From assembly GCA_043228905.1 (NCBI GenBank), contig JBHGNT010000005.1:15004001-15068000 (forward strand): a DNA stretch of 64,000 nt, in the 5' to 3' direction. Below, one piece after another: positions 1-64,000 of this stretch (within the stretch, counting starts at the first letter, position 1; each line of letters begins with the position of its first letter). This DNA comes from Azolla caroliniana. Its lineage: Eukaryota; Plantae; Polypodiophyta. The translations under genes were made by a program, and so were the position numbers. The notes below the pieces were generated by a model. The model was not told where the DNA came from, did no database searches, and was given only the letters and a program-made list of their open reading frames with translations.

Positions 1-2563
1 AGTCTACTTTATGTGGAGGAGGATGGCGTATTCCTCCTGATATTCGCAACGATAGAGGGTAGAGGGAAGTTACAGTGAGGTAAAAGTTTCAACTATGGTA
101 AATTGAGAAACATAGAGTATGAAGATAGTGATTCCCCCATATCTTCCTTGACCTTGAGAACTCAGTGGGTACATATTGTCCATTCTAGTTTGGGGTTTCT
201 GCTTAGAGTAAATTTTTATTTTTTCTATCCATGGGTAAGATGTCATGTGTCACTAGTTACAAGGTTGTTCACAATTTCAGCATTCTAGCTTTCTAAAGTT
301 AAGGTGGTTTACATTGTTATTTAAATTTTTTGTCTCGAAATATTACTAATTCAAGAATGTGACAATTATTCTAGTTACTCCTATAACGCTAGACAAACAT
401 TAAAGAATTTTACAGTTAACCCATTCCACATGTATCTATTAAGAGCCTTTAAAGAATATATAGGAATTATTCAATATTTCCTTGTAACCTATTCCACATG
501 TAACTATTAAGAACCTTTAAAGAATATGGGAACATTTCAATCTTCCATGTAACTGCAAACTCCATATAATTAAAAAATGCAAATAAAAAACCAAATATGT
601 GAACTATCAATAGTCCCCTCTTCCATGGTAATGCATCCTTGTCCGAATCAAAGTTACAACAAGCTTATTCGGAAATTAAGTTCTAAACATGACAACAAGT
701 TGAGAACCACGGTCTACATTTTGAGACAAATCAATAACATAGTGGATTGCATTTAATACTAAGAGACACATTCTATATATATAGACATATCAAGTAATGT
801 ACCATGTATCAAAATCCTCATTTGCTAACCAAGCTCTATCTTCAACCAACTTATGGTATACATCATTAGTGTGCACCACAAATATTGATTTTCCAATACC
901 AAATGATCAAGATTTTCTTGGTTCCTCCACCACCAACTCTGGAATCATGAAAACTAAGTTAGGGAATGTTGATATCCCTCTATTCACTCTTGTATTTCAC
1001 TTTTGTATCTATTCTATCCTCGCTTGCTCCCTCTAAATCACCATTGTAACTGATATGTAATTTAATTCATAGATTAAGGCCCATGTTACAAGCTAAGGGT
1101 TTGGAGGATCACATTATCTTTTGTATTGTGCTAGTAGGCAAAAAGATAAAGTTAGAGTTACCATGCAATGTTTCAATTCTTATGTACATGGAATATTACC
1201 CTCTGAATGTCCCTTCTCTCTTTATCCCACAATGCCCCCTTATGTTGGAAAGACGTATTTATAAATTCAATTTGATCAAGTAATGCATACGATAAGACGT
1301 TCTCTTTAACCATTCAAGTGTGAAGGGTATTTGCTTGAGAAGGCAATTAAAGTAATCAAAGTATATGTGTGAAAATATGGTTTATTTGCCCCTTCTCTTG
1401 AGCTAGAGAAGGCAGTTGACAAATTTGACATGTGGCAATTTACTTGTAACATTTTTGCTAGCTCCCATACTGAATTGAGTATTATGTTTTAAGAAACCAA
1501 ATAAGATGTTTACGTATGTAACTTTGGCTAAAATCAGAACAAAATTGTCGCCATCATGTGAACTTTTTGGAGAGAAATTTGGGAACTTTTTACAACTCAA
1601 AGGATTGCATGCATGTGATCACTCTCCAATAGAGTTTTTAATACAATATAAGAGGCATTTGAAAATAAATCAAAGAGAACTTTTTAAATGAATAAAAGAT
1701 GGTGGATAATATAGAACCATATTCACGAATTACATGTCGTGCAAAATGAGCCTAAACAAATACAGATTGTGCACACAGAAGTTGTCGTCGTAGCATTTTG
1801 GTTAGAAAGTGTTTTAAAATGTTTAGAACATTTATTCTACATTTTAGAATTGCCATTTTAAAATGTTTAATGTATTCTATGTATGTATTTAATAAGTATG
1901 TAACATTTACAACAAAAAAACTTAAACCTTTAAATTTTAAGGAGTCATCAATGTACATATTCTAAATGTACTTTTAAGTGTTTTATCTACAAAATATGTA
2001 TTCTTGATATTTAATAAAAAAAGATAGAATACTTTTAGAATATTTAACATATGATAAGTATTCTAAACTATGAAAAGTAGATAGATATTATCATTTTCCT
2101 CTTGTAACAAATTTATTATTGTCCTCCGCAATCATTAAATTTAAAATGGCATAAATAAATTCTTCTCATATTTAGAAGCATTTAAACTCAAACACCTCAT
2201 ATAAAATGGTTTTGTCTTATTATTGTTTGAACAATGTCATATAATGTTCAATGACTTCAATAGTATTGGAAATTATTGCATGATATATATATATATATAT
2301 ATATCCAATAACACCTGATTCATACAAAAATGTCAATATGTAGTATGTTCAATCATAATAGGAATCCCACATGGATAGCTCTAACATGATTGTGCACAAT
2401 TGAAATTAGCAATGGCTCAATAACCAAACTTGTCCACTGCATGTGTTGGCTACTCTTCTTTGCCAGGGGGGAGAGAGAGAGAATCGTTTAGCCCTATCCT
2501 GTCTCTCTTTGTTGTTTTTGTACAGGTTTCATGATGAAGTAAATGCACATTGCTCATTTGCAT

Positions 2564-4870
2564 CTAAGGAGTCAAAGTTGGGTCAGAATACATGCTACAT
2601 ATTGATACATAAGGGGATGGATCCTTGTCCTCGAGTTCCATCGCATATTCATATGCTTTTTTGCCTAGTTTCACATTGCCACACTTTCTAGAAGCATCCA
2701 ATACACATTGCCACATGACATGATCCGGATGTGAAACCATTTGGTTAGCCATATCCATCGCTCTTGCCAAGTGCCCAGCCTGACCAATGAGATTCACCAT
2801 GCATGTGTCATGTTCAAGCATTGGAGTCATACCATAATCTTTACTCATTACCTCGTAGTAGATTTGACCTTTGTCCAACATTCCCACATGGGTGCATGCA
2901 TTAAGAATACTAATAAATGTGACCATATCTGGCTGTTCACCCAATAGCTTCATCTTCTCAAAAATTCCGAAGGCATTTTCACTATCTCCTGACTGACTAT
3001 ATCCAGCAATAAGTGCATTCCATGTGATTACATCCCGGAATAAGAGCTTGTCAAATACTTCTTGAGCTTTTCCCAGAGCGCCACATTTCGCATACATGCC
3101 AATCAATGCATTTCCAACCACCAGATCTCTTTCTAAGAACCCTTTTCGGGCAATATCAATGTGGATTTCTTGACCCTTTTCTGTAGCTCCCAATGTACAA
3201 CAAGCCTTGAGCAGAGAGATGAGTGTGGCAGCATTTGGAGAGATATTTTCATCTTTCATTGTTTCAAAACTATTGAGAGCATCCTCACAACATCCATATT
3301 TCACATACCCGGCAATCATAGCTGTCCATGAGACCACATCTCTGCTGGGGAGCATTTCCAGTACTTCTCTTGCTTCTAATAGACATCCACAGTGAGCATA
3401 CATATCAATTAAAACATTTCCAATCAGACGTTCTTCTTCTGGCAAAAGAAATCCTTTTCCACATATCTCTGCATGTATTTTCCTGCCCTTGCCCACAGCT
3501 CCAATGCAGCCACATGCTTTCAGGCTGCAAACATATGTTACCAAACTTGGAGAAACACTTTCCGCTCTCATCCTTTCAAAAAACATCAATGCTTCCTTTA
3601 AATATTGGTATTCTAAATACGTCATAATGAGTGAAGTCCATGAGATAGCATCTTGGATCAGAAGCTTCTCAAAAACTTCTCGTGCTTTCAAGATTGAACC
3701 ACATTTTCCATACATATCAATCAATGCATTACACACTGGCAGGTTGATACCACCCTCTATGTAGCCTTTCCTAGCTGCCTCAGCATGAATTTCGATCCCC
3801 ATACGAATGTCTCTGACAGTGCTGCAAGCTTGAAGGATGCAAACAAGCGTGATCGCATTTGGATTAAACCCCTCTAATCTCATTTGCATGTAGCAATCCA
3901 ATGCATCTTCAGCATACTCCTGTCTTGCGTACCCTCCAATAAGTGTTGTCCATGTAATCACATCTTTTATTTGGAGCTTTTTAAGCACTTCATGTGCATT
4001 CAAAAGAGAACCACATTTAGCGTACATGTCTACAAGTGCATTGCCAATCACCAGGTGTCTTTCTAAGAAACCTTTCCGCGCGATCTCAGCATGCACTTCT
4101 TTGCCCTCCTCAATAGCTCCAAGCGCACCACAAACTTTAAGAATGTTAATGAATGTGAACATATCAGGACAGACTCCATTCATTTGCATTTTTCTGAAGC
4201 ATTTGAGGGCTTGCTCACACTCATTATGTTTCGAATACCCTGAAATCAATGCATTCCAAGAGAATACATCCTGAACAGGGAACTTATTGAAAATTTCACG
4301 TGCTTTCTCAAGGCATCCACACCTGGCATACATCTCAATCAATGCATTGCAAATGATCGCATTTTTTCCCAACAATTCTTGTTGTAAAATCAATGCATGT
4401 AGTTCTCTACCCTTACTGATGTCTTTAACACTCCCACAAGCCTTTAAGCAGCAAGTATATGTAATCGCATTAGGCTGAACATTCATACATTGCATATGAT
4501 AGAAACAGTCAAGGGCTTCCTTTCCATGCTCATAGTTAGCATATCCTGAAATGAGGGTATTCCAAGAGACCACATCTCGAGCAGGAAGTATGTCAAATAT
4601 CTGCTTGGCTTTCCCAAGCAAGTTGCATTTGGCATACATGTCTACCAAAGCGTTCCCCACATAAAGATCCTTTCTCAATAACCCCAGTTTATTTATCTCT
4701 CCATGCAATTTAGATCCTAAGTCTAGGTCCTTGAGTGAAGAACAAGCCTTCAGTAAGGTAACAATAGAGAACCTGTTCAGGCTTTGCTGGCTCTCTTGCA
4801 TTTTGTGGTATAGGAGAAGGGCATGTTTCAGGTGCCTCTGCTTCTTGTGTGAATTAATGCCTATGTTCAT
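2564..4870 (-). CDS. PLS-class pentatricopeptide repeat protein with truncated E extension and no DYW domain (candidate organellar RNA-editing specificity factor)
   Basis: Uninterrupted 768-aa ORF of repeated P-L-S triplets (six NAL[VI][DEG]MY.KCG-type motifs, DVVSWN, TF..LLKAC). Ends in S2/E-like VMWQCVLDASRKCGNVKLGKKAYEYAMELEDKDPSPYV and stops before any DYW domain. True start uncertain. Confidence 0.93.
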   Translation of the reverse strand: MNIGINSHKKQRHLKHALLLYHKMQESQQSLNRFSIVTLLKACSSLKDLDLGSKLHGEINKLGLLRKDLYVGNALVDMYAKCNLLGKAKQIFDILPARDVVSWNTLISGYANYEHGKEALDCFYHMQCMNVQPNAITYTCCLKACGSVKDISKGRELHALILQQELLGKNAIICNALIEMYARCGCLEKAREIFNKFPVQDVFSWNALISGYSKHNECEQALKCFRKMQMNGVCPDMFTFINILKVCGALGAIEEGKEVHAEIARKGFLERHLVIGNALVDMYAKCGSLLNAHEVLKKLQIKDVITWTTLIGGYARQEYAEDALDCYMQMRLEGFNPNAITLVCILQACSTVRDIRMGIEIHAEAARKGYIEGGINLPVCNALIDMYGKCGSILKAREVFEKLLIQDAISWTSLIMTYLEYQYLKEALMFFERMRAESVSPSLVTYVCSLKACGCIGAVGKGRKIHAEICGKGFLLPEEERLIGNVLIDMYAHCGCLLEAREVLEMLPSRDVVSWTAMIAGYVKYGCCEDALNSFETMKDENISPNAATLISLLKACCTLGATEKGQEIHIDIARKGFLERDLVVGNALIGMYAKCGALGKAQEVFDKLLFRDVITWNALIAGYSQSGDSENAFGIFEKMKLLGEQPDMVTFISILNACTHVGMLDKGQIYYEVMSKDYGMTPMLEHDTCMVNLIGQAGHLARAMDMANQMVSHPDHVMWQCVLDASRKCGNVKLGKKAYEYAMELEDKDPSPYVSICSMYSDPTLTP

Positions 4871-5198
4871 GTGAGCCGTCAGGTGACCCAGGTGGAAACA
4901 GAGGAGGAGGATGGGACATCAGTTTATGCACTGGTCTGAAGAGTTAAGATCCTGTACATGCTGTTCATCATCATCATCATCATCATCACCATCTTCTTCT
5001 TCTTCTTCGTCGTCGTCACCATCGCCATCATCTGCTTGACTCGGCATCATAATTCCCAACAAACTCTCTGGTTTTCGGTGTGGCAGAGAATCCCATGTCC
5101 AGACTCCACATACATACATAGTATGAAGGAAGGCCGTGCACACACACACACATACTCATGACTGAGTGAGCATTTTTCTTTGATCATACAAACAAACT

Positions 5199-5199
<1 letters not shown>

Positions 5200-5233
<34 letters not shown>
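5200..5233. repeat. (TG)n microsatellite
   Basis: About 16 TG units seen directly. Confidence 0.9.
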
Positions 5234-5234
<1 letters not shown>

Positions 5235-6350
5235 TTCAATGTTCATTACTATGTGAACGAAAATACCCTTATTATAATTGTTAGGGACGTCTCTTGCATC
5301 CCTTCCATCTTTTTATATAGGTATATTAGGTGCTATATGATGTATGTGAGGGTGCATGATCATCTTTTGGCGCACATGTGATGCATCATAGCCATCTTGC
5401 TCATCATAGATTGACATATTCACATTCATTCATAGGGCCTCCCCCACGAATTCATATGAATACATGTTAAAAGTATTCGTTTTCTTTTACCACCTAGCGA
5501 GCGAACGAATAGAAGCCTCCCCCTACATCCTGTGCGTGACACTATATCCTCGCCTCCCCTTGCATCTTGTTCTAATTCTAGTATGTGCAATTGCAATAGA
5601 TGTATTATAGAATGTTGCAGGATGCAACTGATTAATTTTGGTATGAATAAATGTAGAATGCAAATGATTAATTCTCTTCTAGATAGCTATTGAATGTTAT
5701 TAATTAAGTCTAGTATGTGCACATGAATGCATCTGTTGAATTTGGTACAGATAGTTGTTGATTGCATTTGCTTGTAAATTAGGGTTTTAGCTGAAAACCC
5801 TAATTTCAGTTGAAACCCTAATTTCGACCATATTTCCTCTTCTCAACTTGCTTCTCCAGGGGCCGTGCATCCTCTACGTGATGCCTACATCCTATTCCCA
5901 ACCTACAAACTCACGGTTTTGCTGAAGCCCTAATTTCAGCCAAAACCCTAATTAACTAATTATTAGTGAATCAATTAATGTTTTAATAAATTAATTTTAA
6001 TTATTAGTCAATTATTTAATTTTTTGGTGAATGAATTTTGTTTTTTAGTGAAATAAATCATTTTTATTATGTACATATATTTTGAAAAAGGAATTATTTA
6101 TAATATTCTTGGGGCTATTTCTTATTCTTGTATATTGTGAATATCACGCATGGAGAATACCACGAATATCACATATGTGGCAATCTATGGTTCCCGTGTA
6201 TGAAAATAGACATAAGACATTAATATGATGCTTAGAATATAATTATACAAAATAGTATTTCTTAATGATTTGTACTCCGTACTTGATATATAATGTTATG
6301 GGTTTAATGCTCACAAAAGTCACTTGATATAATATTTGAGTTTGTTTTTA

Positions 6351-8303
6351 TATCGTGAAGCAATTGCTTCACGACACCCACCCCCTTTGAACTTGCACCC
6401 CTACGGTGCGAGTTCACACCATTTCATCCTCGTTTAGACCACTTCAAAAAGGTCTTCATCCTCATGCTCTATGAAATTCGGTTGATTGTCTTCTTTTCTC
6501 TTGAAAATATTTATTTCTTTTCCCGCAAACGACATCCATATCTAGAAATCGTGCAAGAAATTCTCCACCTCCCGTAGTGGATGATCCTACATATGCTCCT
6601 TGTTCCGCTTATGATTCAGTCGAATAGTAAAGAACAGTACCGACCTCTTCCCATCCTGACTCTGGATCCTGATGAATGCCACTTCATTGTCAATCACCTT
6701 AGTCTCCATCCATACTATTGTGATGTACGACTTCCCTAGAATTACTAGATAAGAAAACTTCTCCTGGACAGAGAAGTTTTAATCTACGAACACATCCCCA
6801 ATTGTAACCTATACATTACGGCACACATCGCACAAATCTTCCACGACTTCGGCCGCTGCTCGAACTTAGATGATATGATGTTGATCTTGGAGTTGTGGTC
6901 GAAAAGTGCTACACATGGTTCCATCTTATCTCTGATTCTGACTAAAGCCTCAGTTGTTGCTCTAGCCCATTGTATATATTAGTGTAATGGCTTCTTTCGT
7001 CCTTGTGACTACACTTTATGTCAGCACTCCGTACTCCGTAATTTCCTCATTCTCACCTTCCTCCTTTATCATGACGGTATTTACTTCATCCATTCCTTCA
7101 ACCACTTGTCTCATCCTGATCATGTTGATCATCACTTTGTGGAACTCTTTCTTCGTAATCCCCAAGACTTCTCGAAGTGTCAATGCGACTTAACTTCTCG
7201 AAGCACCTTCTTTAAATGAGGGGCCGACCTTCTGCTTCCTTTTGTCTTCCGTCATTGCCTTCACATCAACTCATTTTGTTTCTCATTGTTGTAAATGGGA
7301 TTGGCCACAACTGATTATCACTCACTTGTAAGATGAAAGAACAAAAAATGCATACCCAAAAACGAGAAAACATAGAGACACAAGATGTTTACATGGAAAC
7401 CTTGAAAAATGGGAAAAACCATGGGAGCCCACAGACTCCGAACTGAATCATTATATTGAGAGGAAATACACAACTTAGTAAGAATTGCAAGTCAATGACC
7501 TTAAGTTCTTCTTCGTCTGATAGACGGCTGCAGAGTTACAACTCTCTCTCTCTCTCTCTCTCTGTCTCCAGTTACAAAGGCAACTACGAATTGTAACTTT
7601 ACACAATGATCATACATAATAACTACTTGCCCTAACTATATTTATACTCATATACACTATATAAGTTATTTACAAATATAGCCCGCTAAAGGCACATATT
7701 GAGGCTATTTACAATTATAGCTCTGAGTCAGCTTCGACCGATTCATCTATTGACTGAATTGATTATTTTTTGATTTTCGGTTAGTCAATTTTTCGGCCTC
7801 GGTTGAGTTAGCCATCAATTGATTTGGTTGTTCTTCCCATCAGGGACCAGTTTTCCCAACACTCACTTCTTTTGCTCTTGGGTCTTGTGTCTTTTTGACG
7901 ACTCACTTCTTCTTTTTTCTTCTATTGAGACCTCATGGGTGTTCACTCTTGCTATCTTGGCAAATGTTGTCAGTGAATCTACTAGGTTGTTCCACCCACC
8001 TACTCCTTATCTCATCACCAACTTTCCATAAGTCTTGTAATTGAACTTTCTTTTCATTAGTCGACTTGATCACTTTTCTCAAGAATCCTTATTTGATTTG
8101 GGGATCACCAACCTGACTTTGGCGCTTCTTGACCCGTCACTTCCTCCGTGTCAGTGTCAATTTCCACTGCCTTCTAGTCCGTTTGGCCTTCTGTTGATCT
8201 GGCTCCTCCGAATTAAACACCTCTTCCAAATCGGGTGCCTCTGATTCGTTCCAGCTCTTGTCCAAATTGGCTATCCCCAATTTTTCCTCAATCTTCATGC
8301 CTT
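6351..8303 (-). mobile_element. Old, internally deleted Ty3/gypsy relic (same group as 33667-37610)
   Basis: The minus strand shows a degenerate protease-region peptide (DLCDVCRNV.VTIGDVFVD...LVILGKSYI), an integrase tail (INIFKRKEDNQP) and polypurine tract (PPT) plus LTR start GGGGGTGGG-TGTCGTGAAG, matching the junction at 34279-34300. Interrupted by a solo LTR at 7287-7861. Confidence 0.55.
7287..7861 (-). mobile_element. Solo LTR (copia, related to the 20231/39581/59877 LTR group)
   Basis: TGTTG...CAACA termini. The minus strand starts TGTTGGGAAAACTGGTCCC like the related LTRs. Flanks CTCAT/CTCAC are a 4/5 match to a TSD. Confidence 0.75.
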
Positions 8304-8442
8304 TATTGGCATAAAAGGCCGACTCCTTCCAATTTGTATCCTAGTGTGAACTCGTCCAAAGAGTTAGAGCTTAGTGTATAAGCCATAACCTAACAGTGAG
8401 AAAAAGAGAGAACTTCTTGATCATCTTGTATAGTGATCTCAA

Positions 8443-8474
<32 letters not shown>

Positions 8475-10036
8475 TGCAATAATTGAGCTTCCATTAAAGC
8501 TTAAACCATGTCTATCTTCTCTTGTATCTTCTTCCCTCCATTCTACGTAGTTTGCTAAATAGATACAACAGGTCCTCATATACACACACGTATGTTTCTA
8601 TGCATATTTGATCAACAACTGGTATCAGTGACTTGCGGTTTGGCAACAACAAACAGAAGAAAAAGCTGAAAGGGAAAAGACTAGGTCAGTAAAATCTCAC
8701 TTTCAAAGAAGAACATGGCTTCAACATCTGGAACAGGAGTCGAAATCAGAAAATTCGATGGCAAAAACTTTGCCCTATGGAAGGAGATGATGCAGGACGT
8801 GTTGATCATCAGAACACAAGTCGAAGCCATTCGACATGCAGTGAAAGCCTGCCTCAATGATAGCCAAAGAGTGGAGATCTACAGACGAAATCGCACACTC
8901 CACCATCCAAATGCATCTTCTCCCACAATGCATTGTTGGAGAAGCTACAAGCCGTGTACGAGAATAAGTGCTCATCTTCGAAACTAATTTTGATCAAACA
9001 ACTATTCAACATGAAGATGAGAAAGACTGATCCGGCTACCTCCCACATCAACACCTTTAGCCAGGTGTTGTAAGAACTTTCCTCACAAGGGATCAACTTT
9101 GAAGAAGAAGTCAAAGCTCTTGCTCTCCTATCGAGCTTGCTGACGAGTTGGGAGGTATTCTGCACAACGTATGCCAATAGCCGACCAATCCTAAATCTGG
9201 ATGAGACAATCGGCAGAAGCCCACAACTCGATTGAGTTGGTCGACCGATTGAGTTGATCAAGAGAACAAGCCGATAGAGTCGGTCGACACATCAGGATAT
9301 ATTTTCACTTATGGTGGCGGTGCCATATTATGGAGGTCGAAGCTTCAAGAGTGCACGACCCTGTCGACCACAGAGGTCGAGTACATAGTAACATCGGAGG
9401 CAGCGAAAGAAGCGATTTGGCTCCATCGACTATTTGCCGACTTCTCATCTACAAACCGAATCGACCGACCAATGCCAACCATCTATTGTTACTCACAGAG
9501 CGCTATACACCTCATAAACACTCTTATCTATCATGCAAAGACAAAGCATATTGAGGTGCGGTATCATCACATTCAGGAGCTCATAACCAACAAGAAGCTC
9601 GAAGTCCGGAAGACACTGAGGTAAACATTGTTGATTGCCTGACGAAGCCACTCCTATATCAATGCTTTGGAGCACTAAGGACAAACATGGGACTGCAACA
9701 TGCGACCGAGCAGAAGAAGGCCCAACGAGGAGTAGAAGGTAAGTTGAACCGATCAACTCAGACAAGTCAATTTGATTGACTAGCTGAACCAGGCTAGACA
9801 TTGAACACATCTCTGCCGATTCAGCCACATGCCGACTAACCTATAAATATAAATTTAGACTAATTTTGTAATCTAGGTTTATGGGGAAGATAGCCCCAAA
9901 CACTTGTACATGCAGGAAAGAGTAGTCCTTTTAAGGGGGAGTTTGTAGCCATAAAAGGCCGACTCCTTCCAATTTGTATCCTAGTGTGAACTCATCCAAA
10001 GAGTTAGGGCTTAGTATATAAGCAATAACCTAACGG
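8304..10036 (+). mobile_element. Non-autonomous, internally deleted Ty1/copia element
   Basis: 5' LTR 8304-8617, primer-binding site (PBS) TGGTATCAG at 8620, gag remnant from 8715 (EIRKFDGKNFALWKEMM) and RNase H tail (YHAKTKHIEVRYHHIQEL) near 9530. PPT AAGGGGGAG precedes a 3' LTR from 9944 that repeats the first ~90 bp of the 5' LTR and is cut at 10037. Confidence 0.85.
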
Positions 10037-10647
10037 TGTCATGCCTTTCGGCTCCGGATTGTTGCGGGAGTCAGGGGGGAACCACTGAGGTTTTGGACTA
10101 GGAGAAAGAAAATTCTAAGGCAATGAAGAATATGAAATATGTTGTAAGAAAGAAATATATGAAAAACTCGTGAATCCCATGAGTATAGTGTATTAGTGAG
10201 TACTTAGATTAAGAGAGAAAAATAGTTAGCAAATTCGTGAATCCCACGATTATATTATATTAATCTACCCTTGTAAAATAAGCAACAACCACTATACATC
10301 TTTCTCTCTCCCTTATATAGTGTTGGAAGAGTCTAAGTTTATCACATGCAAGCATCATGCTTTTCCTAACTTTAGTTTTCATGCACATTGCATGTGCATG
10401 ATTAGCTTTCCTAACTTTAGTTTTCATGCACACTACATGTGCATGATTAGCTTTCTATCCCATCTTTTTCTTTTTTTAACTCAAGTGTGTATGCATGAAT
10501 AACTTTTTGTACCATGCATATCTAGAATATTTACATGGGATAAAATTTAGTATAATTTTAAAATTCATAATATGCTAGTATAGTGGTAAGGTTGGGGTTT
10601 GTCCACGTGGAGGTACAGGGTTCGAACCTTGCCCTATGCACGTAATA
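10037..10647 (-). mobile_element. LTR (tRNA-like-module family), no internal domain attached
   Basis: TGTCATG at the left end and CGTAATA (decayed terminus) at the right end. Carries a TATA-like CTATATAAG on minus, the shared GGACCAC..TTGGAC motif and an A/B-box module. No TSD seen. Confidence 0.6.
10576..10632 (+). promoter_or_regulatory. tRNA-derived Pol III A-box/B-box module inside an LTR
   Basis: TAGTATAGTGGTAAG (A box, as in plant tRNA-Asp D arm) followed 43 nt later by GGTTCGAACC (B box) in hairpin CAGGG-TTCGAA-CCTTG. No acceptor stem, so not a functional tRNA. Confidence 0.65.
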
Positions 10648-13600
10648 AATATTTTTAATATTTTATTTTATTTATTATACGCACTTTAAATCGGATATAG
10701 TATTTTACATATTTCACGTAGTGTGTGATTACGGCTCATAGCTATCGTAGCTTCAATACATAGCTCGCATTCGAAGAGAGAAGAAGAAGAAGAAGAATCG
10801 ACATAATGAATACTCAAATGGGGAGTGCTCTCCCTACCGAAAAGTTGGATCGAAACAACTTCGCATCTTGGGAGTACAAGATGCACCAATACCTTGTCGG
10901 ACAAGGCTATTGGAGCTACATCAAAGGAGCACATGAAGACCGACCCGCCGAAGCGGCTCCCGGATACGCGACATGGGAGCAAGCCGCAAGCTGCGTGATG
11001 TATTGTTTGGCGACATGTGTTCACGACCACATGCTCGGTTACATTCGAGAAGCCAAGACGCCGAAGGAAGCATGGGAAAATCTATGAAAGATTTTCGCCG
11101 CCAACACGACCACGAGGAAGCTTTAACTCCACCAAGAGTTGAACAACATTCAACAAAGGGACATGTCCATCACGACATACACCTTGAAGATCAAGGAGCT
11201 TTGCGACTCGCTCAGCTCAATAAGTGTAAGTATAGATGATGATGAGTGGTGCAAATATGCCTCGGCGGCCTCGCACCACGATTCGGCACGATGCGAACCG
11301 CCGTTCTAGCACGGGAGAAATCTCCCTCCTTCCTCAAGCTCCAATCAATGCTATTGGTCGAAGAAAACCACGTGCGTACAAGGAGCAATGAGTCGGAAGG
11401 CCACATGCTCTACACGCACTCTAATGGAGGAAGAGGACGCGGACGAGCGAGAGGCCGATTCGGCCAAGGACAAGGCGGACGAGGTCCGACCTACGACAAC
11501 AACTCCCAATTTCGGCCGCAAAACGGAGGCCAACAAGGAACCTTCGCAAGAAGGGGGAGCTTCCACTCCAGCCCAAGCTGTCAAAACGCAATCGAATGCG
11601 GATATTGCGGAAAGCTCGGCCACCATGAAGAAGAGTGCCGAAAGAAGATGCGTGAATCGGCTTCCACAAGCCGACAACTCACGAATTACGCACACAACTC
11701 CGACTACGAAGGTCGTGGCGGAATGTATCCGAGCGCAAAAATTGACACATCCTCGAAGTAGCACGGGCCATGATGAACGAGAAGCATATGCCCGAGTCAT
11801 ATTGGGCCGAAGTTGCAAATACGGCCATCTACCTAATGAACCGGTGCACAACATCCGACGTACACGGGGTCACTCTGCACGAAAAATTCTTCGAAAAGAA
11901 GCTGAACCTATCACATGTTCGGATATTCGGCTCCATTGCGTACGTGCACATCCCCGACGAGAAGCGTCAAAAGCTCGACCTGAAGTCGGAGAAATGTATC
12001 CTCGTAGGATACTCACTGGAGCAAAAGGGGTACAAGTGCTACAACCCCTCAACTCGAAAATCTCGAGTAAGTCGAGACGTCGTTTTTGACGAGTCCGCAT
12101 CCTAGTACGCACCAGAGACAACTCCAACTCTGATTCCGCTTGACCCGGAATTCGCCGAACAAGAGATTGAGGATGAAGATCACCTTATGCGCATACTCGA
12201 AGAAAGTCCGATCATGACCTGATTGAGCGGACCACAATAGCCTTTGAGCGATCAAAGCACATCATGGCCTAGCCCGAAGATGCACAAAGGCAAGGCGAAA
12301 ATGTCGGAATACGAAGATGATCGCTTCAACGACGATGAGTCGACTCACTCACTCGACAGTGAGTTCGGCGGTTTCGAGGTACCTATCGAAGCCAAGAAAG
12401 CCCTCATCTCTGCAAATGAAAAGCTCCGCTGATCCACTCGTGAAAAGAACCCCATAAACCGATTCAGCTACAACGATTATATGGCGTACCATTACGCCTT
12501 TCTGATGAAGGTAGTGACAGTACGGGAGTGGGAAACCTTTTCGGAATCTGTGAAGGACCCGCGATGGATTGAAGCAATGAACGAGGAGATGTAGGCACTA
12601 CGGAAGAATTAGACGTGGGATCTCGTTCCCACCTCACCACACAACAAGGCGATCGGATGTAGATGGATCTACAAGGTGAAGTATAACGCTGATGTCTCCG
12701 TGAACCGCTACAAAGCTTGACTTGTAGCGAAAGGATACGCTCAGACGCATGGCGTCAATTACAAAGAGACCTTTGCCCCGGTGGCAAAGATGACGACGGT
12801 GCACACCGTAATTGCGATTTCCACGGCGAAACGGTGGCACCTCCATCAAATGGATGTCAAGAACGCCTTTCTACAAGGCGACTTAGAAGAGGAGGTGTAC
12901 ATGATCCAACCACTTGGCTTCAACTCGAGCACCCATCCGAAAGCTATTTGCCGACTCAAGAAGCCACTCTACGGCCTCAAGCAAGCACCACGTGCTTGGC
13001 ATTCGAAGATAACGCAATATCTTCATCAAATCGGCTTCCTGATGTCAAAATCGGACAACTCCCTCTACATACGAAGCGATTCCGCAAGTCCGTGTCGAAT
13101 ACAAGTGTATAATGGACGTATTCACACTATCCCTTTGTATAGCTTAAGTTTGGGCCATTTGTGTAATTAGCATAAATGGTAGTTGCCCTAAGTCGGTCAC
13201 TATATAAAGTGACCTTGTAACCTTTTTGTAAGGTTGGGTGTTGTATTATTGCTTTGTGGAATAGAAAGTCTTTTGCGCCTCTCTCTCTCTCTCTCTCTCT
13301 CCCTATCTCTGTGCAACGACCTAGAAACTGTCAAACGCAGGTACAGAAAAGAATCGAATGCTTCTTGCTCTTCCGCATCGCCACGGCCTTGTCTTCAACA
13401 TCTGGTATCAGAGCCTGCACAGTATTCGGTCCTTCAATCCGCTGTCGGCCGTCGTCTTAACCTGCACAGCATTCGGTTTCCTGCGTCATTCGAAGAAGAG
13501 AGAAGAAGAAAAACGAGGCTTGCATCTCTTCGCGTTAGATCATCTTCGCTTGGAGTAAGCCAACCGGTTGTACTCCGTTCCTTGTGATCGCAACCGCTCG

Positions 13601-14090
13601 AGGTGAAATCCCCTTGTGCAACATTGACACGATCGTGCTTCACTCGGTTAAACGACATCCGAAAAGGTCATTAAACGCTGCTCGCCGCTCGTTGTAACCA
13701 CTCGGTGCAGATCGGTCTCAAGACAACAACCCCAATTCGCGCTTCATCCGGCTGATCGACATTCGGGAGGATCAGTTGGATCTGTCTCTCTCGTCGCTGC
13801 AGCCACCCGAAGCAGAATCGGTCCAGATAATCGGTTTCAATAATCGGTATTCGGCATATATATCCGAAGTGAACCGGGCTCACTCCGACTCGGCAACATT
13901 CGGGAAGACCAGTCGGTCCTGTCCCTCAAGTTACCGGAGTCAATTCGAGCAAGTTCAACAATACATATATCCGAAGCCGAACCGACTCGGGTTCAAATCC
14001 GACTAGAACGATATCGGGTGAGCCAACCGGCTGCACTCCAACAAGGTTCGTAGTCAACTCCGAACCGAGCTTCGTCAACCGAAACCAAAT

Positions 14091-15229
14091 TTGATGGCAT
14101 CAACATCCGGCTCGTCAGAAATGAGTCTACGAAAGTTCGATGGATCGAACTTCAACTTCTGGAAGGAACAAATGCAGGACTATCTCATAGTCAAGGGGCA
14201 AATCGATCCCATCGAAAATGAAGAACCTCCAGAAGGATACAAACCAATTGAGTGGCAGAAGCTGGACAGAATTGTCCGCGCCACGATTCGGATGCACCTA
14301 TCGGAATCGGTATACTTTACGGTGCAATCGTGTACGACAGCATTCGAACTGTGGAAAACACTGTCGGACACTTACGAAAAGAAGGTCGCCGCAACGAAGA
14401 TGTTTCTGATCCGGCGCCTCTACAACTTGCGGATGAAAGAATCCGATTCGGTTCAAGCACACCTCAATGAGTACGAAAGCATAAGCTCCCAAATCTCGTC
14501 ACAGGGGACGGCAATCGTGTCTTCTCGATCTTCACCGATTGGCTCGCTATGGTAGAAAATCAAACCGACCGAAAGCTGAAATGCTTTCGGACAGACAATG
14601 GGGGAGAGTTCAAATCCGAAGAATTCGTCAAATTCTGCCGACAACGCGGCATCTGACGTGAATTTACGGCACCACACAGTCCGGAGCAAAACGGGATTGC
14701 AGAACGAATGAATCGGACAATCCAAGAACGGATAGTTTCCATGCTCCAACACTCCGGACTGTCGGATGGCTTCTGGGCAGAGGCTCTACTCACGGCAGTA
14801 CACATAATCAATATGTCGCCAAGCAGACCTCTAGGACTTCAAATTCCTCAGGAACTATGGATCGGCAGTAAGCCGAATTACGACAAGCTGAGGATCTTCG
14901 GATGCGAGGCGTACGCCCTTATTCCGAAAGATGATCGCCGAAAACTTGCACCTCGGTCCAGGAAATGCATTTTCCTTGGATATGGATCCGACGGCGAAAT
15001 GGGATACCGACTCTGGGACCCCGAACGCAGACAAATCGTTCGAAGTTCGGACGTTGTGTTCAACGAGTCGGCTATGAATCCATCAGTCGAAAAACCGATC
15101 GAAGTCCGAAGGGTAACATTTTCCGATGTGCCGACCCTTCAAGAAGGCCCCGCTCTTAACAAACGGTCAGCTTCACGGGTAGCTGAACCTTACATTACCG
15201 ACTCGGACAACCCCGACTCGGCACAGTAG
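14091..15229 (+). pseudogene. Truncated copia gag fused to integrase C-terminal half
   Basis: LRKFDGSNFNFWKEQMQDYL (gag) joins near 14516 to FRTDNGGEF...QNGIAERMNRTIQER (integrase core). Confidence 0.85.
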
Positions 15230-15418
15230 AACAATCCGCTTTCGGACCATCCGACCTCGACACCCGATGCGACCAGTCCAATCTTACCTCGACGATCCGA
15301 GAGACTGTCGCAACCTCCGGAGAGGTATTCTCCTGGAATTTTCTTCACCGACGCCGGCGAACCGACATCTTACGAAGAAGCATCGACATCTGTCGATTCA
15401 GCCACCTGGCATCTGGCG

Positions 15419-16936
15419 ATGGAGTCGGAAATGCACTCCATTCGGGCAAACAAGACTTGGGATCTGGTCGAATTACCTAGGAACCGGCGTGCTCTTCCTT
15501 GCAAGTGGGTTTATCGACTAAAAGAGACGTCTGATTCGACCACCCCAAAGTACAAGGCCAGATTAGTTGCGAAGGGCTTCCGACAAGAATATGGCGTCGA
15601 CTTCGACGAGATTTTTTCACCAGTGGTGAAAATGACAACCCTTCGTTTTCTACTCGGCGTAGTGGCAGCCGACAACTTGGAGCTGATTCAGCTAGATGTC
15701 AAAACCGCCTTCCTCCATGGTGATCTTGAAGAGGAAATTTATATGGAACAGCCAAAAGGCTTCGTGGCAACTGGCCAAGAACATCTAGTCTGCCGACTCA
15801 GGAATAGTCTATACGGCCTCAAACAGGCACCGCGACAATGGTACAAGAAGTTCGACGACTTCATCCAATCGATCGGCTTCTCAAAAAGCGATGAGGACCA
15901 TTGTCTCTTTACCAACACAGCTCAAGATGGATCACCCATCTTCCTCATCATTTACGTGGACGACATGCTAATTTCTGGACGCCACGCGGGCGAACTTGCC
16001 GATCTCATTCGGCAACTGCGGTTGAAGTTTGCCATGAAGGACCTCGGTCCGGCACGACACATACTCGGCATGAAGATTAGTCGGCATCGCGATAAACGAC
16101 ATCTTTTTTTGTCTCAGACCGACTATATCCGACGTGTCTTAGAACGCTTCAACATGCAATCAGCCAAATCTGCATCAACCCCGCTCCCCATGAATCTTCG
16201 GCTCTCTCAGCGAGACTGCCCGACATCCGGTCCGGAGGGGGAAGATATGAAGTCGGTACCGTATGCACCGGCAGTCGGCTCCCTTATGTACCTGATGGTC
16301 GCGACACGGCCTGATATTTCTCACGCCGTAGGAGTCGTTAGCAGATTTATGCACAATCCTGGCCGATCGCATTGGAACGCAGTCAAGCATGTGTTCAGAT
16401 ATCTGGCTGGCACAAAAGACCACGGCATTCTTTTCGGTCCGAACCGAACCTCAGGCATAGTCGGTTACACCGACTTGGACTTCGCCGGCTGTATAGACAG
16501 TCGGAAATCAACAACCGGATACTGCTTCAAATTCGGCAATGGAGCAATTTCGTGGAAGTCGAAACTTCAGGAGTGCACAACGACCTCAACGACCGAAGCA
16601 GAATATGTAGCTGCGTCCGACGCTGCAAAAGAAGCTTTGTGGCTCGGCCGGCTGGCGCACACGTTTCGACAAGTCGACCATGACTCGGCTCCAGTTGTCT
16701 ATAGCGACAGTCAAGGTGTTGTTGCCTTGTCGAGAAATCCGGTTCTCCACAACGCCTCCAAACATATCGACGTTCAATATCACTTCGTTCGGGACTGCGT
16801 CATTTCAGGGAAAATCGGTCTAGAGAAAATATCCACAACCGACAATGTCGCAGACGGAATGACCAAGTGTCTTTCGGCAGACCGCTTTCGGTCTCTTCGG
16901 CATCAGATGGGCGTAACGACAAACCAGTCCGGTTAG
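15419..16936 (+). CDS. Copia reverse transcriptase and RNase H (open 505-aa segment)
   Basis: KARLVAKGF, QLDVKTAFLHG, LYGLKQAPRQW, IYVDDML and KHIDVQYHFVRD motifs. Confidence 0.93.
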   Translation: MESEMHSIRANKTWDLVELPRNRRALPCKWVYRLKETSDSTTPKYKARLVAKGFRQEYGVDFDEIFSPVVKMTTLRFLLGVVAADNLELIQLDVKTAFLHGDLEEEIYMEQPKGFVATGQEHLVCRLRNSLYGLKQAPRQWYKKFDDFIQSIGFSKSDEDHCLFTNTAQDGSPIFLIIYVDDMLISGRHAGELADLIRQLRLKFAMKDLGPARHILGMKISRHRDKRHLFLSQTDYIRRVLERFNMQSAKSASTPLPMNLRLSQRDCPTSGPEGEDMKSVPYAPAVGSLMYLMVATRPDISHAVGVVSRFMHNPGRSHWNAVKHVFRYLAGTKDHGILFGPNRTSGIVGYTDLDFAGCIDSRKSTTGYCFKFGNGAISWKSKLQECTTTSTTEAEYVAASDAAKEALWLGRLAHTFRQVDHDSAPVVYSDSQGVVALSRNPVLHNASKHIDVQYHFVRDCVISGKIGLEKISTTDNVADGMTKCLSADRFRSLRHQMGVTTNQSG

Positions 16937-19070
16937 AGCCGGACACAGCGCAGGATGGTTTCCGACAACCGACATCAGTTCCTTAACGATCGGCTTCAAC
17001 TCTTCCGACCCGACCAGTTCGGTCTTCTGCCTCGGACCCTGCCGACTCGAACAAAACTGATATGTCCGAGAACCTAGGTTTATACCTGTAATCTTAGATA
17101 ACCCATGTATACGCCCATTACGGGGGAGTGTTGAATACAAGTGTATAATGGACGTATTCACACTATCCCTTTGTATAGCTTAAGTTTGGGCCATTTGTGT
17201 AATTAGCATAAATGGTAGTTGCCCTAAGTCGGTCACTATATAAAGTGACCTTGTAACCTTTTTGTAAGGTTGGGTGTTGTATTATTGCTTTGTGGAATAG
17301 AAAGTCTTTTGCGCCTCTCTCTCTCTCTCTCTCTCTATCTCCCTATCTCTGTGCAACGACCTAGAAACTGTCAAACGCAGGTACAGAAAAGAATCGAATG
17401 CTTCTTGCTCTTCCGCATCGCCACGGCCTTGTCTTCAACAGTCCGATCGTCATCATCTTATATGTGGATGACCTAGTCATTGGAGGTGAGCATCTCGTCG
17501 AAATCAATAAGCTCAAATCCCTCCTTTCCGACAAGTTCGAGATGACGGACATGCAGGAGCTCCACTACTTCCTTGGCATCGAGGTAATTCGGTCTCCGGC
17601 CGGAATCATGATCTCTCAACGGCACTACATCCTCAACTTACTATACAAGTTCGGGATGGCTGAGTGCAAATCTGTGGCAACCACGCTCGATCGTAATCTC
17701 AAACAAGATGCGAACTCCGGCACCAAAGCGTGTGAGCCAACTCAGTATCGACAACTCATTGGGAGTCTCATCTACCTCACGATCACACGACCCAATCTTA
17801 GTTATCCGGTCGGTCTCCTTAGCCAATTCATGCAAACACCGCGTGATACTCACTTGGATTGCGCTAAGCGAGTTCTACGCTACGTGAGCGGCACAATGGA
17901 TTGCGGCATCCTCTACAAGACCGCGATGCCAATACGACTCAAGGGGTACACAGATGCCGATTGGGCCGGCTACGAAGCTGATAGAAGATCAACCTCCGGA
18001 TTTGTTTTCTCCCTCGGCAGTGGAGCAATATCCTGGAGTAGCAAGAAGTAGCCTACCGTCGCTCTTTCGAGTACGGAGGCGGAATACAGGGGCGCAGCCG
18101 TAGCTGCGTGTGAAGCCGTATGGCTCAAGAGGATTTTGAAGGATCTGGGCGTACCCATCAAGGATCCGACTTCCCTTTACTACGACAACATGGTGTTCCA
18201 CGCGTGGACAAAGCACATCGAAGTGCACTATCACTTCATCCGATAGCGCGTTATGGCTGGCGATGTCGATCTACAACACATTAGCACCAATCTTCAAATG
18301 GCCGACATATTCACCAAAGCCTTAGGAGCCGACAAGCTATGGAAATTCATGACTGATCTCAGATTGACGATCCCTGACCTGCCAAGCTTGAGGGGGAGTA
18401 CTGAAGACACTACGCAATAACGTGTGGATTCTGCAACCACGCAACGAAGCAGCGAAGAGCCGATCTACCGCGCAAAGCCGCGAAGAAAGACGCAAGCCGA
18501 AGCACAGACTTCGCAACTACGCACGCCGAAGCACAGACTTTGTAACTACGCACAACGCAAGCTAGAGCATGGATTCCGCAACTCCGCATAAAGCAAGTTG
18601 ACGTGAGTCGACGCGGACTCCGAAACGCGAGTTGAAGCGGATTTTAAATACCGTCTGAAACCGACCCGACTTGAGCTTGAGGGGGCGTGTTGAGAATCAA
18701 GCTCAACTTGGTATAGTGTGTGAACTCACCTTGAGAGTGAAGAGACACTCCAACGGTCAAGAGTCACCATTATGTCACCACTTTGTATTCTAGCATTTAG
18801 TATGAGTCATAGAATCATATTCTATGACACATAACTTATGAGCTTTCACATTCCCCATGCTCCATGAGTCTTGTAGTTAATGAAGAGAGAGGGTGACTAC
18901 ATAAAGCACCCTCCTCCCACCTTGTATAATGTTGAGTCTTTCTCCTTTGTCAATAGACTTTTACCGTGCGTATTCTCTGTGTTTCACTCACACACACACT
19001 CTCTCTCTTACACACACACATAACTCACATCTCTTCCGCTTCACAAGAATCCATCTCTTGATTCTTTACA

Positions 19071-19235
19071 ATTATCATAAATTTTTTCATCATACTTATC
19101 ATAAAATTTGTCATCATACTTATCATAAATTTGGTCATCATACTTATCATAAATTTGGTCATCATACTTATCATAAATTTGGTCATTATACTTATCATAA
19201 ATTTGGTCATTATACTTATCATACTTATCATAATT
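19071..19235. repeat. 24-bp minisatellite (CATCATACTTATCATAAATTTGGT), about 6.5 copies
   Basis: Seen directly. It generates the spurious HHTYHKFG / MISMMTKF ORFs. Confidence 0.92.
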
Positions 19236-19364
19236 GATCATCATAAATAAAAAGGAGACTCTACATATAATACATATAAAAATTAATAAGTTAAAATAAG
19301 AGTTTAAAGTTAAAAGTTAAAAGTTAGAGCCTATAGAGAATATTTTTGAGTATTTTTTAACCTA

Positions 19365-19564
19365 TAAACTTATAAACCTTTAAACCTTTAAACCGAACCA
19401 CATAAACAAAAACCGATAAGCCGATAAACTGGTAAATTGAAAAACCAAACCGAAACCGATTAGTAACATTTCAAACCAAACCAAACTGTTTATTTATCTT
19501 TGAACCTATAAACCGTTAAGCCACAATTTTTTGGTTTGGTTCGATTTGAGCCGAAACCGGGCCT
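19365..19564. mobile_element. Possible end of a hAT/MITE-like DNA transposon (AAACCG subterminal repeats)
   Basis: Dense AAACCG/AACCGA motifs ending in GAAACCGGGCCTA. The other end was not identified. Confidence 0.4.
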
Positions 19565-20230
19565 ATTGCTACTCAAGAGTGGCATGTCGAGATGTTGTAG
19601 CCCAAGCATCTCTGAAAAATGTTGCAACTTGTTGGTTCCAAGTGCCTTGGTGAAGATGTCGTGAAATTACTGATCCGTCTTAACATTCTAAAGTTCGACT
19701 TCACCGTTGAGGACTCGCTTGCATACAAAGTGATAATGCACTTCTATGTGCTTCGTTTGAGCATGGAACACAAGATTTTTGGCGAGTGGCATGCTACTCA
19801 TGTTGTCACAGTAGATCGAGATCAGAGTCGGTACTTCGATCCGGAGGTCTTGCAGCAACTGCTTAAGCTAGATGGCTTCATATATGGCAACGTTAGCACC
19901 CTGATACTTAGTCTCAGTGCTCGATAGGGCCATTGTTAGCCGCTTCTTGTTGCTCCACGCAATAGCCACGCTACCAAGAGAGAACATAAATCCGGATGTT
20001 GAGCGACGATACGACGCATCATCGGCCCAATTGGCATCTGTATATCCGACTAGCTTTTCAGTTATGCTGTGTCGGTATAACAGTCCCCGGTCCTTAGTGT
20101 TGGTAACATACCTCAATGTTCGGTGTGTGCACTAAAGGTGCTCCATGGTTGGCTTTTGCATAAACAGACTTATCACCCCGACTGGATAGATGATGTCTGG
20201 TCAGGTGATTGATAGATAGATGAGGCTTCT

Positions 20231-20819
20231 TGTTAGGAAATAGGTCCCTCTGGATGGGAAGTGAGAAGAATAGTACTGATGAGCAAACTCGGCTGAGGCC
20301 GGAACCGGATGACGAGTACCCGGCAAGCGCCGGATGATGCAGGCCCGGTGAGGAGTGCTCACCGGATGAAGGGACATATTCGTAAATATGTTTTCTGAGA
20401 GTCCACCAGGGCTATATTTGTAAATAGCCGAAAAGTCATATTAGTATAAATATGACTTAGGGCAAACTTAGTAGTTGTAGTAGTGGTTGTCATTCTTGTT
20501 GGTGCAAGATTGGAGTGTGTAACTATGTACAGAGAGAGAGAGAGAGGAAGAGCTCGTTGCCTCTGTTGTAACCGCCGCCTATGGTGAAGATAGCAAGCTC
20601 GAGGTCGTTGCCTCGGTGCTTTACAGTTGTACATTGTGATATAGTGATAGTTTGTAGTCTGTGGGTTGCCGTGGTTTTTCCCTAGTTTGGGTTTTCCACG
20701 TTAACATCCTGTGTACTCTTCTCTTCTCTGTGTCATGCATTCATTCCCCGTTTTCTGTGTTTGGTTCTAAGCTCGGTTGTGGCCGAGCGTTGTTCATCGG
20801 GAGTGTGTAGTTCCTGTCA
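20231..20819 (+). mobile_element. Solo copia LTR with perfect TSD
   Basis: TGTTAGG...CCTGTCA flanked by CTTCT (20226-20230 and 20820-20824). Homologous to LTR 39581-40242. Confidence 0.93.
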
Positions 20820-23800
20820 CTTCTGACAATTTTTCGAAACCGTTTCTCATTGCAGGTCGGTTTGCAGTCGGGACGAAGCTTTAGGTTTTGGTCCATGGGT
20901 GTGGATATTGGTAGGTAGTCGGTCATGCTGAACTTGTACAGTATATTCAACACATAGTGTCATTGTGAGAGCAGTATGCCATCGGGGGTGTGGATCACTT
21001 TGATCTTGAGGAAATAATGAAGGTCCCCCAGGTCCTTCATTTTGAATGCATCTGATAGTTGGGACTTCACTCAGTCGATTTCAGCGACTCCAGGTCCGGT
21101 GATGACTAGATCATCCACATATAGCAAGATACATATCGGATCTTCTGAACCTTCTGAACCTTTCCGAATGAACAACGATGAGTCAAACTTGGAGGCCACA
21201 AACCTTTCCGAATGAACAACGATGAGTCAAACTTGGAGGCCACAAACCCCATCTGAAGCAACCTATGCATGATCATCAAATTCCAAGCTCGGGGTCTTGC
21301 TTCAAGCCATAAAGTGACTTCTTGAATCGCCACACCACTGACTTGTTCATCTCCGACTGAAAACCAAGGGGGGTGGATCATGTAGACCTGTTCTTCAAGG
21401 TCACCTTGAAGAAACACATACTTCACGTCCATTTGGTGAAGATACCACCCCCTTGCTGCAACAACCTCTTGTACCACACGAACCGTCGTCATCTTCGCTA
21501 CCGAAGCGAAGGTCTTGTTGTAGTCGATTCTGTGGGTGTGCGCATATCCTTTGGCCACTAACCGTCACCATTATACTTCACCTTGTATACCCACTTACAA
21601 CCTATTAGAGATATGATCTAATGTAAATGTATGATAAGGAGAAAAGAATGAAAGATAGATAGATAGAAAGGAGAGAGGGAAAGAAGGGTGCCGATCCACC
21701 CGACCACCCCCGAGCAAAGGGATCGAGACGGACTCGAGCCTCGATCGGCGTCCCATACGACTACCGTGGCGTCGAGTCGTACCTGGTGCTGACGCGCTCA
21801 CTACAAGAGTTGAACCACCATGAAACAGAGTCTCGACGTAGTCAAAAGATGATCAAATGAGGGTAGTTAAGCCTCTTATTTATAGTGATACCCAAGGTCC
21901 CCAGGCAACTTCACACTTGGCCTAATGGGTTGTCTCAATCTCGAGTATTAAAAGTAATCCTCCCCTTCTTTACACTCTCATTTAACCCTCACACTTATCC
22001 AGGTGTATAAAATACTACGATAAATTCTCACCACGAGATATTATATGGTCATGCCTGTAACATACCCCGTCTTTAAAACATTGCACTCTTGCAATGGAAA
22101 GTTAGGGAAGTTAGTTCTGAGAGTATTTTCGCGTTCCCACGTGGCATCTTTTATTAATTTATCCATCCATTTTATTTAAAATTCTTAGATTTCTTTAGTA
22201 TGTAATTTTTTTGTTTTAACATCGAGAATTCTTTCTGGTACATGTGTTTTAGAAGATATTTCTTCAGAAATAACCGGAGTTTCAGTTGTAACTATATTGT
22301 CGCCAGAACCTAGAAGTTCTTTTAGACGACTCACATGAAAAACTAGATGAATTTCAACACCATCGGGAAGAGCGAGATGAATGACCCAATGCGTTTGAGG
22401 ACTGTAATAGGTCCACAAAACCGTGGGGCTAACTTAGCACACTTACCCTTAGAAAATTTCTTAGAATTGTGAGGTACACGGAAAAATACCCTCTGTCCAG
22501 GGTTGAATACACGAGGTTTCTTATGATGATCGGCATAAAAACATGCTCTATCTTGAGCTGTTTTTTATATTATCTCGTGCAATATGCAACATATCTTGCA
22601 TATCCCGAAGAAAGTTTTTGGGTACTTCGCAACTCATCATGATGTATATTAACATCAATCGAGGCTCATGGCTGTAAACCAAACATCAACATAAAAGGAC
22701 TATATCCCGTCGATGTATGCTTGGAGTTGTTATAAGCAAACTCCAAAATTGGGAGATAATGTTCCCATTTTGTTGGTTTTGTACCAACGTATGCTCGAAG
22801 CATGTCCTCAATAATTTGGTTTACTCATTCTCTCTGTCCATCGGATTGAGGATGATCCGTGGAGCTCATGCTCAATGTAGTTTCTAACTTCTTAAAGACT
22901 TGCGTCCAGAAGTCACTAGTAAACTTTGGATCTCAATCACTCACAATATCCATCGGTAACCCATAAAAACGAAATAACTCGTCAACGAATTGGTAATCCA
23001 ATTCAGGAGTTGTTATTGTGGTTTTAATAGCAATAAATCTGGCCATTTTAGTTAGTCTATCACCCACAACCCAGATGGCATCATGGCCTTTTTGGGTGTG
23101 AGAAGCCTAACAATAAAATCCATGGATATACTTTCCCACTTATTATCCCACTTATTATTGGGAATGTCCAAGGAATGTAAAAGTCATGCAACTTTAAGTC
23201 GCTCGGCTTTGTTAACCTAACATTGGTGACATTTAGTCACATAGCTATGTATGTCAGGACGCATCTTAGGCCAATAGAATTGAGTGGAGATGAGAATGAG
23301 TGTACTATGTATTCCAGGGTGCCCTATTGAGGGTGCGTCATGGCATTAAAAAAGAATTCTCTTTTTGACCTCAGGCAAATCTAGAACACAAACCTTCCCA
23401 TTACGGTAGAGCAGACCGTTAACAATGTGGAAGTATTCCTTCGAGGATGTGGTGGTGTCTGTTCCAGACTCAACTCTTGCCTAATATTTCGCAAAATAAC
23501 TGTTATCAGGATACTTTCCTCGAAGGTGATCATAAAGATATGATGTTTTTCAGTGAAGCTAAGCATGTTAACTTCACAGATGCGACTTAGTGCATCAACG
23601 ACAGTGTTCATGGAACCTTACGATATCGTATGGAAAAATCAATGTCCTGGATGGGATCAGCCCATCATGCCTTACGACCTTTCAGGTCTTGTTGGTCACA
23701 AAAATATTTCAAGGACTCGTGGTCCGTAGTTACCACAAAGCGATTTCCATAAAGATAATGGCAACATGTTTTGAGCATAAAGATAATGAACGGTATACCG

Positions 23801-24413
23801 ACATTGGTTTAGTCCTTTTACGTCGGTTTAGTACCATATCAATGTTTTACCATATTCATATGTGTGCATGTGTATTTGCATATGCATGGTTATGTTTGTA
23901 TGTGTCTATTTGAATGCATGTATGAATGCATGCACACATGCATTGGTAGCATTCCATCTCATGTTCTTTTTCTCCATATTAATTTGTGTATTTGCTATTG
24001 TCATTTCACATGCAAGAAGAGTTCTTTTGGTCTTGAGAAGCCTCATGGGGAGTTCATGATGGTGGTGCTTTCGCTAGGAAGGACCATACCAAGTTCGATT
24101 CAAGTAATGCTACTTTGTGAGGCACGTTGTGTAGAGTATTGTTGCAGCAACAAGACTTGCTTGTCATTGCATTGTCCCGGTATGTATTCTTCTTGTGACC
24201 TTGGTGGATGTTGAGCCTTGTTCTTCACTCATTGTGGCATGTTTTGTCCTTTTTCATGCAAATAAAGTCATGAAAAACAATTGAACACTATTCTTCTTAG
24301 GAGCTAAGTAGAAACCAAGTTTGGCTGTGCATTTTGGTCAAGGAAAATGTATTCATTGTGTTTCCTTTTTATTCTTGAAATTTTTTTTTACTTCAGGAAA
24401 CCCTAATCCCAAT

Positions 24414-24566
24414 GATTTTGGACCTTAGATTATGGCTATCCACCTCGACCTTCGAAGAGGTTGAAATAAACATTACTAGAAGACCCCTACATATGGTCAC
24501 TTTGGTCGTGATGACCTCGACTTCACATGGGAAATAGTTAAGCCATTGAAGTGGCAGAAAGCTTAG
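24414..24566 (+). pseudogene. SAMS: Captured C-terminal fragment of S-adenosylmethionine synthetase (methionine adenosyltransferase)
   Basis: Translates as [47 protein letters not shown]. This matches the conserved plant SAMS C-terminus ([46 protein letters not shown]) and has three internal stops. Confidence 0.9.
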
Positions 24567-25301
24567 CTCGACATAACTTTTGATTAGTTATTGTCAAAGT
24601 GAAACAAAAAGCTGACAAAATTTACTATTATGACTAGGGATTTTGCTTATGATCTATGCCTTTCTTTCTATTAGAGAAGTATGCAAATATAAGAATGAAA
24701 TGGTTGGAAAAGAAAGTATAGAGGGAGATGATATTTTGCTTATTCCAAAAGATTTCTCTTAAAACTCCTTTTTAACTAATATGGGAGTTTTTTCCCATTT
24801 GTTTGAAGCTTTTTTTTCAAATATTTGTTTTCTTTTCATTATTTCAAATGGAAGAAAAATAATGGGCTATTTATAAGAGAGCACAACAACAAATATTCAT
24901 GTACTATGTGTGGTGATGGAGATGTTGAGTTAATTGGATATTTTCATCAAAGACTCGTTGTGCTTAATTGCTTTTCTATATGATATCTTTGTATTTAAGG
25001 ATATGGTGCTTTCAACACTTGAGACTAGGCTTCACATCTAACTAGTTTTTATTTTGGTGTTCAATTATGCTAAGAATGCACCATCAAGGCTCTCATACCC
25101 TGAGTTTGTTTTGAGGCTAACTATCAAGGGAGGTCGAAGCATGCATTTCTTCCTATGATTGCCTTTTGTTCTATAAGTATGGATGGTCTTCATTCCTTTC
25201 ATGACTTTTTGGATTTGGAGGTTGACATTATTAGGAACATTTCTAAAGCCAAGTGGGTGTTTATTCATCGAATCCCACCCACTTTAATCTTCACTAACCG
25301 T

Positions 25302-26350
25302 TGTCGCGAAGATTCGCGCGCGCGCGTTACTTGGGTGGGACCACGGGGGTCTTGGACTAGGGAGTACTCAAGGGATAAATAATTAATTATTTATTTATTT
25401 TAAATCTTATAAATATAAAGCACTCTTCGAACCCACTCTACTAATCCTCACTCTACGAATCTTCACTCTACTAATCCTCATTCTATGAATCCTCACTCTA
25501 CGAATCCTCTCTCTACGAATCCTCACTCTATGAATCTTCACTCTATGAATCCTCTCTACGAACTCTCTCTACGAATCCTCACTCTACGAACTCTCTCTAC
25601 GAACTCTCTCTACGAACTCTCTCTACGAATCCTTTCTACGAACCCACTCTACGAATCCTCTCTTGGAACCCACTCTACGAACTCTCTCTACGAATCTAAG
25701 GGGACGATAACACAAACACGAATGCTTGTACGTCTTTATGAGGAGGAAAGGTGCATGGGCACGCCCGAAACGTTCCCTCGTCACAAGACGGCCGAACGTA
25801 CAAGGAAGACACGAACAAGAAAGAAAGAAAGAAGGAACACGAATGATATCGGCCAAAGGAGTAAATACGTGTTCGATTCCAACGCAAGAGGCCCCTTTAT
25901 AAATAGGGTTTGATTACAATAGCAACTTCTAGCTAACCATTGGCTCAATCAAAACATAAATACTAAATGACCTTAGAGACAAGAGCAAAACCGACCACAA
26001 CGAAGATAAACACACGAGCACCACCAAAATGCCAACCCCAACGAACCACGACCACCCGAACGGCAAGCACACGGGCTCGCAACGACGAACGAGGCTCGCA
26101 ACGACGAACGAGGCTCGCAACGTCGAACCAACGAAGCTTGGGCTCATGAGCACTTCGAGTGTCAACACAAAGAAGACGAGCACGTGGTGATGAGGGGATG
26201 AAGGGGTATGAAGAGATGAAGAGAAGTGGTGAAGAAGAAGATGAAGAACTCCGAAGGAAAAATGGCGATAGTCTCCTCCTCTTAAAATATCCTCCCAAAT
26301 GAGCCCCCCTCGACCTCCTTTTATAGGAAAAAAGGAAGAGGGGTCGCAAA
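25302..26350 (-). mobile_element. LTR-like fragment with 15-bp minisatellite and conserved stem-loop
   Basis: Left end TGTCGCG followed by GGGACCACGGGGGTCTTGGAC, identical to the motif in LTR 33667-34288. TATA-like boxes on minus near 25900 and 26320. Right boundary uncertain. Confidence 0.5.
25432..25696. repeat. 14-15-bp minisatellite (CTCTACGAATCCTCA), roughly 18 copies
   Basis: Seen directly. Confidence 0.9.
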
Positions 26351-27214
26351 TTTTGTCTTTAATGCAAAACGGAATAAAATTCCTTAAATCACGCTACATT
26401 GTAAGACTAGATTTAAACGGTGCACCTCTAACTAGAAGTCAATGTGACTATCCACTAGCCCATTAACTCTATTTTATATAATATATAATTCTATCTCTAC
26501 AAATTCATAGCTTGTATCCCCTCTACCTTTTATCTCTCCTCTCTCTTACTTTTTACATGAGCTTCTATACATCCTTTCCACCCGGGTTTTCTCACCATGG
26601 CCGAAAATCCTCATGACATCGTGTTTGTGGATTTTTATTATCACCTAACATTGTATTCATCTTTATTGGTGCTACATCATTAGGAGAATGCAAGGTCCTC
26701 ATTTCTACTTGTTGTAAAGGAAGGAGATTGATAAATAAATCATTGCTGTGTTGTAATATATTACTTTCCTCTCAACTAATGAATTATTGTTTGTTTGAAA
26801 CATTATTTGAACCGTAGGTATGTCATTATTATAGCAAGTTGGTTTTGCATGTGTTTGTTTGTTGCAAACTATATAATCTAAGGAAAATGTGTATTAGAAA
26901 GAGATATTGTATTGCTAATAGTGTGATTAATATGTATGGTAAATGTGGCTTGACCCATGTAGCACATATATGTTTGATAAGCTTTACATATTGAATTAGT
27001 CATATATTAATTTCTTCCCCGTTAAATAATGTTGTGATGTGAGAAGTTATTGAGCATTTGAAGGAACTTCTTGTAGTGATGGGGTATTCATGATAATTGT
27101 TGATGAAATTTTATAAAGTTTAAATATAGAATAACTATCAAACCAAATAATGAACTCTTGCGTCTTTATTAGTAAAAGAATATCTATGATTTAGGTGCAA
27201 ATAGACACGAGCCC

Positions 27215-27440
27215 CTACACACATACGCACATAACACATAGATACATACACACATGTTATACAACTAAAATATACCACACATACAATATAATACATACAT
27301 AAATCAATATGGAATACAATACATACATGCAATGCAATACATACATATGAACACACACATAACACATACATACATAAAATATATATAACATATGCAATAC
27401 AATATAATACATACATACACACATGTATAAAACATACATG
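27215..27440. repeat. Degenerate (TACA)n/(CA)n simple repeat
   Basis: Seen directly. It generates spurious C/V/Y/M-rich ORFs. Confidence 0.8.
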
Positions 27441-30400
27441 GGTCTTCTATGTAAGGGCATTTAAAATGAGTTGTTAAAATATATATTGGCACTAAGGGGT
27501 ATTTTTATTAACCATATTTTTATAGAAGGGTAACTAAAATAGTAAAAAACATAGGTATAAGGGGTTTATAAAAGGTGTCGCGAATGCACGTGATATAACC
27601 TCTTTATATATAGTGGAGCCCCCAGGATGAGATCAGCCCATCAACCCATCATGCCTTACGACCTTTCAGGTCTTGTTGGTCACAAAAATATTTCAAGGAC
27701 TCGTGGTCCGTAGTTACCACAAAGCGATTTCCATAAAGATAATGGCACCATGTTTTGAGCGCATGTATAACTGCAAATAATTCCTTTTTTTGAACGGTAT
27801 ACCAACATTGAGTAGAATCAAGTTTCTTACTCTCGAATGCTATTGGTTTACCATCTTGATATAAGACAACACTTATAGCATAATTGCTTGCATCGGTTTC
27901 AACCTCAAAAGGTTTTGAAGGATCGGGAAAAAGAAGTCGTTGTAGTTCAAAATATGTTAATTGAACCGAGACATTATTGATATTGTAAACGTGAATGTCT
28001 GGATCAAGTACACAATAAAATAGAGTAGAACAAGACAATTCGGATATTGATGGAGAGGAAACAATCGGGAGGGATTGTTTTTTTACACATTGAATAAAAT
28101 GAGTACAATCGTTCAGTACAAAAGTGATTGAATGATGAACCCAATCAATAGATAAAGAAGAGTTTTATTATAGAACCAGGGATAACCCAGTATTACATTA
28201 GTGGTACAAAGATTCATTCCATAGAAATCTACTTCCTATATATAAGTATCAATAAAAATTCCTAATGAATGAATCGCCCCGTTGATGTATTGTACTCTTC
28301 CATCAGCCAACTGCACCGTATAGGTGTGATCACTTACGGGGGGTTGAATTCCCCATATCTGAACCAAACGATCATTCACAAAGTTGTGTGAGCTTCCCGA
28401 ATCAAACAAAAATTGTACGGGAGATCCATTGATATACCCATTTGCACGTAGTAAATCATTAGGACCCAATACATAGTGAGGGAAAGAACATTGACAATTA
28501 CTTAAATGATGCGTATAGACCTGAAGGACATTAGGAATCTGACCTCTATGGTCTGCAACTTTAGCTTTGCTGTCGTGCTCATTCTGTTTGAGCTTTCGAC
28601 ATTGCTCTTTTGTATGACCCTTCTTTTTGCAGAATACACAAAAAGGATGTTGTTGCTTATAATCACGATCCATGAATTCGTTGGGTGTCTTTTGTTTCCC
28701 AGCGAATTGCAATTGCTTAGTCTCAGGTGCTTCGTTGGGTTTGTTGTGGTCCTTCTTCGAAGTGCGTTGATAGCGAACAATTATTTCAACGGCCTCTTCG
28801 AAGGATTTTCGATCCTTATCGTGCACTATTTGGTGATAGTCCGAATTGAGGATGCCATTGACAAAACAAGATATTAACTAGTTGTCCCCTTCTAAACCCG
28901 ATTTTTGGATTTGGGTTCTAGCATTGTGAACATAGTCTTCTAGCAAAGAAAACTTCCTACTAGAGAGGTTCATAAAATCTTGTGCTGCCTTAGTTCGAGA
29001 GGGAGGTTGCAGAAATTGGCCCTTAAAAACTGTGACAAAATCTTTCCATATATCGGGCAATTTCCCCAAATTTTGGAGCCCACGCCACCATGTGACGGCC
29101 TTACCGCCTAGTTCTCGGCCGACATATGCAATCTTCGTACTATCTGGCATGGGATAGAGCTCAAAATGAGACTCCCATCGGCCCAACCACGTGCAGATTG
29201 CTTCTTCGGTTCTTTCCTTTTTTTCTCCCATAAATGGCTTAACAATAAACGATGGTTCACCCTGTCGCTCATTAGGTCTATTAGTCTCATGTTGTAAACT
29301 AATGACACGTGCCTCGAGAGCACTTTGAGATTGCCGAAGTTCGGTCATCTATTGAGTAGTGAAACTAAGGTATTGGCTTATTTGTGAAAAATACATCTCA
29401 ATGGACATTTGTCCAAGAGGATGTCCTTGAGTTCCTTCCGCTTGAGCGGATGACATTGGGTTGTTATTTTGAGCCATTGACTGATTATTTCTGGCAAAGA
29501 AATAGGATAAGGTCAGACAAATAGTCATAACATTATGTCATGATGTAAACATATCATGGGCAAACATTAATCGATATCATGATCTCACATCAATACCCCT
29601 CTAGATGTATGAGATGAGGTTGAAGATCAGGTTACTATGGTAACACAAAGGTGTTTTAAAAACCATGGGGTTGACAATTTGATATCTTTCCCTGATCTCT
29701 ATATTTATTTTTTCATCGCGGCTCCTCAAGGCTCAACCATGTATGTTCGCGTCATGATTAGTTTATACACGAAAAAAAATGTTAACAATAAACTATGTTT
29801 CGGTGCCCGCATATGTGGTTTCGGCTCTTTAATTCCTATTACGAGGACCCCGAAGTGCAATTAGACCTCAAGTCTAAACATGTGTTATAGTCATATGTAT
29901 CAACGATATTGTATGGTCGTGGTTATATTTGAATTCGAGACCTTGAGAACAAATGCATTAAACACTTGAGCCAACCGAGTAGGTTGCTCTTCTTGAATGT
30001 TTAATATTTAATGCGTATAAGAGATATGTGAGGCATTTGCCCATATATGTTTACCACAAACTTTGTTGGTACGTTACCTAACCTCAAGTTTCGTAATTAT
30101 GATGGCATACACCAAAGTGCAACCTAATGGTCAAGCCAAATGAGCCCTCTTTTTGTGGCTAAGGTTGCTTCATTAAGTCACGAACGGGGATGTCAACAAT
30201 AAAAATTTGTTGAAAACGGGATGGTGACAACGTCATTCTCACAAAAATGTGAGGACGGCCACCAAGATCCTTTCCCCGAAAAGGAAAACATTCGATATTC
30301 AAAATCACGTAATAACTTATATACACATATGTATATTATCACATATATACGATCAAATACGTATACACGTGACCACATATGCATATATAAAAGAAATCGT

Positions 30401-32027
30401 AATATAAAATAGCAAAAAATGATGTAATCGAGAAACGTGAGGCATATACCCTCTACGCACTCGAATCATCTAAAAATAAAGGTTAATCGTAATACGCAAT
30501 TGAGGTATTGACCTCATACGCATACGACACCAAACACATATCATTTACATACAAATCAAGGTAATGACCTCATACGCAAACATAACATATGTTTGTGAAT
30601 GTAATACGTTATTGAGGTATTAACCTCGTATGCATACGACACTAATCACATATTAAATATATGTCAAATAAGGTATTGACCTCGTGCACATATGTAAACG
30701 TTTTATATAACCAATTAATTACCACTACAACATCATTGAATTAATGGAAATTTTTTTTACATATGACCATATACATGATTAGAAAGGAGAAGAAAAAATA
30801 GAAAAAAAAAAACAAGAAAGATTACTGAAGTTCCGTTGTTGATCGCTGACTGGATCAAGGCCGACCACACAACGATTGATCACCATCAATCAAGAAGACA
30901 AAAGAAACATTAGAACATGAGCTTTGAAACCAACTATTAAAGATATGATCTAATGTAAGCGTATGATAAGGAGAAAAGAATGATAGATAGATAGATAGAA
31001 AGTGTGCTAGAACACTGAGGCCGATCTTAACCATCTCAACTTCGTCCACCGTCACGTTGATGGAACCCAAAGCGTCGCAGATCTCCTTGATCTTGATGGT
31101 GTAGTCGGTAACCGACATTTCTATTTTCGGAATGTTGTTGAGCTCTTGCTGGAGCTACAACTTCCGGGCCATTGTGCTTGCCGCGAAAACCTTCTTTAGA
31201 TTCTCCCAAGCTTCTTTCGGCGTTTTTGGATCCTTGATGTAGCCGAGCATTTGGTCGTGGACATAGGATGCGAGGCAGTACAACACTCTACTTGCTCCTT
31301 GCTCCCAAACCGGGAAGTCCTTATGTGCTAGCTTTGGTGTCACTTCATTCGCTCCCTTGACATAACTCTAGTAACCGTGTCCGAGCTGGTACTAGTGCAT
31401 CTTGTAAGACCAAGATGCACAATTTCTTCTATCAAGCTTCTCCGTCGGAAGCAAGCTTGCCATCCCTCTGTCCATTCTTTCTTTGGTCCGTTCTCTTTTC
31501 CAGAAGTTAGGTTTTCTTTGGTCTACTTAGGCTTTTTGTCAGCAATAGAGGTTTCTCAACCCTCACACTGTGATACTATGAAAAGAATTACATGCAGAAG
31601 CTTGAAGACCTAACCGACTTCACCGGATGTTAACAAAAAATATACATAGGTTTAATGGAAGCATCAAATCACATAGAGAGTACACGGGAGAGACAAAGAG
31701 AGCAGAACAACATAAAACTCAATTTCAAAATATCACTCTATTCATACAATGTGCTCAAAGAGAACTTTTATACAAGTTCTTAAAAGGACTGATAGAAGTA
31801 CTGATATGTACTTCAATGCTCATACACGCGACTGACGCTAACACCAAGAAATATGCCTACGTACTGGGCTAGGACAGTAGGCCTCTAACGGCCTATCGGT
31901 TACAATCCGATCCGGCTCCCACATCCGGACATGGATCCGGTTCTCCATTTTGGACTCCAATCGGGATCCGGTTGATCTTGTCTACTCAACAATTATATTG
32001 AGAATACAAGATTTGGCCAAAATTAGT

Positions 32028-33071
32028 GTTAGGAATTTGTCTCTCCTATGGGAGAAGTCAATAGTCGAAGTCCTATGGGAGAAGTCGACAATGTAAGTCA
32101 AGGAAGAAGTCAGTAGTCAAATCGACAAGCCGAATATAGGATGGTCGATCGGATTGACTAGCGAGTCGACAAGGTGGTCAACTAGCTTGGAGGAGATAGA
32201 GAGTCGACTACATTGAATGGATGCGACAAATCAGGCCGACCGGATGGTCGAAGATAGGTCGATAAGTCAGGCCAATAAATTATTATTATTATTATTTATA
32301 TAATAATAATAACATATAACTCCTATAAATAGAAATAGATGGTCAAACTTATTGAGAATGATGTGTATAGAGCTTCTGTCACAGACAAGTATAATAGAGC
32401 AAAGTGAAGACAAGATTAGAACACAAGAGAGAGAAAAGGAACAAGAACTCAACGTATAGAATCCGTAACTGGTGTTGTTCACCTTGATTAGAATCAAGGT
32501 GCACCTGAGTATTTATACAAGAAGGTAGGGTTATGTAAGCCAGTTAGAAATAGAGTATGCATGAGGATGCATGCAATAGAGAATGCATGAGGATGTATGC
32601 AATAGAGAATGCATGAGAATGTGTGCAAGCTAGAAACTTCCAATGTTCAGTCTACACTACATGAAGTTGGATTTAGTACATGGATATATATGTAGTTCAA
32701 TTGGTGAGGTTGCCCAATAGAGACCATGAGTTCTTGGGTTCAATCCCTACTTTCGTTCGTGGCATATGTTTATGACAGCTTTTGTTGTAGAGAGTAGAAA
32801 CGAAGAGACGTGAGGGTACGCGAGAGAGAGTGGCATAGTTTAGTGGAACTAGCCACTTAGTGGGTATTCTATGATTTACATAGATTTGTAATCGGTTTTT
32901 CTTTCCTATACCTCTGTTTATAGTGTAGATCCGCTGCCTGTGGTTTTCTCATGTTTTAGGGTTTCCACGTAAATCTTGTGTAATGTGTATTCTGTTCTCT
33001 GGTTTCTTGTACATTTCAGTTTATCTTTCTTGTCTCACTACGATTAGAACACTAAAAACTGGTATTAGAGC
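32028..33071 (+). mobile_element. Interrupted copia 5' LTR with tRNA-Met PBS
   Basis: Starts TGTTAGGAAT. The 3' part has GTGGTTTT...GGGTTTCCACGTAAAT like the 20231/59877 LTRs, followed by PBS TGGTATTAGAGC at 33060. Interrupted by 32377-32764. Confidence 0.6.
32377..32764 (-). mobile_element. LTR (tRNA-like-module family)
   Basis: TGTCAC...GTGGCA termini, with A box TAGTTCAATTGG (32693) and B box GGTTCAATCC (32737) next to the terminus. No TSD match. Confidence 0.55.
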
Positions 33072-33179
33072 TTGAGGTGCAAGAATGGAAGGAGGTGTGA
33101 GGGGCATCCTAGGTATCATCATTGTTCTGCCCTCTTCATTGTCATTGTCATCATCTATAGGTATCATTTTGCATCACAA

Positions 33180-33613
33180 TTTTGGCCAGGATTGATTTCA
33201 ATCGCTCACCTTCACAGTTCTGGTGGTGGTTACAACTAGTCACTTTCTTGGTGGGGATCAAATCATTTCTCGTTTGCACTCCATTTTGATCGCTCACCTT
33301 CCTAGTTTTAGTGGGGGTTACAACCACGCACTTTGCTGGTGGGGATCAAATCATTGCTCGTTTGCACTCCATTTTCATTTCATTTCATGTTTCACTCCAC
33401 TTTCCTTTGGCGAGGATCAATTTTGATCACTCACCTTCTCCGTTTCGGTGGGGGTTACAACCACTCACTTTCCTGGTGGGGATCGAATCATTCCTTGTTT
33501 GCACTCCATTTTCATTTTGTTCTACATTTTGCTCCACTTTCTTTTGACGAGGATTGATTTTGATCGCTCATCTTCTACTTTTGGTGGGGGTCACAACCAC
33601 TCATTTTCCTGGT
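33180..33613. repeat. Diverged tandem repeat, unit ~90-140 bp, 4 copies
   Basis: Recurring GATCGCTCACCTTC...GGTGGGGGTTACAACCACTCACTTTCCTGGTGGGGATCAAATCATT...TTTGCACTCCATTTT. Confidence 0.85.
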
Positions 33614-33666
33614 GTTGAATATGATGGTAAATATATATGCGGAAACATATGAGAACCTGTCTACGC

Positions 33667-36600
33667 TGTCACGTTGTTATGTGCGTGCGTGTAGAAAGGG
33701 GCGGGCGGGACCACGGGGGTCTTGGACCGAGGAGCGAGAGAGAGAGAGAGACAGAGAGAGAGACAGATTCACCGACACGTAGAAGCGAGAAAGAGAGAAA
33801 CAGAACGTAACACTTAATTATAATGACAGAGATTACAAACTCCGACAGTTACAACCGACCAAGCGGCGACGGGCCTGACACGGGGACCCTACTCACGCAC
33901 ACCAACGACAATCACCGACTCAAAGAAACAAGAGGGGAAGGGGAGCGACTCTGCTGCAAGCACACGGGCTATCCACGAAGCAGAGGCAGCGACCTCCCGA
34001 CACCCGAAGAGAGCGACGATTCGAGTCCAAGAGAGAGAGCTCCGCCTTTCGTTCTGTAGCAACCCCCTTCCTCCTCCTTGCGCGCCATCCCATTTTTCTC
34101 TTCTCTTCTTTCTTTTATTCCCTGTCCCCTCTCTGGGATACGCACAATCCCCTCTAATAAATGCGTGTGGCTTAGTAGTCACATCCATCGGTTCGTGTAC
34201 AAAGTATACAGTCACGCGTCCATCCGTGTAGGGGCCAGTTCACACGCTTTCTCTCCGATTCCGCCTATGGCCGGTTTTCTTCACGACATCCACCCCCACC
34301 AAACTGCACATCCACCGGTATGCGCCAGAGACGGGTAGATATCGAAGAAACCCGGCCTCACTCGTTGCTCTCCGGTTCTCCGCCGGACCCGAACTGATCG
34401 TCGTTGTCGCTCCGGCTCGCAGGCTCCGGCTCGTCTTCGAACCAATTTTTGAAAGCTTTGATCCGCTTTCCAGCCACCGGCACCGCTAATCGTGTCCCGT
34501 CGAGTTCCGTGAGGTGGTACGTGCCGTTGTCGTTCGTGCTCGTCACCATGTAGGGCCCGAACCATCTCCTAGAAAACTTTCGCACCGCCTTGTGCTGATT
34601 GTCAAGGCTGCTGTTGTATACCAAGACCCGGTCGCCTTCCTCGATCTTCTTTGGTCGCAACCGGTGCGTCCGGTTGAACCGGGTCTTGTTCCGCTCCCTC
34701 GCCGCTCGCAGCTTTTCCTTCGCCTGTATCACGTCCTCCGGCCTCCGCTCGAGTTGCCGAATCCGCGCCACCAGCAACTCCTCCTGGCTCATTTCGTCCT
34801 TCCAATCTAGCGCCGCCCACGAAGAAACCGTCCGTTCCACCTGCATGATCGGCTTTTGTCCGTACATTAGCTCCGTCGGCATAAACCCTGTCACCGAACT
34901 GTGCGTAGTCTGGTCCGCCCATAGCGCGTAAGGAAAGAGTCGCGGCCAATTCCCGACCTGCCCACCGCATGCACGCACCAATGCCTTTACAATCGGTCCG
35001 TGCCCACGTTCCACCTTTCCGTTCACCTCTGGATTGTACGCCTGGTGAGGGAGAGTTTGACGCCTAGCCGGTCGAACAGCTCCTCAGCCTCCCGCGCATG
35101 CAGCTCTCCCCGGTCCGCCACGATCCTCCCGACGCACCTGTACCGACACACTACTTCTTCGATTAGGAACCGGCATACCGCCGCGGTTGTCTTGCTTTGC
35201 AGTGCACGGCCTTCCACCTGGTTCGTTAGGTCTTCTCGCGCAAGCACTAGGTATCTCATCTGTCCTACCCCCATCGGCATCATCACCAAGTCCACCATCC
35301 ACTTGAAATGGACCATAGGCGGGTAGGTCGGGTGGAGCTCGTCCCGGTGCCGGACTACGGAGTGCACCTGATAGCTTTCGCAAGTCGTTACGAACCGATG
35401 CACGTCCTGGTATAGCCCCGGCCACCAGTACTTCTCCTTCAGCTTCTCGAACGTGGCCCACGTTCTGCGGTGTCCGGCCCATGGGCTCTCGTGGAATGCC
35501 GCCAGTAGTTTCCCCTCTTCTTCTTTCTTTGCCACTACTCGGAGTGGGATGTCGCTTCTCTTCTTTGGGTGCTTCCATATGCACCCGTCCCGCAGGAAGA
35601 ATCGGTACGCCTTCCTCCGTATTCGGCTCGCCTCCTCTCTCGCCCATGCTGCGTCCGGCGTCATCGTCCGTAGGAACCTCCCGATTTGGAGCCACTCCCT
35701 GTCGTACCTGCTTTCGTCGAAATCCTTAAGCGCCGGAGTGTTCCCCTTCCTTCTTGTCGTTACGTTAGCCGACCCGAAGAAGTCCTCGCCGACTTCTTCG
35801 TCTTCCGAAACCATGCCGTCTTCGTTGTTGAACCTTGCCCTCAAAAGCATGTCAGCCATGGCGTTGTCCTTTCCGGAGATGTGCCGTATTTCCGGGTTCA
35901 GGGACATAATGTACGCTATCCACCGGAGCATTGCTAGGTCCGGCGTCACGCATCCGGAAACCATGCCCAGTATCGGCAGGCAGTCCGTCTCGATAATCAC
36001 CTCCGTCCCGATCAGATAATCCTTGTCGGCCTTGACTGCCGAAACGACACCCCAAAGTTCGTGCTTAACTTGGGCGTACCCTTGCTGCCGCTCGCTCAAT
36101 ACCTTCGCCCCGAACCGGATCGGGAAGCGTACGATGCCCTTGTCCTCCTAACTGATCACCCACCCGATCCCGGTCGGGTTGGTGTCCACTGTTACGCAGA
36201 TGGGAACATCCTTGCCGTAAACCGCTTTACGGAGAGCCGGCGCTACCGTAAGCGCCTCCTTTAGTCTCTGAACCGACTCCGTGTGCTCTATCTTCCACTC
36301 AAAGCTACGCCCCTTTTTCAATAGTCCGTAGAGGGGTTCCGCGACATGTGCGTAGTGCGGGATCCAGATGTGGTAGAACGCGCATGCCCCCAAGAATTTG
36401 TGGACCTCTGTGACCGACCTGCAAACGTTCCTCATCGCGGAGATGGCCTCTACCTTTGCCGGAGACGGTTTCCTACCGTAAGGCCCGCACGTCCGACCAC
36501 CAAGATCTCCGACTACCCGAAGGCCGACTTTTCCCCGGAGAAGGTGAGCCTCACGTGCTCTAGTCTCTGCAGCACCTTCTCGCAGTCATCGATGTGGGAC

Positions 36601-37610
36601 GCCACGAAAATTCGACATCCGTCCGGCCCGATTGCCTCGTCCCTTTTCTCCACCGGGCATCCCTTGATCGGGATGTCGTCTAAGAATGGCATGGTGATGT
36701 CCGGGATACAATCCCTGAGCACTTTGTTCATCGCGTTCACCATGTGAGCCATTGAGTTCGTCCCTCCTTGTGGCAGGGTACACATCCGCACTAGGCCAAG
36801 AGGAGTCCGCATCGTCGTAATGTCTCTGCTCTCCACGACTAGTTGGAACTGATCGTACCCCGAGTACAGATCACCGACAGAATAGATCGACCTTCCAGTG
36901 AAGGCCTCCGCGAACTCGTCTATGGTCGGTCCGATCCCAGCATTATGGATGGTCACCTTGTTGACCGGTTGTAGGTCCTGGATGAAGCGTAGCGTGCCGT
37001 TCTTCTTCGGCACCGTAAACCACCGATTCGAATACGGGTCACTCGACGGTTTGAGGATGCCCATCTCCACCTTTTGCTTTAGGAGCTCCATCAACTTCGG
37101 GATGTGAGCTCTTGGCACCGGAATCGGCTTGAGATTCCACGGTACATGCGGTACCGTGAAGATCACCATCGGTTCGACAATTGTTGGGTCTACGCACCCG
37201 ATCTCCTCCGGTGAGAATGCGAAAGCCTTCCCGTGCTTTCCGAGCATTCTCTGAAACCGGTCCTCCTCCGCCGGCAGTAGGAAGCCGCCCCCACCGACCT
37301 TGAGCTCCCATAGCGTTATGTCGGTGAATCGGTTCCCTATGCCAGCCGGATTCCGTAAACTTGGGTTCGACGCGACCCCTTTTATCCGCTCCTCGCTGCC
37401 CTCCGGCAAGGGTGCCGCGACTGGCCTCACCTTCCAGTCCATAGTCTTGTATTTCGTATCCACGCGGGCCATCTGATCCGACCCGATCCTTTCCCCGAAG
37501 TCCGCGATGACTTCGTACAATCCCATCGATCCTACCGGAACGGTCTGGTCTTCTCTAAGGTCTTCATCGATAACCTTTCGTAGTTCGCCCAAGGTGTCGT
37601 CAATCGTCAA
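33667..37610 (-). mobile_element. GC-rich Ty3/gypsy element, 5'-truncated, frameshifted pol (RT-RNase H-integrase) plus 3' LTR
   Basis: RT (GDLYSGYDQF, LPQGGTNS, PFLDDIPIKG), RNase H (VTVDTNPTGIG) and integrase (HESPWAGH, NGKVERGH, WFGPY). PPT GGTGGGGGTGGA precedes LTR 34288-33667 (TGTCGTGA...GTGACA). Confidence 0.92.
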
Positions 37611-38114
37611 TATCTAGAAAAACCGGGTCCTCAATCCAAGACGACTCGTGGCACTCGTCGTTTTAAAGGGGGGATAGTGTCATGATATGGCAAGACTCGA
37701 ACCCATGACCTTAGGTTATATGGGTAGAGCTCTTGACCATTATATCATCTATTATAATACGTAGGATATTATTTTCATTTACATTTTATTATAGGAAATT
37801 AATGTATATTCCAGATTTCTCTGGAACATTCTAGAAGCTTCAGGATTACTCCTGTAAACACTATAAAAGAGGGCACTAGGCATTATGTTGAACCAAATTG
37901 GTTCAACGCCAGTCTTAAAGCCTTTTAGCCACCATTGTATATTCTCTTCACATAATACATATCTTTCTTATCATCACTCTCTCCCTCTCTCAATCTCTCT
38001 CTTTCTCTCTGTCTCGCTCACTTCTTCCTTCTCTCAAAGAAGTTCTACACCTCTAATAGTACTAATCCTTCGTTTAGTACTAATTCCTTCTCTATCTTAG
38101 TATTGTTCCTGACA
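37611..38114 (+). mobile_element. 3' end and LTR of a Tcn1-like chromovirus
   Basis: GGCACTCGTCG..AAAGGGGGGATAG-TGTCA parallels 47011-47043. LTR 37678-38114 ends CCTGACA. Confidence 0.8.
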
Positions 38115-38372
38115 AGAGTTGACCCACCACAAGATAGAGTCTCGACATAGTCAACCAGATGATTAAATGAGGGTAGCTAGGCCTCTTATTTATAACGATA
38201 CCCAAGGCCCCCAAGCAAGTTCACACTTGGCCTAATGGGTTGTCTCAATCCCAAGGATTAAAAGTAATCCTCCCCTTCTTTACACTCTCGTTTAACCCTC
38301 ACACTTATCCACGTGTATAGAATACTACGGTAAATTCTCACCACGGGATATTATATGGTCATGCCTGTAACA
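38115..38372 (-). mobile_element. Partial LTR of the 21603-31002 chromovirus family
   Basis: Highly similar to 21805-22062, ending GCCTGTAACA. Confidence 0.9.
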
Positions 38373-40242
38373 GGAGATCTACATGCATCAACCAGAAGGA
38401 TTTGAGAAGAAAGGGAAGGAGCACCTGGTGTATCGGCTAAAGAAGAGCTTATACGGACTGAAGCAAGCTCCTCGGCAATGGTACCGGAAGTTCGACTTCT
38501 TCATGACCGACCAAGGGTACCACAAAACGCAGGCCGATCACTGCATGTTTGTGAAGAAATTTGACAGAGGAGACTTCGTGATACTCCTCTTATATGTGGA
38601 TGATATGTTGATCGTCAGACGAGACCAAGGCAAGATTCGAATGCTGAAGAAGGCTCTGAACCGGACCTTCTCAATTAAAGACTTGGGTCCAGCAAGATAG
38701 ATATTGGGAATGCATATCATCTGGGACCGGTCGAAGAAGCTATTGTGGCTGTCATAGGAAAAGTATGTGACGAAGGTGCTTCTGCGGTTCAACATGTCGG
38801 ATGCGAAACTGGTCAGATCGACACTTCCGGCAAACTGCAAGCTATCCGGAAAGTAGAGCCCTAGGACAAAGGCAGAGAAGGCGGATATGATGAAGATAAC
38901 ATATGCCTTTGCTATCGGGAGCCTGATGTACGCAATGGTGTGTACCCGGTTGGATATCAGATATGCAGTCAGAGTGGTGAGCCGATTCATGAGAAATCCC
39001 AAAAGAGAGCATTGGAACGCGGTCAAGTGGATACTCTGGTATTTGAAAGGCACCTCGAGTATGTGCCTCCAATTCAGCTTTGGTAAACCCCAACTCGACG
39101 GATTCATGGATTCGGACATGTCGGCTGATGCGGATAACAGCCGGTCTACATCTAGTTATGTCATTACTTATGCAGGAGGAGCTATTTCGTGGCAGTCGAG
39201 GCTACAAAAAATAGTTGCATTGTCAACCACAGAAGCGGAGTACATGGCAGTTGTGGAAGCCGGCAAGGAGATAATCTGGATGAAGGACTTCATCGGAGAG
39301 ATAGGGATTCAACAGGAGGAATACCGGCTCTACTGCAACAATCAAAGTGCCATCCACCTTGCAAAGAACGCGACCTACCATTCCCAGACGAAACATATCC
39401 AACAGAAGTACCACTTGATCTGGGAAAGAGTAGAAGATCAAGAGTTTGTGCTTATGAAGATCCACATGAAGGAGAATAGGTCGAACATGCTGACCAAGGT
39501 GCTGACAACTGACAAGCTGGAGGCGTGCCAAAAGCAGATCAAGCTAACAAGACATCCTACGCCGGAGTGAAGGGGGAGATTCTTGGGAAATTGGTCCCTC
39601 CGGATGGGATCCAGTGATGAATGAAGAGGACCCGGTTGTTGGGAGACAGGTCCCTCCGGATGGGAAGGGAGGAGAACAGTGTTGATGAACAAACTCGGCC
39701 GAGGCTGATAGGCCGAGGCCGGAACCGGATGAGGAGTACCCGGCTACGGAGAGCCGAATGGTGAAGACCCGGTGAGGAGTGCTCACCAGATGAAGAGACA
39801 CATTCGTAAATATGTTTCTGAGAGTCCATAGAGGCTATATTTGTAAATAGCCGAAAAGTCATATTAGTATAAATATGATTTAGGGCAAACTTTTAGTTGT
39901 TGTTGTCGTTTTTGCTTTTGCACAAGATTATAGCGCGTAACAGTGTACAGAGAGAAAGAGAGAGAGGAAGAGGTCACTGCCTCTATTGTAACCGCCACCT
40001 GTGGCGAAGATCGTGAGCACGAGGTCGTTGCCTCCGTGAACTCACTGTTGTACATTCTAGCATAGTGATAGTTTGCAGCCTGTGGGCTGCCGTGGTTTTT
40101 TCCCTAGTTTGGGTTTTCCACGTAAACATCCTGTGTACTCTTCTCTTCTTTGTGTCGTGCGTTTCATTTCCCATTTTCTGTGTATGATTCTAAGCTCGGT
40201 TGTGGCCGAGTGTTGCGTATAGAGAGCGTGCAGTTCCCGTCA
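38373..40242 (+). mobile_element. 3' half of a Ty1/copia element (RT-RNase H pseudogene plus 3' LTR)
   Basis: LYGLKQAPRQW, LLYVDDML and ALSTTEAEY motifs, PPT GAAGGGGGAG, LTR 39581-40242. Coding part closely resembles 63355-64000. Confidence 0.9.
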
Positions 40243-40716
40243 CCGGTGAGAACCGAAAGAGAGCCGGTGAGAACCAGAAGAGAGCCGGTGAGAACCGAAA
40301 GAGAGACATATATGTAAATATGTTTCTTGAGTAAGCCTATTGAGGCTATATTTGTAAATAGCCCTAAGTTCATATAAGTATAAATATGACTTAGGGCAGT
40401 CACTTTATGGATATGTTGTAGGCATTGTTATATTGTTGTATAGTGAGAGCGACAGAGAGATACAGAGAGATACAGAATGATACTCTGTTGTAACCACCAC
40501 AGCTCGAGGTCATTGCCTACGAGTCTCTGATTATACCCCTTCTCTTCATAGTGATAGTTCAGAGTCTGTGGGCTCCTGTGGTTTTTCCCTATTAGGGTTT
40601 TCCACATAAAAATCTTGTGTTCACCTTTTTAGTTCCCATTTCTGTGTTCTCCATTCTCATCGAACTATTCAAGACTCGGTTGTGGCCGAGCAATATTCCG
40701 CGCTAATTCTCTACAC
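40243..40716 (+). mobile_element. Remnant of a related copia LTR (target of the preceding element), starting with three 21-bp repeats
   Basis: CCGGTGAGAACCGAAAGAGAG x3, then homology to 60010-60482. Ends CTCTACA. Confidence 0.8.
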
Positions 40717-43700
40717 TATGGAGTCCACAACAAGCAAGAATATATGCATGTTCTCTCTGAGCTCGACATGCTAACAACCAAATTCGTGGCACTAGAGCAT
40801 GACAATCAAAGATTACTAGGAGACCTACAACAAGTGCTGAGAAAGTACAACAATATGAAGAATTATCTCAACGAGTGCATCAATTAGAGGCTACTCTATT
40901 GCAACGAAAGTGACGGACGTTCAAACCTCGTCGAAGGAACCCAAGATTAGTCTGCCAGCCAGGTTTGATGGTACAAGGTCTCAATTTTGTGGAATTTTAA
41001 ATCAGGTACAGCTTGTGATTAAATTGCATCCTAGTCGTTACCCAACTGATGTTGCTCATGTGGGACTAGTTGGTACCTTGTTCACGGGTACCGCATTAGC
41101 GTGGTTTGCACCACTCCTAGAGAAGCACTCATCATTATTAGAAGATTTTGGAGGGTTTATTAATGAGTTCAAAGCCAACTTTGGAGACACTGATAGTATG
41201 AGGACCGCAATAAACAAAATTCGGCGATTACGACAAGGAGATCGTCCTACTTCCGCTTATGCTGTAGATTTTCGCCTTCTAGTATGTGATATTCCATGGG
41301 ATGAGGCGGCATTAATGGACCAATTTCTTCAAGGTCTGTGCAATGATGTGAAGGATTTACTTCTTACCTTCCATGATTATCCAAAATCTCTTACTGAAGC
41401 AGTAAGCCAGGCCGTGCGATGTGACAATCGCTTATTTGAGCGGCGTTCTGAGCGCCAACAAATGTTACGTTTCCGACCAACAGAAATATATGCTTCAATG
41501 GTCGCAACTCCACCCCAATTTATCAAAGTCAAGTGTGGTGGAAGGCCGTACTCCAATGGAAATCGAGACAACACGACGTCAAGGACCATTATTGATTGCT
41601 GAAAAGCAACGACAGCGAGTGAATCGTCTATGCCTCTATTGTGGTGGTCCAAGGCATATTGTTGTGAATTGTCCACATAAACCACGATGACAAGTTAATC
41701 AAGTAAGTGCTCATGTCAATCCTATATCAATTTCTGCCCCGCCTTCTCGTAACCCAAGTAGGCCTAGTAGTCCCTGTCATAAAAATATATTTGATGTCTT
41801 GCGCCAATTAGATGATATGTTAAACGAGTAAGTCCGGCCAAAATCGGAGCCATTTGGTTGGACAGCCCGAGGCATGTACCCTCCATCTCTAGTTATGGTT
41901 CCATTTCATCCGGTCAAGTTAGTCGAGTTTTCTCTGCACAAGTTGAGTTTAACACATCTAGGTGCCATCGAGTCCCAGCTTCTGCCCTCTTAGACTTTGG
42001 AGCCAACTCTTGTTTCATGGATCGTGAGTTTGTTGTAATGCATAATATTCAGTTGCATAAGCTCCCAATCCCAGTGTCTGTCGGAGTCATTGATGGACGC
42101 CCCATAACATCAAATGATATAGTTGAAGAGTCTGAACCAATTCGTGTAGTACTAGGCAATTTGGCTAGTGTCATCTCATTCAACATCATTAGTAGTCCAA
42201 AGCACTCCCTAGTCTTGGTCTTTCATAGTTTGAGCTACATAACCCAACTATTGATTGGAGAAAAAGAACCATTGAAGAGGTCACAATACAATCTGAGTCT
42301 CTTAAAACTCCAACAAAGGATATGACATTCCAAAAGATTTCGACAATCTCTATACATCAGCTACGTGAGGAAGGACGGAAGGAAGACATGTTGGTGTTCG
42401 AAGTTTTAGCAACTCCCACATCGAGTTCACAGGAATCAGGGGTCCAACTACCGAAGAAATATGTAGAATTCTCCGATGTGTTTGATAAGGTGAAGGCCAA
42501 TAGACTACTAGAGCATCGACCATATGATTGCCCGATTGATTTGCAGCCCAGAAAAGACATGTTGGTGTTCGAAGTTTTAGCAACTCCCACATCGAGTTCA
42601 CAGGAATCAGGGGTCCAACTACCGAAGAAATATGTAGAATTCTCCGATGTGTTTGATAAGGTGAAGGCCAATAGACTACTAGAGCATCGACCATATGATT
42701 GCCCGATTGATTTGCAGCCCAGAAAAGAGCCTCCATGGGGGCCAGTTTATAACCTTTCTTCCACAAAGTTAGAGGTTCTTCGGGAATATATCGATGAGAA
42801 CTTGGCGAATGGGTTTATCCAGCATTCAAGATCTCCTGCCAGCACACCCATATTTTTCGTTAAGAAGAAAGATAGTTCGCTTCGTCTAGTCGTGGATTAT
42901 CAAGGATTGAATAAAGTGATATGCTCTACCATTGATTTCGAACCTTCTGGAACGCCCCAGTGGAGCTAAGTATTTCACAAAGTTAGATCTTCGAGCTGCT
43001 TACAATCTTGTTCGAATTCGTCCTAGGGATGAATGGAAGACTACTTTCCGTACTCGATATGGCCATTTTGAGTGTACAGTGATGCCATTTGGTCTCACGA
43101 ATGCAGCAGCAGTTTTCCAACATATGGCAAATGACATTTTTCGAGATTTCCTCGATATTTTCATCATAGTTTATCTAGATGATATCTTGATCTACTCAAA
43201 AGCTCAAGAGGATCATGATATACACGTTCGACAAGCTTTGGAACGATTGCGTGAATATGGTCTTTATGCAAAATTGCATAAGTGCAGTTTTGACCAGCGT
43301 CAAGTGGAATGTTTGGGGTACATTGTCTCTTCATATGGCATCTCTATGGATCCAGCAAAGGTTCAAATAGTTTTGGATTGGCAAACACCACAGTCTGTGC
43401 GAGATGTACAGTGTTTTTTCGGGTTCGCAAACTTTTATCGCAAGCTCATCAAAGATTATTCAAAGATCGTATTGCCCCTCACTCAACTAACACAGAAGAA
43501 TCGACCATTTGTGTGGAGTATAAATGCAAACTCTGCATTTGAAGGATTACAGCAAGCATTTACATCTGCACCAATTTTGATGCATGCTGATCCATTGAAG
43601 CGCTTTATACTTGAAGCCGATGCATCCAACTTCGCACTAGGAAGCGTATTATCCCAGATTAGCAATGATAGCCAACTGCACCCTGTGGCTTTTCATTCAC

Positions 43701-44620
43701 CGAAATTCGAAGCTGCAGAAATCAACTATGAGATTCACGACAAAGAGCTTCTTGCCATTGTGGATTCTTTTCAACAATGGTGTCATTTTTTGGAGGGTTC
43801 GTCTCAACAAATCATTGTCTATAATGATCACAAAAATCTAACGTACTTCCAAAGTGCTCGAGTCTTGAGTCGTCGACAAGCTCGTTGGGCACGGTTCCTA
43901 ACTCGTTTTGATTTCGTAATTCTATATCGCCCTGGGACGCAACAAGGAAATCAGATGCTTTATCTCAGCGTTTGTATATGGAACTTCAACCATGAGAGGC
44001 TGCATTTGAAAATCAGAAGTAAATCCTCCTGGGTCCTAACCGTCTACGACTAATGTCATTTCATGCTATAGACACACCCGGGGATTCAAGTCTTCTGGAC
44101 TCCATTCAGGAGCATATTGAGACTGATCAATTCGCCCAAGACATTCTGAACCATATTATCCCAGATCGCGCTTCTTGTTCACAATCTCAAAATCCTCGTC
44201 AAGACTACAACCAGTTCAATTGGCATGATGGTTTACTTTTTCGACAAAATCTCTTATATGTGCCTGATGGTCCTTCTCGACTCCAAGTCTTGCAACAATG
44301 TCATGACACACCAATGGCTAGAAATATCGGCATCCACAAGACTTTGGCGTTAATTTCTCGAAGGTATTGGTCGCCACAACTTCGCCATTTTGTTACGGAT
44401 TATGTTCGTAGTTGTGATACATGTTGCCGATCCAAAAAACCTCGACATCATCCATATGGCTTATTACAGCCAATGGCCATTCCTGAGAGTCCATGGAAAT
44501 CTATTTCATTGGACTTCATTAAGGATCTACCACCTTCCAAGGGTTTTGATTCTATTCTTACGGTAGTAGATCATTTTACCAAGATGGCACATTTTCTTCC
44601 CTGCACAAAGGCCATTACGA

Positions 44621-45965
44621 TGTCGTGATGTTTTTGACACATAGTGTGAAACCACCCTCAAAAGAGAATAAAATAGTGGTCCAAATAAACTAATTTTCTT
44701 AAGTCAAGTATAGTAATAAATGAAAGGATAAAAAGTTAGAAAAGGTTTTCGAAAGTAGACAAAAATAAAGAAAAAGATGGGAAAAGAAAAGTAGTCGTGG
44801 ATATGAGCAAGGTCGAGTAAAAAGCTCATAATTTCCTAGTCAAATTTCCAAATTAGAAAAGAAAAGCTGCATAAGAAATCTAACCTAAAGAGCTTTCCAA
44901 GAATATATTGCATGTGAAATTTGAGGCTAGAAAATAGAAATAGTGAGGAAAAGAAAAGTCGACTCATATAGAAAAGGTTTTTTTAGGGGGAAAAGGCAAG
45001 CAATCCTAAACCTATAAATAAGAGCCTATTCTAGTGAAGAAAGGGGGGGAGGGAGAAGGAATGTGGAAGCTCTACTCAAATGGAAAGCGGAAGAAGAAGG
45101 ATCAACAACATCGAGTGGCATCATCAACAAAGAAACTCCTTCTATAGTCCACTCTCTTCGTTCCTCCACCTCTCTTCCCCCATTCCTTTATAAACAATCC
45201 TTCATATTCACATCCAACCCATTGTAACATGATTCTTATATTATAAAAGAATCTATTATATTGATATAAATTAATGTTTTCTTTCATCTACTTGTCTTAT
45301 GTGTAAATCTTGATTGTGCTTATTTGTTATCGTCATTTGTGCTTATTTGTTTGTGTGTCTTGTGACAAGGGAGCGTTTCAGGCTTGCCCATGCACCTCTC
45401 CTTTCACAAAGGCATTCAAACCTACGTGTCTTATATTTTATCTTCGTTTGTGCTTATTTTTTTGTGTGTCTTGTGACAAGGGAGTGTTTCGGGCTTGCCC
45501 ATGCACCTCTCCTTTCACAAAGGCATTCAAACTTACGTGTCTTGCGTGTTAGTGTAAATCGTGCTTGTGTGTCCGTGTGACTTGTGGCAAGGGAGCGTTC
45601 GGGCTTGCCCATGCAACTCTCCTTTCACAAAGGCGTTCGAAATTGTGTCTCTTGTATGTGAACCTTGCTTGTGTGTTCATGCGACTTGTGGTAAGGGAGC
45701 GTTCAAGCTTGCCCATGCACCTCTCTTTTCACAAAGGCGTTCGAAATTGTGTCTCCCGTGTGTAAACCTTGCTTGTGTGTTCACGTGTCTTATAACAAGG
45801 GAGCATTCGGGCTTGCCCATGCACCTCTCTTTTCACAAAGGCATTCGAAACTCTGTCTCTCGTGTGTGTGAGGAAGCCTTTTCCTTGTGTGTTCGCGTGT
45901 CTTGTAACAAGTGAGCGTTCGGGCTTGCCCATGCACCTCTCTTTTCACAAAGGCATTCGAAACTC
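44621..45965 (+). mobile_element. Truncated LTR-like insertion in the chromovirus integrase
   Basis: Begins TGTCGTGA right after PCTKAIT, has TATA CCTATAAATA at 45011, and ends in a stem-loop array before host integrase resumes (ELLMREVFRHHG). Confidence 0.75.
45355..45965 (+). repeat. Tandem array of six ~105-120-bp units, each with a ~60-nt stem-loop
   Basis: Core GTGTCTTGTGACAAGGGAGCGTTCGGGCTTGCCCATGCACCTCTCCTTTCACAAAGGCAT repeated six times. Confidence 0.92.
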
Positions 45966-47479
45966 CGAGTTACTCATGCGAGAGGTGTTTCGGCATCATG
46001 GTCCTCCTAATGATATTATCAATGATCGGGGTCCCCAGTTCATCTCAAAATTTTGGCGGTACATGTTCAAACTCTTACATACTTCTTGCAAACTCTCTTT
46101 CGGCTACCATCCAGAAACTAACGGACAAAGTGAGCTCACCAACCAAACAGTAGAACAATATCTTCGTTGTTTTGTCAGCTATCAACAAGATGATTGGATT
46201 AATCTATTACATTTGGCGGAATTTGCTTACAACAACTCAGAACATTCGTCTACTGGATATTCCCCATTTTTTGCAAACATTGGGCACCATCCTCGGACTA
46301 TGCTTGAGCATCCCGAACTCCCGACAAACCCGGCTGTTGAAGATCAGCTCACCTGACTCCAAGAAGTTCAAGATATCTTTTTGCACCATTTATGTGATGC
46401 TCAAAACACTCAGAAGAAGGTTGTCGACTGCCATCGACGTGATTCATCGACTACGTTTCAAGTGGGAGATCGAGTATGGCTTTTACAAGGTCGTATTAAA
46501 ACAACCCGACCTTGCTGCAAATTGGATTATCAACGTTTTGGCCCATATGTGATATCTGGTAAGATCAATGATGTGGCATTTCGCCTTGACCTTCCCCCTC
46601 GTATGCATCTTCACCCGGTCTTCCATGTTTCACTTTTGGAGCCGTACACAACCAGCTCTATTCCAGGCCGTCTTACATCTCCCCCACCTCCAATCGAAGT
46701 TTCGGATGGCTCCGAATATGAAGTTGCTGTCATTCTTAACTCCAAGATCGTTCGCAACAAATTCTATTGTCTTACATCTCCCCCTCCTCCAATCGAAGTT
46801 TCGGATGGCTCCGAATATGAAGTTATTGCCATTCTTGACTCCAAGATCGTTCGCAACAAAATCTATTATTTGGTTGACTAGTTAGGTTATACACCTAATG
46901 ATCGAACATGGGAACCTCTCGAGAATCTTGCTAATGCCTCTGAAATGGTTGATGCGTTTCACAACAAATATCCCCATAAGCCAAGTCTGAAATCTTGTCT
47001 TCCGACTAGTGGAACTCGTCTTCGAAAAGGGAGGATAATGTCAGGAAGACATACATTTTGCCCTTGCAAGGATTCGAGCCCACAACGTCTTGGTCTTTAT
47101 GTTAGACCTTTAACCATTATAATAAACATATATGATGTATAGTTATAATAAATATATTTTTAGTTATTACAAGATAATTAGAGTATTCTAGAATGTTCTA
47201 GGATATTCCATGATTATATTAAATATCATAAATATCTGAAATATTCTAGAACATTCTAGAATACTCCATAAGGACCTATAAATAGGTGTCTATTCATTCA
47301 TCACGACTCATTCGGTTCAACACCAGTTTGTAGCCCCTTAGCCTACTCTTTGTAATCCTTGCTCTCTTATAATATAAACTCTCTTTCCATTTCTAGTGTT
47401 CTCTCTCTCTATATGTATATACCTTCTATTATCATCTTATCTTTCTCTCTCCTATTCTCAAGTCTCAACACTCTTGACG

Positions 47480-47935
47480 GCGCAAGATTTATCAGGTATA
47501 TTGTTGTCTAGAAAGCTTCTGCCCAAAATTCCAACTTCAGTCCAGCTTGCCGGAGCATTGTCGTCACCCTCTCCTGGATCATTCTGTTGATTTGTTCTGC
47601 CACTTAATTTTACATGGGTGTGTAGGGAATAGTCTTTTGATGTCGGATCCCTTTGTCGGATAGGTACTATTTGAAGGCTTTGGAGGTGTACTCGCCTCCG
47701 TTGTCGGATCAGAGCGTCTTCACTTTGTATCCCGACCGGTTCTCCAATTCAGATGTCCATCGAGTGAAGACCTCGTGCACTTCTTCTTTGGACTTGATGG
47801 AGTATACCCAAACTTTCCGTGTAGAGTCATCTACGAATTTCATGAAGTATTGGGAGCTTCCTAGTGATCAGTCTAGCATGGGCCTGCATATGTCTCTGTG
47901 CACGAGCTCTAGGGGTTGTCGTACCGTCTCATAAT
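47480..47935 (-). pseudogene. Copia integrase fragment (probably the continuation of 56396-57792)
   Basis: Minus strand reads PLELVHRDIC...FVDDSTRKVWVY...SDNGGEY...FWAEA. Confidence 0.8.
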
Positions 47936-50176
47936 GGAGAGTGTGCCGTCCATAACTTCCATCCTTGCGCAAGGGATTCATCGATCATTTTCTTTGCTAG
48001 GTTTCGATGTTTCCCTATGATGTGCTGCACTTTGTCCCTAGTGATGCTTGCGACGTATTGGGTGGTTTGCAACTCTTTCCGTAAATCCGTAATAGTGGCT
48101 CGGTTTTCACTTTCAGCTCGCATTAGTTTGGATTCGACTACATATATGTCCAGCCGTCTTTGTTCTGATATCTTCTGAATTTCGTTCAGTTGTTGTTCGA
48201 ATGCTGATTTCTCTTTGCTCCATTCCTCCTGCTGTTCCGTAATTCTTCTGTTGACTTCTTCAAGACTCCGCTCTTTTTCTGTCAATTGACTTTCCTGTGA
48301 CACTATATACCTTTCGAATTCTTCAATTTGTTCGGTATATGTATGATTGGCCGTCTTAGCTTCTTCCAGATTTTTTTGTAATTCGTTTATTAATTGATTT
48401 TTTTCTTCGAGAACTTTGTATTGGCCATTCTGAATGGTTTCTATTTGTTTTTCTAATTCTGTAGTTCGAAATACAGCATTGTTGGCCCTTGTTGTTTCTG
48501 CTTGTCGTGCTTTCTCAGCATCCTCCAATTTCTGCTGCCATTCTGACTCCGACGCCATAAGCCGTGCCTGCGTTTCCCATTTGTTTAGACTTTCTTTTAG
48601 TTCTTTATTTTCTGACTGTATGTTACAAAACTGATGTTTCAGCACCTCCGCCGATGCTGATACACTTTTGTATCTTTCAGCCATATCACTGGCTGCTTTG
48701 CGTGCCGTTTCATATTCTTTATGAATTTCGACCAGTGCTTCATGTAATGGTGGCATTTCAATAGCCTCCCCTCTATTCTGTGCATTTCTTTTCCGGCCGA
48801 TTTTCTCTATCTCTGCTTTTTCTTGAGGTTCCAACACTCCTCGTAAGGCTTTCTGTATCATTATTCGGTCATTATGTTCTTGAGCCAGCCATTCTGATAC
48901 TTCTGTCAATCTTTTAGCCAACCATTCAACCAGTTCGTATGAGGTTCCGAACTGTAAAATGGCAGCTAATTCATGTGCTGCTGGTGGAATATCCAAGTAC
49001 CCATGTGCTTCCCGAATTGCTACTTTTGAAGATTGGCCTTGTTGAGGTTGTGTCGAAACGCTCTCATTCCCTGGTTTTATTACTTCTGATACTACAGGCG
49101 TATTCGAATTTTCCTTTGTGCGTTGCCTTTTCGGTGCTGACCCATCACTGTTTTCTAGTTGGAATTGCCTATTAGCCTTTTGTTTAACCCTTGTCCTTTG
49201 TCGCATCTTCTCTGGTTGTTGTCGATTTTCTGTCGGCTGCTGCTTGTTTATCAAATGGTCAACTGTTTCTTGTTCGGCTGCTGGTTGCCTGTTTTCGGAA
49301 TTCTCTGGTCTTGGTGGTTCCGACTGAGGCGTATCCGTTTGTATATTATCGGCATGTGCCGATTCTTCCTCTATCCATTCTTCATGTACTACCTGTCGGT
49401 GTCTTCGCGGTGCTTGTACTATCGGTGGTCTTCTTGACTGAACAGGAATTTCCGATTCTTGAATCGGAAACAATACCGATAGCCAACGACCAAAAATTTG
49501 CTTCATTGGTTTTCCTGTTTTCACCCCTTGTAGCTGCTCTCTCAGAGCTTCCCCCCGACAATAGTGGCCAGTTGAAATCCTCCTTTTCGTATGCGGCTAT
49601 GATAAACCCAGCCCTTTTTTTCGGCATACAATAAAAACGGGGATTGACAAATCCCACCTCTAGTAAAAATCTAGCCACTTCATGGAAAAACTCATCCCGA
49701 CCTCCATAAGTCTGATATGCTTTTGACGAGGGTGAGTATTCCCCGAAATACGATTGGAGTGCTTCTGATGAAGGTTTTTTAACTGCCTCAAAGCCTCCTC
49801 TTGGCATCTGTAATGCATTTCGTATTTTCTTTGTGGTGACCTTGGTGATGTCTAACTGTTGTACCAATTCTTCCGCCTGCGGATGAGGTTCCGCTTCTGC
49901 TACTTTGATGAAACCTTGTAAGTTTCTCTCATGAAGCCATAGTCGCAGTTCTTCAGACACAGGAATCGGCATGACTTCTGTGTTTGCTTGTTCTGAATCA
50001 CTTGTAGATAACGGTTGGAGATCTGCACAACTTCTGTAGCGATGAAAATCAGAAAAACAGAGTTTGGGCGAACTAGGGCACGAAGGCTCAGACTGTTTCG
50101 ATATCTGCACTCGTTTCTGTTGTTTTGGCGACACAGACGATACAGAAATATGCTTTAAAGATATTAATTTATGCAT
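47929..50176 (-). pseudogene. Additional retroelement ORF downstream of pol (helical N-terminal domain, low-complexity linker, long coiled coil), one frameshift near 49555
   Basis: The 264-aa and 531-aa ORFs overlap and join at FNWPLLS / LREQLQGVKTGKPM. The C-terminal half is E/K/Q heptad-rich and truncated against a copia fragment. Confidence 0.75.
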
Positions 50177-50357
50177 TATGACTAAAGAATAGTAATTGCT
50201 ATTAATGTAGGATTTAATTAGTATTAACTCTACGTGTAGTGGTTGTACTACTTACTAATAATCATGCAATTCCTCTTTCTATTTATAGTCGATTCAGACT
50301 GTTATGGCAAGATTGTATTTCTGCATTTGACAAGAACTATTGAGTGAGTTAGTTAGT

Positions 50358-50395
<38 letters not shown>

Positions 50396-53300
50396 CTTCC
50401 GTTTGAATAAACGGATTTACCGGCATTATCTCCCAAATACGGTTTAAGCCGGAATCCATTTACCCATTTCAGTAAAACCTCTCCGGTTAATGATCCCAGC
50501 TGATACGTACCATTTTTACTATTAATTATCCATACTGGACCTGTCCATCTATACCGGAGTTTCCCAGGCATAAGTCCCATTCTCGTCTGGAATACCAATA
50601 CCGGTTTCCCAATTTCGAATTGCTCTTCCGATTTCCTTCGATGTCGATTTACGAATGCCTTGATTTGTCTCTGCTTGTGTTCTAGTGCTGACATTGATTG
50701 AATCCGTTCTTCTTCTAATACTAATAAAGCCTCTTTGCGTATCTGCTCCGATTCTATTTCATTTAACTTATTCGTCGCTTGGATACGAAGTGTCGGAATT
50801 TGAAATTCGATCGGCATAACGGCTTCAAGTCCGAATGCCATTCAGAAAGGTGTTGATTTAATGGATGTTTTGTACGAAGTACGATATGCCCATAATGCAC
50901 TATTTAACTTTTGATCCCAATCAGTACGATTTTCATTCACTATCTTCTTTAAAATTGTTTTATTTGTCGATTCTGCCAATCCATTAGCTTGGGGATAGTA
51001 AGGCGTACTTTTCTTATGAACTACGGCATAGTAATTGGTTAATTCGTTAATTAACTTGTTAATCAAATGAGTGCCTTGATCGCTTACCAATTCTATTTAT
51101 TGGGCAACCGAATCGACACCATATATTTTCATACAGGAATTTTGCTGTGGATGCTGCTGTATTGTCCCTGAGAGCTTTTGCTTCAACCCATTTTGTGCAA
51201 TAGTCAGTCGCAATTATGATATATCGTTTACCGGTTCTTGCAGCTGCTGGTTTGAATGGGCCAACAAAATCTAAGCCCCATTTCTGAAATGGCTCAAGAG
51301 GTAAAACCGGTTGAAAAGGCATTCGATCCTTTTCGGTTGGTTGCCCCATTCTTTGACACAAATCGCATTTTTTACAGTATTCGTTAGCATCTTTCATCAC
51401 TGTTGGCCACCATAACCCGCTATTCCATATTTTTCTGGCTGTTGCTTCTCCTGCGTAATGACCGCCAGCAATTCCACAATGTGACTCTGTTAATATGGCT
51501 GATTTTTCAAATTTCCGTACTGCCCTTCGCCATATTCCATCCGCTCCTTTATGATACAACATGTCATTAAATAAACAAAAATTCCGACTTCGTACTGCAA
51601 TTCTTTTTCTTTCATCTGTCGACATGTGTTCGGCCAGAATTCCTGTTGATAGAAATATCGTCATTTCGGAAATCCATTCATCTTCTTTTTCGTCATTCAC
51701 TTCTTGTGCTTTTACTGCCTCAACCCGAAATAATTGAGTATCTGGAAAATCATCTTTAACCCCAACCGCTTCTTCTCCAGACTCAAGCCGACTGAGATAG
51801 TCAGCAATCGCGTGCTGTGCTCCTGGTCGATGTATAATGTCGAATTCAAACTCTTGAAGCAATAACGTCCATCTGGCTAACTTGCCTGTCAATTCTTGTT
51901 TGGAAACTAGATACAGTAGAGCCGAATGATCCACATGAAATGTAAATTTCTTACCCAAAAGGTAATGTCGAAATTTGTTCACACTATATATCATTCCCAA
52001 AGCTTCTCTTTCGGTTGTTGAATAGTTTCTTTCGGCCGACGAAAGTTTCCTACTGGCATAGTATACCGGCCTATACCAGTTTGGTTCGGATAATTGCATT
52101 AAAGCACTGCCTATGGCAATGTCCGACGCATCGACGAAAACATGAAATGGTTTGTTCCAGTCCGGTGGTTGAACTACCGGAACCTTTGTCAGCATCTTCT
52201 TGAGACATTCGTATGCATCTTGTTCTATACTTGTCCATATAAAAGGAACTTTGTGTACTGCTGTGTGTAACGGAATAGCAATGTCTGCTAGATATCTCAT
52301 CATTCTACTGTGCCACCGAATTTGACCCAAAAATCTACTTAGAGCTTTAGCATTTGTTGGTGGTGTTGCCTCAATAATTGCTTTAACTTTGTCTGGGTTC
52401 ACTGCAATCCCTTCTTGACTGACAATATGCCCAAGTAACATACCACTCATTACTCCGAATGCGCATTTGGCTGGATTTAAGCTAAGACGCCCTTTTCGAC
52501 ATTTTTCTAAACATAGCCGTAAATGCTCAAAATGATCAGCTTTCCGACTATATACCGCAAAATCATCTAAAAACACCTGCATGAAAGCTGGAATATATTC
52601 CCCGAATATTTCCTGTATTACCCGCTGAAATGTAGCTGGAGCTGTTTTTAAACCGAACATCATTACTACTGCCACAAAGACACCCCATTCTGTGACGAAA
52701 GCTGTCTTTTCCTGATCTTCCGGATTCATCCGTACTTGGTTGTACCCACTGAACCCATCCAAGAAACTATAAATTTCATGTCCCGCTACTGCATCTAATA
52801 TCCCATCTGTGAATGGCAACGGAAACGCATCCGTAATTGTCGCTGCATTCAATTTTCTGTAATCCACACATACTCGAATTTTCCCATTCTTTTTCGGGAC
52901 TACTACTATCGGACTCAGCCATGTTGATTTTTTGACGGGTCGAATAAATCCTACTTTTAAGAGTTTATCGATTTCTTCTTTTACTTTGATAGCATAATTC
53001 GGATTCAACCTGTACCTGCGTTGTTGTACTGGCTTTGCATCTTTATGCAAATTGATTTGATGTTGACAAAAAGCGGGATCCAGACCTTTCATATCGTCAA
53101 ACGACCATGCAAAAACATCTTTATATTGTAATAGTAATGTTGTTAATGTCCGTTTGTCATTTTCCGCCAAATCTCTAGCAATCAAGACTGTTTTTCTTTC
53201 AGCATCCTCTACTCCTACCAAATCGATCTCCTCCAATGCTGAGGCTTGCACTCTCTGAGATACCTTCATTTCCTTATCTGTAGCTTCTTGTTGCATTCGT

Positions 53301-56300
53301 ATTTCTTTCATTGTTTGCTCATCTATTGGCACTTCTTCGTGTGAGTCTACATATGGTGTTAATGCTTGCAAAATATCTACCTCAAATAGAGGGATGATTT
53401 TCTGATTATCATCGAAATACTGACTTTCTTCTTCCTCGTCCAATCCTTCCATCATATTAACTGCTTCTGCATGTACAGGTAAACTCTGTTTGCTTGTTGT
53501 CACTTTGTTGTGCGTCGGAATCCTGACCTTAGTTTTTCCTTTCCTAAATGTTAGCACATTTTGTTTCCAATTTTGTTTAATATTCGCTGTCTTTAACCAT
53601 GGTCTCCCCAATAACAAGGGGTATGCTCCCTGTGTTTCTAACTGCAAAATCACTGCCGAAATCTGAAAACTGTGTCCCCCGATTATTACATCCAGTTGTC
53701 GAAGCAAACCAATCGGTCGTACCGTACTTGTATCTGCCATTCGTAACCAAAACGGACATGCTTCCCATTCCGTGATTCCCAGTTTTTCACATGTAGTTTT
53801 GTTAATCACATTAACACCCGAGCCTCCATCTATAATCACATTTCCGATTTCTTGCCCGTAAAGTATTACCTTAATCGACGGATTCTGTTCATCCATGATC
53901 GAAGGGTTATTACTTGGCTGATTGTAGTGTACTGCTATTTGTTCGGAACCTTTATATGCAATTAATGCTGCCACTTTTTCTGTAAACCTTGGTACTAACT
54001 TAAGTAAGCCCGTAAATGGTAATGACACTTGGCAATCAGCCAACAGTTTCCAAGTTTCTTCCTGTTCCTTATTCCCCAATGACTGTTGTACAGCGATGTT
54101 CTGGTCAATGTTATTGTCTTGTAACATTCGATTCACATTACTTTGATTTGCTTCGTCCACCCATTCTTTTGCCGCCTTCCGAACTTCTTCCTGAATTTCC
54201 CACTCTGATTGTTTGCTTTTGCTGCGTGTCGTTACTTGCTGAACTTCCGGTATTACCATATTAACTGCTGGACCCTTTCCTTTAACCGGACATTGATTAG
54301 CATAATGGCCTAGTTGTCGACAAATATAACAAGTGGGTACAAATGTTGCACTGGTCTCTCCATGTGCAAATTGGCCGTTATTAAATTGCTGCTCTTCATT
54401 ACCACTCGGGTTTTGTTGGTATTGACGTGTAGCTTTTGGTTTGTAAAATCTCTTGTTTTTATACCGATTCTGCCTAAATTGTTCAGTATTATCATTTGGT
54501 TGTGCTACATTTTGTGTTATCCCGAACTCCTGATTTGGCGGAAAATTATTCTGTTGAAACATTTGATTATTTTGTGGAACGGTTTGAGTATTATGTTGAA
54601 AGGTCATATTACCCGGTTGAAATGCCGGATTTGGTTGAAATGTAGAATTCGGTTGCACATTCGGACAATTCTGTTGAAACCCTTGAAATGGTGGGTTACC
54701 TTGTTGGAAACTTTGATTATTTTGTTGAAAATATTGATTCGGATTCTGTACGAATGGTGGGTTGGATTGAGCAAAACCTGGTTGAAATGCTTGAGTCACT
54801 TGAGTGGGTTGCATATTTTGTTGTGAAAAGATCTGATTTGGCTGTAGAACCGGATTTTGTTGTACATTTTGCTGATTTTGTGAAAAATTATTATTTTGAT
54901 AACCATTGAACAGATTATTGTTATTTTGGTAACCATTGTCAGTAAAAATTTGTCGTACTGACGCCGTAGTCTTATTAAGCAGATTATATTCACATTGTTC
55001 TACTGAATGTAACTTTGAATGACATATTGTACAATGTGTTCTTAACGTACATTCAATTACCGAATGCCCCGTATTTAAACAAGTGGTGCATTGAACTGCT
55101 TGTCGAAATTGTAACTCCTCTATTGTCGGTAATGTACGGTGTAATGCCTACATGTCCATACTCTGAACATTGACCGGTGGTCGACCCATTTCTATTGCTT
55201 TATCAATTACTTGTTCGATAGTCTGATTTCGAAAATCGAACACTTTCAATGTCGTCCTTAATGGTTCTTTTACAGCTTCCAGAAAGACTTCTTTTAATTC
55301 ATTATCCGGAATCGGCCTTGAAATCTGAAGTTGTAAGTTCTGAAATCGTATCACAAACTGAGATACTGTTTCATTTTTTTCTTGATATAACGCATAAAAT
55401 TGCGCAATCAAATCCTTCTGCGGAATTTGTTGATGAAATAATTGTAAAAATTTACTAGTTAACACTTCAAAGGATGGAAATCCTTGAAGACCGTTCTGTG
55501 CAAACCAATTGGCAGAATATCCGTCTAATGATAAGACGAACTCAGCGATTTTTGACTTATCTTCGGCATCTGCCGACAATCGCTGAGCTCCATGGTTAAT
55601 CTCCCATGTCGTTAAGAAATCCCTAACATGTGCTTCCGCATCTGTTCCTTCCCGGAACTTAGAATAAGTATAAGGCATATCGTCCCAAATGTCGTAAAAC
55701 GATACCTCTTCTGTCTGTTTTTCGTCTGAAGGTAATTGATCGGATAAGTCAGGAAGTTTCGACCACTTTGTGCTTGATTCCGGCTGTTCTTGCGCAATGA
55801 ACGCTTCCTGCACTGCCTTCGTAACTGACCTTGTACAAGGGCGCTTACAAGTGACCGGTGTCTCCTCTTTATACGACATCCATTCGATTTGTTCTCTGCT
55901 TAATTGCAGATGTAACCGGGCGTGCCAAAATTCTTCTGTGTTAATCGGCTAATTACTAACTACTACCGATACAGAAGAGTGAACGTCGCTACTCGACGTT
56001 CTAACAAGGAATTGTGTTTTACGAACGGAATTATACTATATTAATCGGTAATTACCGTGATCGTTACTTAGTTATAAATTAGGAAGCTTGCACTTAACAA
56101 CATAGACAATAGGAAGAACACAGAATCCGTACAGGATATTCCTAACTTAAACTTATATTACTAAATAAAACGACCTTTCTTACAATGCCTTCGGTTCCCT
56201 TTTATAGGTATACCGAAGGTCTTTTCTCATCAAGAACTATTCCTACTTACTATCAAGAATTACAAAATTATCTAACTAACTTAGTTCTCTTCGTTTACTG

Positions 56301-56395
56301 CTGAGTCATTGATCCGAACAGTCGATCCGAACCGACTCCGTTTTCGACGCTTTCCCACTTGTTCGGTAAAACTGACTGTCCGGGTCCGGGTAACA
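47936..56395 (-). mobile_element. Non-chromovirus Ty3/gypsy (Athila/Tat-like) with an extra 3' ORF; 3' LTR lost
   Basis: 5' LTR ~56395-55931 (TGTTACCCGG), PBS TGGCACGCCC (tRNA-Arg type), gag-pol 55879-50353, extra ORF 50176-47929. Confidence 0.9.
50353..55879 (-). pseudogene. gag-pol polyprotein (gag, 3 CCHC knuckles, Q/N-rich tract, PR, RT, RNase H, INT)
   Basis: One frame from 55879 to 51059 apart from a TAG at 55148-55150. Motifs [40 protein letters not shown]. Frameshift/stop in integrase near 51080 and 50842. Confidence 0.92.
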
Positions 56396-57792
56396 ATTTT
56401 GGATTCCTACCCGTTTCCCAGTCGAATTGTGCTGCTGGTGTCGGCCGAATAGTTTGAAAACCATTCTATGTTGGGGGTTACGTGAAATGTGACACCAGAA
56501 TCCAGTAACCACATGTGTGCATCTTGTGCATTGTAGAGGACTTCTCTAATCATTGATTCCTCTAAGGAGAGGATTTCTCCGGATCGGGTGTCGGTAACGT
56601 TGACTTCATTGTCGACTGGAAAGTGGTTCGAGTCGGATCGTCCTCGATTCCACTCAGATCACTGACCGCGCTCTTTCCTCCTTATCGACCAGCTGTCGGA
56701 AACATTGTGGCCAACTTTTCTGCAATGTGTGCAGAATTTGCTTGATCGGCCCGTTCTTGACTTCGACCATTGTCGGTCTCCCCTCATTTTCGATCGACTA
56801 TATTGTCAACTGTCGGCTTGTCCTTTTGATCAACTCTGTCGGTCGACTGATTCGGTCGAGTGATGGGCTTCTGCCGACTCTTTGATGGTTAGTCCCATCG
56901 ATTTTCGCCAAATGTCCTTGGTGAGGACTTGGCCGATCGTTTCATCCAAATTTAGGATCAATCGGCTATTAGCGTATGTCATGCAGAATACCTCCCAACT
57001 CACCAGTAAGCTCGATAGGAGGGCTATGGCTTTTACTTCTTCTTTGAAGTTGATCCTTTGTAAGGAGAGTTCTGACAACACCTGGCTGAAGATGTTGAAG
57101 TGGGAGGTGGCCGGATCGGTCTCACTCATCTTCATGTTAAACAATTGTTGATCAAAATCAGTTTTGAAGATGAGGACTTTTTCTCATACACAACTTGTAG
57201 TTTCTCCCATAGTGAGAATGTTGTCGTCTCTTTTGTCATGCTAAAGTAGACGTTTTCGACTAGGTGCATTCGAATGGTGGAGCGTGTAATTTCGTCCATT
57301 GATCTCCACTCATCGGCTAGCATTGAAGCAGGCATTTCAGAGTGTCGAATGGCCTCGACCTGTCTTCGAATAGCCAATACATCCTGCATCATCTCCATAG
57401 GGCAAAGTTTTTGTCGTCAAATTTTCAGATTTCAACTCCTGTACCGGATGTTGATGTCATGATTCTCTCAGAAGTGAGATTTACTAACTTGGTCTTTTCT
57501 TTCAACCTTTTCTGTTGTTTGTTGCCACCGAGTAGCAGATCGCTCTGATACCAATTAATGGTGAATATGGATGTAGAAACGTATGAGGACCTATCTACGC
57601 TTACTCATAAGACAACACAGAATCGAGCTTTATTACATTCTCTCTCTCTCTCTCTCTGAGATTCAATAATATATGATCAAGAGTTACTCTTTACAACGTT
57701 TGGTTATTGCTTATATACTAAGCCCTAACTATGTGGACGAGTTCACACTCAGACGAGTACAAGATCGAAGGAGTCGGTCTTTTATGCCAAGA
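56396..57792 (-). mobile_element. 5' part of a Ty1/copia element (family of 8304-10036)
   Basis: LTR ~57792-57559 starting TTGGCATAAAAAGACCGACTCCTTC, PBS TGGTATCAGAGCG, gag homologous to 8715-9215, protease WLLDSGVTFHVTP. Confidence 0.85.
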
Positions 57793-59625
57793 GAATATGG
57801 GTCTCTAATGGACGTATTCACATTGTCCCATTTGACACACTAGGTTTTGGCTATTCTTGTAAATTGTGGAAAGGGTAGTTGCCCTAAGTCAATTTGTATT
57901 TAAACTAACTATTGTAATCTAGTGTTGTGGGTGTTCATTTTGTACATTATACTCTAGTAGCATTCTAAGAATAATATAGTTACATCTTGTGTGTGCCTAC
58001 TTTGTTGTCTCTCTTCCTTTCGTTCTATTGTTGATCTTGTCCAAGGTTTCAGTTGTCATGTGTTCTTAATCTGTTTCTTTGTACACTCTGAGGACCTTCA
58101 TCTCAAAGAGTGATGAGATTGTTCCACACATGATGGCTAAACTAAAACATCTAGTATCAAAGCTTGGTGTTTTCGATCCTACATCCACCCGTCTACTTTG
58201 TCTTCATCAACAACTCTTCCTTCATCCCTTCTAAAGATCATGTCTAGTATAACATATTCCAAGATTTCAATCCTACTAAAATCCCTCATTTGACAACTCT
58301 CTACAAGATCATTTTCAGCGAAGAGAAACACATGAAAAGTTTGTACTCCATTGTTCTAAATCACTATTAAAGTAAGTCAGCCGGCTATACTCTGTCTTCT
58401 TGTGATTGTATCCTCAGAGTGATATTTCTTCATTGGATAGGCCATACTTGTACTTCATTCGGTTAGGTGACAATCGAATAGGACATCCAACGTTATTCAC
58501 TCAATTGTTGTAACCACTCAAAGCAAAGGCGGCCCCAGAAACAACCCACTTCCATGCTTCGTTCGACTAGACAACATTCGGGAAGACCAGTTGGATTTGT
58601 CCCTCTTATTTTCGTAGTCACCCGAAGAAGGATTGGCTTGGATAATCGGCACAAAGGCACATAACCTATGATCGGTACTTTGAAATCAGCATTCGAAGTC
58701 CAATCGGCTAACCAGTTGGCGCATTCATGTCCAACTCGGCTAAGTTGTTTGATTGTAGCCACTTCGGACAAAACCTACCAATAGTTGAATCCGATTCGGC
58801 TCTTGTCCAAATCCGACTAGAAAGATATCGAGTGAGCCAGTCAACTACACCCTACCACTATTCGTAGTTGACTCCGGACAAAGTTCAGCAAACTGACACA
58901 AATGGCATCAACATTCGGCTCATCAAAAATGAGTCAAAGAAGTTCGATGAATCAAACTTCAACTTCTGGAAGGAGTAAATGCAGGACTATCTAATAGTCA
59001 AGGGCCAGATTAACTCAACCAAGACTGAAGATGCTCCAGAAGGATACAAGCCAAATGAGTGGCAGATGCTGAATAGAATCGTCCACGCCACAATTCGAAT
59101 GCACCTATCGGAGTTAGTGTACTTCATAGTGCAATTGTGTTCAACCACCTTCCAACTATGGAAGACACTCTCGAATACTTACGAAAAGAAGGTTGCGCCC
59201 ATAAAGATATATTTGATTTGGCACCTCTACAACCCTCGGATGAAAGAATACGACTTGGTCCAAGCACACCTGAACGAGTACAAAAGTCCAAGCTCCCAGA
59301 TTTCGGCCTAGGGGACGACAATTGAAGACGAATTGAGAGCTATGTTACTCTTGAGCATGAGAAACTTTTGTCCCAATTGTGTGCAATGTGTCAACTGCAA
59401 CAGTAAAATACTCCGAAGTCACTAGCACAATCCTTACTAAAATAGCTCAACGGAAATCGTTTGCAAACAATTTAGCCAGTGATGCTTAAGTAGTACAGGG
59501 TTCGACCCACCGACCGATTAGTCATGGGAGAAGTTATTCCTGACTGCCGACAAATTAGCAAGTCCCAGAACAATTGAACCTGCAATCATTGCAAGAAATT
59601 CAGACATATCAAGGCTGACTGTTGC
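57793..59625 (+). mobile_element. Older 5' part of a copia of the 13093-17440 family
   Basis: LTR remnant with TAATGGACGTATTCAC and GTAGTTGCCCTAAGTC, degenerate PBS TAGTATCAAAGC near 58152, leader homologous to 13550-14090, gag MQDYLIVKGQI ending in a CCHC knuckle near 59581. Confidence 0.85.
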
Positions 59626-59876
59626 TGTTGTGATATGTTTGTGCCACGATGAGAAAATAACCTCTACCAAATGATATGAACTCATTCAAATATTTGTAAA
59701 TGGTTGTTTACTTATGCGATAGCTAATAACTTGATAAGAACCATTCGCCATAGGATGATAATAGCTAGTTGAATCTACGATAAAACATAATATAGAGTAG
59801 AATATTTTAAAGCTAAATACCTATTATCAACACATTTTGCTCTTATGACTATTAGGTATTTTAGCTATTAAAGCTA

Positions 59877-62800
59877 TGTTAGGATTTCGGTCCCTCCGGA
59901 TGGGATGATGAAGGCCCGGTGAGAACCGGATGATGAGTACTTGGCAAGGAAGACCTGGTGAGAACGGGATGATGCAGGCCTAGTGAGAGCCTCTCACCGG
60001 ATGAAGGGACATATATGTAAATATGTTTCCGAGAGCCCATTGGGGCTATACTTGTAAATAGTCCTAAAGTCATATTAGTATAAATATGACCTAGGGGAAA
60101 CACTTTATGATGATGGTGTATTGAGGCTAGTATTGTGATATAGAGTTATTGGTGTAAACGTTGTACAAAGAGAGAGAGAGAGAGATACAAAGTGTGTCTC
60201 TGTTGTAACTACCGTCAGGCAAAGATTGAGAGCAAGAGGTCGTTGCCTCTGTGTTCCTTTGTTGTATTCTCCTTACATAGTGATAGTTGGAGTTTGTGGA
60301 CTCCCGTGGTTTTTCCCATTTAGGTTTTTCCACGTAAACATATTGTGTACTCTCTCTCATATTGTTTGTGTGTACATGCATTTACCTTCATTGCCTATTT
60401 CATCTGTGTTTGTGACTCTCACGAAGTGATTGAAGTCTCGGTTGTGGCTGAGATATATTCCGCACACGCATAGTTCTCTGCAATCTAGTATCAGAGCAAA
60501 ACGGCACAGAAAATGGAAGAATCCTACGGCGGCATGCACAAGCTCACCGGCTCCAGTACAGTGTGGAAGTCAAAGATGAGGGACATGCTCATGGTGAAAG
60601 GTCTTTGGTTGTCGGTTCAGTTCGAGGACAAGAGACTAAACAAGATCGATGCCACGGTGTGGGAGGTGATGCACATGAAGACGACGGCATACATCCGGTG
60701 CTTCATCGACATGAGCCTGTACAAAAACTTCAATGAAGAGAGCAAGGCTCATGAGCTCTAGGAGAAGATCAGCATTATGTTTCAGAACAAAAATGTTTTT
60801 AATCGGGTTTCAGTATTTTGGAAGCTAGTGAGGCTCCGGTACCAAGACGGCTCCAATATGGTGGAGCACATGAATGCCTTCCAGGGGCTGATACACCAAG
60901 CAACCTCATTGGAAGTACATATCGCCGATGAGGTACTTGCTCTACTCCTGCTCGGTTCCCTCCCGGATAGCTAGGAGACGTTAGTTGTCATGTTGGGCAA
61001 CGCCAGGCCAGAAGGAAAATAGCTATCCCTAGCAAGGGTCAAGTCGAGCTTGCTAGATGAGGAGGCGCGTTGGAAAGACAAGGAGATAATCTCCGACGCC
61101 AAAGCCCTCCTTACCGAATCGAAACGCTAAAGACAAAGGAATCGGAGTCCCCAGAACCGGGAAAAGTCGGGGACACGGTCAAAGTCAAGGGGGAGGCCCA
61201 CTTGCTTCTATTGCGGCAAGGTGGGGCACTTCCAGAAGAACTGTCGACATTTCTGGAAAGACAAGGGAACCAACAGTACCGATTCGAAGAAGTCACTGGA
61301 CCGAAACGGTTCGGATCGGCGAGGCCCGGACCGGAAGGGAACGACGGCGATCGCGGCAAGTGAAGAAGAACTAATGCTCATCACCAAGGAGAGTGAGTTG
61401 AACCTTGCCGTCGACGAGACAACGTGCGTTGTCGATTCCGGATCGTCGTTCCAGCTCACCCCGGACCGGAAATGCTTCTCATCCTACACAACCGGTGAGC
61501 ACGGATGTGTCCGGATGGGGAATAAAGGGACATGTCGAATTATCGGCATAGGAGATGTCTTGTTGATGACATCAACCGGATGCAAGTTGTTGCTGAAGGA
61601 TGTCTGACATGTTTCGGAGGTTCGACTGAACCTGATATTAGCCGGTCGGCTAGATGATGAAGGCTACATAGGTAGCATCCGGAACGGTGTCATGAAGTTC
61701 AGCAACAGGAGCCTAATAGTGGCTCAGGCCCGAAAAGTCAACACTCTGTACCTAATGAATGCCCGGTTATGCCGGGAAGAAGTGAATGTTGCATTCGACA
61801 CTGCTGGTGAGCTATGGCACAAGAGACTGTGTCACATGAGTGAGAAGGGGATGAAGAGGCTTGCTGATGACAACCTCATTCCGATGAAAGACGTGCATCT
61901 TGAGAAGTGCACCAACTGCCTGGCCAGTAAGCAAAACCAGACCTCCTTTTGCTCAAGGCCACCGATGAGATGTAATGCACCACTAGAGCTGGTGCATACT
62001 GATGTGTGTCAAGTGGACACGAAGTCACATGCGGATCGCAGTACTTTGTGACGTTCATAGACGACCACAGCTGAAAGTTGTGGGCCACACCGCTAAAGGT
62101 GAAGGATCAAGTGGTATCCGTCTTTAAGGAGCTCCACGCGAGAGTGGAAAGAGAAACCGGCCGGAAGTTGAAGGTGGTTCGAGCAGATAACGGAGGAGAA
62201 TACCATGGGCAGTTTGAGGAGTATTGCCGCTCGAAGGGAATCCGGCTCGAATTTACCCTGCCGAAGAAGTCGGAACTAAACGGGCTGGCCGAAAGGATGA
62301 ACCGAACCATAACTGAGAGGGTCCGGAGTATGCTAGCACATGCTAAGCTACCCAAGACGTTTTGGGCTGAGGCATTGTCAACAACGACGTATGTGATAAA
62401 TAGATCATCCTCAATGCCCTTGGACGGAGACACGCCAGAGAGAGTATGGACCGGTAAGGAAGTGTCTTACCGGCACTTGAAGGTGTTCGGGTGTCTCGCT
62501 TACGTGCATGTGGCAAAGGACTGGAGAGCAAAGTTGGATCCAAAGTCCCGACCTTGCATATTCCTCGGATACGGCGATGATGAGTTCGGCTACCAAGTGT
62601 GGGACCCCGTAGACAAGAAGGTGTTCTGTAGTCGAGATATTATCTTCATGGAGGACAAGACTCTTGCCGATTGGGAGTCAGAGAAGAAGATAATGAACTC
62701 TGAGTCGACCGGAAAGAACCAATACGATGAGATGCAATCCCAACTGGCAAAGAGCCGGTTAATACTCGAAGAACCGGTCAGTTATGGAGAGGACACCGAA

Positions 62801-64000
62801 CCGGCAGAAGAAGAAGAGGAAGCAGGAACCGGAACCAGCCAAGATCTCGAATCGGATTCGGATGAAGAACAAATAAAGGAACAGGTTGCCGAAAACCAAG
62901 GACGCAAATATCCTCTCAAAGAGAGAAGGGCCCCTAGAGATTTCTGGATCCAGAGCATATACTGCTAACCGATGAGGGGGAGCCGGAAAGATTCAAAGAA
63001 GCTAAGAGAGACACCCACAGCCGCAAGTGGTTGAGTGCCATGCAAGAGGAGATGGATTCCTGGCATGAGAACCACACATATGAATTGGTGGAGTTGCCGA
63101 AAGGAAAGAGGGCACTCCGAAACAAGTGGGTGTACAAGCTGAAACCGGGAGATGCCGGCAACCCCTCGAGATACAAAGCTAGGATCATGGTGAAGGGGTT
63201 CCAGCAGAAGAAGGGCATGGACTTTGACGAGATATTTTCCCTGGTAGTAAAGATGACTTCCATCCGGACGGTATTGAGCATATTGGCAAGCATGGATCTT
63301 GAGGTAGAGCAGTTAGACGTGAAGACGGCATTCCTCCACGGTGACCTCGAAGAGGAGATCTACATGCGTCAACCGGAAGGATTTGAGAAGAAAGGGAAGG
63401 AGCACCTGTTGTGCCGGCTGAAGAAGAGCTTATACAGACTGAAGCAAGCTCCCCGACAATGGTACCGGAAGTTCGACTCCTTCATGACCGATTAAGGGTA
63501 CCATAAGACGCAAACCGATCACTGCGTGTTTGTGAAGAAATTCGACGGAGGAGACTTCCTGATACTCCTCATGTATGTGGACGACATGTTGATCGTCGGA
63601 CGAGACCAAGTCAAGATACGGCTGTTGAAGAAGGCTCTGAACCGGACCTTCTCAATAAAAGACTTGGGTCCGGCAAGACAGATATTGGGGATGCACATCA
63701 TCCGGGACCGATCGAAGAAGATGTTGTGTTTGTCACAAGAGAAGTACGTGACAAAGGTGCTTCAATGGTTCAACATGTCAGATGCAAAACCGATCGGATC
63801 GACACTCCCAGAAAACTACAGGTTATCCGGTAAGCAAACCCCGAAGACGAAGGCAAAGAAGGAGGATATTTATGAAGATATCATATGCCTCTGCCGTCGG
63901 GAGCTTAATGTACGCAATCGTGTGTACCCGACTGGATATCGGATACGCAGTCGGAGTGGTGAGCCGGTTTATAAGCAATCTCGGCAAGGCGCATTGCTAG
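59877..64000 (+). mobile_element. Ty1/copia element (5' LTR, PBS, decayed gag-PR-INT-RT) running off the window end
   Basis: LTR 59877-60482, PBS TAGTATCAGAGC, gag from 60513 with CCHC, protease VVDSGSSF, integrase RADNGGEY/NGLAERMNRT, RT QLDVKTAFLHG/YVDDML. Multiple stops. Confidence 0.93.

What the first reader, a model, noticed from the sequence alone, without database searches (positions are those of the whole stretch)
10576..47124. Four LTRs carry an outward-facing, tRNA-derived Pol III promoter module at their 5' edge
Seen: A-box/B-box pairs with tRNA-like spacing (~43-44 nt between box starts) at 10576-10628 (TAGTATAGTGG/GGTTCGAACC, +), 32693-32746 (TAGTTCAATTGG/GGTTCAATCC, +), 37694-37747 (TGATATAATGG/GGTTCGAGTC, -) and 47070-47124 (TATTATAATGG/GGCTCGAATCC, -). 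In each case the B box ends 16-31 bp from the LTR terminus, and the sequence between the boxes has diverged while the boxes have not. In the two LTRs oriented by a PPT (37678, 47039; Tcn1-like chromoviruses) the module is antisense and in U3. The other two orientations are inferred by analogy. Established: Cassandra TRIMs carry 5S-derived Pol III promoters in their LTRs, and TFIIIC-bound B boxes act as chromatin barriers. Inference: these LTRs keep a tRNA-derived module that either drives antisense Pol III RNA or recruits TFIIIC to insulate the LTR promoter from flanking heterochromatin. I do not know of a description of this arrangement.
Basis: partly seen in the sequence, partly recalled or inferred. 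Interest (0 to 1): 0.8.

Follow-up and report, generated by a model that had tools for sequence, protein, structure and literature searches.

The report
Fern retrotransposons carry backward tRNA promoter
A lineage of protein-coding jumping genes, likely from a fern, keeps a tRNA-type promoter signature (A box, B box, fixed spacing) facing outward at the edge of its terminal repeats, where it likely docks the tRNA-gene transcription factors as a built-in shield for the element's own promoter, an arrangement I did not find described.

Summary
The four A/B-box pairs are real, and they are a lineage trait, not sporadic SINE insertions. I fetched 77 related chromodomain loci. The antisense module sits at the U3 edge in 56 of 68 readable LTRs and in 36 of 38 that reach the R motif; sense-strand and shuffled controls give about 0. 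A-to-B spacing is 43-44 nt in 54 of 56, while distance to the terminus varies (11-63 nt). The B-box core changes more slowly than second codon positions, the spacer faster than third positions. No cloverleaf, common fold or common terminator is kept. The carriers are Tcn1-like, self-priming chromoviruses with intact gag/pol and a TATA box. Selaginella SM-Tcn1 lacks the module. Closest known is Helenus (Kojima 2024), which is non-coding, with a sense module at the opposite LTR end. Best reading, with function untested: a DNA-level TFIIIC/TFIIIB platform guarding the LTR promoter (0.5); functional antisense RNA 0.2. Against: in the 10576 family C56 is changed in about 38% of contig depth, and 76 of 77 loci come from one accession series. 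The scan notes I looked up hold no report of this module; one fungal Gypsy note is analogous.

The parts
10037..10647 (-). LTR of a very high-copy family of unknown lineage; the end at about 10647 is approximate
   Evidence: TGTCA end at 10037 shared with L007 2041-2152; continuous high contig depth over 10100-10645; TATA at 10319-10313 on the - strand
10576..10628 (+). A box (10576-10586) and B box (10619-10628), spacing 43; antisense to the LTR if its orientation is right
   Evidence: a subfamily has a different spacer of the same 27-nt length (loose ends at 10591); 10623 C>T in 34-41% of depth in four runs
32377..32777 (-). Solo LTR (TGTCA...TGACA, 4 of 5 TSD match) of a second family sharing the CAACACCAGT R motif; TATA at 32517-32511
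   Evidence: related to the PPT-preceded LTR at L007 1170
32693..32746 (+). A box (12-nt type) and B box, spacing 44, antisense to the LTR
37609..37677 (+). Remnant of the pol C-terminus (..KPGPQSKTTRGTRRFKGGIV) with the PPT at 37665-37674
37678..38114 (+). 3' LTR of a Tcn1-like family; TATA 37862-37868; predicted self-primer 37895-37906
   Evidence: the same 12-mer pairs with the PBS in relative L052
37694..37747 (-). A box and B box with AGGTC at tRNA positions 44-48, spacing 44
40859..47040 (+). Decayed Tcn1-like gag-pol (gag, protease, RT, RNase H, integrase, SH3, chromodomain), with frameshifts, stops and internal duplications; 5' LTR not found; PPT 47024-47035
47039..47479 (+). 3' LTR; TATA 47277-47283; predicted self-primer about 47309-47320
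47070..47124 (-). A box and B box (one B-box mismatch in this copy), spacing 44

Best explanation
These coding, self-priming Tcn1-like retrotransposons keep an outward-facing tRNA-type A box and B box at fixed spacing in the first 70-115 bases of U3, and this likely works as DNA: it would bind TFIIIC and seat TFIIIB on the AT-rich tract between the module and the Pol II TATA box, forming a boundary that likely shields the LTR promoter from flanking silent chromatin and read-in transcription. Shown: presence, strand, position, spacing and conservation pattern of the boxes; no kept tRNA fold or terminator; an intact TATA box and self-priming PBS; absence from a Selaginella relative. Inferred: a single capture of a tRNA or tRNA-SINE head into U3 of an ancestral 3' LTR, copied to both LTRs by reverse transcription; factor binding; and the benefit. 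Pointing away from gag-pol, the module cannot make the element's genomic RNA. Any short antisense RNA would be a by-product.
For: Module in 56 of 68 LTRs and 23 of 32 families; sense strand 0 of 32; shuffles mean 0.15, max 2 of 40. 36 of 38 LTRs that reach the R motif carry it. Spacing is 43-44 in 54 of 56 with 40-49 allowed, while B-to-terminus is 11-63 nt. Parsimony steps per column on a tree from the coding DNA (49 copies): B core 1.2, A core 5.1, positions 44-48 4.4, spacer 11.1, flanks 13.2 and 10.7, against codon positions 3.8, 3.0 and 8.0. CpG at 56-57 reads CG 16, CA 11, TG 1 in 28 families; C56 is the base whose mutation severely lowers TFIIIC binding (PMC4228148 passage). The kept GTC at 46-48 matches the tRNA-gene B-box consensus GTCnnnnGTTCRAnYC (PMC3159450 passage). 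An unanchored alignment of 16 LTRs peaks at terminus, B box, A box, TATA and self-primer. No stem covariation in 13 of 14 cloverleaf pairs and no consensus fold. AT content is 0.73-0.84 for 70 nt upstream of the A box, then 0.6. Barrier, insulator and Pol II roadblock effects of Pol III complexes are described in yeast.
Against: There are no binding, chromatin or expression data. In the 10576 family the critical C56 is T in 34-41% of summed contig depth in four runs; the site is a palindrome, so read on the other strand this is the tolerated G57A change. A barrier needs mainly the B box (recalled), yet the A box and exact spacing are kept, which suits true initiation as well. A roadblock in the 3' LTR would lie in the path of the element's own RNA. 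Pol III complexes can also silence nearby Pol II promoters. L057 appears by eye to have an LTR without the module, and L026 and L070 fail the test. The column statistics use rows preselected for box matches, with spacing fixed at 43/44 (6 of 34 families dropped), which inflates box conservation. 76 of 77 loci come from one accession series. Eight other LTR-like stretches in the window lack the module, so it is not generally needed.
Confidence: 0.5

Rival explanations
1. The module is an active Pol III promoter and its antisense RNA is what is selected. From the 3' LTR it would read through the PPT into pol and tune the element's own expression or silencing.
For: The A box and tRNA-exact spacing are kept. 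AT-rich upstream tract. T4 terminators on the antisense of the last 324 nt of pol are slightly fewer than under synonymous resampling (21 against 28.4, p 0.03, 26 families). A second antisense box pair lies inside pol in one clade.
Against: No common fold and no common 3' end. A T4 run follows the B box inside the LTR in 10 of 28 families, in the PPT complement in 2 and in flanking DNA in the 2 window solo copies; the other 14 representatives have none nearby, and their families' first T4 mostly lies 73-909 nt on. The RNA sequence between the boxes is not conserved. Antisense RNA would be expected to invite silencing.
Confidence: 0.2
2. The tRNA-derived motifs were co-opted as sites for a Pol II factor or another host protein (an enhancer), not for the Pol III machinery.
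For: The module lies in U3, 114-252 nt upstream of the TATA box. The 10576 family tolerates C56T. Position 10 is T rather than G in 44% of family weight.
Against: The conserved columns are those of the A box, the B box and the GTC extension, at tRNA spacing, with R57 and Y11 toggling as in tRNA genes.
Confidence: 0.1
3. The module acts at the cDNA stage: TFIIIC or TFIIIB bound next to the U3 end of the linear cDNA tethers the integration complex or steers target choice.
For: The B box always lies 11-63 nt from the U3 end. Other retroelements use TFIIIC/TFIIIB for targeting.
Against: The distance to the end is not fixed. Window copies sit inside other retroelements, not at tRNA genes. The elements already carry a chromodomain.
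Confidence: 0.08
4. A neutral relic of one ancient tRNA or SINE insertion, inherited by all families.
For: A single origin explains the shared position. Some copies have lost or damaged it.
Against: The spacer has changed faster than third codon positions while the B core is almost fixed; CpG decay is one-sided; spacer length is kept while its sequence is replaced.
Confidence: 0.07

Closest known systems
Helenus / TRIMp3 (Kojima 2024, PMC10886601; whole text read, supplement seen as search passages)
   Same: tRNA-like A and B boxes inside an LTR, conserved at the boxes, mostly not predicted to be working tRNAs; B box a few tens of bases from an LTR terminus
   Different: Helenus is non-coding and 311-1263 bp long. 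Its module is sense and near the 3' (U5) end in the LTRs I saw; the supplement has 206 sense B-box words against 4 reverse-type words, the two shown being palindromic ends of sense boxes. It is proposed to make the template RNA. Here the carriers encode gag and pol, keep a TATA box and a self-priming PBS, and the module is antisense at the U3 end.
Cassandra TRIMs (as described in PMC10886601 and in PMC10853983 passages)
   Same: Pol III promoter from a small-RNA gene inside plant LTRs, ferns included
   Different: 5S-derived, non-autonomous, replaces the Pol II promoter and transcribes the element
Tcn1-clade chromoviruses, SM-Tcn1 of Selaginella moellendorffii (PMC2864245 passages and Additional file 3; PMC6317226 passages)
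   Same: Similar gag-pol layout and about 440-bp LTRs, chromodomain, the same CAACACCAGTCT R motif and a 12-nt self-complementary PBS (compared by eye)
   Different: The SM-Tcn1 LTR has no A/B module at its U3 edge (by eye). The papers report the clade in mosses and club-mosses, not ferns.
tDNA and ETC barriers, insulators and roadblocks of yeast (PMC4228148 passages)
   Same: The proposed mechanism: a product-independent effect of TFIIIC/TFIIIB; a tRNA pseudogene (ETC9) recruits both without Pol III
   Different: Those are host loci, not a part carried in every LTR of a mobile lineage; not shown in plants here

Membership tests
Tcn1-clade chromovirus | Ty3/gypsy gag-PR-RT-RH-INT order with a C-terminal chromodomain | tested here: met
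   Pfam hits along 40859-46880; PF00385 on the homologues of the C-terminus; intact gag and 1218-1234 aa pol frames in 3 of 3 loci checked
Tcn1-clade chromovirus | Self-priming PBS instead of a tRNA PBS | tested here: met
   A 12-nt perfect complement between PBS and R start in 11 of 14 LTR ends with a PBS-like pattern, in three co-varying versions; not testable on the window copies, which lack a 5' LTR junction
Tcn1-clade chromovirus | Placement in the Tcn1 clade on an RT/INT tree with named references | not tested
   No named reference sequence was available to the tools; likeness to SM-Tcn1 was judged by eye only. The 10576 family has no linked coding region, so its lineage is unknown.
Helenus / TRIMp3 | tRNA-like sequence with A and B boxes in the LTR | tested here: met
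Helenus / TRIMp3 | Short non-coding element (TRIM) | tested here: not met
   Carriers encode gag and pol over about 5.3 kb
Helenus / TRIMp3 | Module placed to transcribe the element (sense) | tested here: not met
   Antisense in 23 of 32 families, sense in 0. For the 10576 family alone the orientation is not proven.
Type-2 (tRNA-type) Pol III promoter | A box and B box at tRNA spacing, with invariant C56 | tested here: met
   exception in the 10576 family
Type-2 (tRNA-type) Pol III promoter | TFIIIC/TFIIIB/Pol III occupancy or a transcript | not testable with these tools
   No ChIP data; no RNA holder listed
Functional tRNA gene | Cloverleaf with paired stems | tested here: not met
   ARAGORN found none in the window or at the module in the 60 of 77 loci scanned; no RF00005 match; 13 of 14 stem pairs at shuffle level
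Independent tRNA-SINE insertion | Sporadic presence with its own TSD and tail | tested here: not met
   Same position in 36 of 38 uninterrupted LTRs; no tail or TSD seen in the printed rows

The most novel reading that the evidence does not exclude
An autonomous, heterochromatin-seeking retrotransposon lineage has domesticated a tRNA-gene promoter as a portable chromatin boundary: every new insertion brings its own outward-facing TFIIIC/TFIIIB site beside its Pol II promoter, seeding the genome with thousands of such sites. One clade has added a second antisense copy inside its pol reading frame, and the module may have crossed to an unrelated LTR family (10576).
Probability: 0.4. Interest if true: 0.85.

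Novelty: new variant of a known kind. Interest (0 to 1): 0.68.

Why it matters
Known small-RNA-derived promoters in LTRs (Cassandra, Helenus, Ajax) are thought to replace the Pol II promoter of tiny non-coding elements. Here a full coding lineage keeps one beside a TATA box and facing away from the element, so it cannot be making the template and needs another reason to be conserved. If it is a boundary, it is a new way for a plant retrotransposon to stay active in silent chromatin, and a compact natural test of whether TFIIIC sites insulate in plants. It would also mean that many TFIIIC-type sites in this genome are spread by retrotransposition.

Tried and rejected
No whole genome was held, so a genome-wide copy census was not possible. 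No RNA holder was listed: no evidence either way. Viral and prokaryotic collections gave no relatives or pattern matches, so the 10576 family could not be linked to a coding region. The sense GGTTCAACRCC at 37900 and 47314 looks like a second B box but is part of the self-primer. The idea that a module RNA primes at the PBS was dropped, because the L040 group changed primer and PBS together while keeping its B box. A conserved cloverleaf, a Levitt 15:48 pair and a consensus fold were not found. A hairpin between positions 18-31 and 54-68 is strong in a few families (permutation p 0.002-0.004, families not independent, no fixed register), so I do not treat it as a conserved structure. My first LTR end for the 10576 copy (10139) was wrong: contigs run through it. 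In one search the count of 5 families with T4 just past the terminus includes L071 through an offset error for short loci; the corrected count is 4. The A-box-like and B-box-like words near 59442-59508 are not picked up by either scan. The Atlas gave no answer for the PPR protein. Passages of one fern genome paper (PMC6786969) had nothing on this.
Full report
Context. The window is a nest of copia and gypsy retroelements beside a PPR gene. Most of the best named matches of the PPR protein are from ferns (Adiantum, Ceratopteris; about 38-45% identity), so the host is likely a fern; I did not narrow it further. No assembly was held.

Observation. The four box pairs are in the sequence as stated. 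A textbook A/B search finds 6 pairs against a shuffle mean of 0.6 (max 2 of 40); the four named ones have spacing 43-44. A weight matrix trained on related loci finds only these four. None is a tRNA by ARAGORN or Rfam. The LTRs at 37678-38114 and 47039-47479 follow a PPT and the end of a chromodomain pol. 32377-32777 is a minus-strand solo LTR with a 4-of-5 TSD, a TATA box and the R motif shared with the other two. The 10576 module lies in a 610-bp, very high-copy LTR (10037 to about 10647). Its orientation rests on a TATA box and U3-type motifs, and its lineage is unknown.

Relatives. An alignment of 42 chromodomain-tail proteins (42 of the 56 in hand) was used to scan metagenome contigs. Of 380 pattern matches, 199 were confirmed and the best 80 gave 77 loci; 76 belong to one accession series. 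This query is blind to the module. An LTR start was found in 70 loci, 68 with at least 110 nt; 7 had no clean start. Two of these (L034, L073) still carry the module, and L057 seems by eye to have lost it. The antisense module is in 56 of 68 copies and 23 of 32 families at 80% identity, against 0 on the sense strand and a shuffle mean of 0.15. Among LTRs that continue to the R motif it is in 36 of 38; among the rest, 20 of 30. Spacing is 43 or 44 in 54 of 56 although 40-49 was allowed, while the B box lies 11-63 nt from the terminus. Summed contig depth marks both laid LTRs as high-copy. In one search none of the 40 listed variants falls inside either box, but 65 rows were hidden.

What is conserved. 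In tRNA numbering (63 copies, 28 of 34 families; 6 families without a passable module were dropped and spacing was fixed, which favours the boxes), information content is 1.41 bits for the B box, 1.08 for the A box and 1.11 for positions 44-51, against 0.48 for the spacer and 0.47 and 0.36 for the flanks. On a tree from the adjacent coding DNA the B core changes 1.2 times per column, the spacer 11.1 and third codon positions 8.0. The CpG at 56-57 reads CG 16, CA 11, TG 1. An unanchored alignment of 16 LTRs shows the same peaks plus terminus, TATA and self-primer. The kept GTC at 46-48 matches a published tRNA-gene B-box consensus (PMC3159450, passages), and C56 is the base critical for TFIIIC (PMC4228148, passages). 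Cloverleaf stems do not covary (13 of 14 pairs at shuffle level; pair 30-40 p 0.0015 uncorrected). There is no consensus fold, and only 4 of 28 modules fold with z below -2. A T4 terminator follows inside the LTR in only 10 of 28 families. So the promoter is kept and the RNA is not. Against this, position 56 is T in 34-41% of depth in the 10576 family, although a subfamily there replaced the spacer at equal length.

The carriers. Three of three loci checked have intact gag and pol frames (these are assembled contigs and may merge copies). Eleven of 14 LTR ends with a PBS-like pattern have a 12-nt perfect match to the R start, in three co-varying versions. This is the self-priming typical of Tcn1 (PMC6317226, passages). 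SM-Tcn1 of Selaginella shares the R motif and such a PBS but has no module at its U3 edge (PMC2864245 Additional file 3, read whole and compared by eye). L075, the one locus from another source, also lacks it. Eight other LTR-like stretches of the window lack it. The module is therefore likely a gain within one host lineage, older than the split of families whose chromodomain tails are 49-83% identical to the window's; two outgroups are thin support.

Mechanism. Facing outward and lying 114-252 nt upstream of the TATA box, the module cannot make the genomic RNA. The best reading (0.5) is a product-independent TFIIIC/TFIIIB platform, with TFIIIB on the AT-rich 70-nt tract inside U3, that blocks spreading of silent chromatin or read-in transcription, as tRNA genes and ETC sites do in yeast. 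That chromodomains steer such elements into heterochromatin is recalled, not tested. Binding and benefit are inferred. Rivals: a functional antisense RNA (0.2; the kept A box, a weak T4 shortage in pol with p 0.03, and a second module inside pol speak for it); a non-Pol III enhancer (0.1); a role at the cDNA end (0.08); a neutral relic (0.07).

Comparison and novelty. Helenus TRIMs carry tRNA-like boxes in their LTRs (PMC10886601, whole text), but they are non-coding, and the LTRs seen have the module in sense near the U5 end (supplement passages and word counts). That paper notes that 'not a few' Repbase LTRs have tRNA-like parts but followed only TRIMs, so unreported cases may exist. Cassandra is 5S-derived and replaces the Pol II promoter (PMC10853983, passages). 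PMC13570524 (passages) only cites these. Ten full-text searches found no description of an antisense U3 module in coding LTR elements; subscription papers are mostly not searched. The large supplements of PMC6317226 and the DOC files of PMC2864245 could not be read and may hold further Tcn1 LTRs that bear on how widespread the module is. Scan notes shown (at most 8 per look-up) hold no report of this module.

Verdict. The feature is real, lineage-wide and under apparent DNA-level constraint, and it is a new variant of a known kind. Its function is untested. Interest 0.68.

Noticed in passing
L024 2954-3005 (-); also L040 (two copies), L043, L044, L045, L046: A second antisense A/B-box pair (spacing 42, B box 0-1 mismatch) lies in frame inside the pol ORF, in a lengthened protease-RT linker. 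It is absent from that linker in 14 other loci and in the window. Four diverged variants keep GTTCGA.
   Followed up: partly
window 37895-37906 and 47309-47320; SM-Tcn1: Self-priming primer and PBS pairs co-vary across families. By eye SM-Tcn1 has one too, although PMC2864245 reported finding none.
   Followed up: yes
L019 552-627 (+) and 831-906 (-): Two ARAGORN tRNA genes (Asn, Thr) lie just upstream of a truncated Tcn1-like fragment; no T-run follows either within the bases read.
   Followed up: no
window 10584-10636 and 37687-37737; L018, L024, L032, L039 modules: In several families the region after the A box is complementary to the B box and its 3' side, giving a long imperfect hairpin.
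   Followed up: partly
L065 380-533: Module-like words in tandem (two reverse B-box-like and two A-box-like words) in a context not recognised as this LTR.
   Followed up: no
window 46670-46867 and 42383-42728: Tandem duplications of 99 and about 171 bases inside the decayed pol.
   Followed up: no
window 37678-37685: The pol frame of these elements runs through the PPT and stops inside the first bases of the LTR.
   Followed up: no
window 2564-4918 (-): Intronless PPR gene, 783 aa; best named matches are mostly fern proteins.
   Followed up: partly

What the first reader, a model, noticed from the sequence alone, without database searches (positions are those of the whole stretch)
25731..25790. 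Single diverged copy of the same stem-loop in another LTR-like element shows compensatory changes
Seen: the minus strand reads CGTCTTGTGACGAGGGAACGTTTCGGGCGTGCCCATGCACCTTTCCTCCTCATAAAGACG. Compared with the 45.4-kb copies, AAGGGAG/CTCCTT becomes GAGGGAA/TTCCTC (two double substitutions) and TGTCTT/AAGGCA becomes CGTCTT/AAGACG (one double substitution plus G.U to A-U). The internal-loop bases CGTTTC and ATGCACCT are invariant. The surrounding sequence shows no obvious similarity. Inference: both structure and loop sequence are under selection across element families.
Basis: partly seen in the sequence, partly recalled or inferred. Interest (0 to 1): 0.7.

Follow-up and report, generated by a model that had tools for sequence, protein, structure and literature searches.

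The report
Shared tandem repeat in retrotransposon LTRs
The hairpin is one unit of a 105-base tandem repeat in the terminal repeats of two plant jumping-gene families; its inner sequence is conserved between them but its base-pairing shows no real covariation, so it is likely a protein-binding DNA control module rather than a new structured RNA.

Summary
The 60-nt sequence is at the stated place. It is one unit of a ~105-bp tandem array in the 3' half of the LTRs of two Ty3/Gypsy families (A at 25.3-26.6 kb, B at 44.6-46.0 kb) that have Phygy hallmarks: 4-bp NCGN target duplication, tRNA-Trp primer site, ~8 kb. The core has 787 exact matches genome-wide. A arrays hold 0-12 units, so the single copy is a subfamily trait. 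A and B are not sisters on an RT tree, and other sampled families lack the unit. The inner 37 nt are conserved between families (identity 0.81; linker 0.56, shuffled 0.48), so sequence constraint is likely. The structure claim fails. One 'compensatory' pair is private to this copy (1 of 352). The other two change CpG sites at three of four positions. Recurrent non-CpG variants break pairs 10 times and keep them 5 times. CGTTTC is not invariant (61 of 194; 28 of 214). The best-kept strand holds CATGCA, an RY box that clusters before the TATA box in several unit-less relatives. Best reading: a tandem DNA cis-regulatory module (0.45); leader RNA hairpin 0.3. No earlier scan note on this unit came up.

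The parts
25731..25790 (-). 60-nt imperfect inverted repeat, the conserved part of one ~105-bp tandem unit (family A type)
25749..25760 (-). best-conserved strand of the unit, holding the RY hexamer CATGCA at 25752-25757
   Evidence: 0-7% non-modal per position in 194 A and 214 B units
25302..26618 (-). solo LTR of Ty3/Gypsy family A (TG...CA); flanked by a 4-bp duplication matching at 3 of 4 (25298-25301, 26619-26622)
25421..25696 (-). 13/15-bp tandem repeat that follows the single unit in this subfamily, where other A copies have more 105-bp units
25892..25922 (-). TGTAA plus AT-rich block upstream of the array, also seen before B-type arrays; predicted poly(A) signal or second TATA
   Evidence: function inferred
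26314..26327 (-). TATA-like box of the family A LTR (predicted promoter)
26400..26462 (-). tRNA-like (A-box/B-box-like) stretch in the 5' part of the family A LTR; limits approximate
   Evidence: (profile hit E 5e-9 in another A LTR); not called by ARAGORN in four LTR loci
44621..45965 (+). 3'-truncated LTR of family B, inserted in the integrase region of another Gypsy element
45356..45955 (+). array of six family B units, spacing 111, 110, 104, 104, 112
45011..45022 (+). TATA-like box of the family B LTR; TGTAA block at 45222 and AT-rich signal at 45240 lie between it and the array

Best explanation
The hairpin is one unit of a ~105-bp tandem array in the 3' half of the LTRs of two Phygy-like Ty3/Gypsy families, and it likely works as a repeated DNA-level control module whose constrained strand carries an RY box (CATGCA) predicted to bind a host B3-domain factor of the ABI3/FUS3/VAL type. 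Shown: the array, its host elements, copy number 0-12, conservation of the inner 37 nt between two non-sister families, and the lopsided conservation (3' strand kept, 5' loop strand free). Inferred: the array lies downstream of the start site (R or more likely U5); it is copied with the LTR and changes copy number by slippage or template switching; bound factor tunes LTR transcription or chromatin in proportion to unit number; it supplies the RY sites that several unit-less relatives carry as a cluster before the TATA box; and the two families share it by old descent with losses or by an old swap of this LTR block. The hairpin can form in the transcript but is not shown to be selected.
For: Array in both families, periods 105-106 (A) and 104-111 (B). 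Inner core 0.81 vs linker 0.56 (shuffled 0.48) between families. Segment ATGCAC 2.7% (A) and 2.3% (B) non-modal vs 15% and 20% for CGTTTC. The 3' strand is kept in the recurrent last unit of B, where pairs 3, 4, 12 and 18 are paired in only 22-30% of 27 units. CATGCA: 46 found vs 10.6 expected in 16 unit-less LTRs, rank 1 of 2080 hexamers (order-2 model; ranks 4 and 5 at orders 1 and 3); clusters of 5-8 in 5 of 16, including both sampled LTRs of B's sister group, while A and B have 1 each before the array. CATGCA is bound by B3 factors and occurs in a VAL1-bound 5'UTR (PMC12902250, passages). Tandem repeats in retrotransposon UTRs are arrays of protein sites with enhancer or insulator function in Drosophila (PMC7168160, passages).
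Against: No binding, chromatin or expression data. The conserved block (about 37 nt, both arms of the stem) is far longer than a 6-bp site. CATGCA is already 2.1- to 2.6-fold enriched in background DNA of this genome, and 6 of 16 unit-less LTRs have none, most of them among A's nearer relatives, so RY sites are not needed by all families. The array lies downstream of both TATA-like boxes, unlike plant U3 enhancer arrays. All five substitutions between the commonest A and B units at paired positions keep pairing, and the central pairs 13-17 never break recurrently. One A LTR has no unit (L014). The RY link was noticed after the fact.
Confidence: 0.45

Rival explanations
1. The unit is a repeated RNA hairpin in the 5' leader that is read by a protein (Gag or a host RNA-binding protein) through its 3' loop strand and serves packaging, dimerisation, export or translation control.
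For: Commonest units fold with z -2.5 and -2.2 as sense RNA, weakly as DNA (z -0.4). Two double changes and one wobble change separate the families, all keeping pairs. Pairs 13-17 never break recurrently, and the apical 3-bp stem breaks recurrently only by G>A at its first two G. The array is downstream of the TATA-like box, so it is predicted to be transcribed. The apical 10-mer is nearly self-complementary (seen in the sequence).
Against: No covariation beyond controls. Recurrent non-CpG variants: 10 break, 5 keep; transitions 5 and 5. Middle B units pair at 3-57 in 32% and at 9-50 in 69% of 129. The antisense strand folds nearly as well. No structural relative in other families by covariance model; no Rfam match.
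Confidence: 0.3
2. The unit has no function; it is a tandem repeat shared by descent or recombination whose core looks conserved because the GT-rich linker slips faster and arrays are homogenised.
For: Most sampled families lack it. Copy number falls to 1 or 0, with an unrelated 13/15-bp repeat in its place. The linker is low-complexity. Tandem repeats inside plant LTR elements are common (PMC6317226, passage).
Against: About 2 fixed differences in 37 nt between families whose linkers are near shuffled identity and whose RT third positions are 0.43 identical; binomial P 3e-4 at 30% and 0.013 at 20% site divergence, window chosen after the fact. The core is also kept in diverged subfamilies and in metagenome contigs.
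Confidence: 0.15
3. The array acts in 3'-end formation: GU-rich linkers as downstream poly(A) elements, with the hairpins slowing polymerase or masking the 5' LTR signal.
For: The array begins about 100-135 nt after a TGTAA plus AT-rich block in A and B. GT-rich stretches mark the start of U5 in LTR models (PMC3601003, passages).
Against: This predicts conserved GU-rich linkers, whereas the core is the conserved part. No 3'-end data.
Confidence: 0.1

Closest known systems
Phygy non-chromovirus Ty3/gypsy lineage (Neumann et al. 2019, PMC6317226; passages and supplementary table row)
   Same: 4-bp NCGN target duplication, tRNA-Trp primer site, length near the 7.7-10 kb range, short internal region filled by gag-pol.
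   Different: Described there as specific to Physcomitrella; no LTR tandem unit came up in the passages read. RT placement against Phygy references was not tested.
Palindrome-rich repeat region of maize Sirevirus LTRs (Bousios et al. 2016, PMC4728375; abstract and section 16)
   Same: Few tandem hairpin-forming repeats in the LTR, variable in number, the only point of similarity between LTRs of different families; LTR region swapping proposed.
   Different: Ty1/copia, in the cis-regulatory part of the LTR, and sequence reported as not conserved between families; here Ty3/Gypsy, downstream of the TATA-like box, with the inner sequence conserved.
5'UTR tandem arrays of Drosophila copia, gypsy and ZAM (review PMC7168160; passages)
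   Same: Tandem repeats downstream of the start site acting as arrays of protein-binding sites, potency scaling with number (gypsy).
   Different: Animal elements, arrays in the UTR rather than inside the LTR, with known proteins; here no protein is shown.
RY/Sph element bound by B3-domain factors VAL1/2, ABI3 (PMC12902250; passages)
   Same: CATGCA hexamer, can lie in a 5'UTR.
   Different: Known from host genes; here in retrotransposon LTRs and binding untested.

Membership tests
Phygy (host elements) | 4-bp target site duplication with NCGN preference | tested here: met
   16 of 17 solo LTRs match at 3 or 4 of 4, 0 of 17 fit a 5-bp duplication, 15 of 17 right flanks are NCG
Phygy (host elements) | PBS complementary to tRNA-Trp | tested here: met
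   PBS follows A and B LTRs and matches the 3' end of ARAGORN-called tRNA-Trp(CCA) genes in 3 of 3 loci
Phygy (host elements) | short element (7.7-10 kb) with gag-pol filling the internal region, no extra ORF | tested here: met
   two A elements have 5.64 kb between PBS and 3' LTR with LTRs of 1.3-1.8 kb; RT, RNase H, integrase in gypsy order; no intact B element examined
Phygy (host elements) | no chromodomain, no archaeal RNase H | tested here: inconclusive
   no such Pfam hit in frames of two decayed A copies, but frames are broken
Phygy (host elements) | RT/RH/INT phylogenetic placement with Phygy references | not testable with these tools
   no reference set held; tree has only this genome's elements
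   z -2.2 to -3.3 for the window copy and commonest units; later B copies z -0.25 to -1.5
Known Rfam families, including ribozymes | covariance-model match | tested here: not met
   0 at gathering score in the window; none over the array at E<=5 other than a weak lncRNA-region match far below its cut-off
RY-box enhancer/silencer | CATGCA present and conserved | tested here: met
   169 of 194 A and 194 of 214 B units
RY-box enhancer/silencer | binding by a B3-domain factor and effect on transcription | not testable with these tools
   needs EMSA, DAP-seq or reporter

The most novel reading that the evidence does not exclude
Phygy-like retrotransposons of this plant tap the host ABI3/VAL (RY-box) programme, some through RY clusters before the TATA box and two families through a portable, copy-number-variable module downstream of the start site that was exchanged between non-sister families and may double as a leader RNA hairpin.
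Probability: 0.25. Interest if true: 0.55.

Novelty: new member of a known kind. Interest (0 to 1): 0.3.

Why it matters
Cis-elements of LTRs in non-flowering plants are little described. A unit that is conserved between two families whose LTRs otherwise do not align, and that varies from 0 to 12 copies, gives a ready test of how repeat number tunes an element, and of whether LTR blocks move between families. If the RY reading holds, it would tie retrotransposon activity to the ABI3/VAL developmental programme. The case is also a clear example of CpG decay imitating compensatory change. It is not evidence for a new structured RNA class.

Tried and rejected
Rfam: nothing. Hammerhead, hairpin, pistol and twister resemblance: considered from recall only; key residues or topology did not fit by eye; no call beyond Rfam. 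Pairing of the core with the tRNA-Trp primer: 25% of 2000 shuffles pair as well. Origin of the core from the tRNA-like stretch in related LTRs (shared 8-mer): profile hits E 5.7-9.6. Further families with the core: pattern with altered 3' context gave 23 hits, 20 A- or B-type by eye, 3 unrelated; profile and covariance-model scans of about 40 loci of other families found only A or B LTRs. Viral contigs: 0. Expression: no RNA holder listed; two short contigs under 90% alike from a run only guessed to be RNA; no verdict. PMC7466625 (passages) does not mention Phygy. Paper searches showed no listing that describes this unit; most hits were seen as listings only, and the library lacks most subscription journals. 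Host clade was not determined.

Full report
Observation. The minus strand of 25731-25790 reads as quoted and matches six copies at 45356-45955. The loop pattern occurs twice in the window against 0.01 expected. The copy folds as a hairpin (z -3.3 sense, -3.0 antisense); five B copies gave sense z from -0.25 to -2.75. A 23-place core pattern has 787 exact matches in the 523-Mb genome, control 0.

Host elements. The finding lies in a solo LTR at 25302-26618 (minus; family A) and the array in a 3'-truncated LTR at 44621 to about 45965 (family B). Both families end TG...CA, have 4-bp duplications centred on CG (16 of 17 solo LTRs match at 3 or 4 of 4), and are followed by a primer site complementary to tRNA-Trp. 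Two A elements have a 5.64-kb internal region with gypsy-order RT, RNase H and integrase. These features match the Phygy row of PMC6317226 (4 bp NCGN, tRNA-Trp 81%, 7.7-10 kb; passages and supplement). Placement against Phygy references could not be run. Earlier AI notes call the host a fern; I did not check this.

The unit. The hairpin is the conserved part of a tandem unit of 105-106 bp in A and 104-111 bp in B. Thirty A loci hold 0-12 units and thirty B loci 5-12; the loci most like the window's copy hold one unit, and L014 none. The array lies downstream of a TATA-like box and about 100-135 nt after a TGTAA plus AT-rich block that A shares with B-type LTRs. By analogy with LTR models (PMC3601003, passages) I infer R or U5; no transcript ends were available.

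Distribution. The primer site has 3146 matches and about 20 LTR-end types by eye. In 46 upstream regions from 40 loci, only an A LTR and a nested B LTR held the unit. A covariance model over 46 sources found only window copies and A or B LTRs below E 0.1. Of 32 metagenome stretches, 29 come from one series of assemblies; 89 units were taken from them and 26 of the 29 match non-array parts of A or B; the other 3 of 32 are partial matches at E 0.13-1.7. On an RT tree of 35 rows, B is sister to a unit-less family (98/96) and A groups with other unit-less families (84/72); the label needs 2 changes. Holding A and B together is rejected marginally (p-AU 0.044, 9 vs 23 rows, after dropping the outgroup, one long row and one identical row). 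B RT copies were assigned by 92-94% identity to the internal region behind a B LTR. Descent with losses and exchange of an LTR block are both open.

Sequence constraint. Random A-B unit pairs are 0.81 identical over the inner 37 nt, 0.68 over the outer stem and 0.56 over the linker (shuffled 0.48); within families the core is 0.86-0.89. RT codon positions A-B are 0.83, 0.90 and 0.43. Outside the array the two LTRs do not align. Constraint on the core is therefore likely, though the window was chosen after the fact.

Structure test. In units from loci found by LTR-wide searches (194 A, 214 B), double changes in A equal the independence expectation at every pair. In B only the terminal pair exceeds it (69 vs 38.7), a CpG pair that follows array position. 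The window's inner double change is unique among 352 A units. Between families two pairs change on both sides, and three of those four bases lie in CpG in A. On 22 distinct recurrent units, 2 pairs have double changes vs 1.5 shuffled (262 of 500) and the covariation score is 0.136 vs 0.125 (37 of 500); cells with double changes are 9 vs 4.1 (2 of 500), which counts inherited changes many times. RNAalifold finds 0 of 14. Variants at 5% or more outside CpG keep pairing 5 times and break it 10 times. In favour of structure, pairs 13-17 never break recurrently and all five A-B substitutions at paired sites keep pairing.

Asymmetry. CGTTTC is 15% (A) and 20% (B) non-modal per site; ATGCAC is 2.7% and 2.3%. 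The recurrent last unit of B rewrites the 5' strand and loses pairs 3, 4, 12 and 18 in 70-78% of 27 units, but keeps the 3' strand. This points to a sequence read on one strand, in DNA or in RNA.

RY link. The kept strand holds CATGCA, the RY motif of B3-domain factors (PMC12902250, passages). In 16 unit-less LTRs it occurs 46 times vs 5.9, 10.6 and 23.0 expected under order-1, -2 and -3 models (ranks 4, 1 and 5 of 2080). Five of 16 have clusters of 5-8; in three of these a TATA box was detected and the cluster lies within 300 nt before it. Six of 16 have none. Background enrichment is 2.1- to 2.6-fold. LTR starts were set by a script and some may be cut short. A and B have one site each before the array. 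This is suggestive, not a test of binding.

Mechanism. I commit to a tandem DNA control module with an RY site (0.45), ahead of a leader RNA hairpin (0.3), neutral repeat (0.15) and a 3'-end role (0.1); the first two can both hold. Precedents are Sirevirus LTR palindromes (PMC4728375, abstract and section 16) and Drosophila 5'UTR arrays (PMC7168160, passages).

Novelty. Ten paper searches and four look-ups in earlier findings gave no description of this unit; most papers were seen as listings only. It is a new member of a known kind, tandem hairpin-like cis-repeats in LTRs. Interest 0.3.

Noticed in passing
last 55 nt of LTRs upstream of the tRNA-Trp primer site, loci L103-L142: 21 of 46 LTR ends hold a 7-8-nt exact complement to the part of tRNA-Trp left free after primer-site annealing (nt 45-55 or 2-8), against 1 of 46 in a control stretch (copies of one family are not independent). 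It looks like a U5-T-arm primer activation contact of the kind recalled for retroviruses.
   Followed up: partly
window 26400-26462 (-); L104, L105, L109, L116, L125, L127, L129, L130, L132, L136-L138, L142: A tRNA-like stretch with A-box and B-box-like parts sits in the 5' part of LTRs of several Phygy-like families, antisense in most and sense in family A. Not called by ARAGORN in four loci. Possible Pol III or TFIIIC element.
   Followed up: partly
L129, L130, L142, L107, L115 LTRs: Clusters of 5-8 CATGCA/TGCATG sites within about 100-250 nt, before the TATA box where one was detected.
   Followed up: partly
window 25869-25880 (-): Family A LTRs hold a 12-nt exact complement to the tRNA-Trp T arm about 85 nt upstream of the array.
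   Followed up: no
genome-wide: At least 3146 tRNA-Trp primer sites in about 20 families with Phygy hallmarks; if the host is a fern, as unchecked earlier notes say, this would widen a lineage described from one moss.
   Followed up: partly
G000:C8:17.80-17.82 Mb and C16:4.99-5.11 Mb: Runs of matches to the tRNA-Trp 3' end, at about 1.2-kb spacing on C8: likely tandem tRNA gene arrays.
   Followed up: no
window 2564-4918 (-): 784-aa PPR reading frame with 306/312-nt periodicity.
   Followed up: no
window 47060-47120: The LTR of the Gypsy element that hosts the B insertion seems by eye to hold an antisense tRNA-like stretch too; the profile did not detect it.
   Followed up: partly

What the first reader, a model, noticed from the sequence alone, without database searches (positions are those of the whole stretch)
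45355..45965. Six-fold amplified ~60-nt RNA stem-loop capped by G(CUUG)C
Seen: each unit folds as nested pairs GTGTCT/AGGCAT, TGTGA/TCACA and AAGG(G)AG/CTCCTT, then an internal loop (CGTTC / ATGCACCT) and terminal hairpin GGG-CTTG-CCC. Spacers vary in length while the core is kept. The array lies downstream of the TATA box at 45011, so it would be transcribed. Established: G(CUUG)C is an extra-stable tetraloop, and plant non-autonomous LTR elements can carry functional RNAs (retrozymes). Inference: a selected cis-acting RNA element (packaging, dimerisation, protein binding or an unclassified ribozyme) whose copy number was amplified.
Basis: partly seen in the sequence, partly recalled or inferred. 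Interest (0 to 1): 0.72.

Follow-up and report, generated by a model that had tools for sequence, protein, structure and literature searches.

The report
Tandem hairpin repeat in retrotransposon LTRs
The six copies are part of a variable-number repeat in the end sequences of two families of plant jumping genes, found thousands of times in this genome; its short core is conserved and it likely serves as a protein-binding signal on the element's RNA, but it is not a known ribozyme and the support for its predicted fold is modest.

Summary
The array is real: six 104-112 nt units at 45350-45961. It is the 3' part of a truncated LTR (44621-45964) of a Phygy-type Ty3/gypsy element, nested in a chromovirus integrase. 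Family A LTRs carry 3-13 units; a second family (B, window 25302-26618) carries 1-24; the core 19-mer occurs 2104 times. A and B share nothing else in their LTRs and are not one clade in a gag tree (p-AU 2e-6); 0 of 30 other Phygy LTR ends carry the unit. A 24-nt core varies at 1 of 24 columns across five unit types, against 35 of 63 flanking columns, which argues for sequence-level selection. Support for the fold is modest: z from -3.75 to +0.26, covariation reached by 20 of 500 shuffles, all three double changes are transitions. The CUUG cap is not universal: older unit types carry other hairpins that mostly close just before the same GCACCUCUCC block. No Rfam match, no hammerhead core, and the host family encodes gag, RT and integrase. 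Best reading: a likely protein-binding leader signal amplified by out-of-register recombination. No earlier scan note on this sequence was found. Transcription was not tested.

The parts
44621..45964 (+). Family A LTR of a Phygy-type Ty3/gypsy element, 3'-truncated (last unit type A4 and about 160 nt of LTR end missing)
   Evidence: Aligns at 81-92% to other family A LTRs from its TGTCGTGA start; full LTRs end in TCACGACA about 160 nt after an A4 unit; relatives' contigs join 44620 to 45964-45965 with 11-12 letters between
44617..44620 (+). NCGN target site (ACGA); the second copy was lost with the deletion
   Evidence: Sequence; 4-bp NCGN duplications at other loci; Phygy feature in PMC6317226
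45013..45019 (+). TATA box of the LTR (function inferred)
   Evidence: Sequence; kept in family A and in older A-like LTRs
45223..45275 (+). A/T-rich stretch (TGTAA ... TATAAAA), inferred 3'-end processing signals; the array follows it
   Evidence: Sequence; like stretches precede the array in family B and older LTRs; not tested with RNA
45350..45420 (+). Unit 1, type A1
45461..45531 (+). Unit 2, type A1 (best folding, z -3.75)
45571..45641 (+). Unit 3, type A2
45675..45745 (+). Unit 4, type A2 (cap stem decayed)
45779..45849 (+). Unit 5, type A3
45891..45961 (+). Unit 6, type A3
40859..46989 (+). Host element: chromovirus-type Ty3/gypsy (gag, RT, RNase H, integrase split by the LTR, SH3, chromodomain), with stops and frameshifts
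   Evidence: ORFs; Pfam Retrotrans_gag, RVT_1, RT_RNaseH, Integrase_H2C2, SH3_Tf2-1, Chromo E 2e-11
25302..26618 (-). Family B solo LTR with one unit; flanks ACGA and ACGG
   Evidence: Sequence; family found genome-wide
25717..25802 (-). Seventh unit, type B (CGUG cap)
26400..26469 (-). tRNA-like cassette (A-box-like, GAGGTGCA, B-box-like) in U3 of the family B LTR, same sense as the element
   Evidence: Profile hit E 7e-16 (profile built from such cassettes). Such cassettes were not called by ARAGORN or Rfam in other loci

Best explanation
The array is a variable-number tandem repeat in the 3' part of the LTRs of two Phygy-type Ty3/gypsy families, and each unit likely acts as a protein-binding signal (most likely for the element's own Gag) in the 5' leader of the genomic RNA. 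Shown: position in the LTR, copy number of 1-24, ordered unit types, a conserved 24-nt core, a patchy spread over the gag tree. Predicted: an imperfect stem of about 70 nt with a small cap hairpin next to the invariant GCACCUCUCC block. Inferred: the array lies in U5, so it would be present once, at the 5' end of the RNA; copies are gained and lost by out-of-register template switching in reverse transcription or unequal recombination; the unit moved between families A and B the same way; extra copies would give a modest edge in RNA selection and packaging. The window copy is a broken relic and likely does nothing now. I put about 0.9 on the anatomy, about 0.65 on selection on the core, and 0.4 on this function.
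For: Core: 1 of 24 columns varies across five unit types against 35 of 63 flanking columns (P 0.00015 for any 24-column window; without CpG columns 0 of 20 against 22 of 43). A and B are 36-39% identical in gag and 57-66% in RT, and their LTRs align only at the unit (84% over 81 nt). One clade of unit-bearing rows is rejected (p-AU 1.8e-6, 31 rows; 4.8e-6, 33 rows). Order A1 to A4 is monotone in 28 of 29 arrays, as crossover between aligned arrays gives. Older unit types C, E, F and G replace the cap by other hairpins through transversions and insertions; in 14 of the 16 rows shown for these types (leaving out one misfiled row) the hairpin closes 0-2 nt before GCACC. Three double changes and five one-sided changes keep pairs at type level. 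Leader signals for Gag binding and dimer formation are established for Ty1 (PMC6844567, abstract).
Against: 0 of 30 PBS-anchored Phygy LTR ends carry the unit, so most families replicate without it, and 16 of 30 family B loci have a single unit. Covariation is reached by 20 of 500 shuffles and the count of double-change pairs by 120 of 500. All double changes are transitions, two at CpG pairs; seven type-level states break a pair. Cap hairpins beat their shuffles at p under 0.05 in only 5 of the 16 rows, and template-switch mutation can perfect inverted repeats without selection. The five types are related, so the core test overstates independence. The U5 position and Gag binding were not tested.
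Confidence: 0.4

Rival explanations
1. Neutral passenger: a repeat that arose once, is copied by slippage and recombination, and is swapped between families; the core looks conserved through recent exchange or conversion, and the hairpins come from palindrome-perfecting mutation.
For: Absent from 30 of 30 other Phygy LTR ends; copy number 1-24; 49% of copy-level changes are C-to-T or G-to-A; covariation is marginal; repeats are known to drive indels in plant LTRs (PMC4728375, passages).
Against: The core stays fixed while both flanks diverge inside the same arrays, also at non-CpG columns; types A2-A4 were not picked for the core (they came along); the GCACCUCUCC block survives in older types whose caps changed.
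Confidence: 0.2
2. DNA-level enhancer array: the core carries an RY-like CATGCA and the spacers carry ACGT/ABRE-like words, so the array would be a cluster of transcription-factor sites just downstream of the promoter (motif names recalled).
For: The constraint looks sequence-specific: the 3' block is invariant while its predicted partner strand varies; CATGCA is in types A, B and C; ACGT words are in A1, A3 and B flanks; Sirevirus LTRs carry repeated cis-motifs (PMC4728375, passages).
Against: Types E and G have AAGCA in place of CATGCA yet keep GCACCUCUCC; ACGT words are not kept in all types; the Sirevirus repeats lie before the TATA box, this array after it.
Confidence: 0.15
3. tRNA-like pairing box: the unit derives from an inverted piece of the tRNA-like cassette in Phygy U3 regions, and its invariant block pairs with the cassette's GAGGUGCA, in cis in family B (joining the RNA's two ends for strand transfer) or in trans with small cassette transcripts.
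For: The cassette motif occurs 3109 times; family B carries it in sense in U3, in some loci with a perfect 12-nt complement to the core; a profile of type C units ranks cassettes 2nd, 3rd and 5th in 164,252 bases.
Against: Those hits have E 0.92-2.9; A and B types score 0-4 bits against the cassette profile; no sense complement was found in six family A stretches; a pattern for an intermediate form gave 1 hit, not in an array; pairing to the real tRNA-Trp is -11.9 kcal/mol, weaker than the best unrelated sites.
Confidence: 0.12
4. 3'-end processing control: the U/GU-rich spacers and hairpins right behind the inferred poly(A) signals act as downstream elements at the 3' LTR or shield the site at the 5' LTR.
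For: The array starts just behind the A/T-rich stretch in A, B and older LTRs; spacers are TG-rich.
Against: The conserved part is the C-rich core, not the TG-rich spacers; cleavage sites are not mapped.
Confidence: 0.1
5. Self-cleaving ribozyme array (retrozyme-like).
For: Tandem structured units in an LTR; the minus strand of type B has a loose hammerhead look-alike (UGAGGA, GAAAC, GUC; seen).
Against: No Rfam match near its gathering score; CUGANGA in 1 of 555 units; GAAA is lost in A2, A3, A4 and B2; the families are coding elements, and cleavage in the leader would destroy their template.
Confidence: 0.03

Closest known systems
Phygy lineage of non-chromovirus Ty3/gypsy elements (Neumann et al. 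2019, PMC6317226, passages read)
   Same: 4-bp target duplication with NCGN preference, tRNA-Trp primer among those of non-chromoviruses, short internal region filled by the polyprotein
   Different: The passages read report tandem repeats in large non-chromoviruses, not a structured repeat in Phygy LTRs; no reference Phygy proteins were on hand for a tree
Palindrome-rich repeats in maize Sirevirus LTRs (PMC4728375, passages read)
   Same: Repeated, hairpin-forming motif in plant LTRs, hotspot of indels, conserved in old copies
   Different: Ty1/copia, 13-nt palindromes before the TATA box; here 104-112 nt units after it
Ty1 leader dimerization and Gag-binding signals (PMC6844567, abstract read)
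   Same: Structured signals near the 5' end of a retrotransposon RNA, upstream of or around the primer site
   Different: Single copy, palindromic and tested in Ty1; here multicopy, no conserved palindrome, untested
Retrozymes (recalled; search listing only)
   Same: Structured RNA motif inside plant LTRs
   Different: Retrozymes are non-autonomous and carry hammerheads; neither holds here
Helenus and Cassandra TRIMs with small-RNA-derived LTR promoters (PMC10886601, abstract, introduction and passages read)
   Same: tRNA-like sequence with A and B boxes inside an LTR, as in the U3 cassette seen here
   Different: Those are short non-autonomous elements; here the cassette is in coding Gypsy families, in either orientation, and its link to the repeat unit is only suggestive

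Membership tests
Phygy (Ty3/gypsy) | 4-bp target site duplication, NCGN | tested here: met
   13 solo LTRs with both ends found: 4 exact NCGN duplications, 7 differing only by CpG decay, 2 not matching
Phygy (Ty3/gypsy) | PBS for a full tRNA other than Met | tested here: met
   18-nt complement to the genome's tRNA-Trp(CCA)
Phygy (Ty3/gypsy) | gag, then RT before integrase | tested here: met
   tblastn order in family A (L062 with L221) and B (L217)
Phygy (Ty3/gypsy) | Placement with reference Phygy RT-RH-INT in a tree; no chromodomain or archaeal RNase H | not tested
   No reference sequences on hand; Pfam was run on a nested sister element only
Retrozyme / hammerhead | CUGANGA and GAAA core around three helices | tested here: not met
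   CUGANGA in 1 of 555 units, none in the window array on either strand; no Rfam hammerhead match
Retrozyme / hammerhead | Non-autonomous, non-coding element | tested here: not met
   Families A and B carry gag, RT and integrase
Retrozyme / hammerhead | Self-cleavage and circular RNA | not testable with these tools
   Needs an in vitro assay and RNA data
Any Rfam 15 family | Score at the gathering threshold | tested here: not met
   Best match over the window array E 3.5; none at threshold in 7 and 8 further loci
Selected structured RNA | Significant covariation | tested here: inconclusive
   20 of 500 shuffles reach the score; double changes are transitions; caps rebuilt in older types
Packaging or dimerization signal (Ty1/retroviral type) | In the 5' leader of the genomic RNA | tested here: inconclusive
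   Between TATA box and PBS; RNA ends not mapped
Packaging or dimerization signal (Ty1/retroviral type) | Conserved self-complementary loop | tested here: not met
   Loops CUUG, CGUG, CGGG are not palindromes; an 8-nt palindrome occurs only in rare type G
Packaging or dimerization signal (Ty1/retroviral type) | Gag binding, needed for packaging | not testable with these tools
   Needs binding and mobility assays
Helenus-type tRNA-derived LTR sequence (for the unit) | A and B boxes at tRNA spacing | tested here: not met
   Units match at most the variable-loop and T-arm part, E about 1; the separate U3 cassette has both box-like motifs

The most novel reading that the evidence does not exclude
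Phygy LTRs carry a tRNA-like cassette, and two families turned an inverted piece of it into an amplifiable array of hairpins that display an invariant block; the block pairs with the cassette RNA to join the genome's ends or to catch small partner RNAs, and spread between distant families as an exchangeable replication enhancer.
Probability: 0.1. Interest if true: 0.7.

Novelty: new variant of a known kind. Interest (0 to 1): 0.3.

Why it matters
Little is known about the RNA signals that plant LTR retrotransposons use for packaging and replication. A repeat with natural copy numbers from 1 to 24, present in two distant families and absent from their sisters, is a ready-made series for testing whether leader signals are modular and exchangeable. 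If it is neutral, it is one more LTR minisatellite and a warning that CpG decay on both arms of a hairpin mimics covariation.

Tried and rejected
Rfam on the window array and on 15 further loci: nothing at threshold; the HIV SL3 hit (E 0.097, L119, minus strand) lies on the strand opposite to the units and is taken as chance. Viral contigs: 6 hits to the 19-mer, none with matching flanks. Covariance model on 30 PBS-anchored loci: best E 0.39. A genome-wide search with the model was not available, so remote relatives outside the fetched loci and patterns may be missed. Hammerhead look-alike on the B minus strand; twister, pistol and hatchet resemblances (recalled): cores not met. Primer-activation-type pairing with tRNA-Trp: -11.9 kcal/mol, not outstanding. 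Shared against private variants: 5 of 11 against 12 of 108 keep pairing among non-decay changes, but recurrent A-to-G and T-to-C transitions bias this, so it is not used. Microhomology at the deletion junction: not borne out by relatives' contigs. Match to P. patens RLG1 or RLG2: no motif hit in the supplement of PMC7466625, whose sequence cells are cut at about 400 letters, so this is open. Expression: no RNA holder listed; a few low-depth contigs of a run only guessed to be RNA touch the units, which is no evidence. The protein domains first scanned in L061 proved to belong to a nested sister element, not to family A. Earlier scan notes: none by sequence; those by words concern another lineage.

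Full report
Observation. The window holds six units of a 104-112 nt repeat at 45350-45961 and one relative on the minus strand at 25717-25802. The predicted fold is an imperfect stem of about 70 nt with a small cap hairpin. The cap GGG-CUUG-CCC is intact in 4 of 6 copies. Folding z-scores of the six copies run from -3.75 to +0.26; 2 of 150 random window 71-mers reach -3. That G(CUUG)C is an extra-stable loop is recalled, not tested.

Context. The array is the 3' part of an LTR that starts at 44621 and was inserted at an ACGA site in the integrase of a chromovirus-type element. Contigs of two public runs carry the host element uninterrupted, joining 44620 to 45964-45965 with 11-12 letters between. 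So a deletion removed the LTR's last unit, its end and a few host bases. The window copy is a relic.

Family. A search with unit 2 gave 201 matches among the 40 candidates scored of 793; the 30 loci fetched hold 3-13 units each. The seventh copy belongs to a second LTR family, B, with 1-24 units in 30 loci, 16 of them single (L040 and L054 overlap). The core 19-mer occurs 2104 times, the reversed control 0 times. Both families have a primer site that is an 18-nt complement of the genome's tRNA-Trp and 4-bp NCGN target duplications (4 exact, 7 with CpG decay, 2 not matching, of 13). NCGN preference is the mark of the Phygy lineage in PMC6317226 (passages); a bryophyte host is my inference from that. 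Both carry gag, RT and integrase, so they are not non-autonomous. The same units occur in 51 metagenome contig loci and family A LTR contigs are in runs labelled with other organisms.

Distribution. The LTR-PBS junction pattern occurs 4609 times. In the first 30 such loci, which fall in 17 clusters, none has the unit within 1500 nt upstream, by pattern, covariance model or nhmmer. A and B are 36-39% identical in gag and 57-66% in RT, and their LTRs align only at the unit. In a gag tree, A groups with two unit-less rows and B with 13; one clade of unit-bearing rows is rejected with 33 of 43 rows (10 dropped for matches under 120 aa; p-AU 4.8e-6) and again without two long branches (p-AU 1.8e-6). 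One transfer between families, or one gain with several losses, would explain this. Type C units occur in both A-like and B-like LTRs, which fits exchange.

Amplification. Unit types in family A keep the order A1, A2, A3, A4 in 28 of 29 arrays, with free numbers of each. Crossover between arrays aligned out of register gives this pattern, in reverse transcription or in chromosomes (inference).

Selection on sequence. Across the five large types (436 of 541 aligned units) a 24-column core varies at 1 column and the flanks at 35 of 63; the chance of any such window in shuffles is 0.00015, and without CpG columns it is 0 of 20 against 22 of 43. Types A2-A4 were not picked for the core, but the types are related and the metagenome loci were picked by the core pattern.

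Selection on structure. On 18 real copies chosen to stand for six clusters, 91% of cells pair, but the covariation score is reached by 20 of 500 shuffles and the number of double-change pairs by 120 of 500. At type level there are three double changes (all transitions, two at CpG pairs), five one-sided changes that keep a pair, and seven states that break one. C-to-T and G-to-A make up 49% of 2301 copy-level changes. The better evidence comes from rarer, more decayed types: C (cap GGUUU-CGGG-AAACC, 9 exact pattern hits), E, F and G (a 14-15 nt longer cap). Their caps differ by transversions and insertions, yet close 0-2 nt before GCACC in 14 of 16 rows shown (5 of 20 C units were shown; one misfiled G row left out). 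Only 5 of these 16 beat shuffles at p under 0.05, type D caps are mostly unfolded, and palindrome-perfecting mutation could do the same without selection. The invariant feature is thus the block GCACCUCUCC, not the CUUG loop.

Not a known ribozyme. Rfam gives nothing at threshold. The hammerhead core CUGANGA (recalled) is in 1 of 555 parsed units and in none of the window copies.

A lead on origin. The minus strand of the core resembles the variable loop and T arm of a tRNA-like cassette in the U3 region of many LTRs of this lineage (3109 exact hits; examples), which is in sense in family B and antisense in others. Type C units score a median 6 bits against a cassette profile whose members were partly picked with a unit-derived pattern; in the reverse test the cassette hits have E 0.92-2.9. 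This is suggestive only. ARAGORN and Rfam do not call the cassette; its A and B boxes are read from recalled consensus.

Mechanism. I commit to a leader signal: U5-side hairpins that display a conserved block to a protein, most likely Gag, with copy number set by recombination (0.4). Neutral passenger (0.2), DNA enhancer array (0.15), pairing with the tRNA-like cassette (0.12), 3'-end processing control (0.1) and ribozyme (0.03) are the rivals. The U5 position, the fold and every function are inferred, not shown.

Literature. Seen: PMC6317226 and PMC4728375 (passages), PMC7466625 (passages, search of four supplements, part 2 of one table with cut cells), PMC10886601 (abstract, introduction, passages), PMC6844567 (abstract). 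Searches for this motif or its kind found no description: searches returned no paper, and searches listed papers on other systems, most seen as listings only. The library lacks most subscription papers, and Repbase or the supplements of PMC6317226 (not read) may already hold these LTRs.

Verdict. A real, high-copy LTR repeat with a conserved core and a modestly supported fold; a new variant of a known kind of feature. Interest 0.3.

Noticed in passing
window 26400-26469 (-) and 10569-10639 (+); L075, L077, L099, L175-L204, L206: tRNA-like cassettes (A-box-like, variable middle arm, GAGGTGCA, B-box-like at tRNA spacing) are fixed in the U3 region of many coding Phygy-type LTRs, in either orientation; 3109 exact hits to one pattern. 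They recall Helenus and Cassandra promoters but sit in autonomous-type families; worth a study of their own.
   Followed up: partly
L073-L102, around the PBS: Many LTR ends carry CCCGCC about 30 nt before the end and GGCGG just after the primer site, which would pair across it; an ACACGCA word near the end complements the tRNA-Trp T arm, like a primer activation signal.
   Followed up: no
L155:1750-2700 (oriented): An LTR with type C units is followed by an inverted copy of itself, which would give a long double-stranded RNA if transcribed.
   Followed up: no
L023, L048: Other elements of the same lineage inserted inside a unit at its GCGT, an NCGN site.
   Followed up: no
L173, L174: Primer sites extended by about 20 nt of further tRNA-Trp complement, as copying past the usual stop in the primer would give.
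   Followed up: no
G000 C5, C8, C16, C300: Tandem clusters of tRNA-Trp genes or copies, about 0.9-1.2 kb apart.
   Followed up: no
window 25421-25696: A 13-15 nt minisatellite of about 20 copies in the family B LTR, between its single unit and the LTR end; also in L032.
   Followed up: no
L243, L246, L249: Rare unit type G has a longer cap holding the 8-nt palindrome AAGCGCTT; three loci.
   Followed up: partly
window 3008-4654: Six copies of a 105-nt stretch spaced 306-312 nt apart (multiples of three), likely a protein repeat of 102-104 aa.
   Followed up: no
window 47929-49596 (-): A 555-aa open frame rich in E, K and Q, coiled-coil-like, with a 289-aa frame just upstream.
   Followed up: no
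window 42383-42728 and 46670-46867: Perfect 171-nt and near-perfect 99-nt tandem duplications inside the host element's pol.
   Followed up: no
L061:3757-4839 (-): The gag-protease region of a nested sister element has a weak DUF4100 match (E 1e-5, below cut-off).
   Followed up: no
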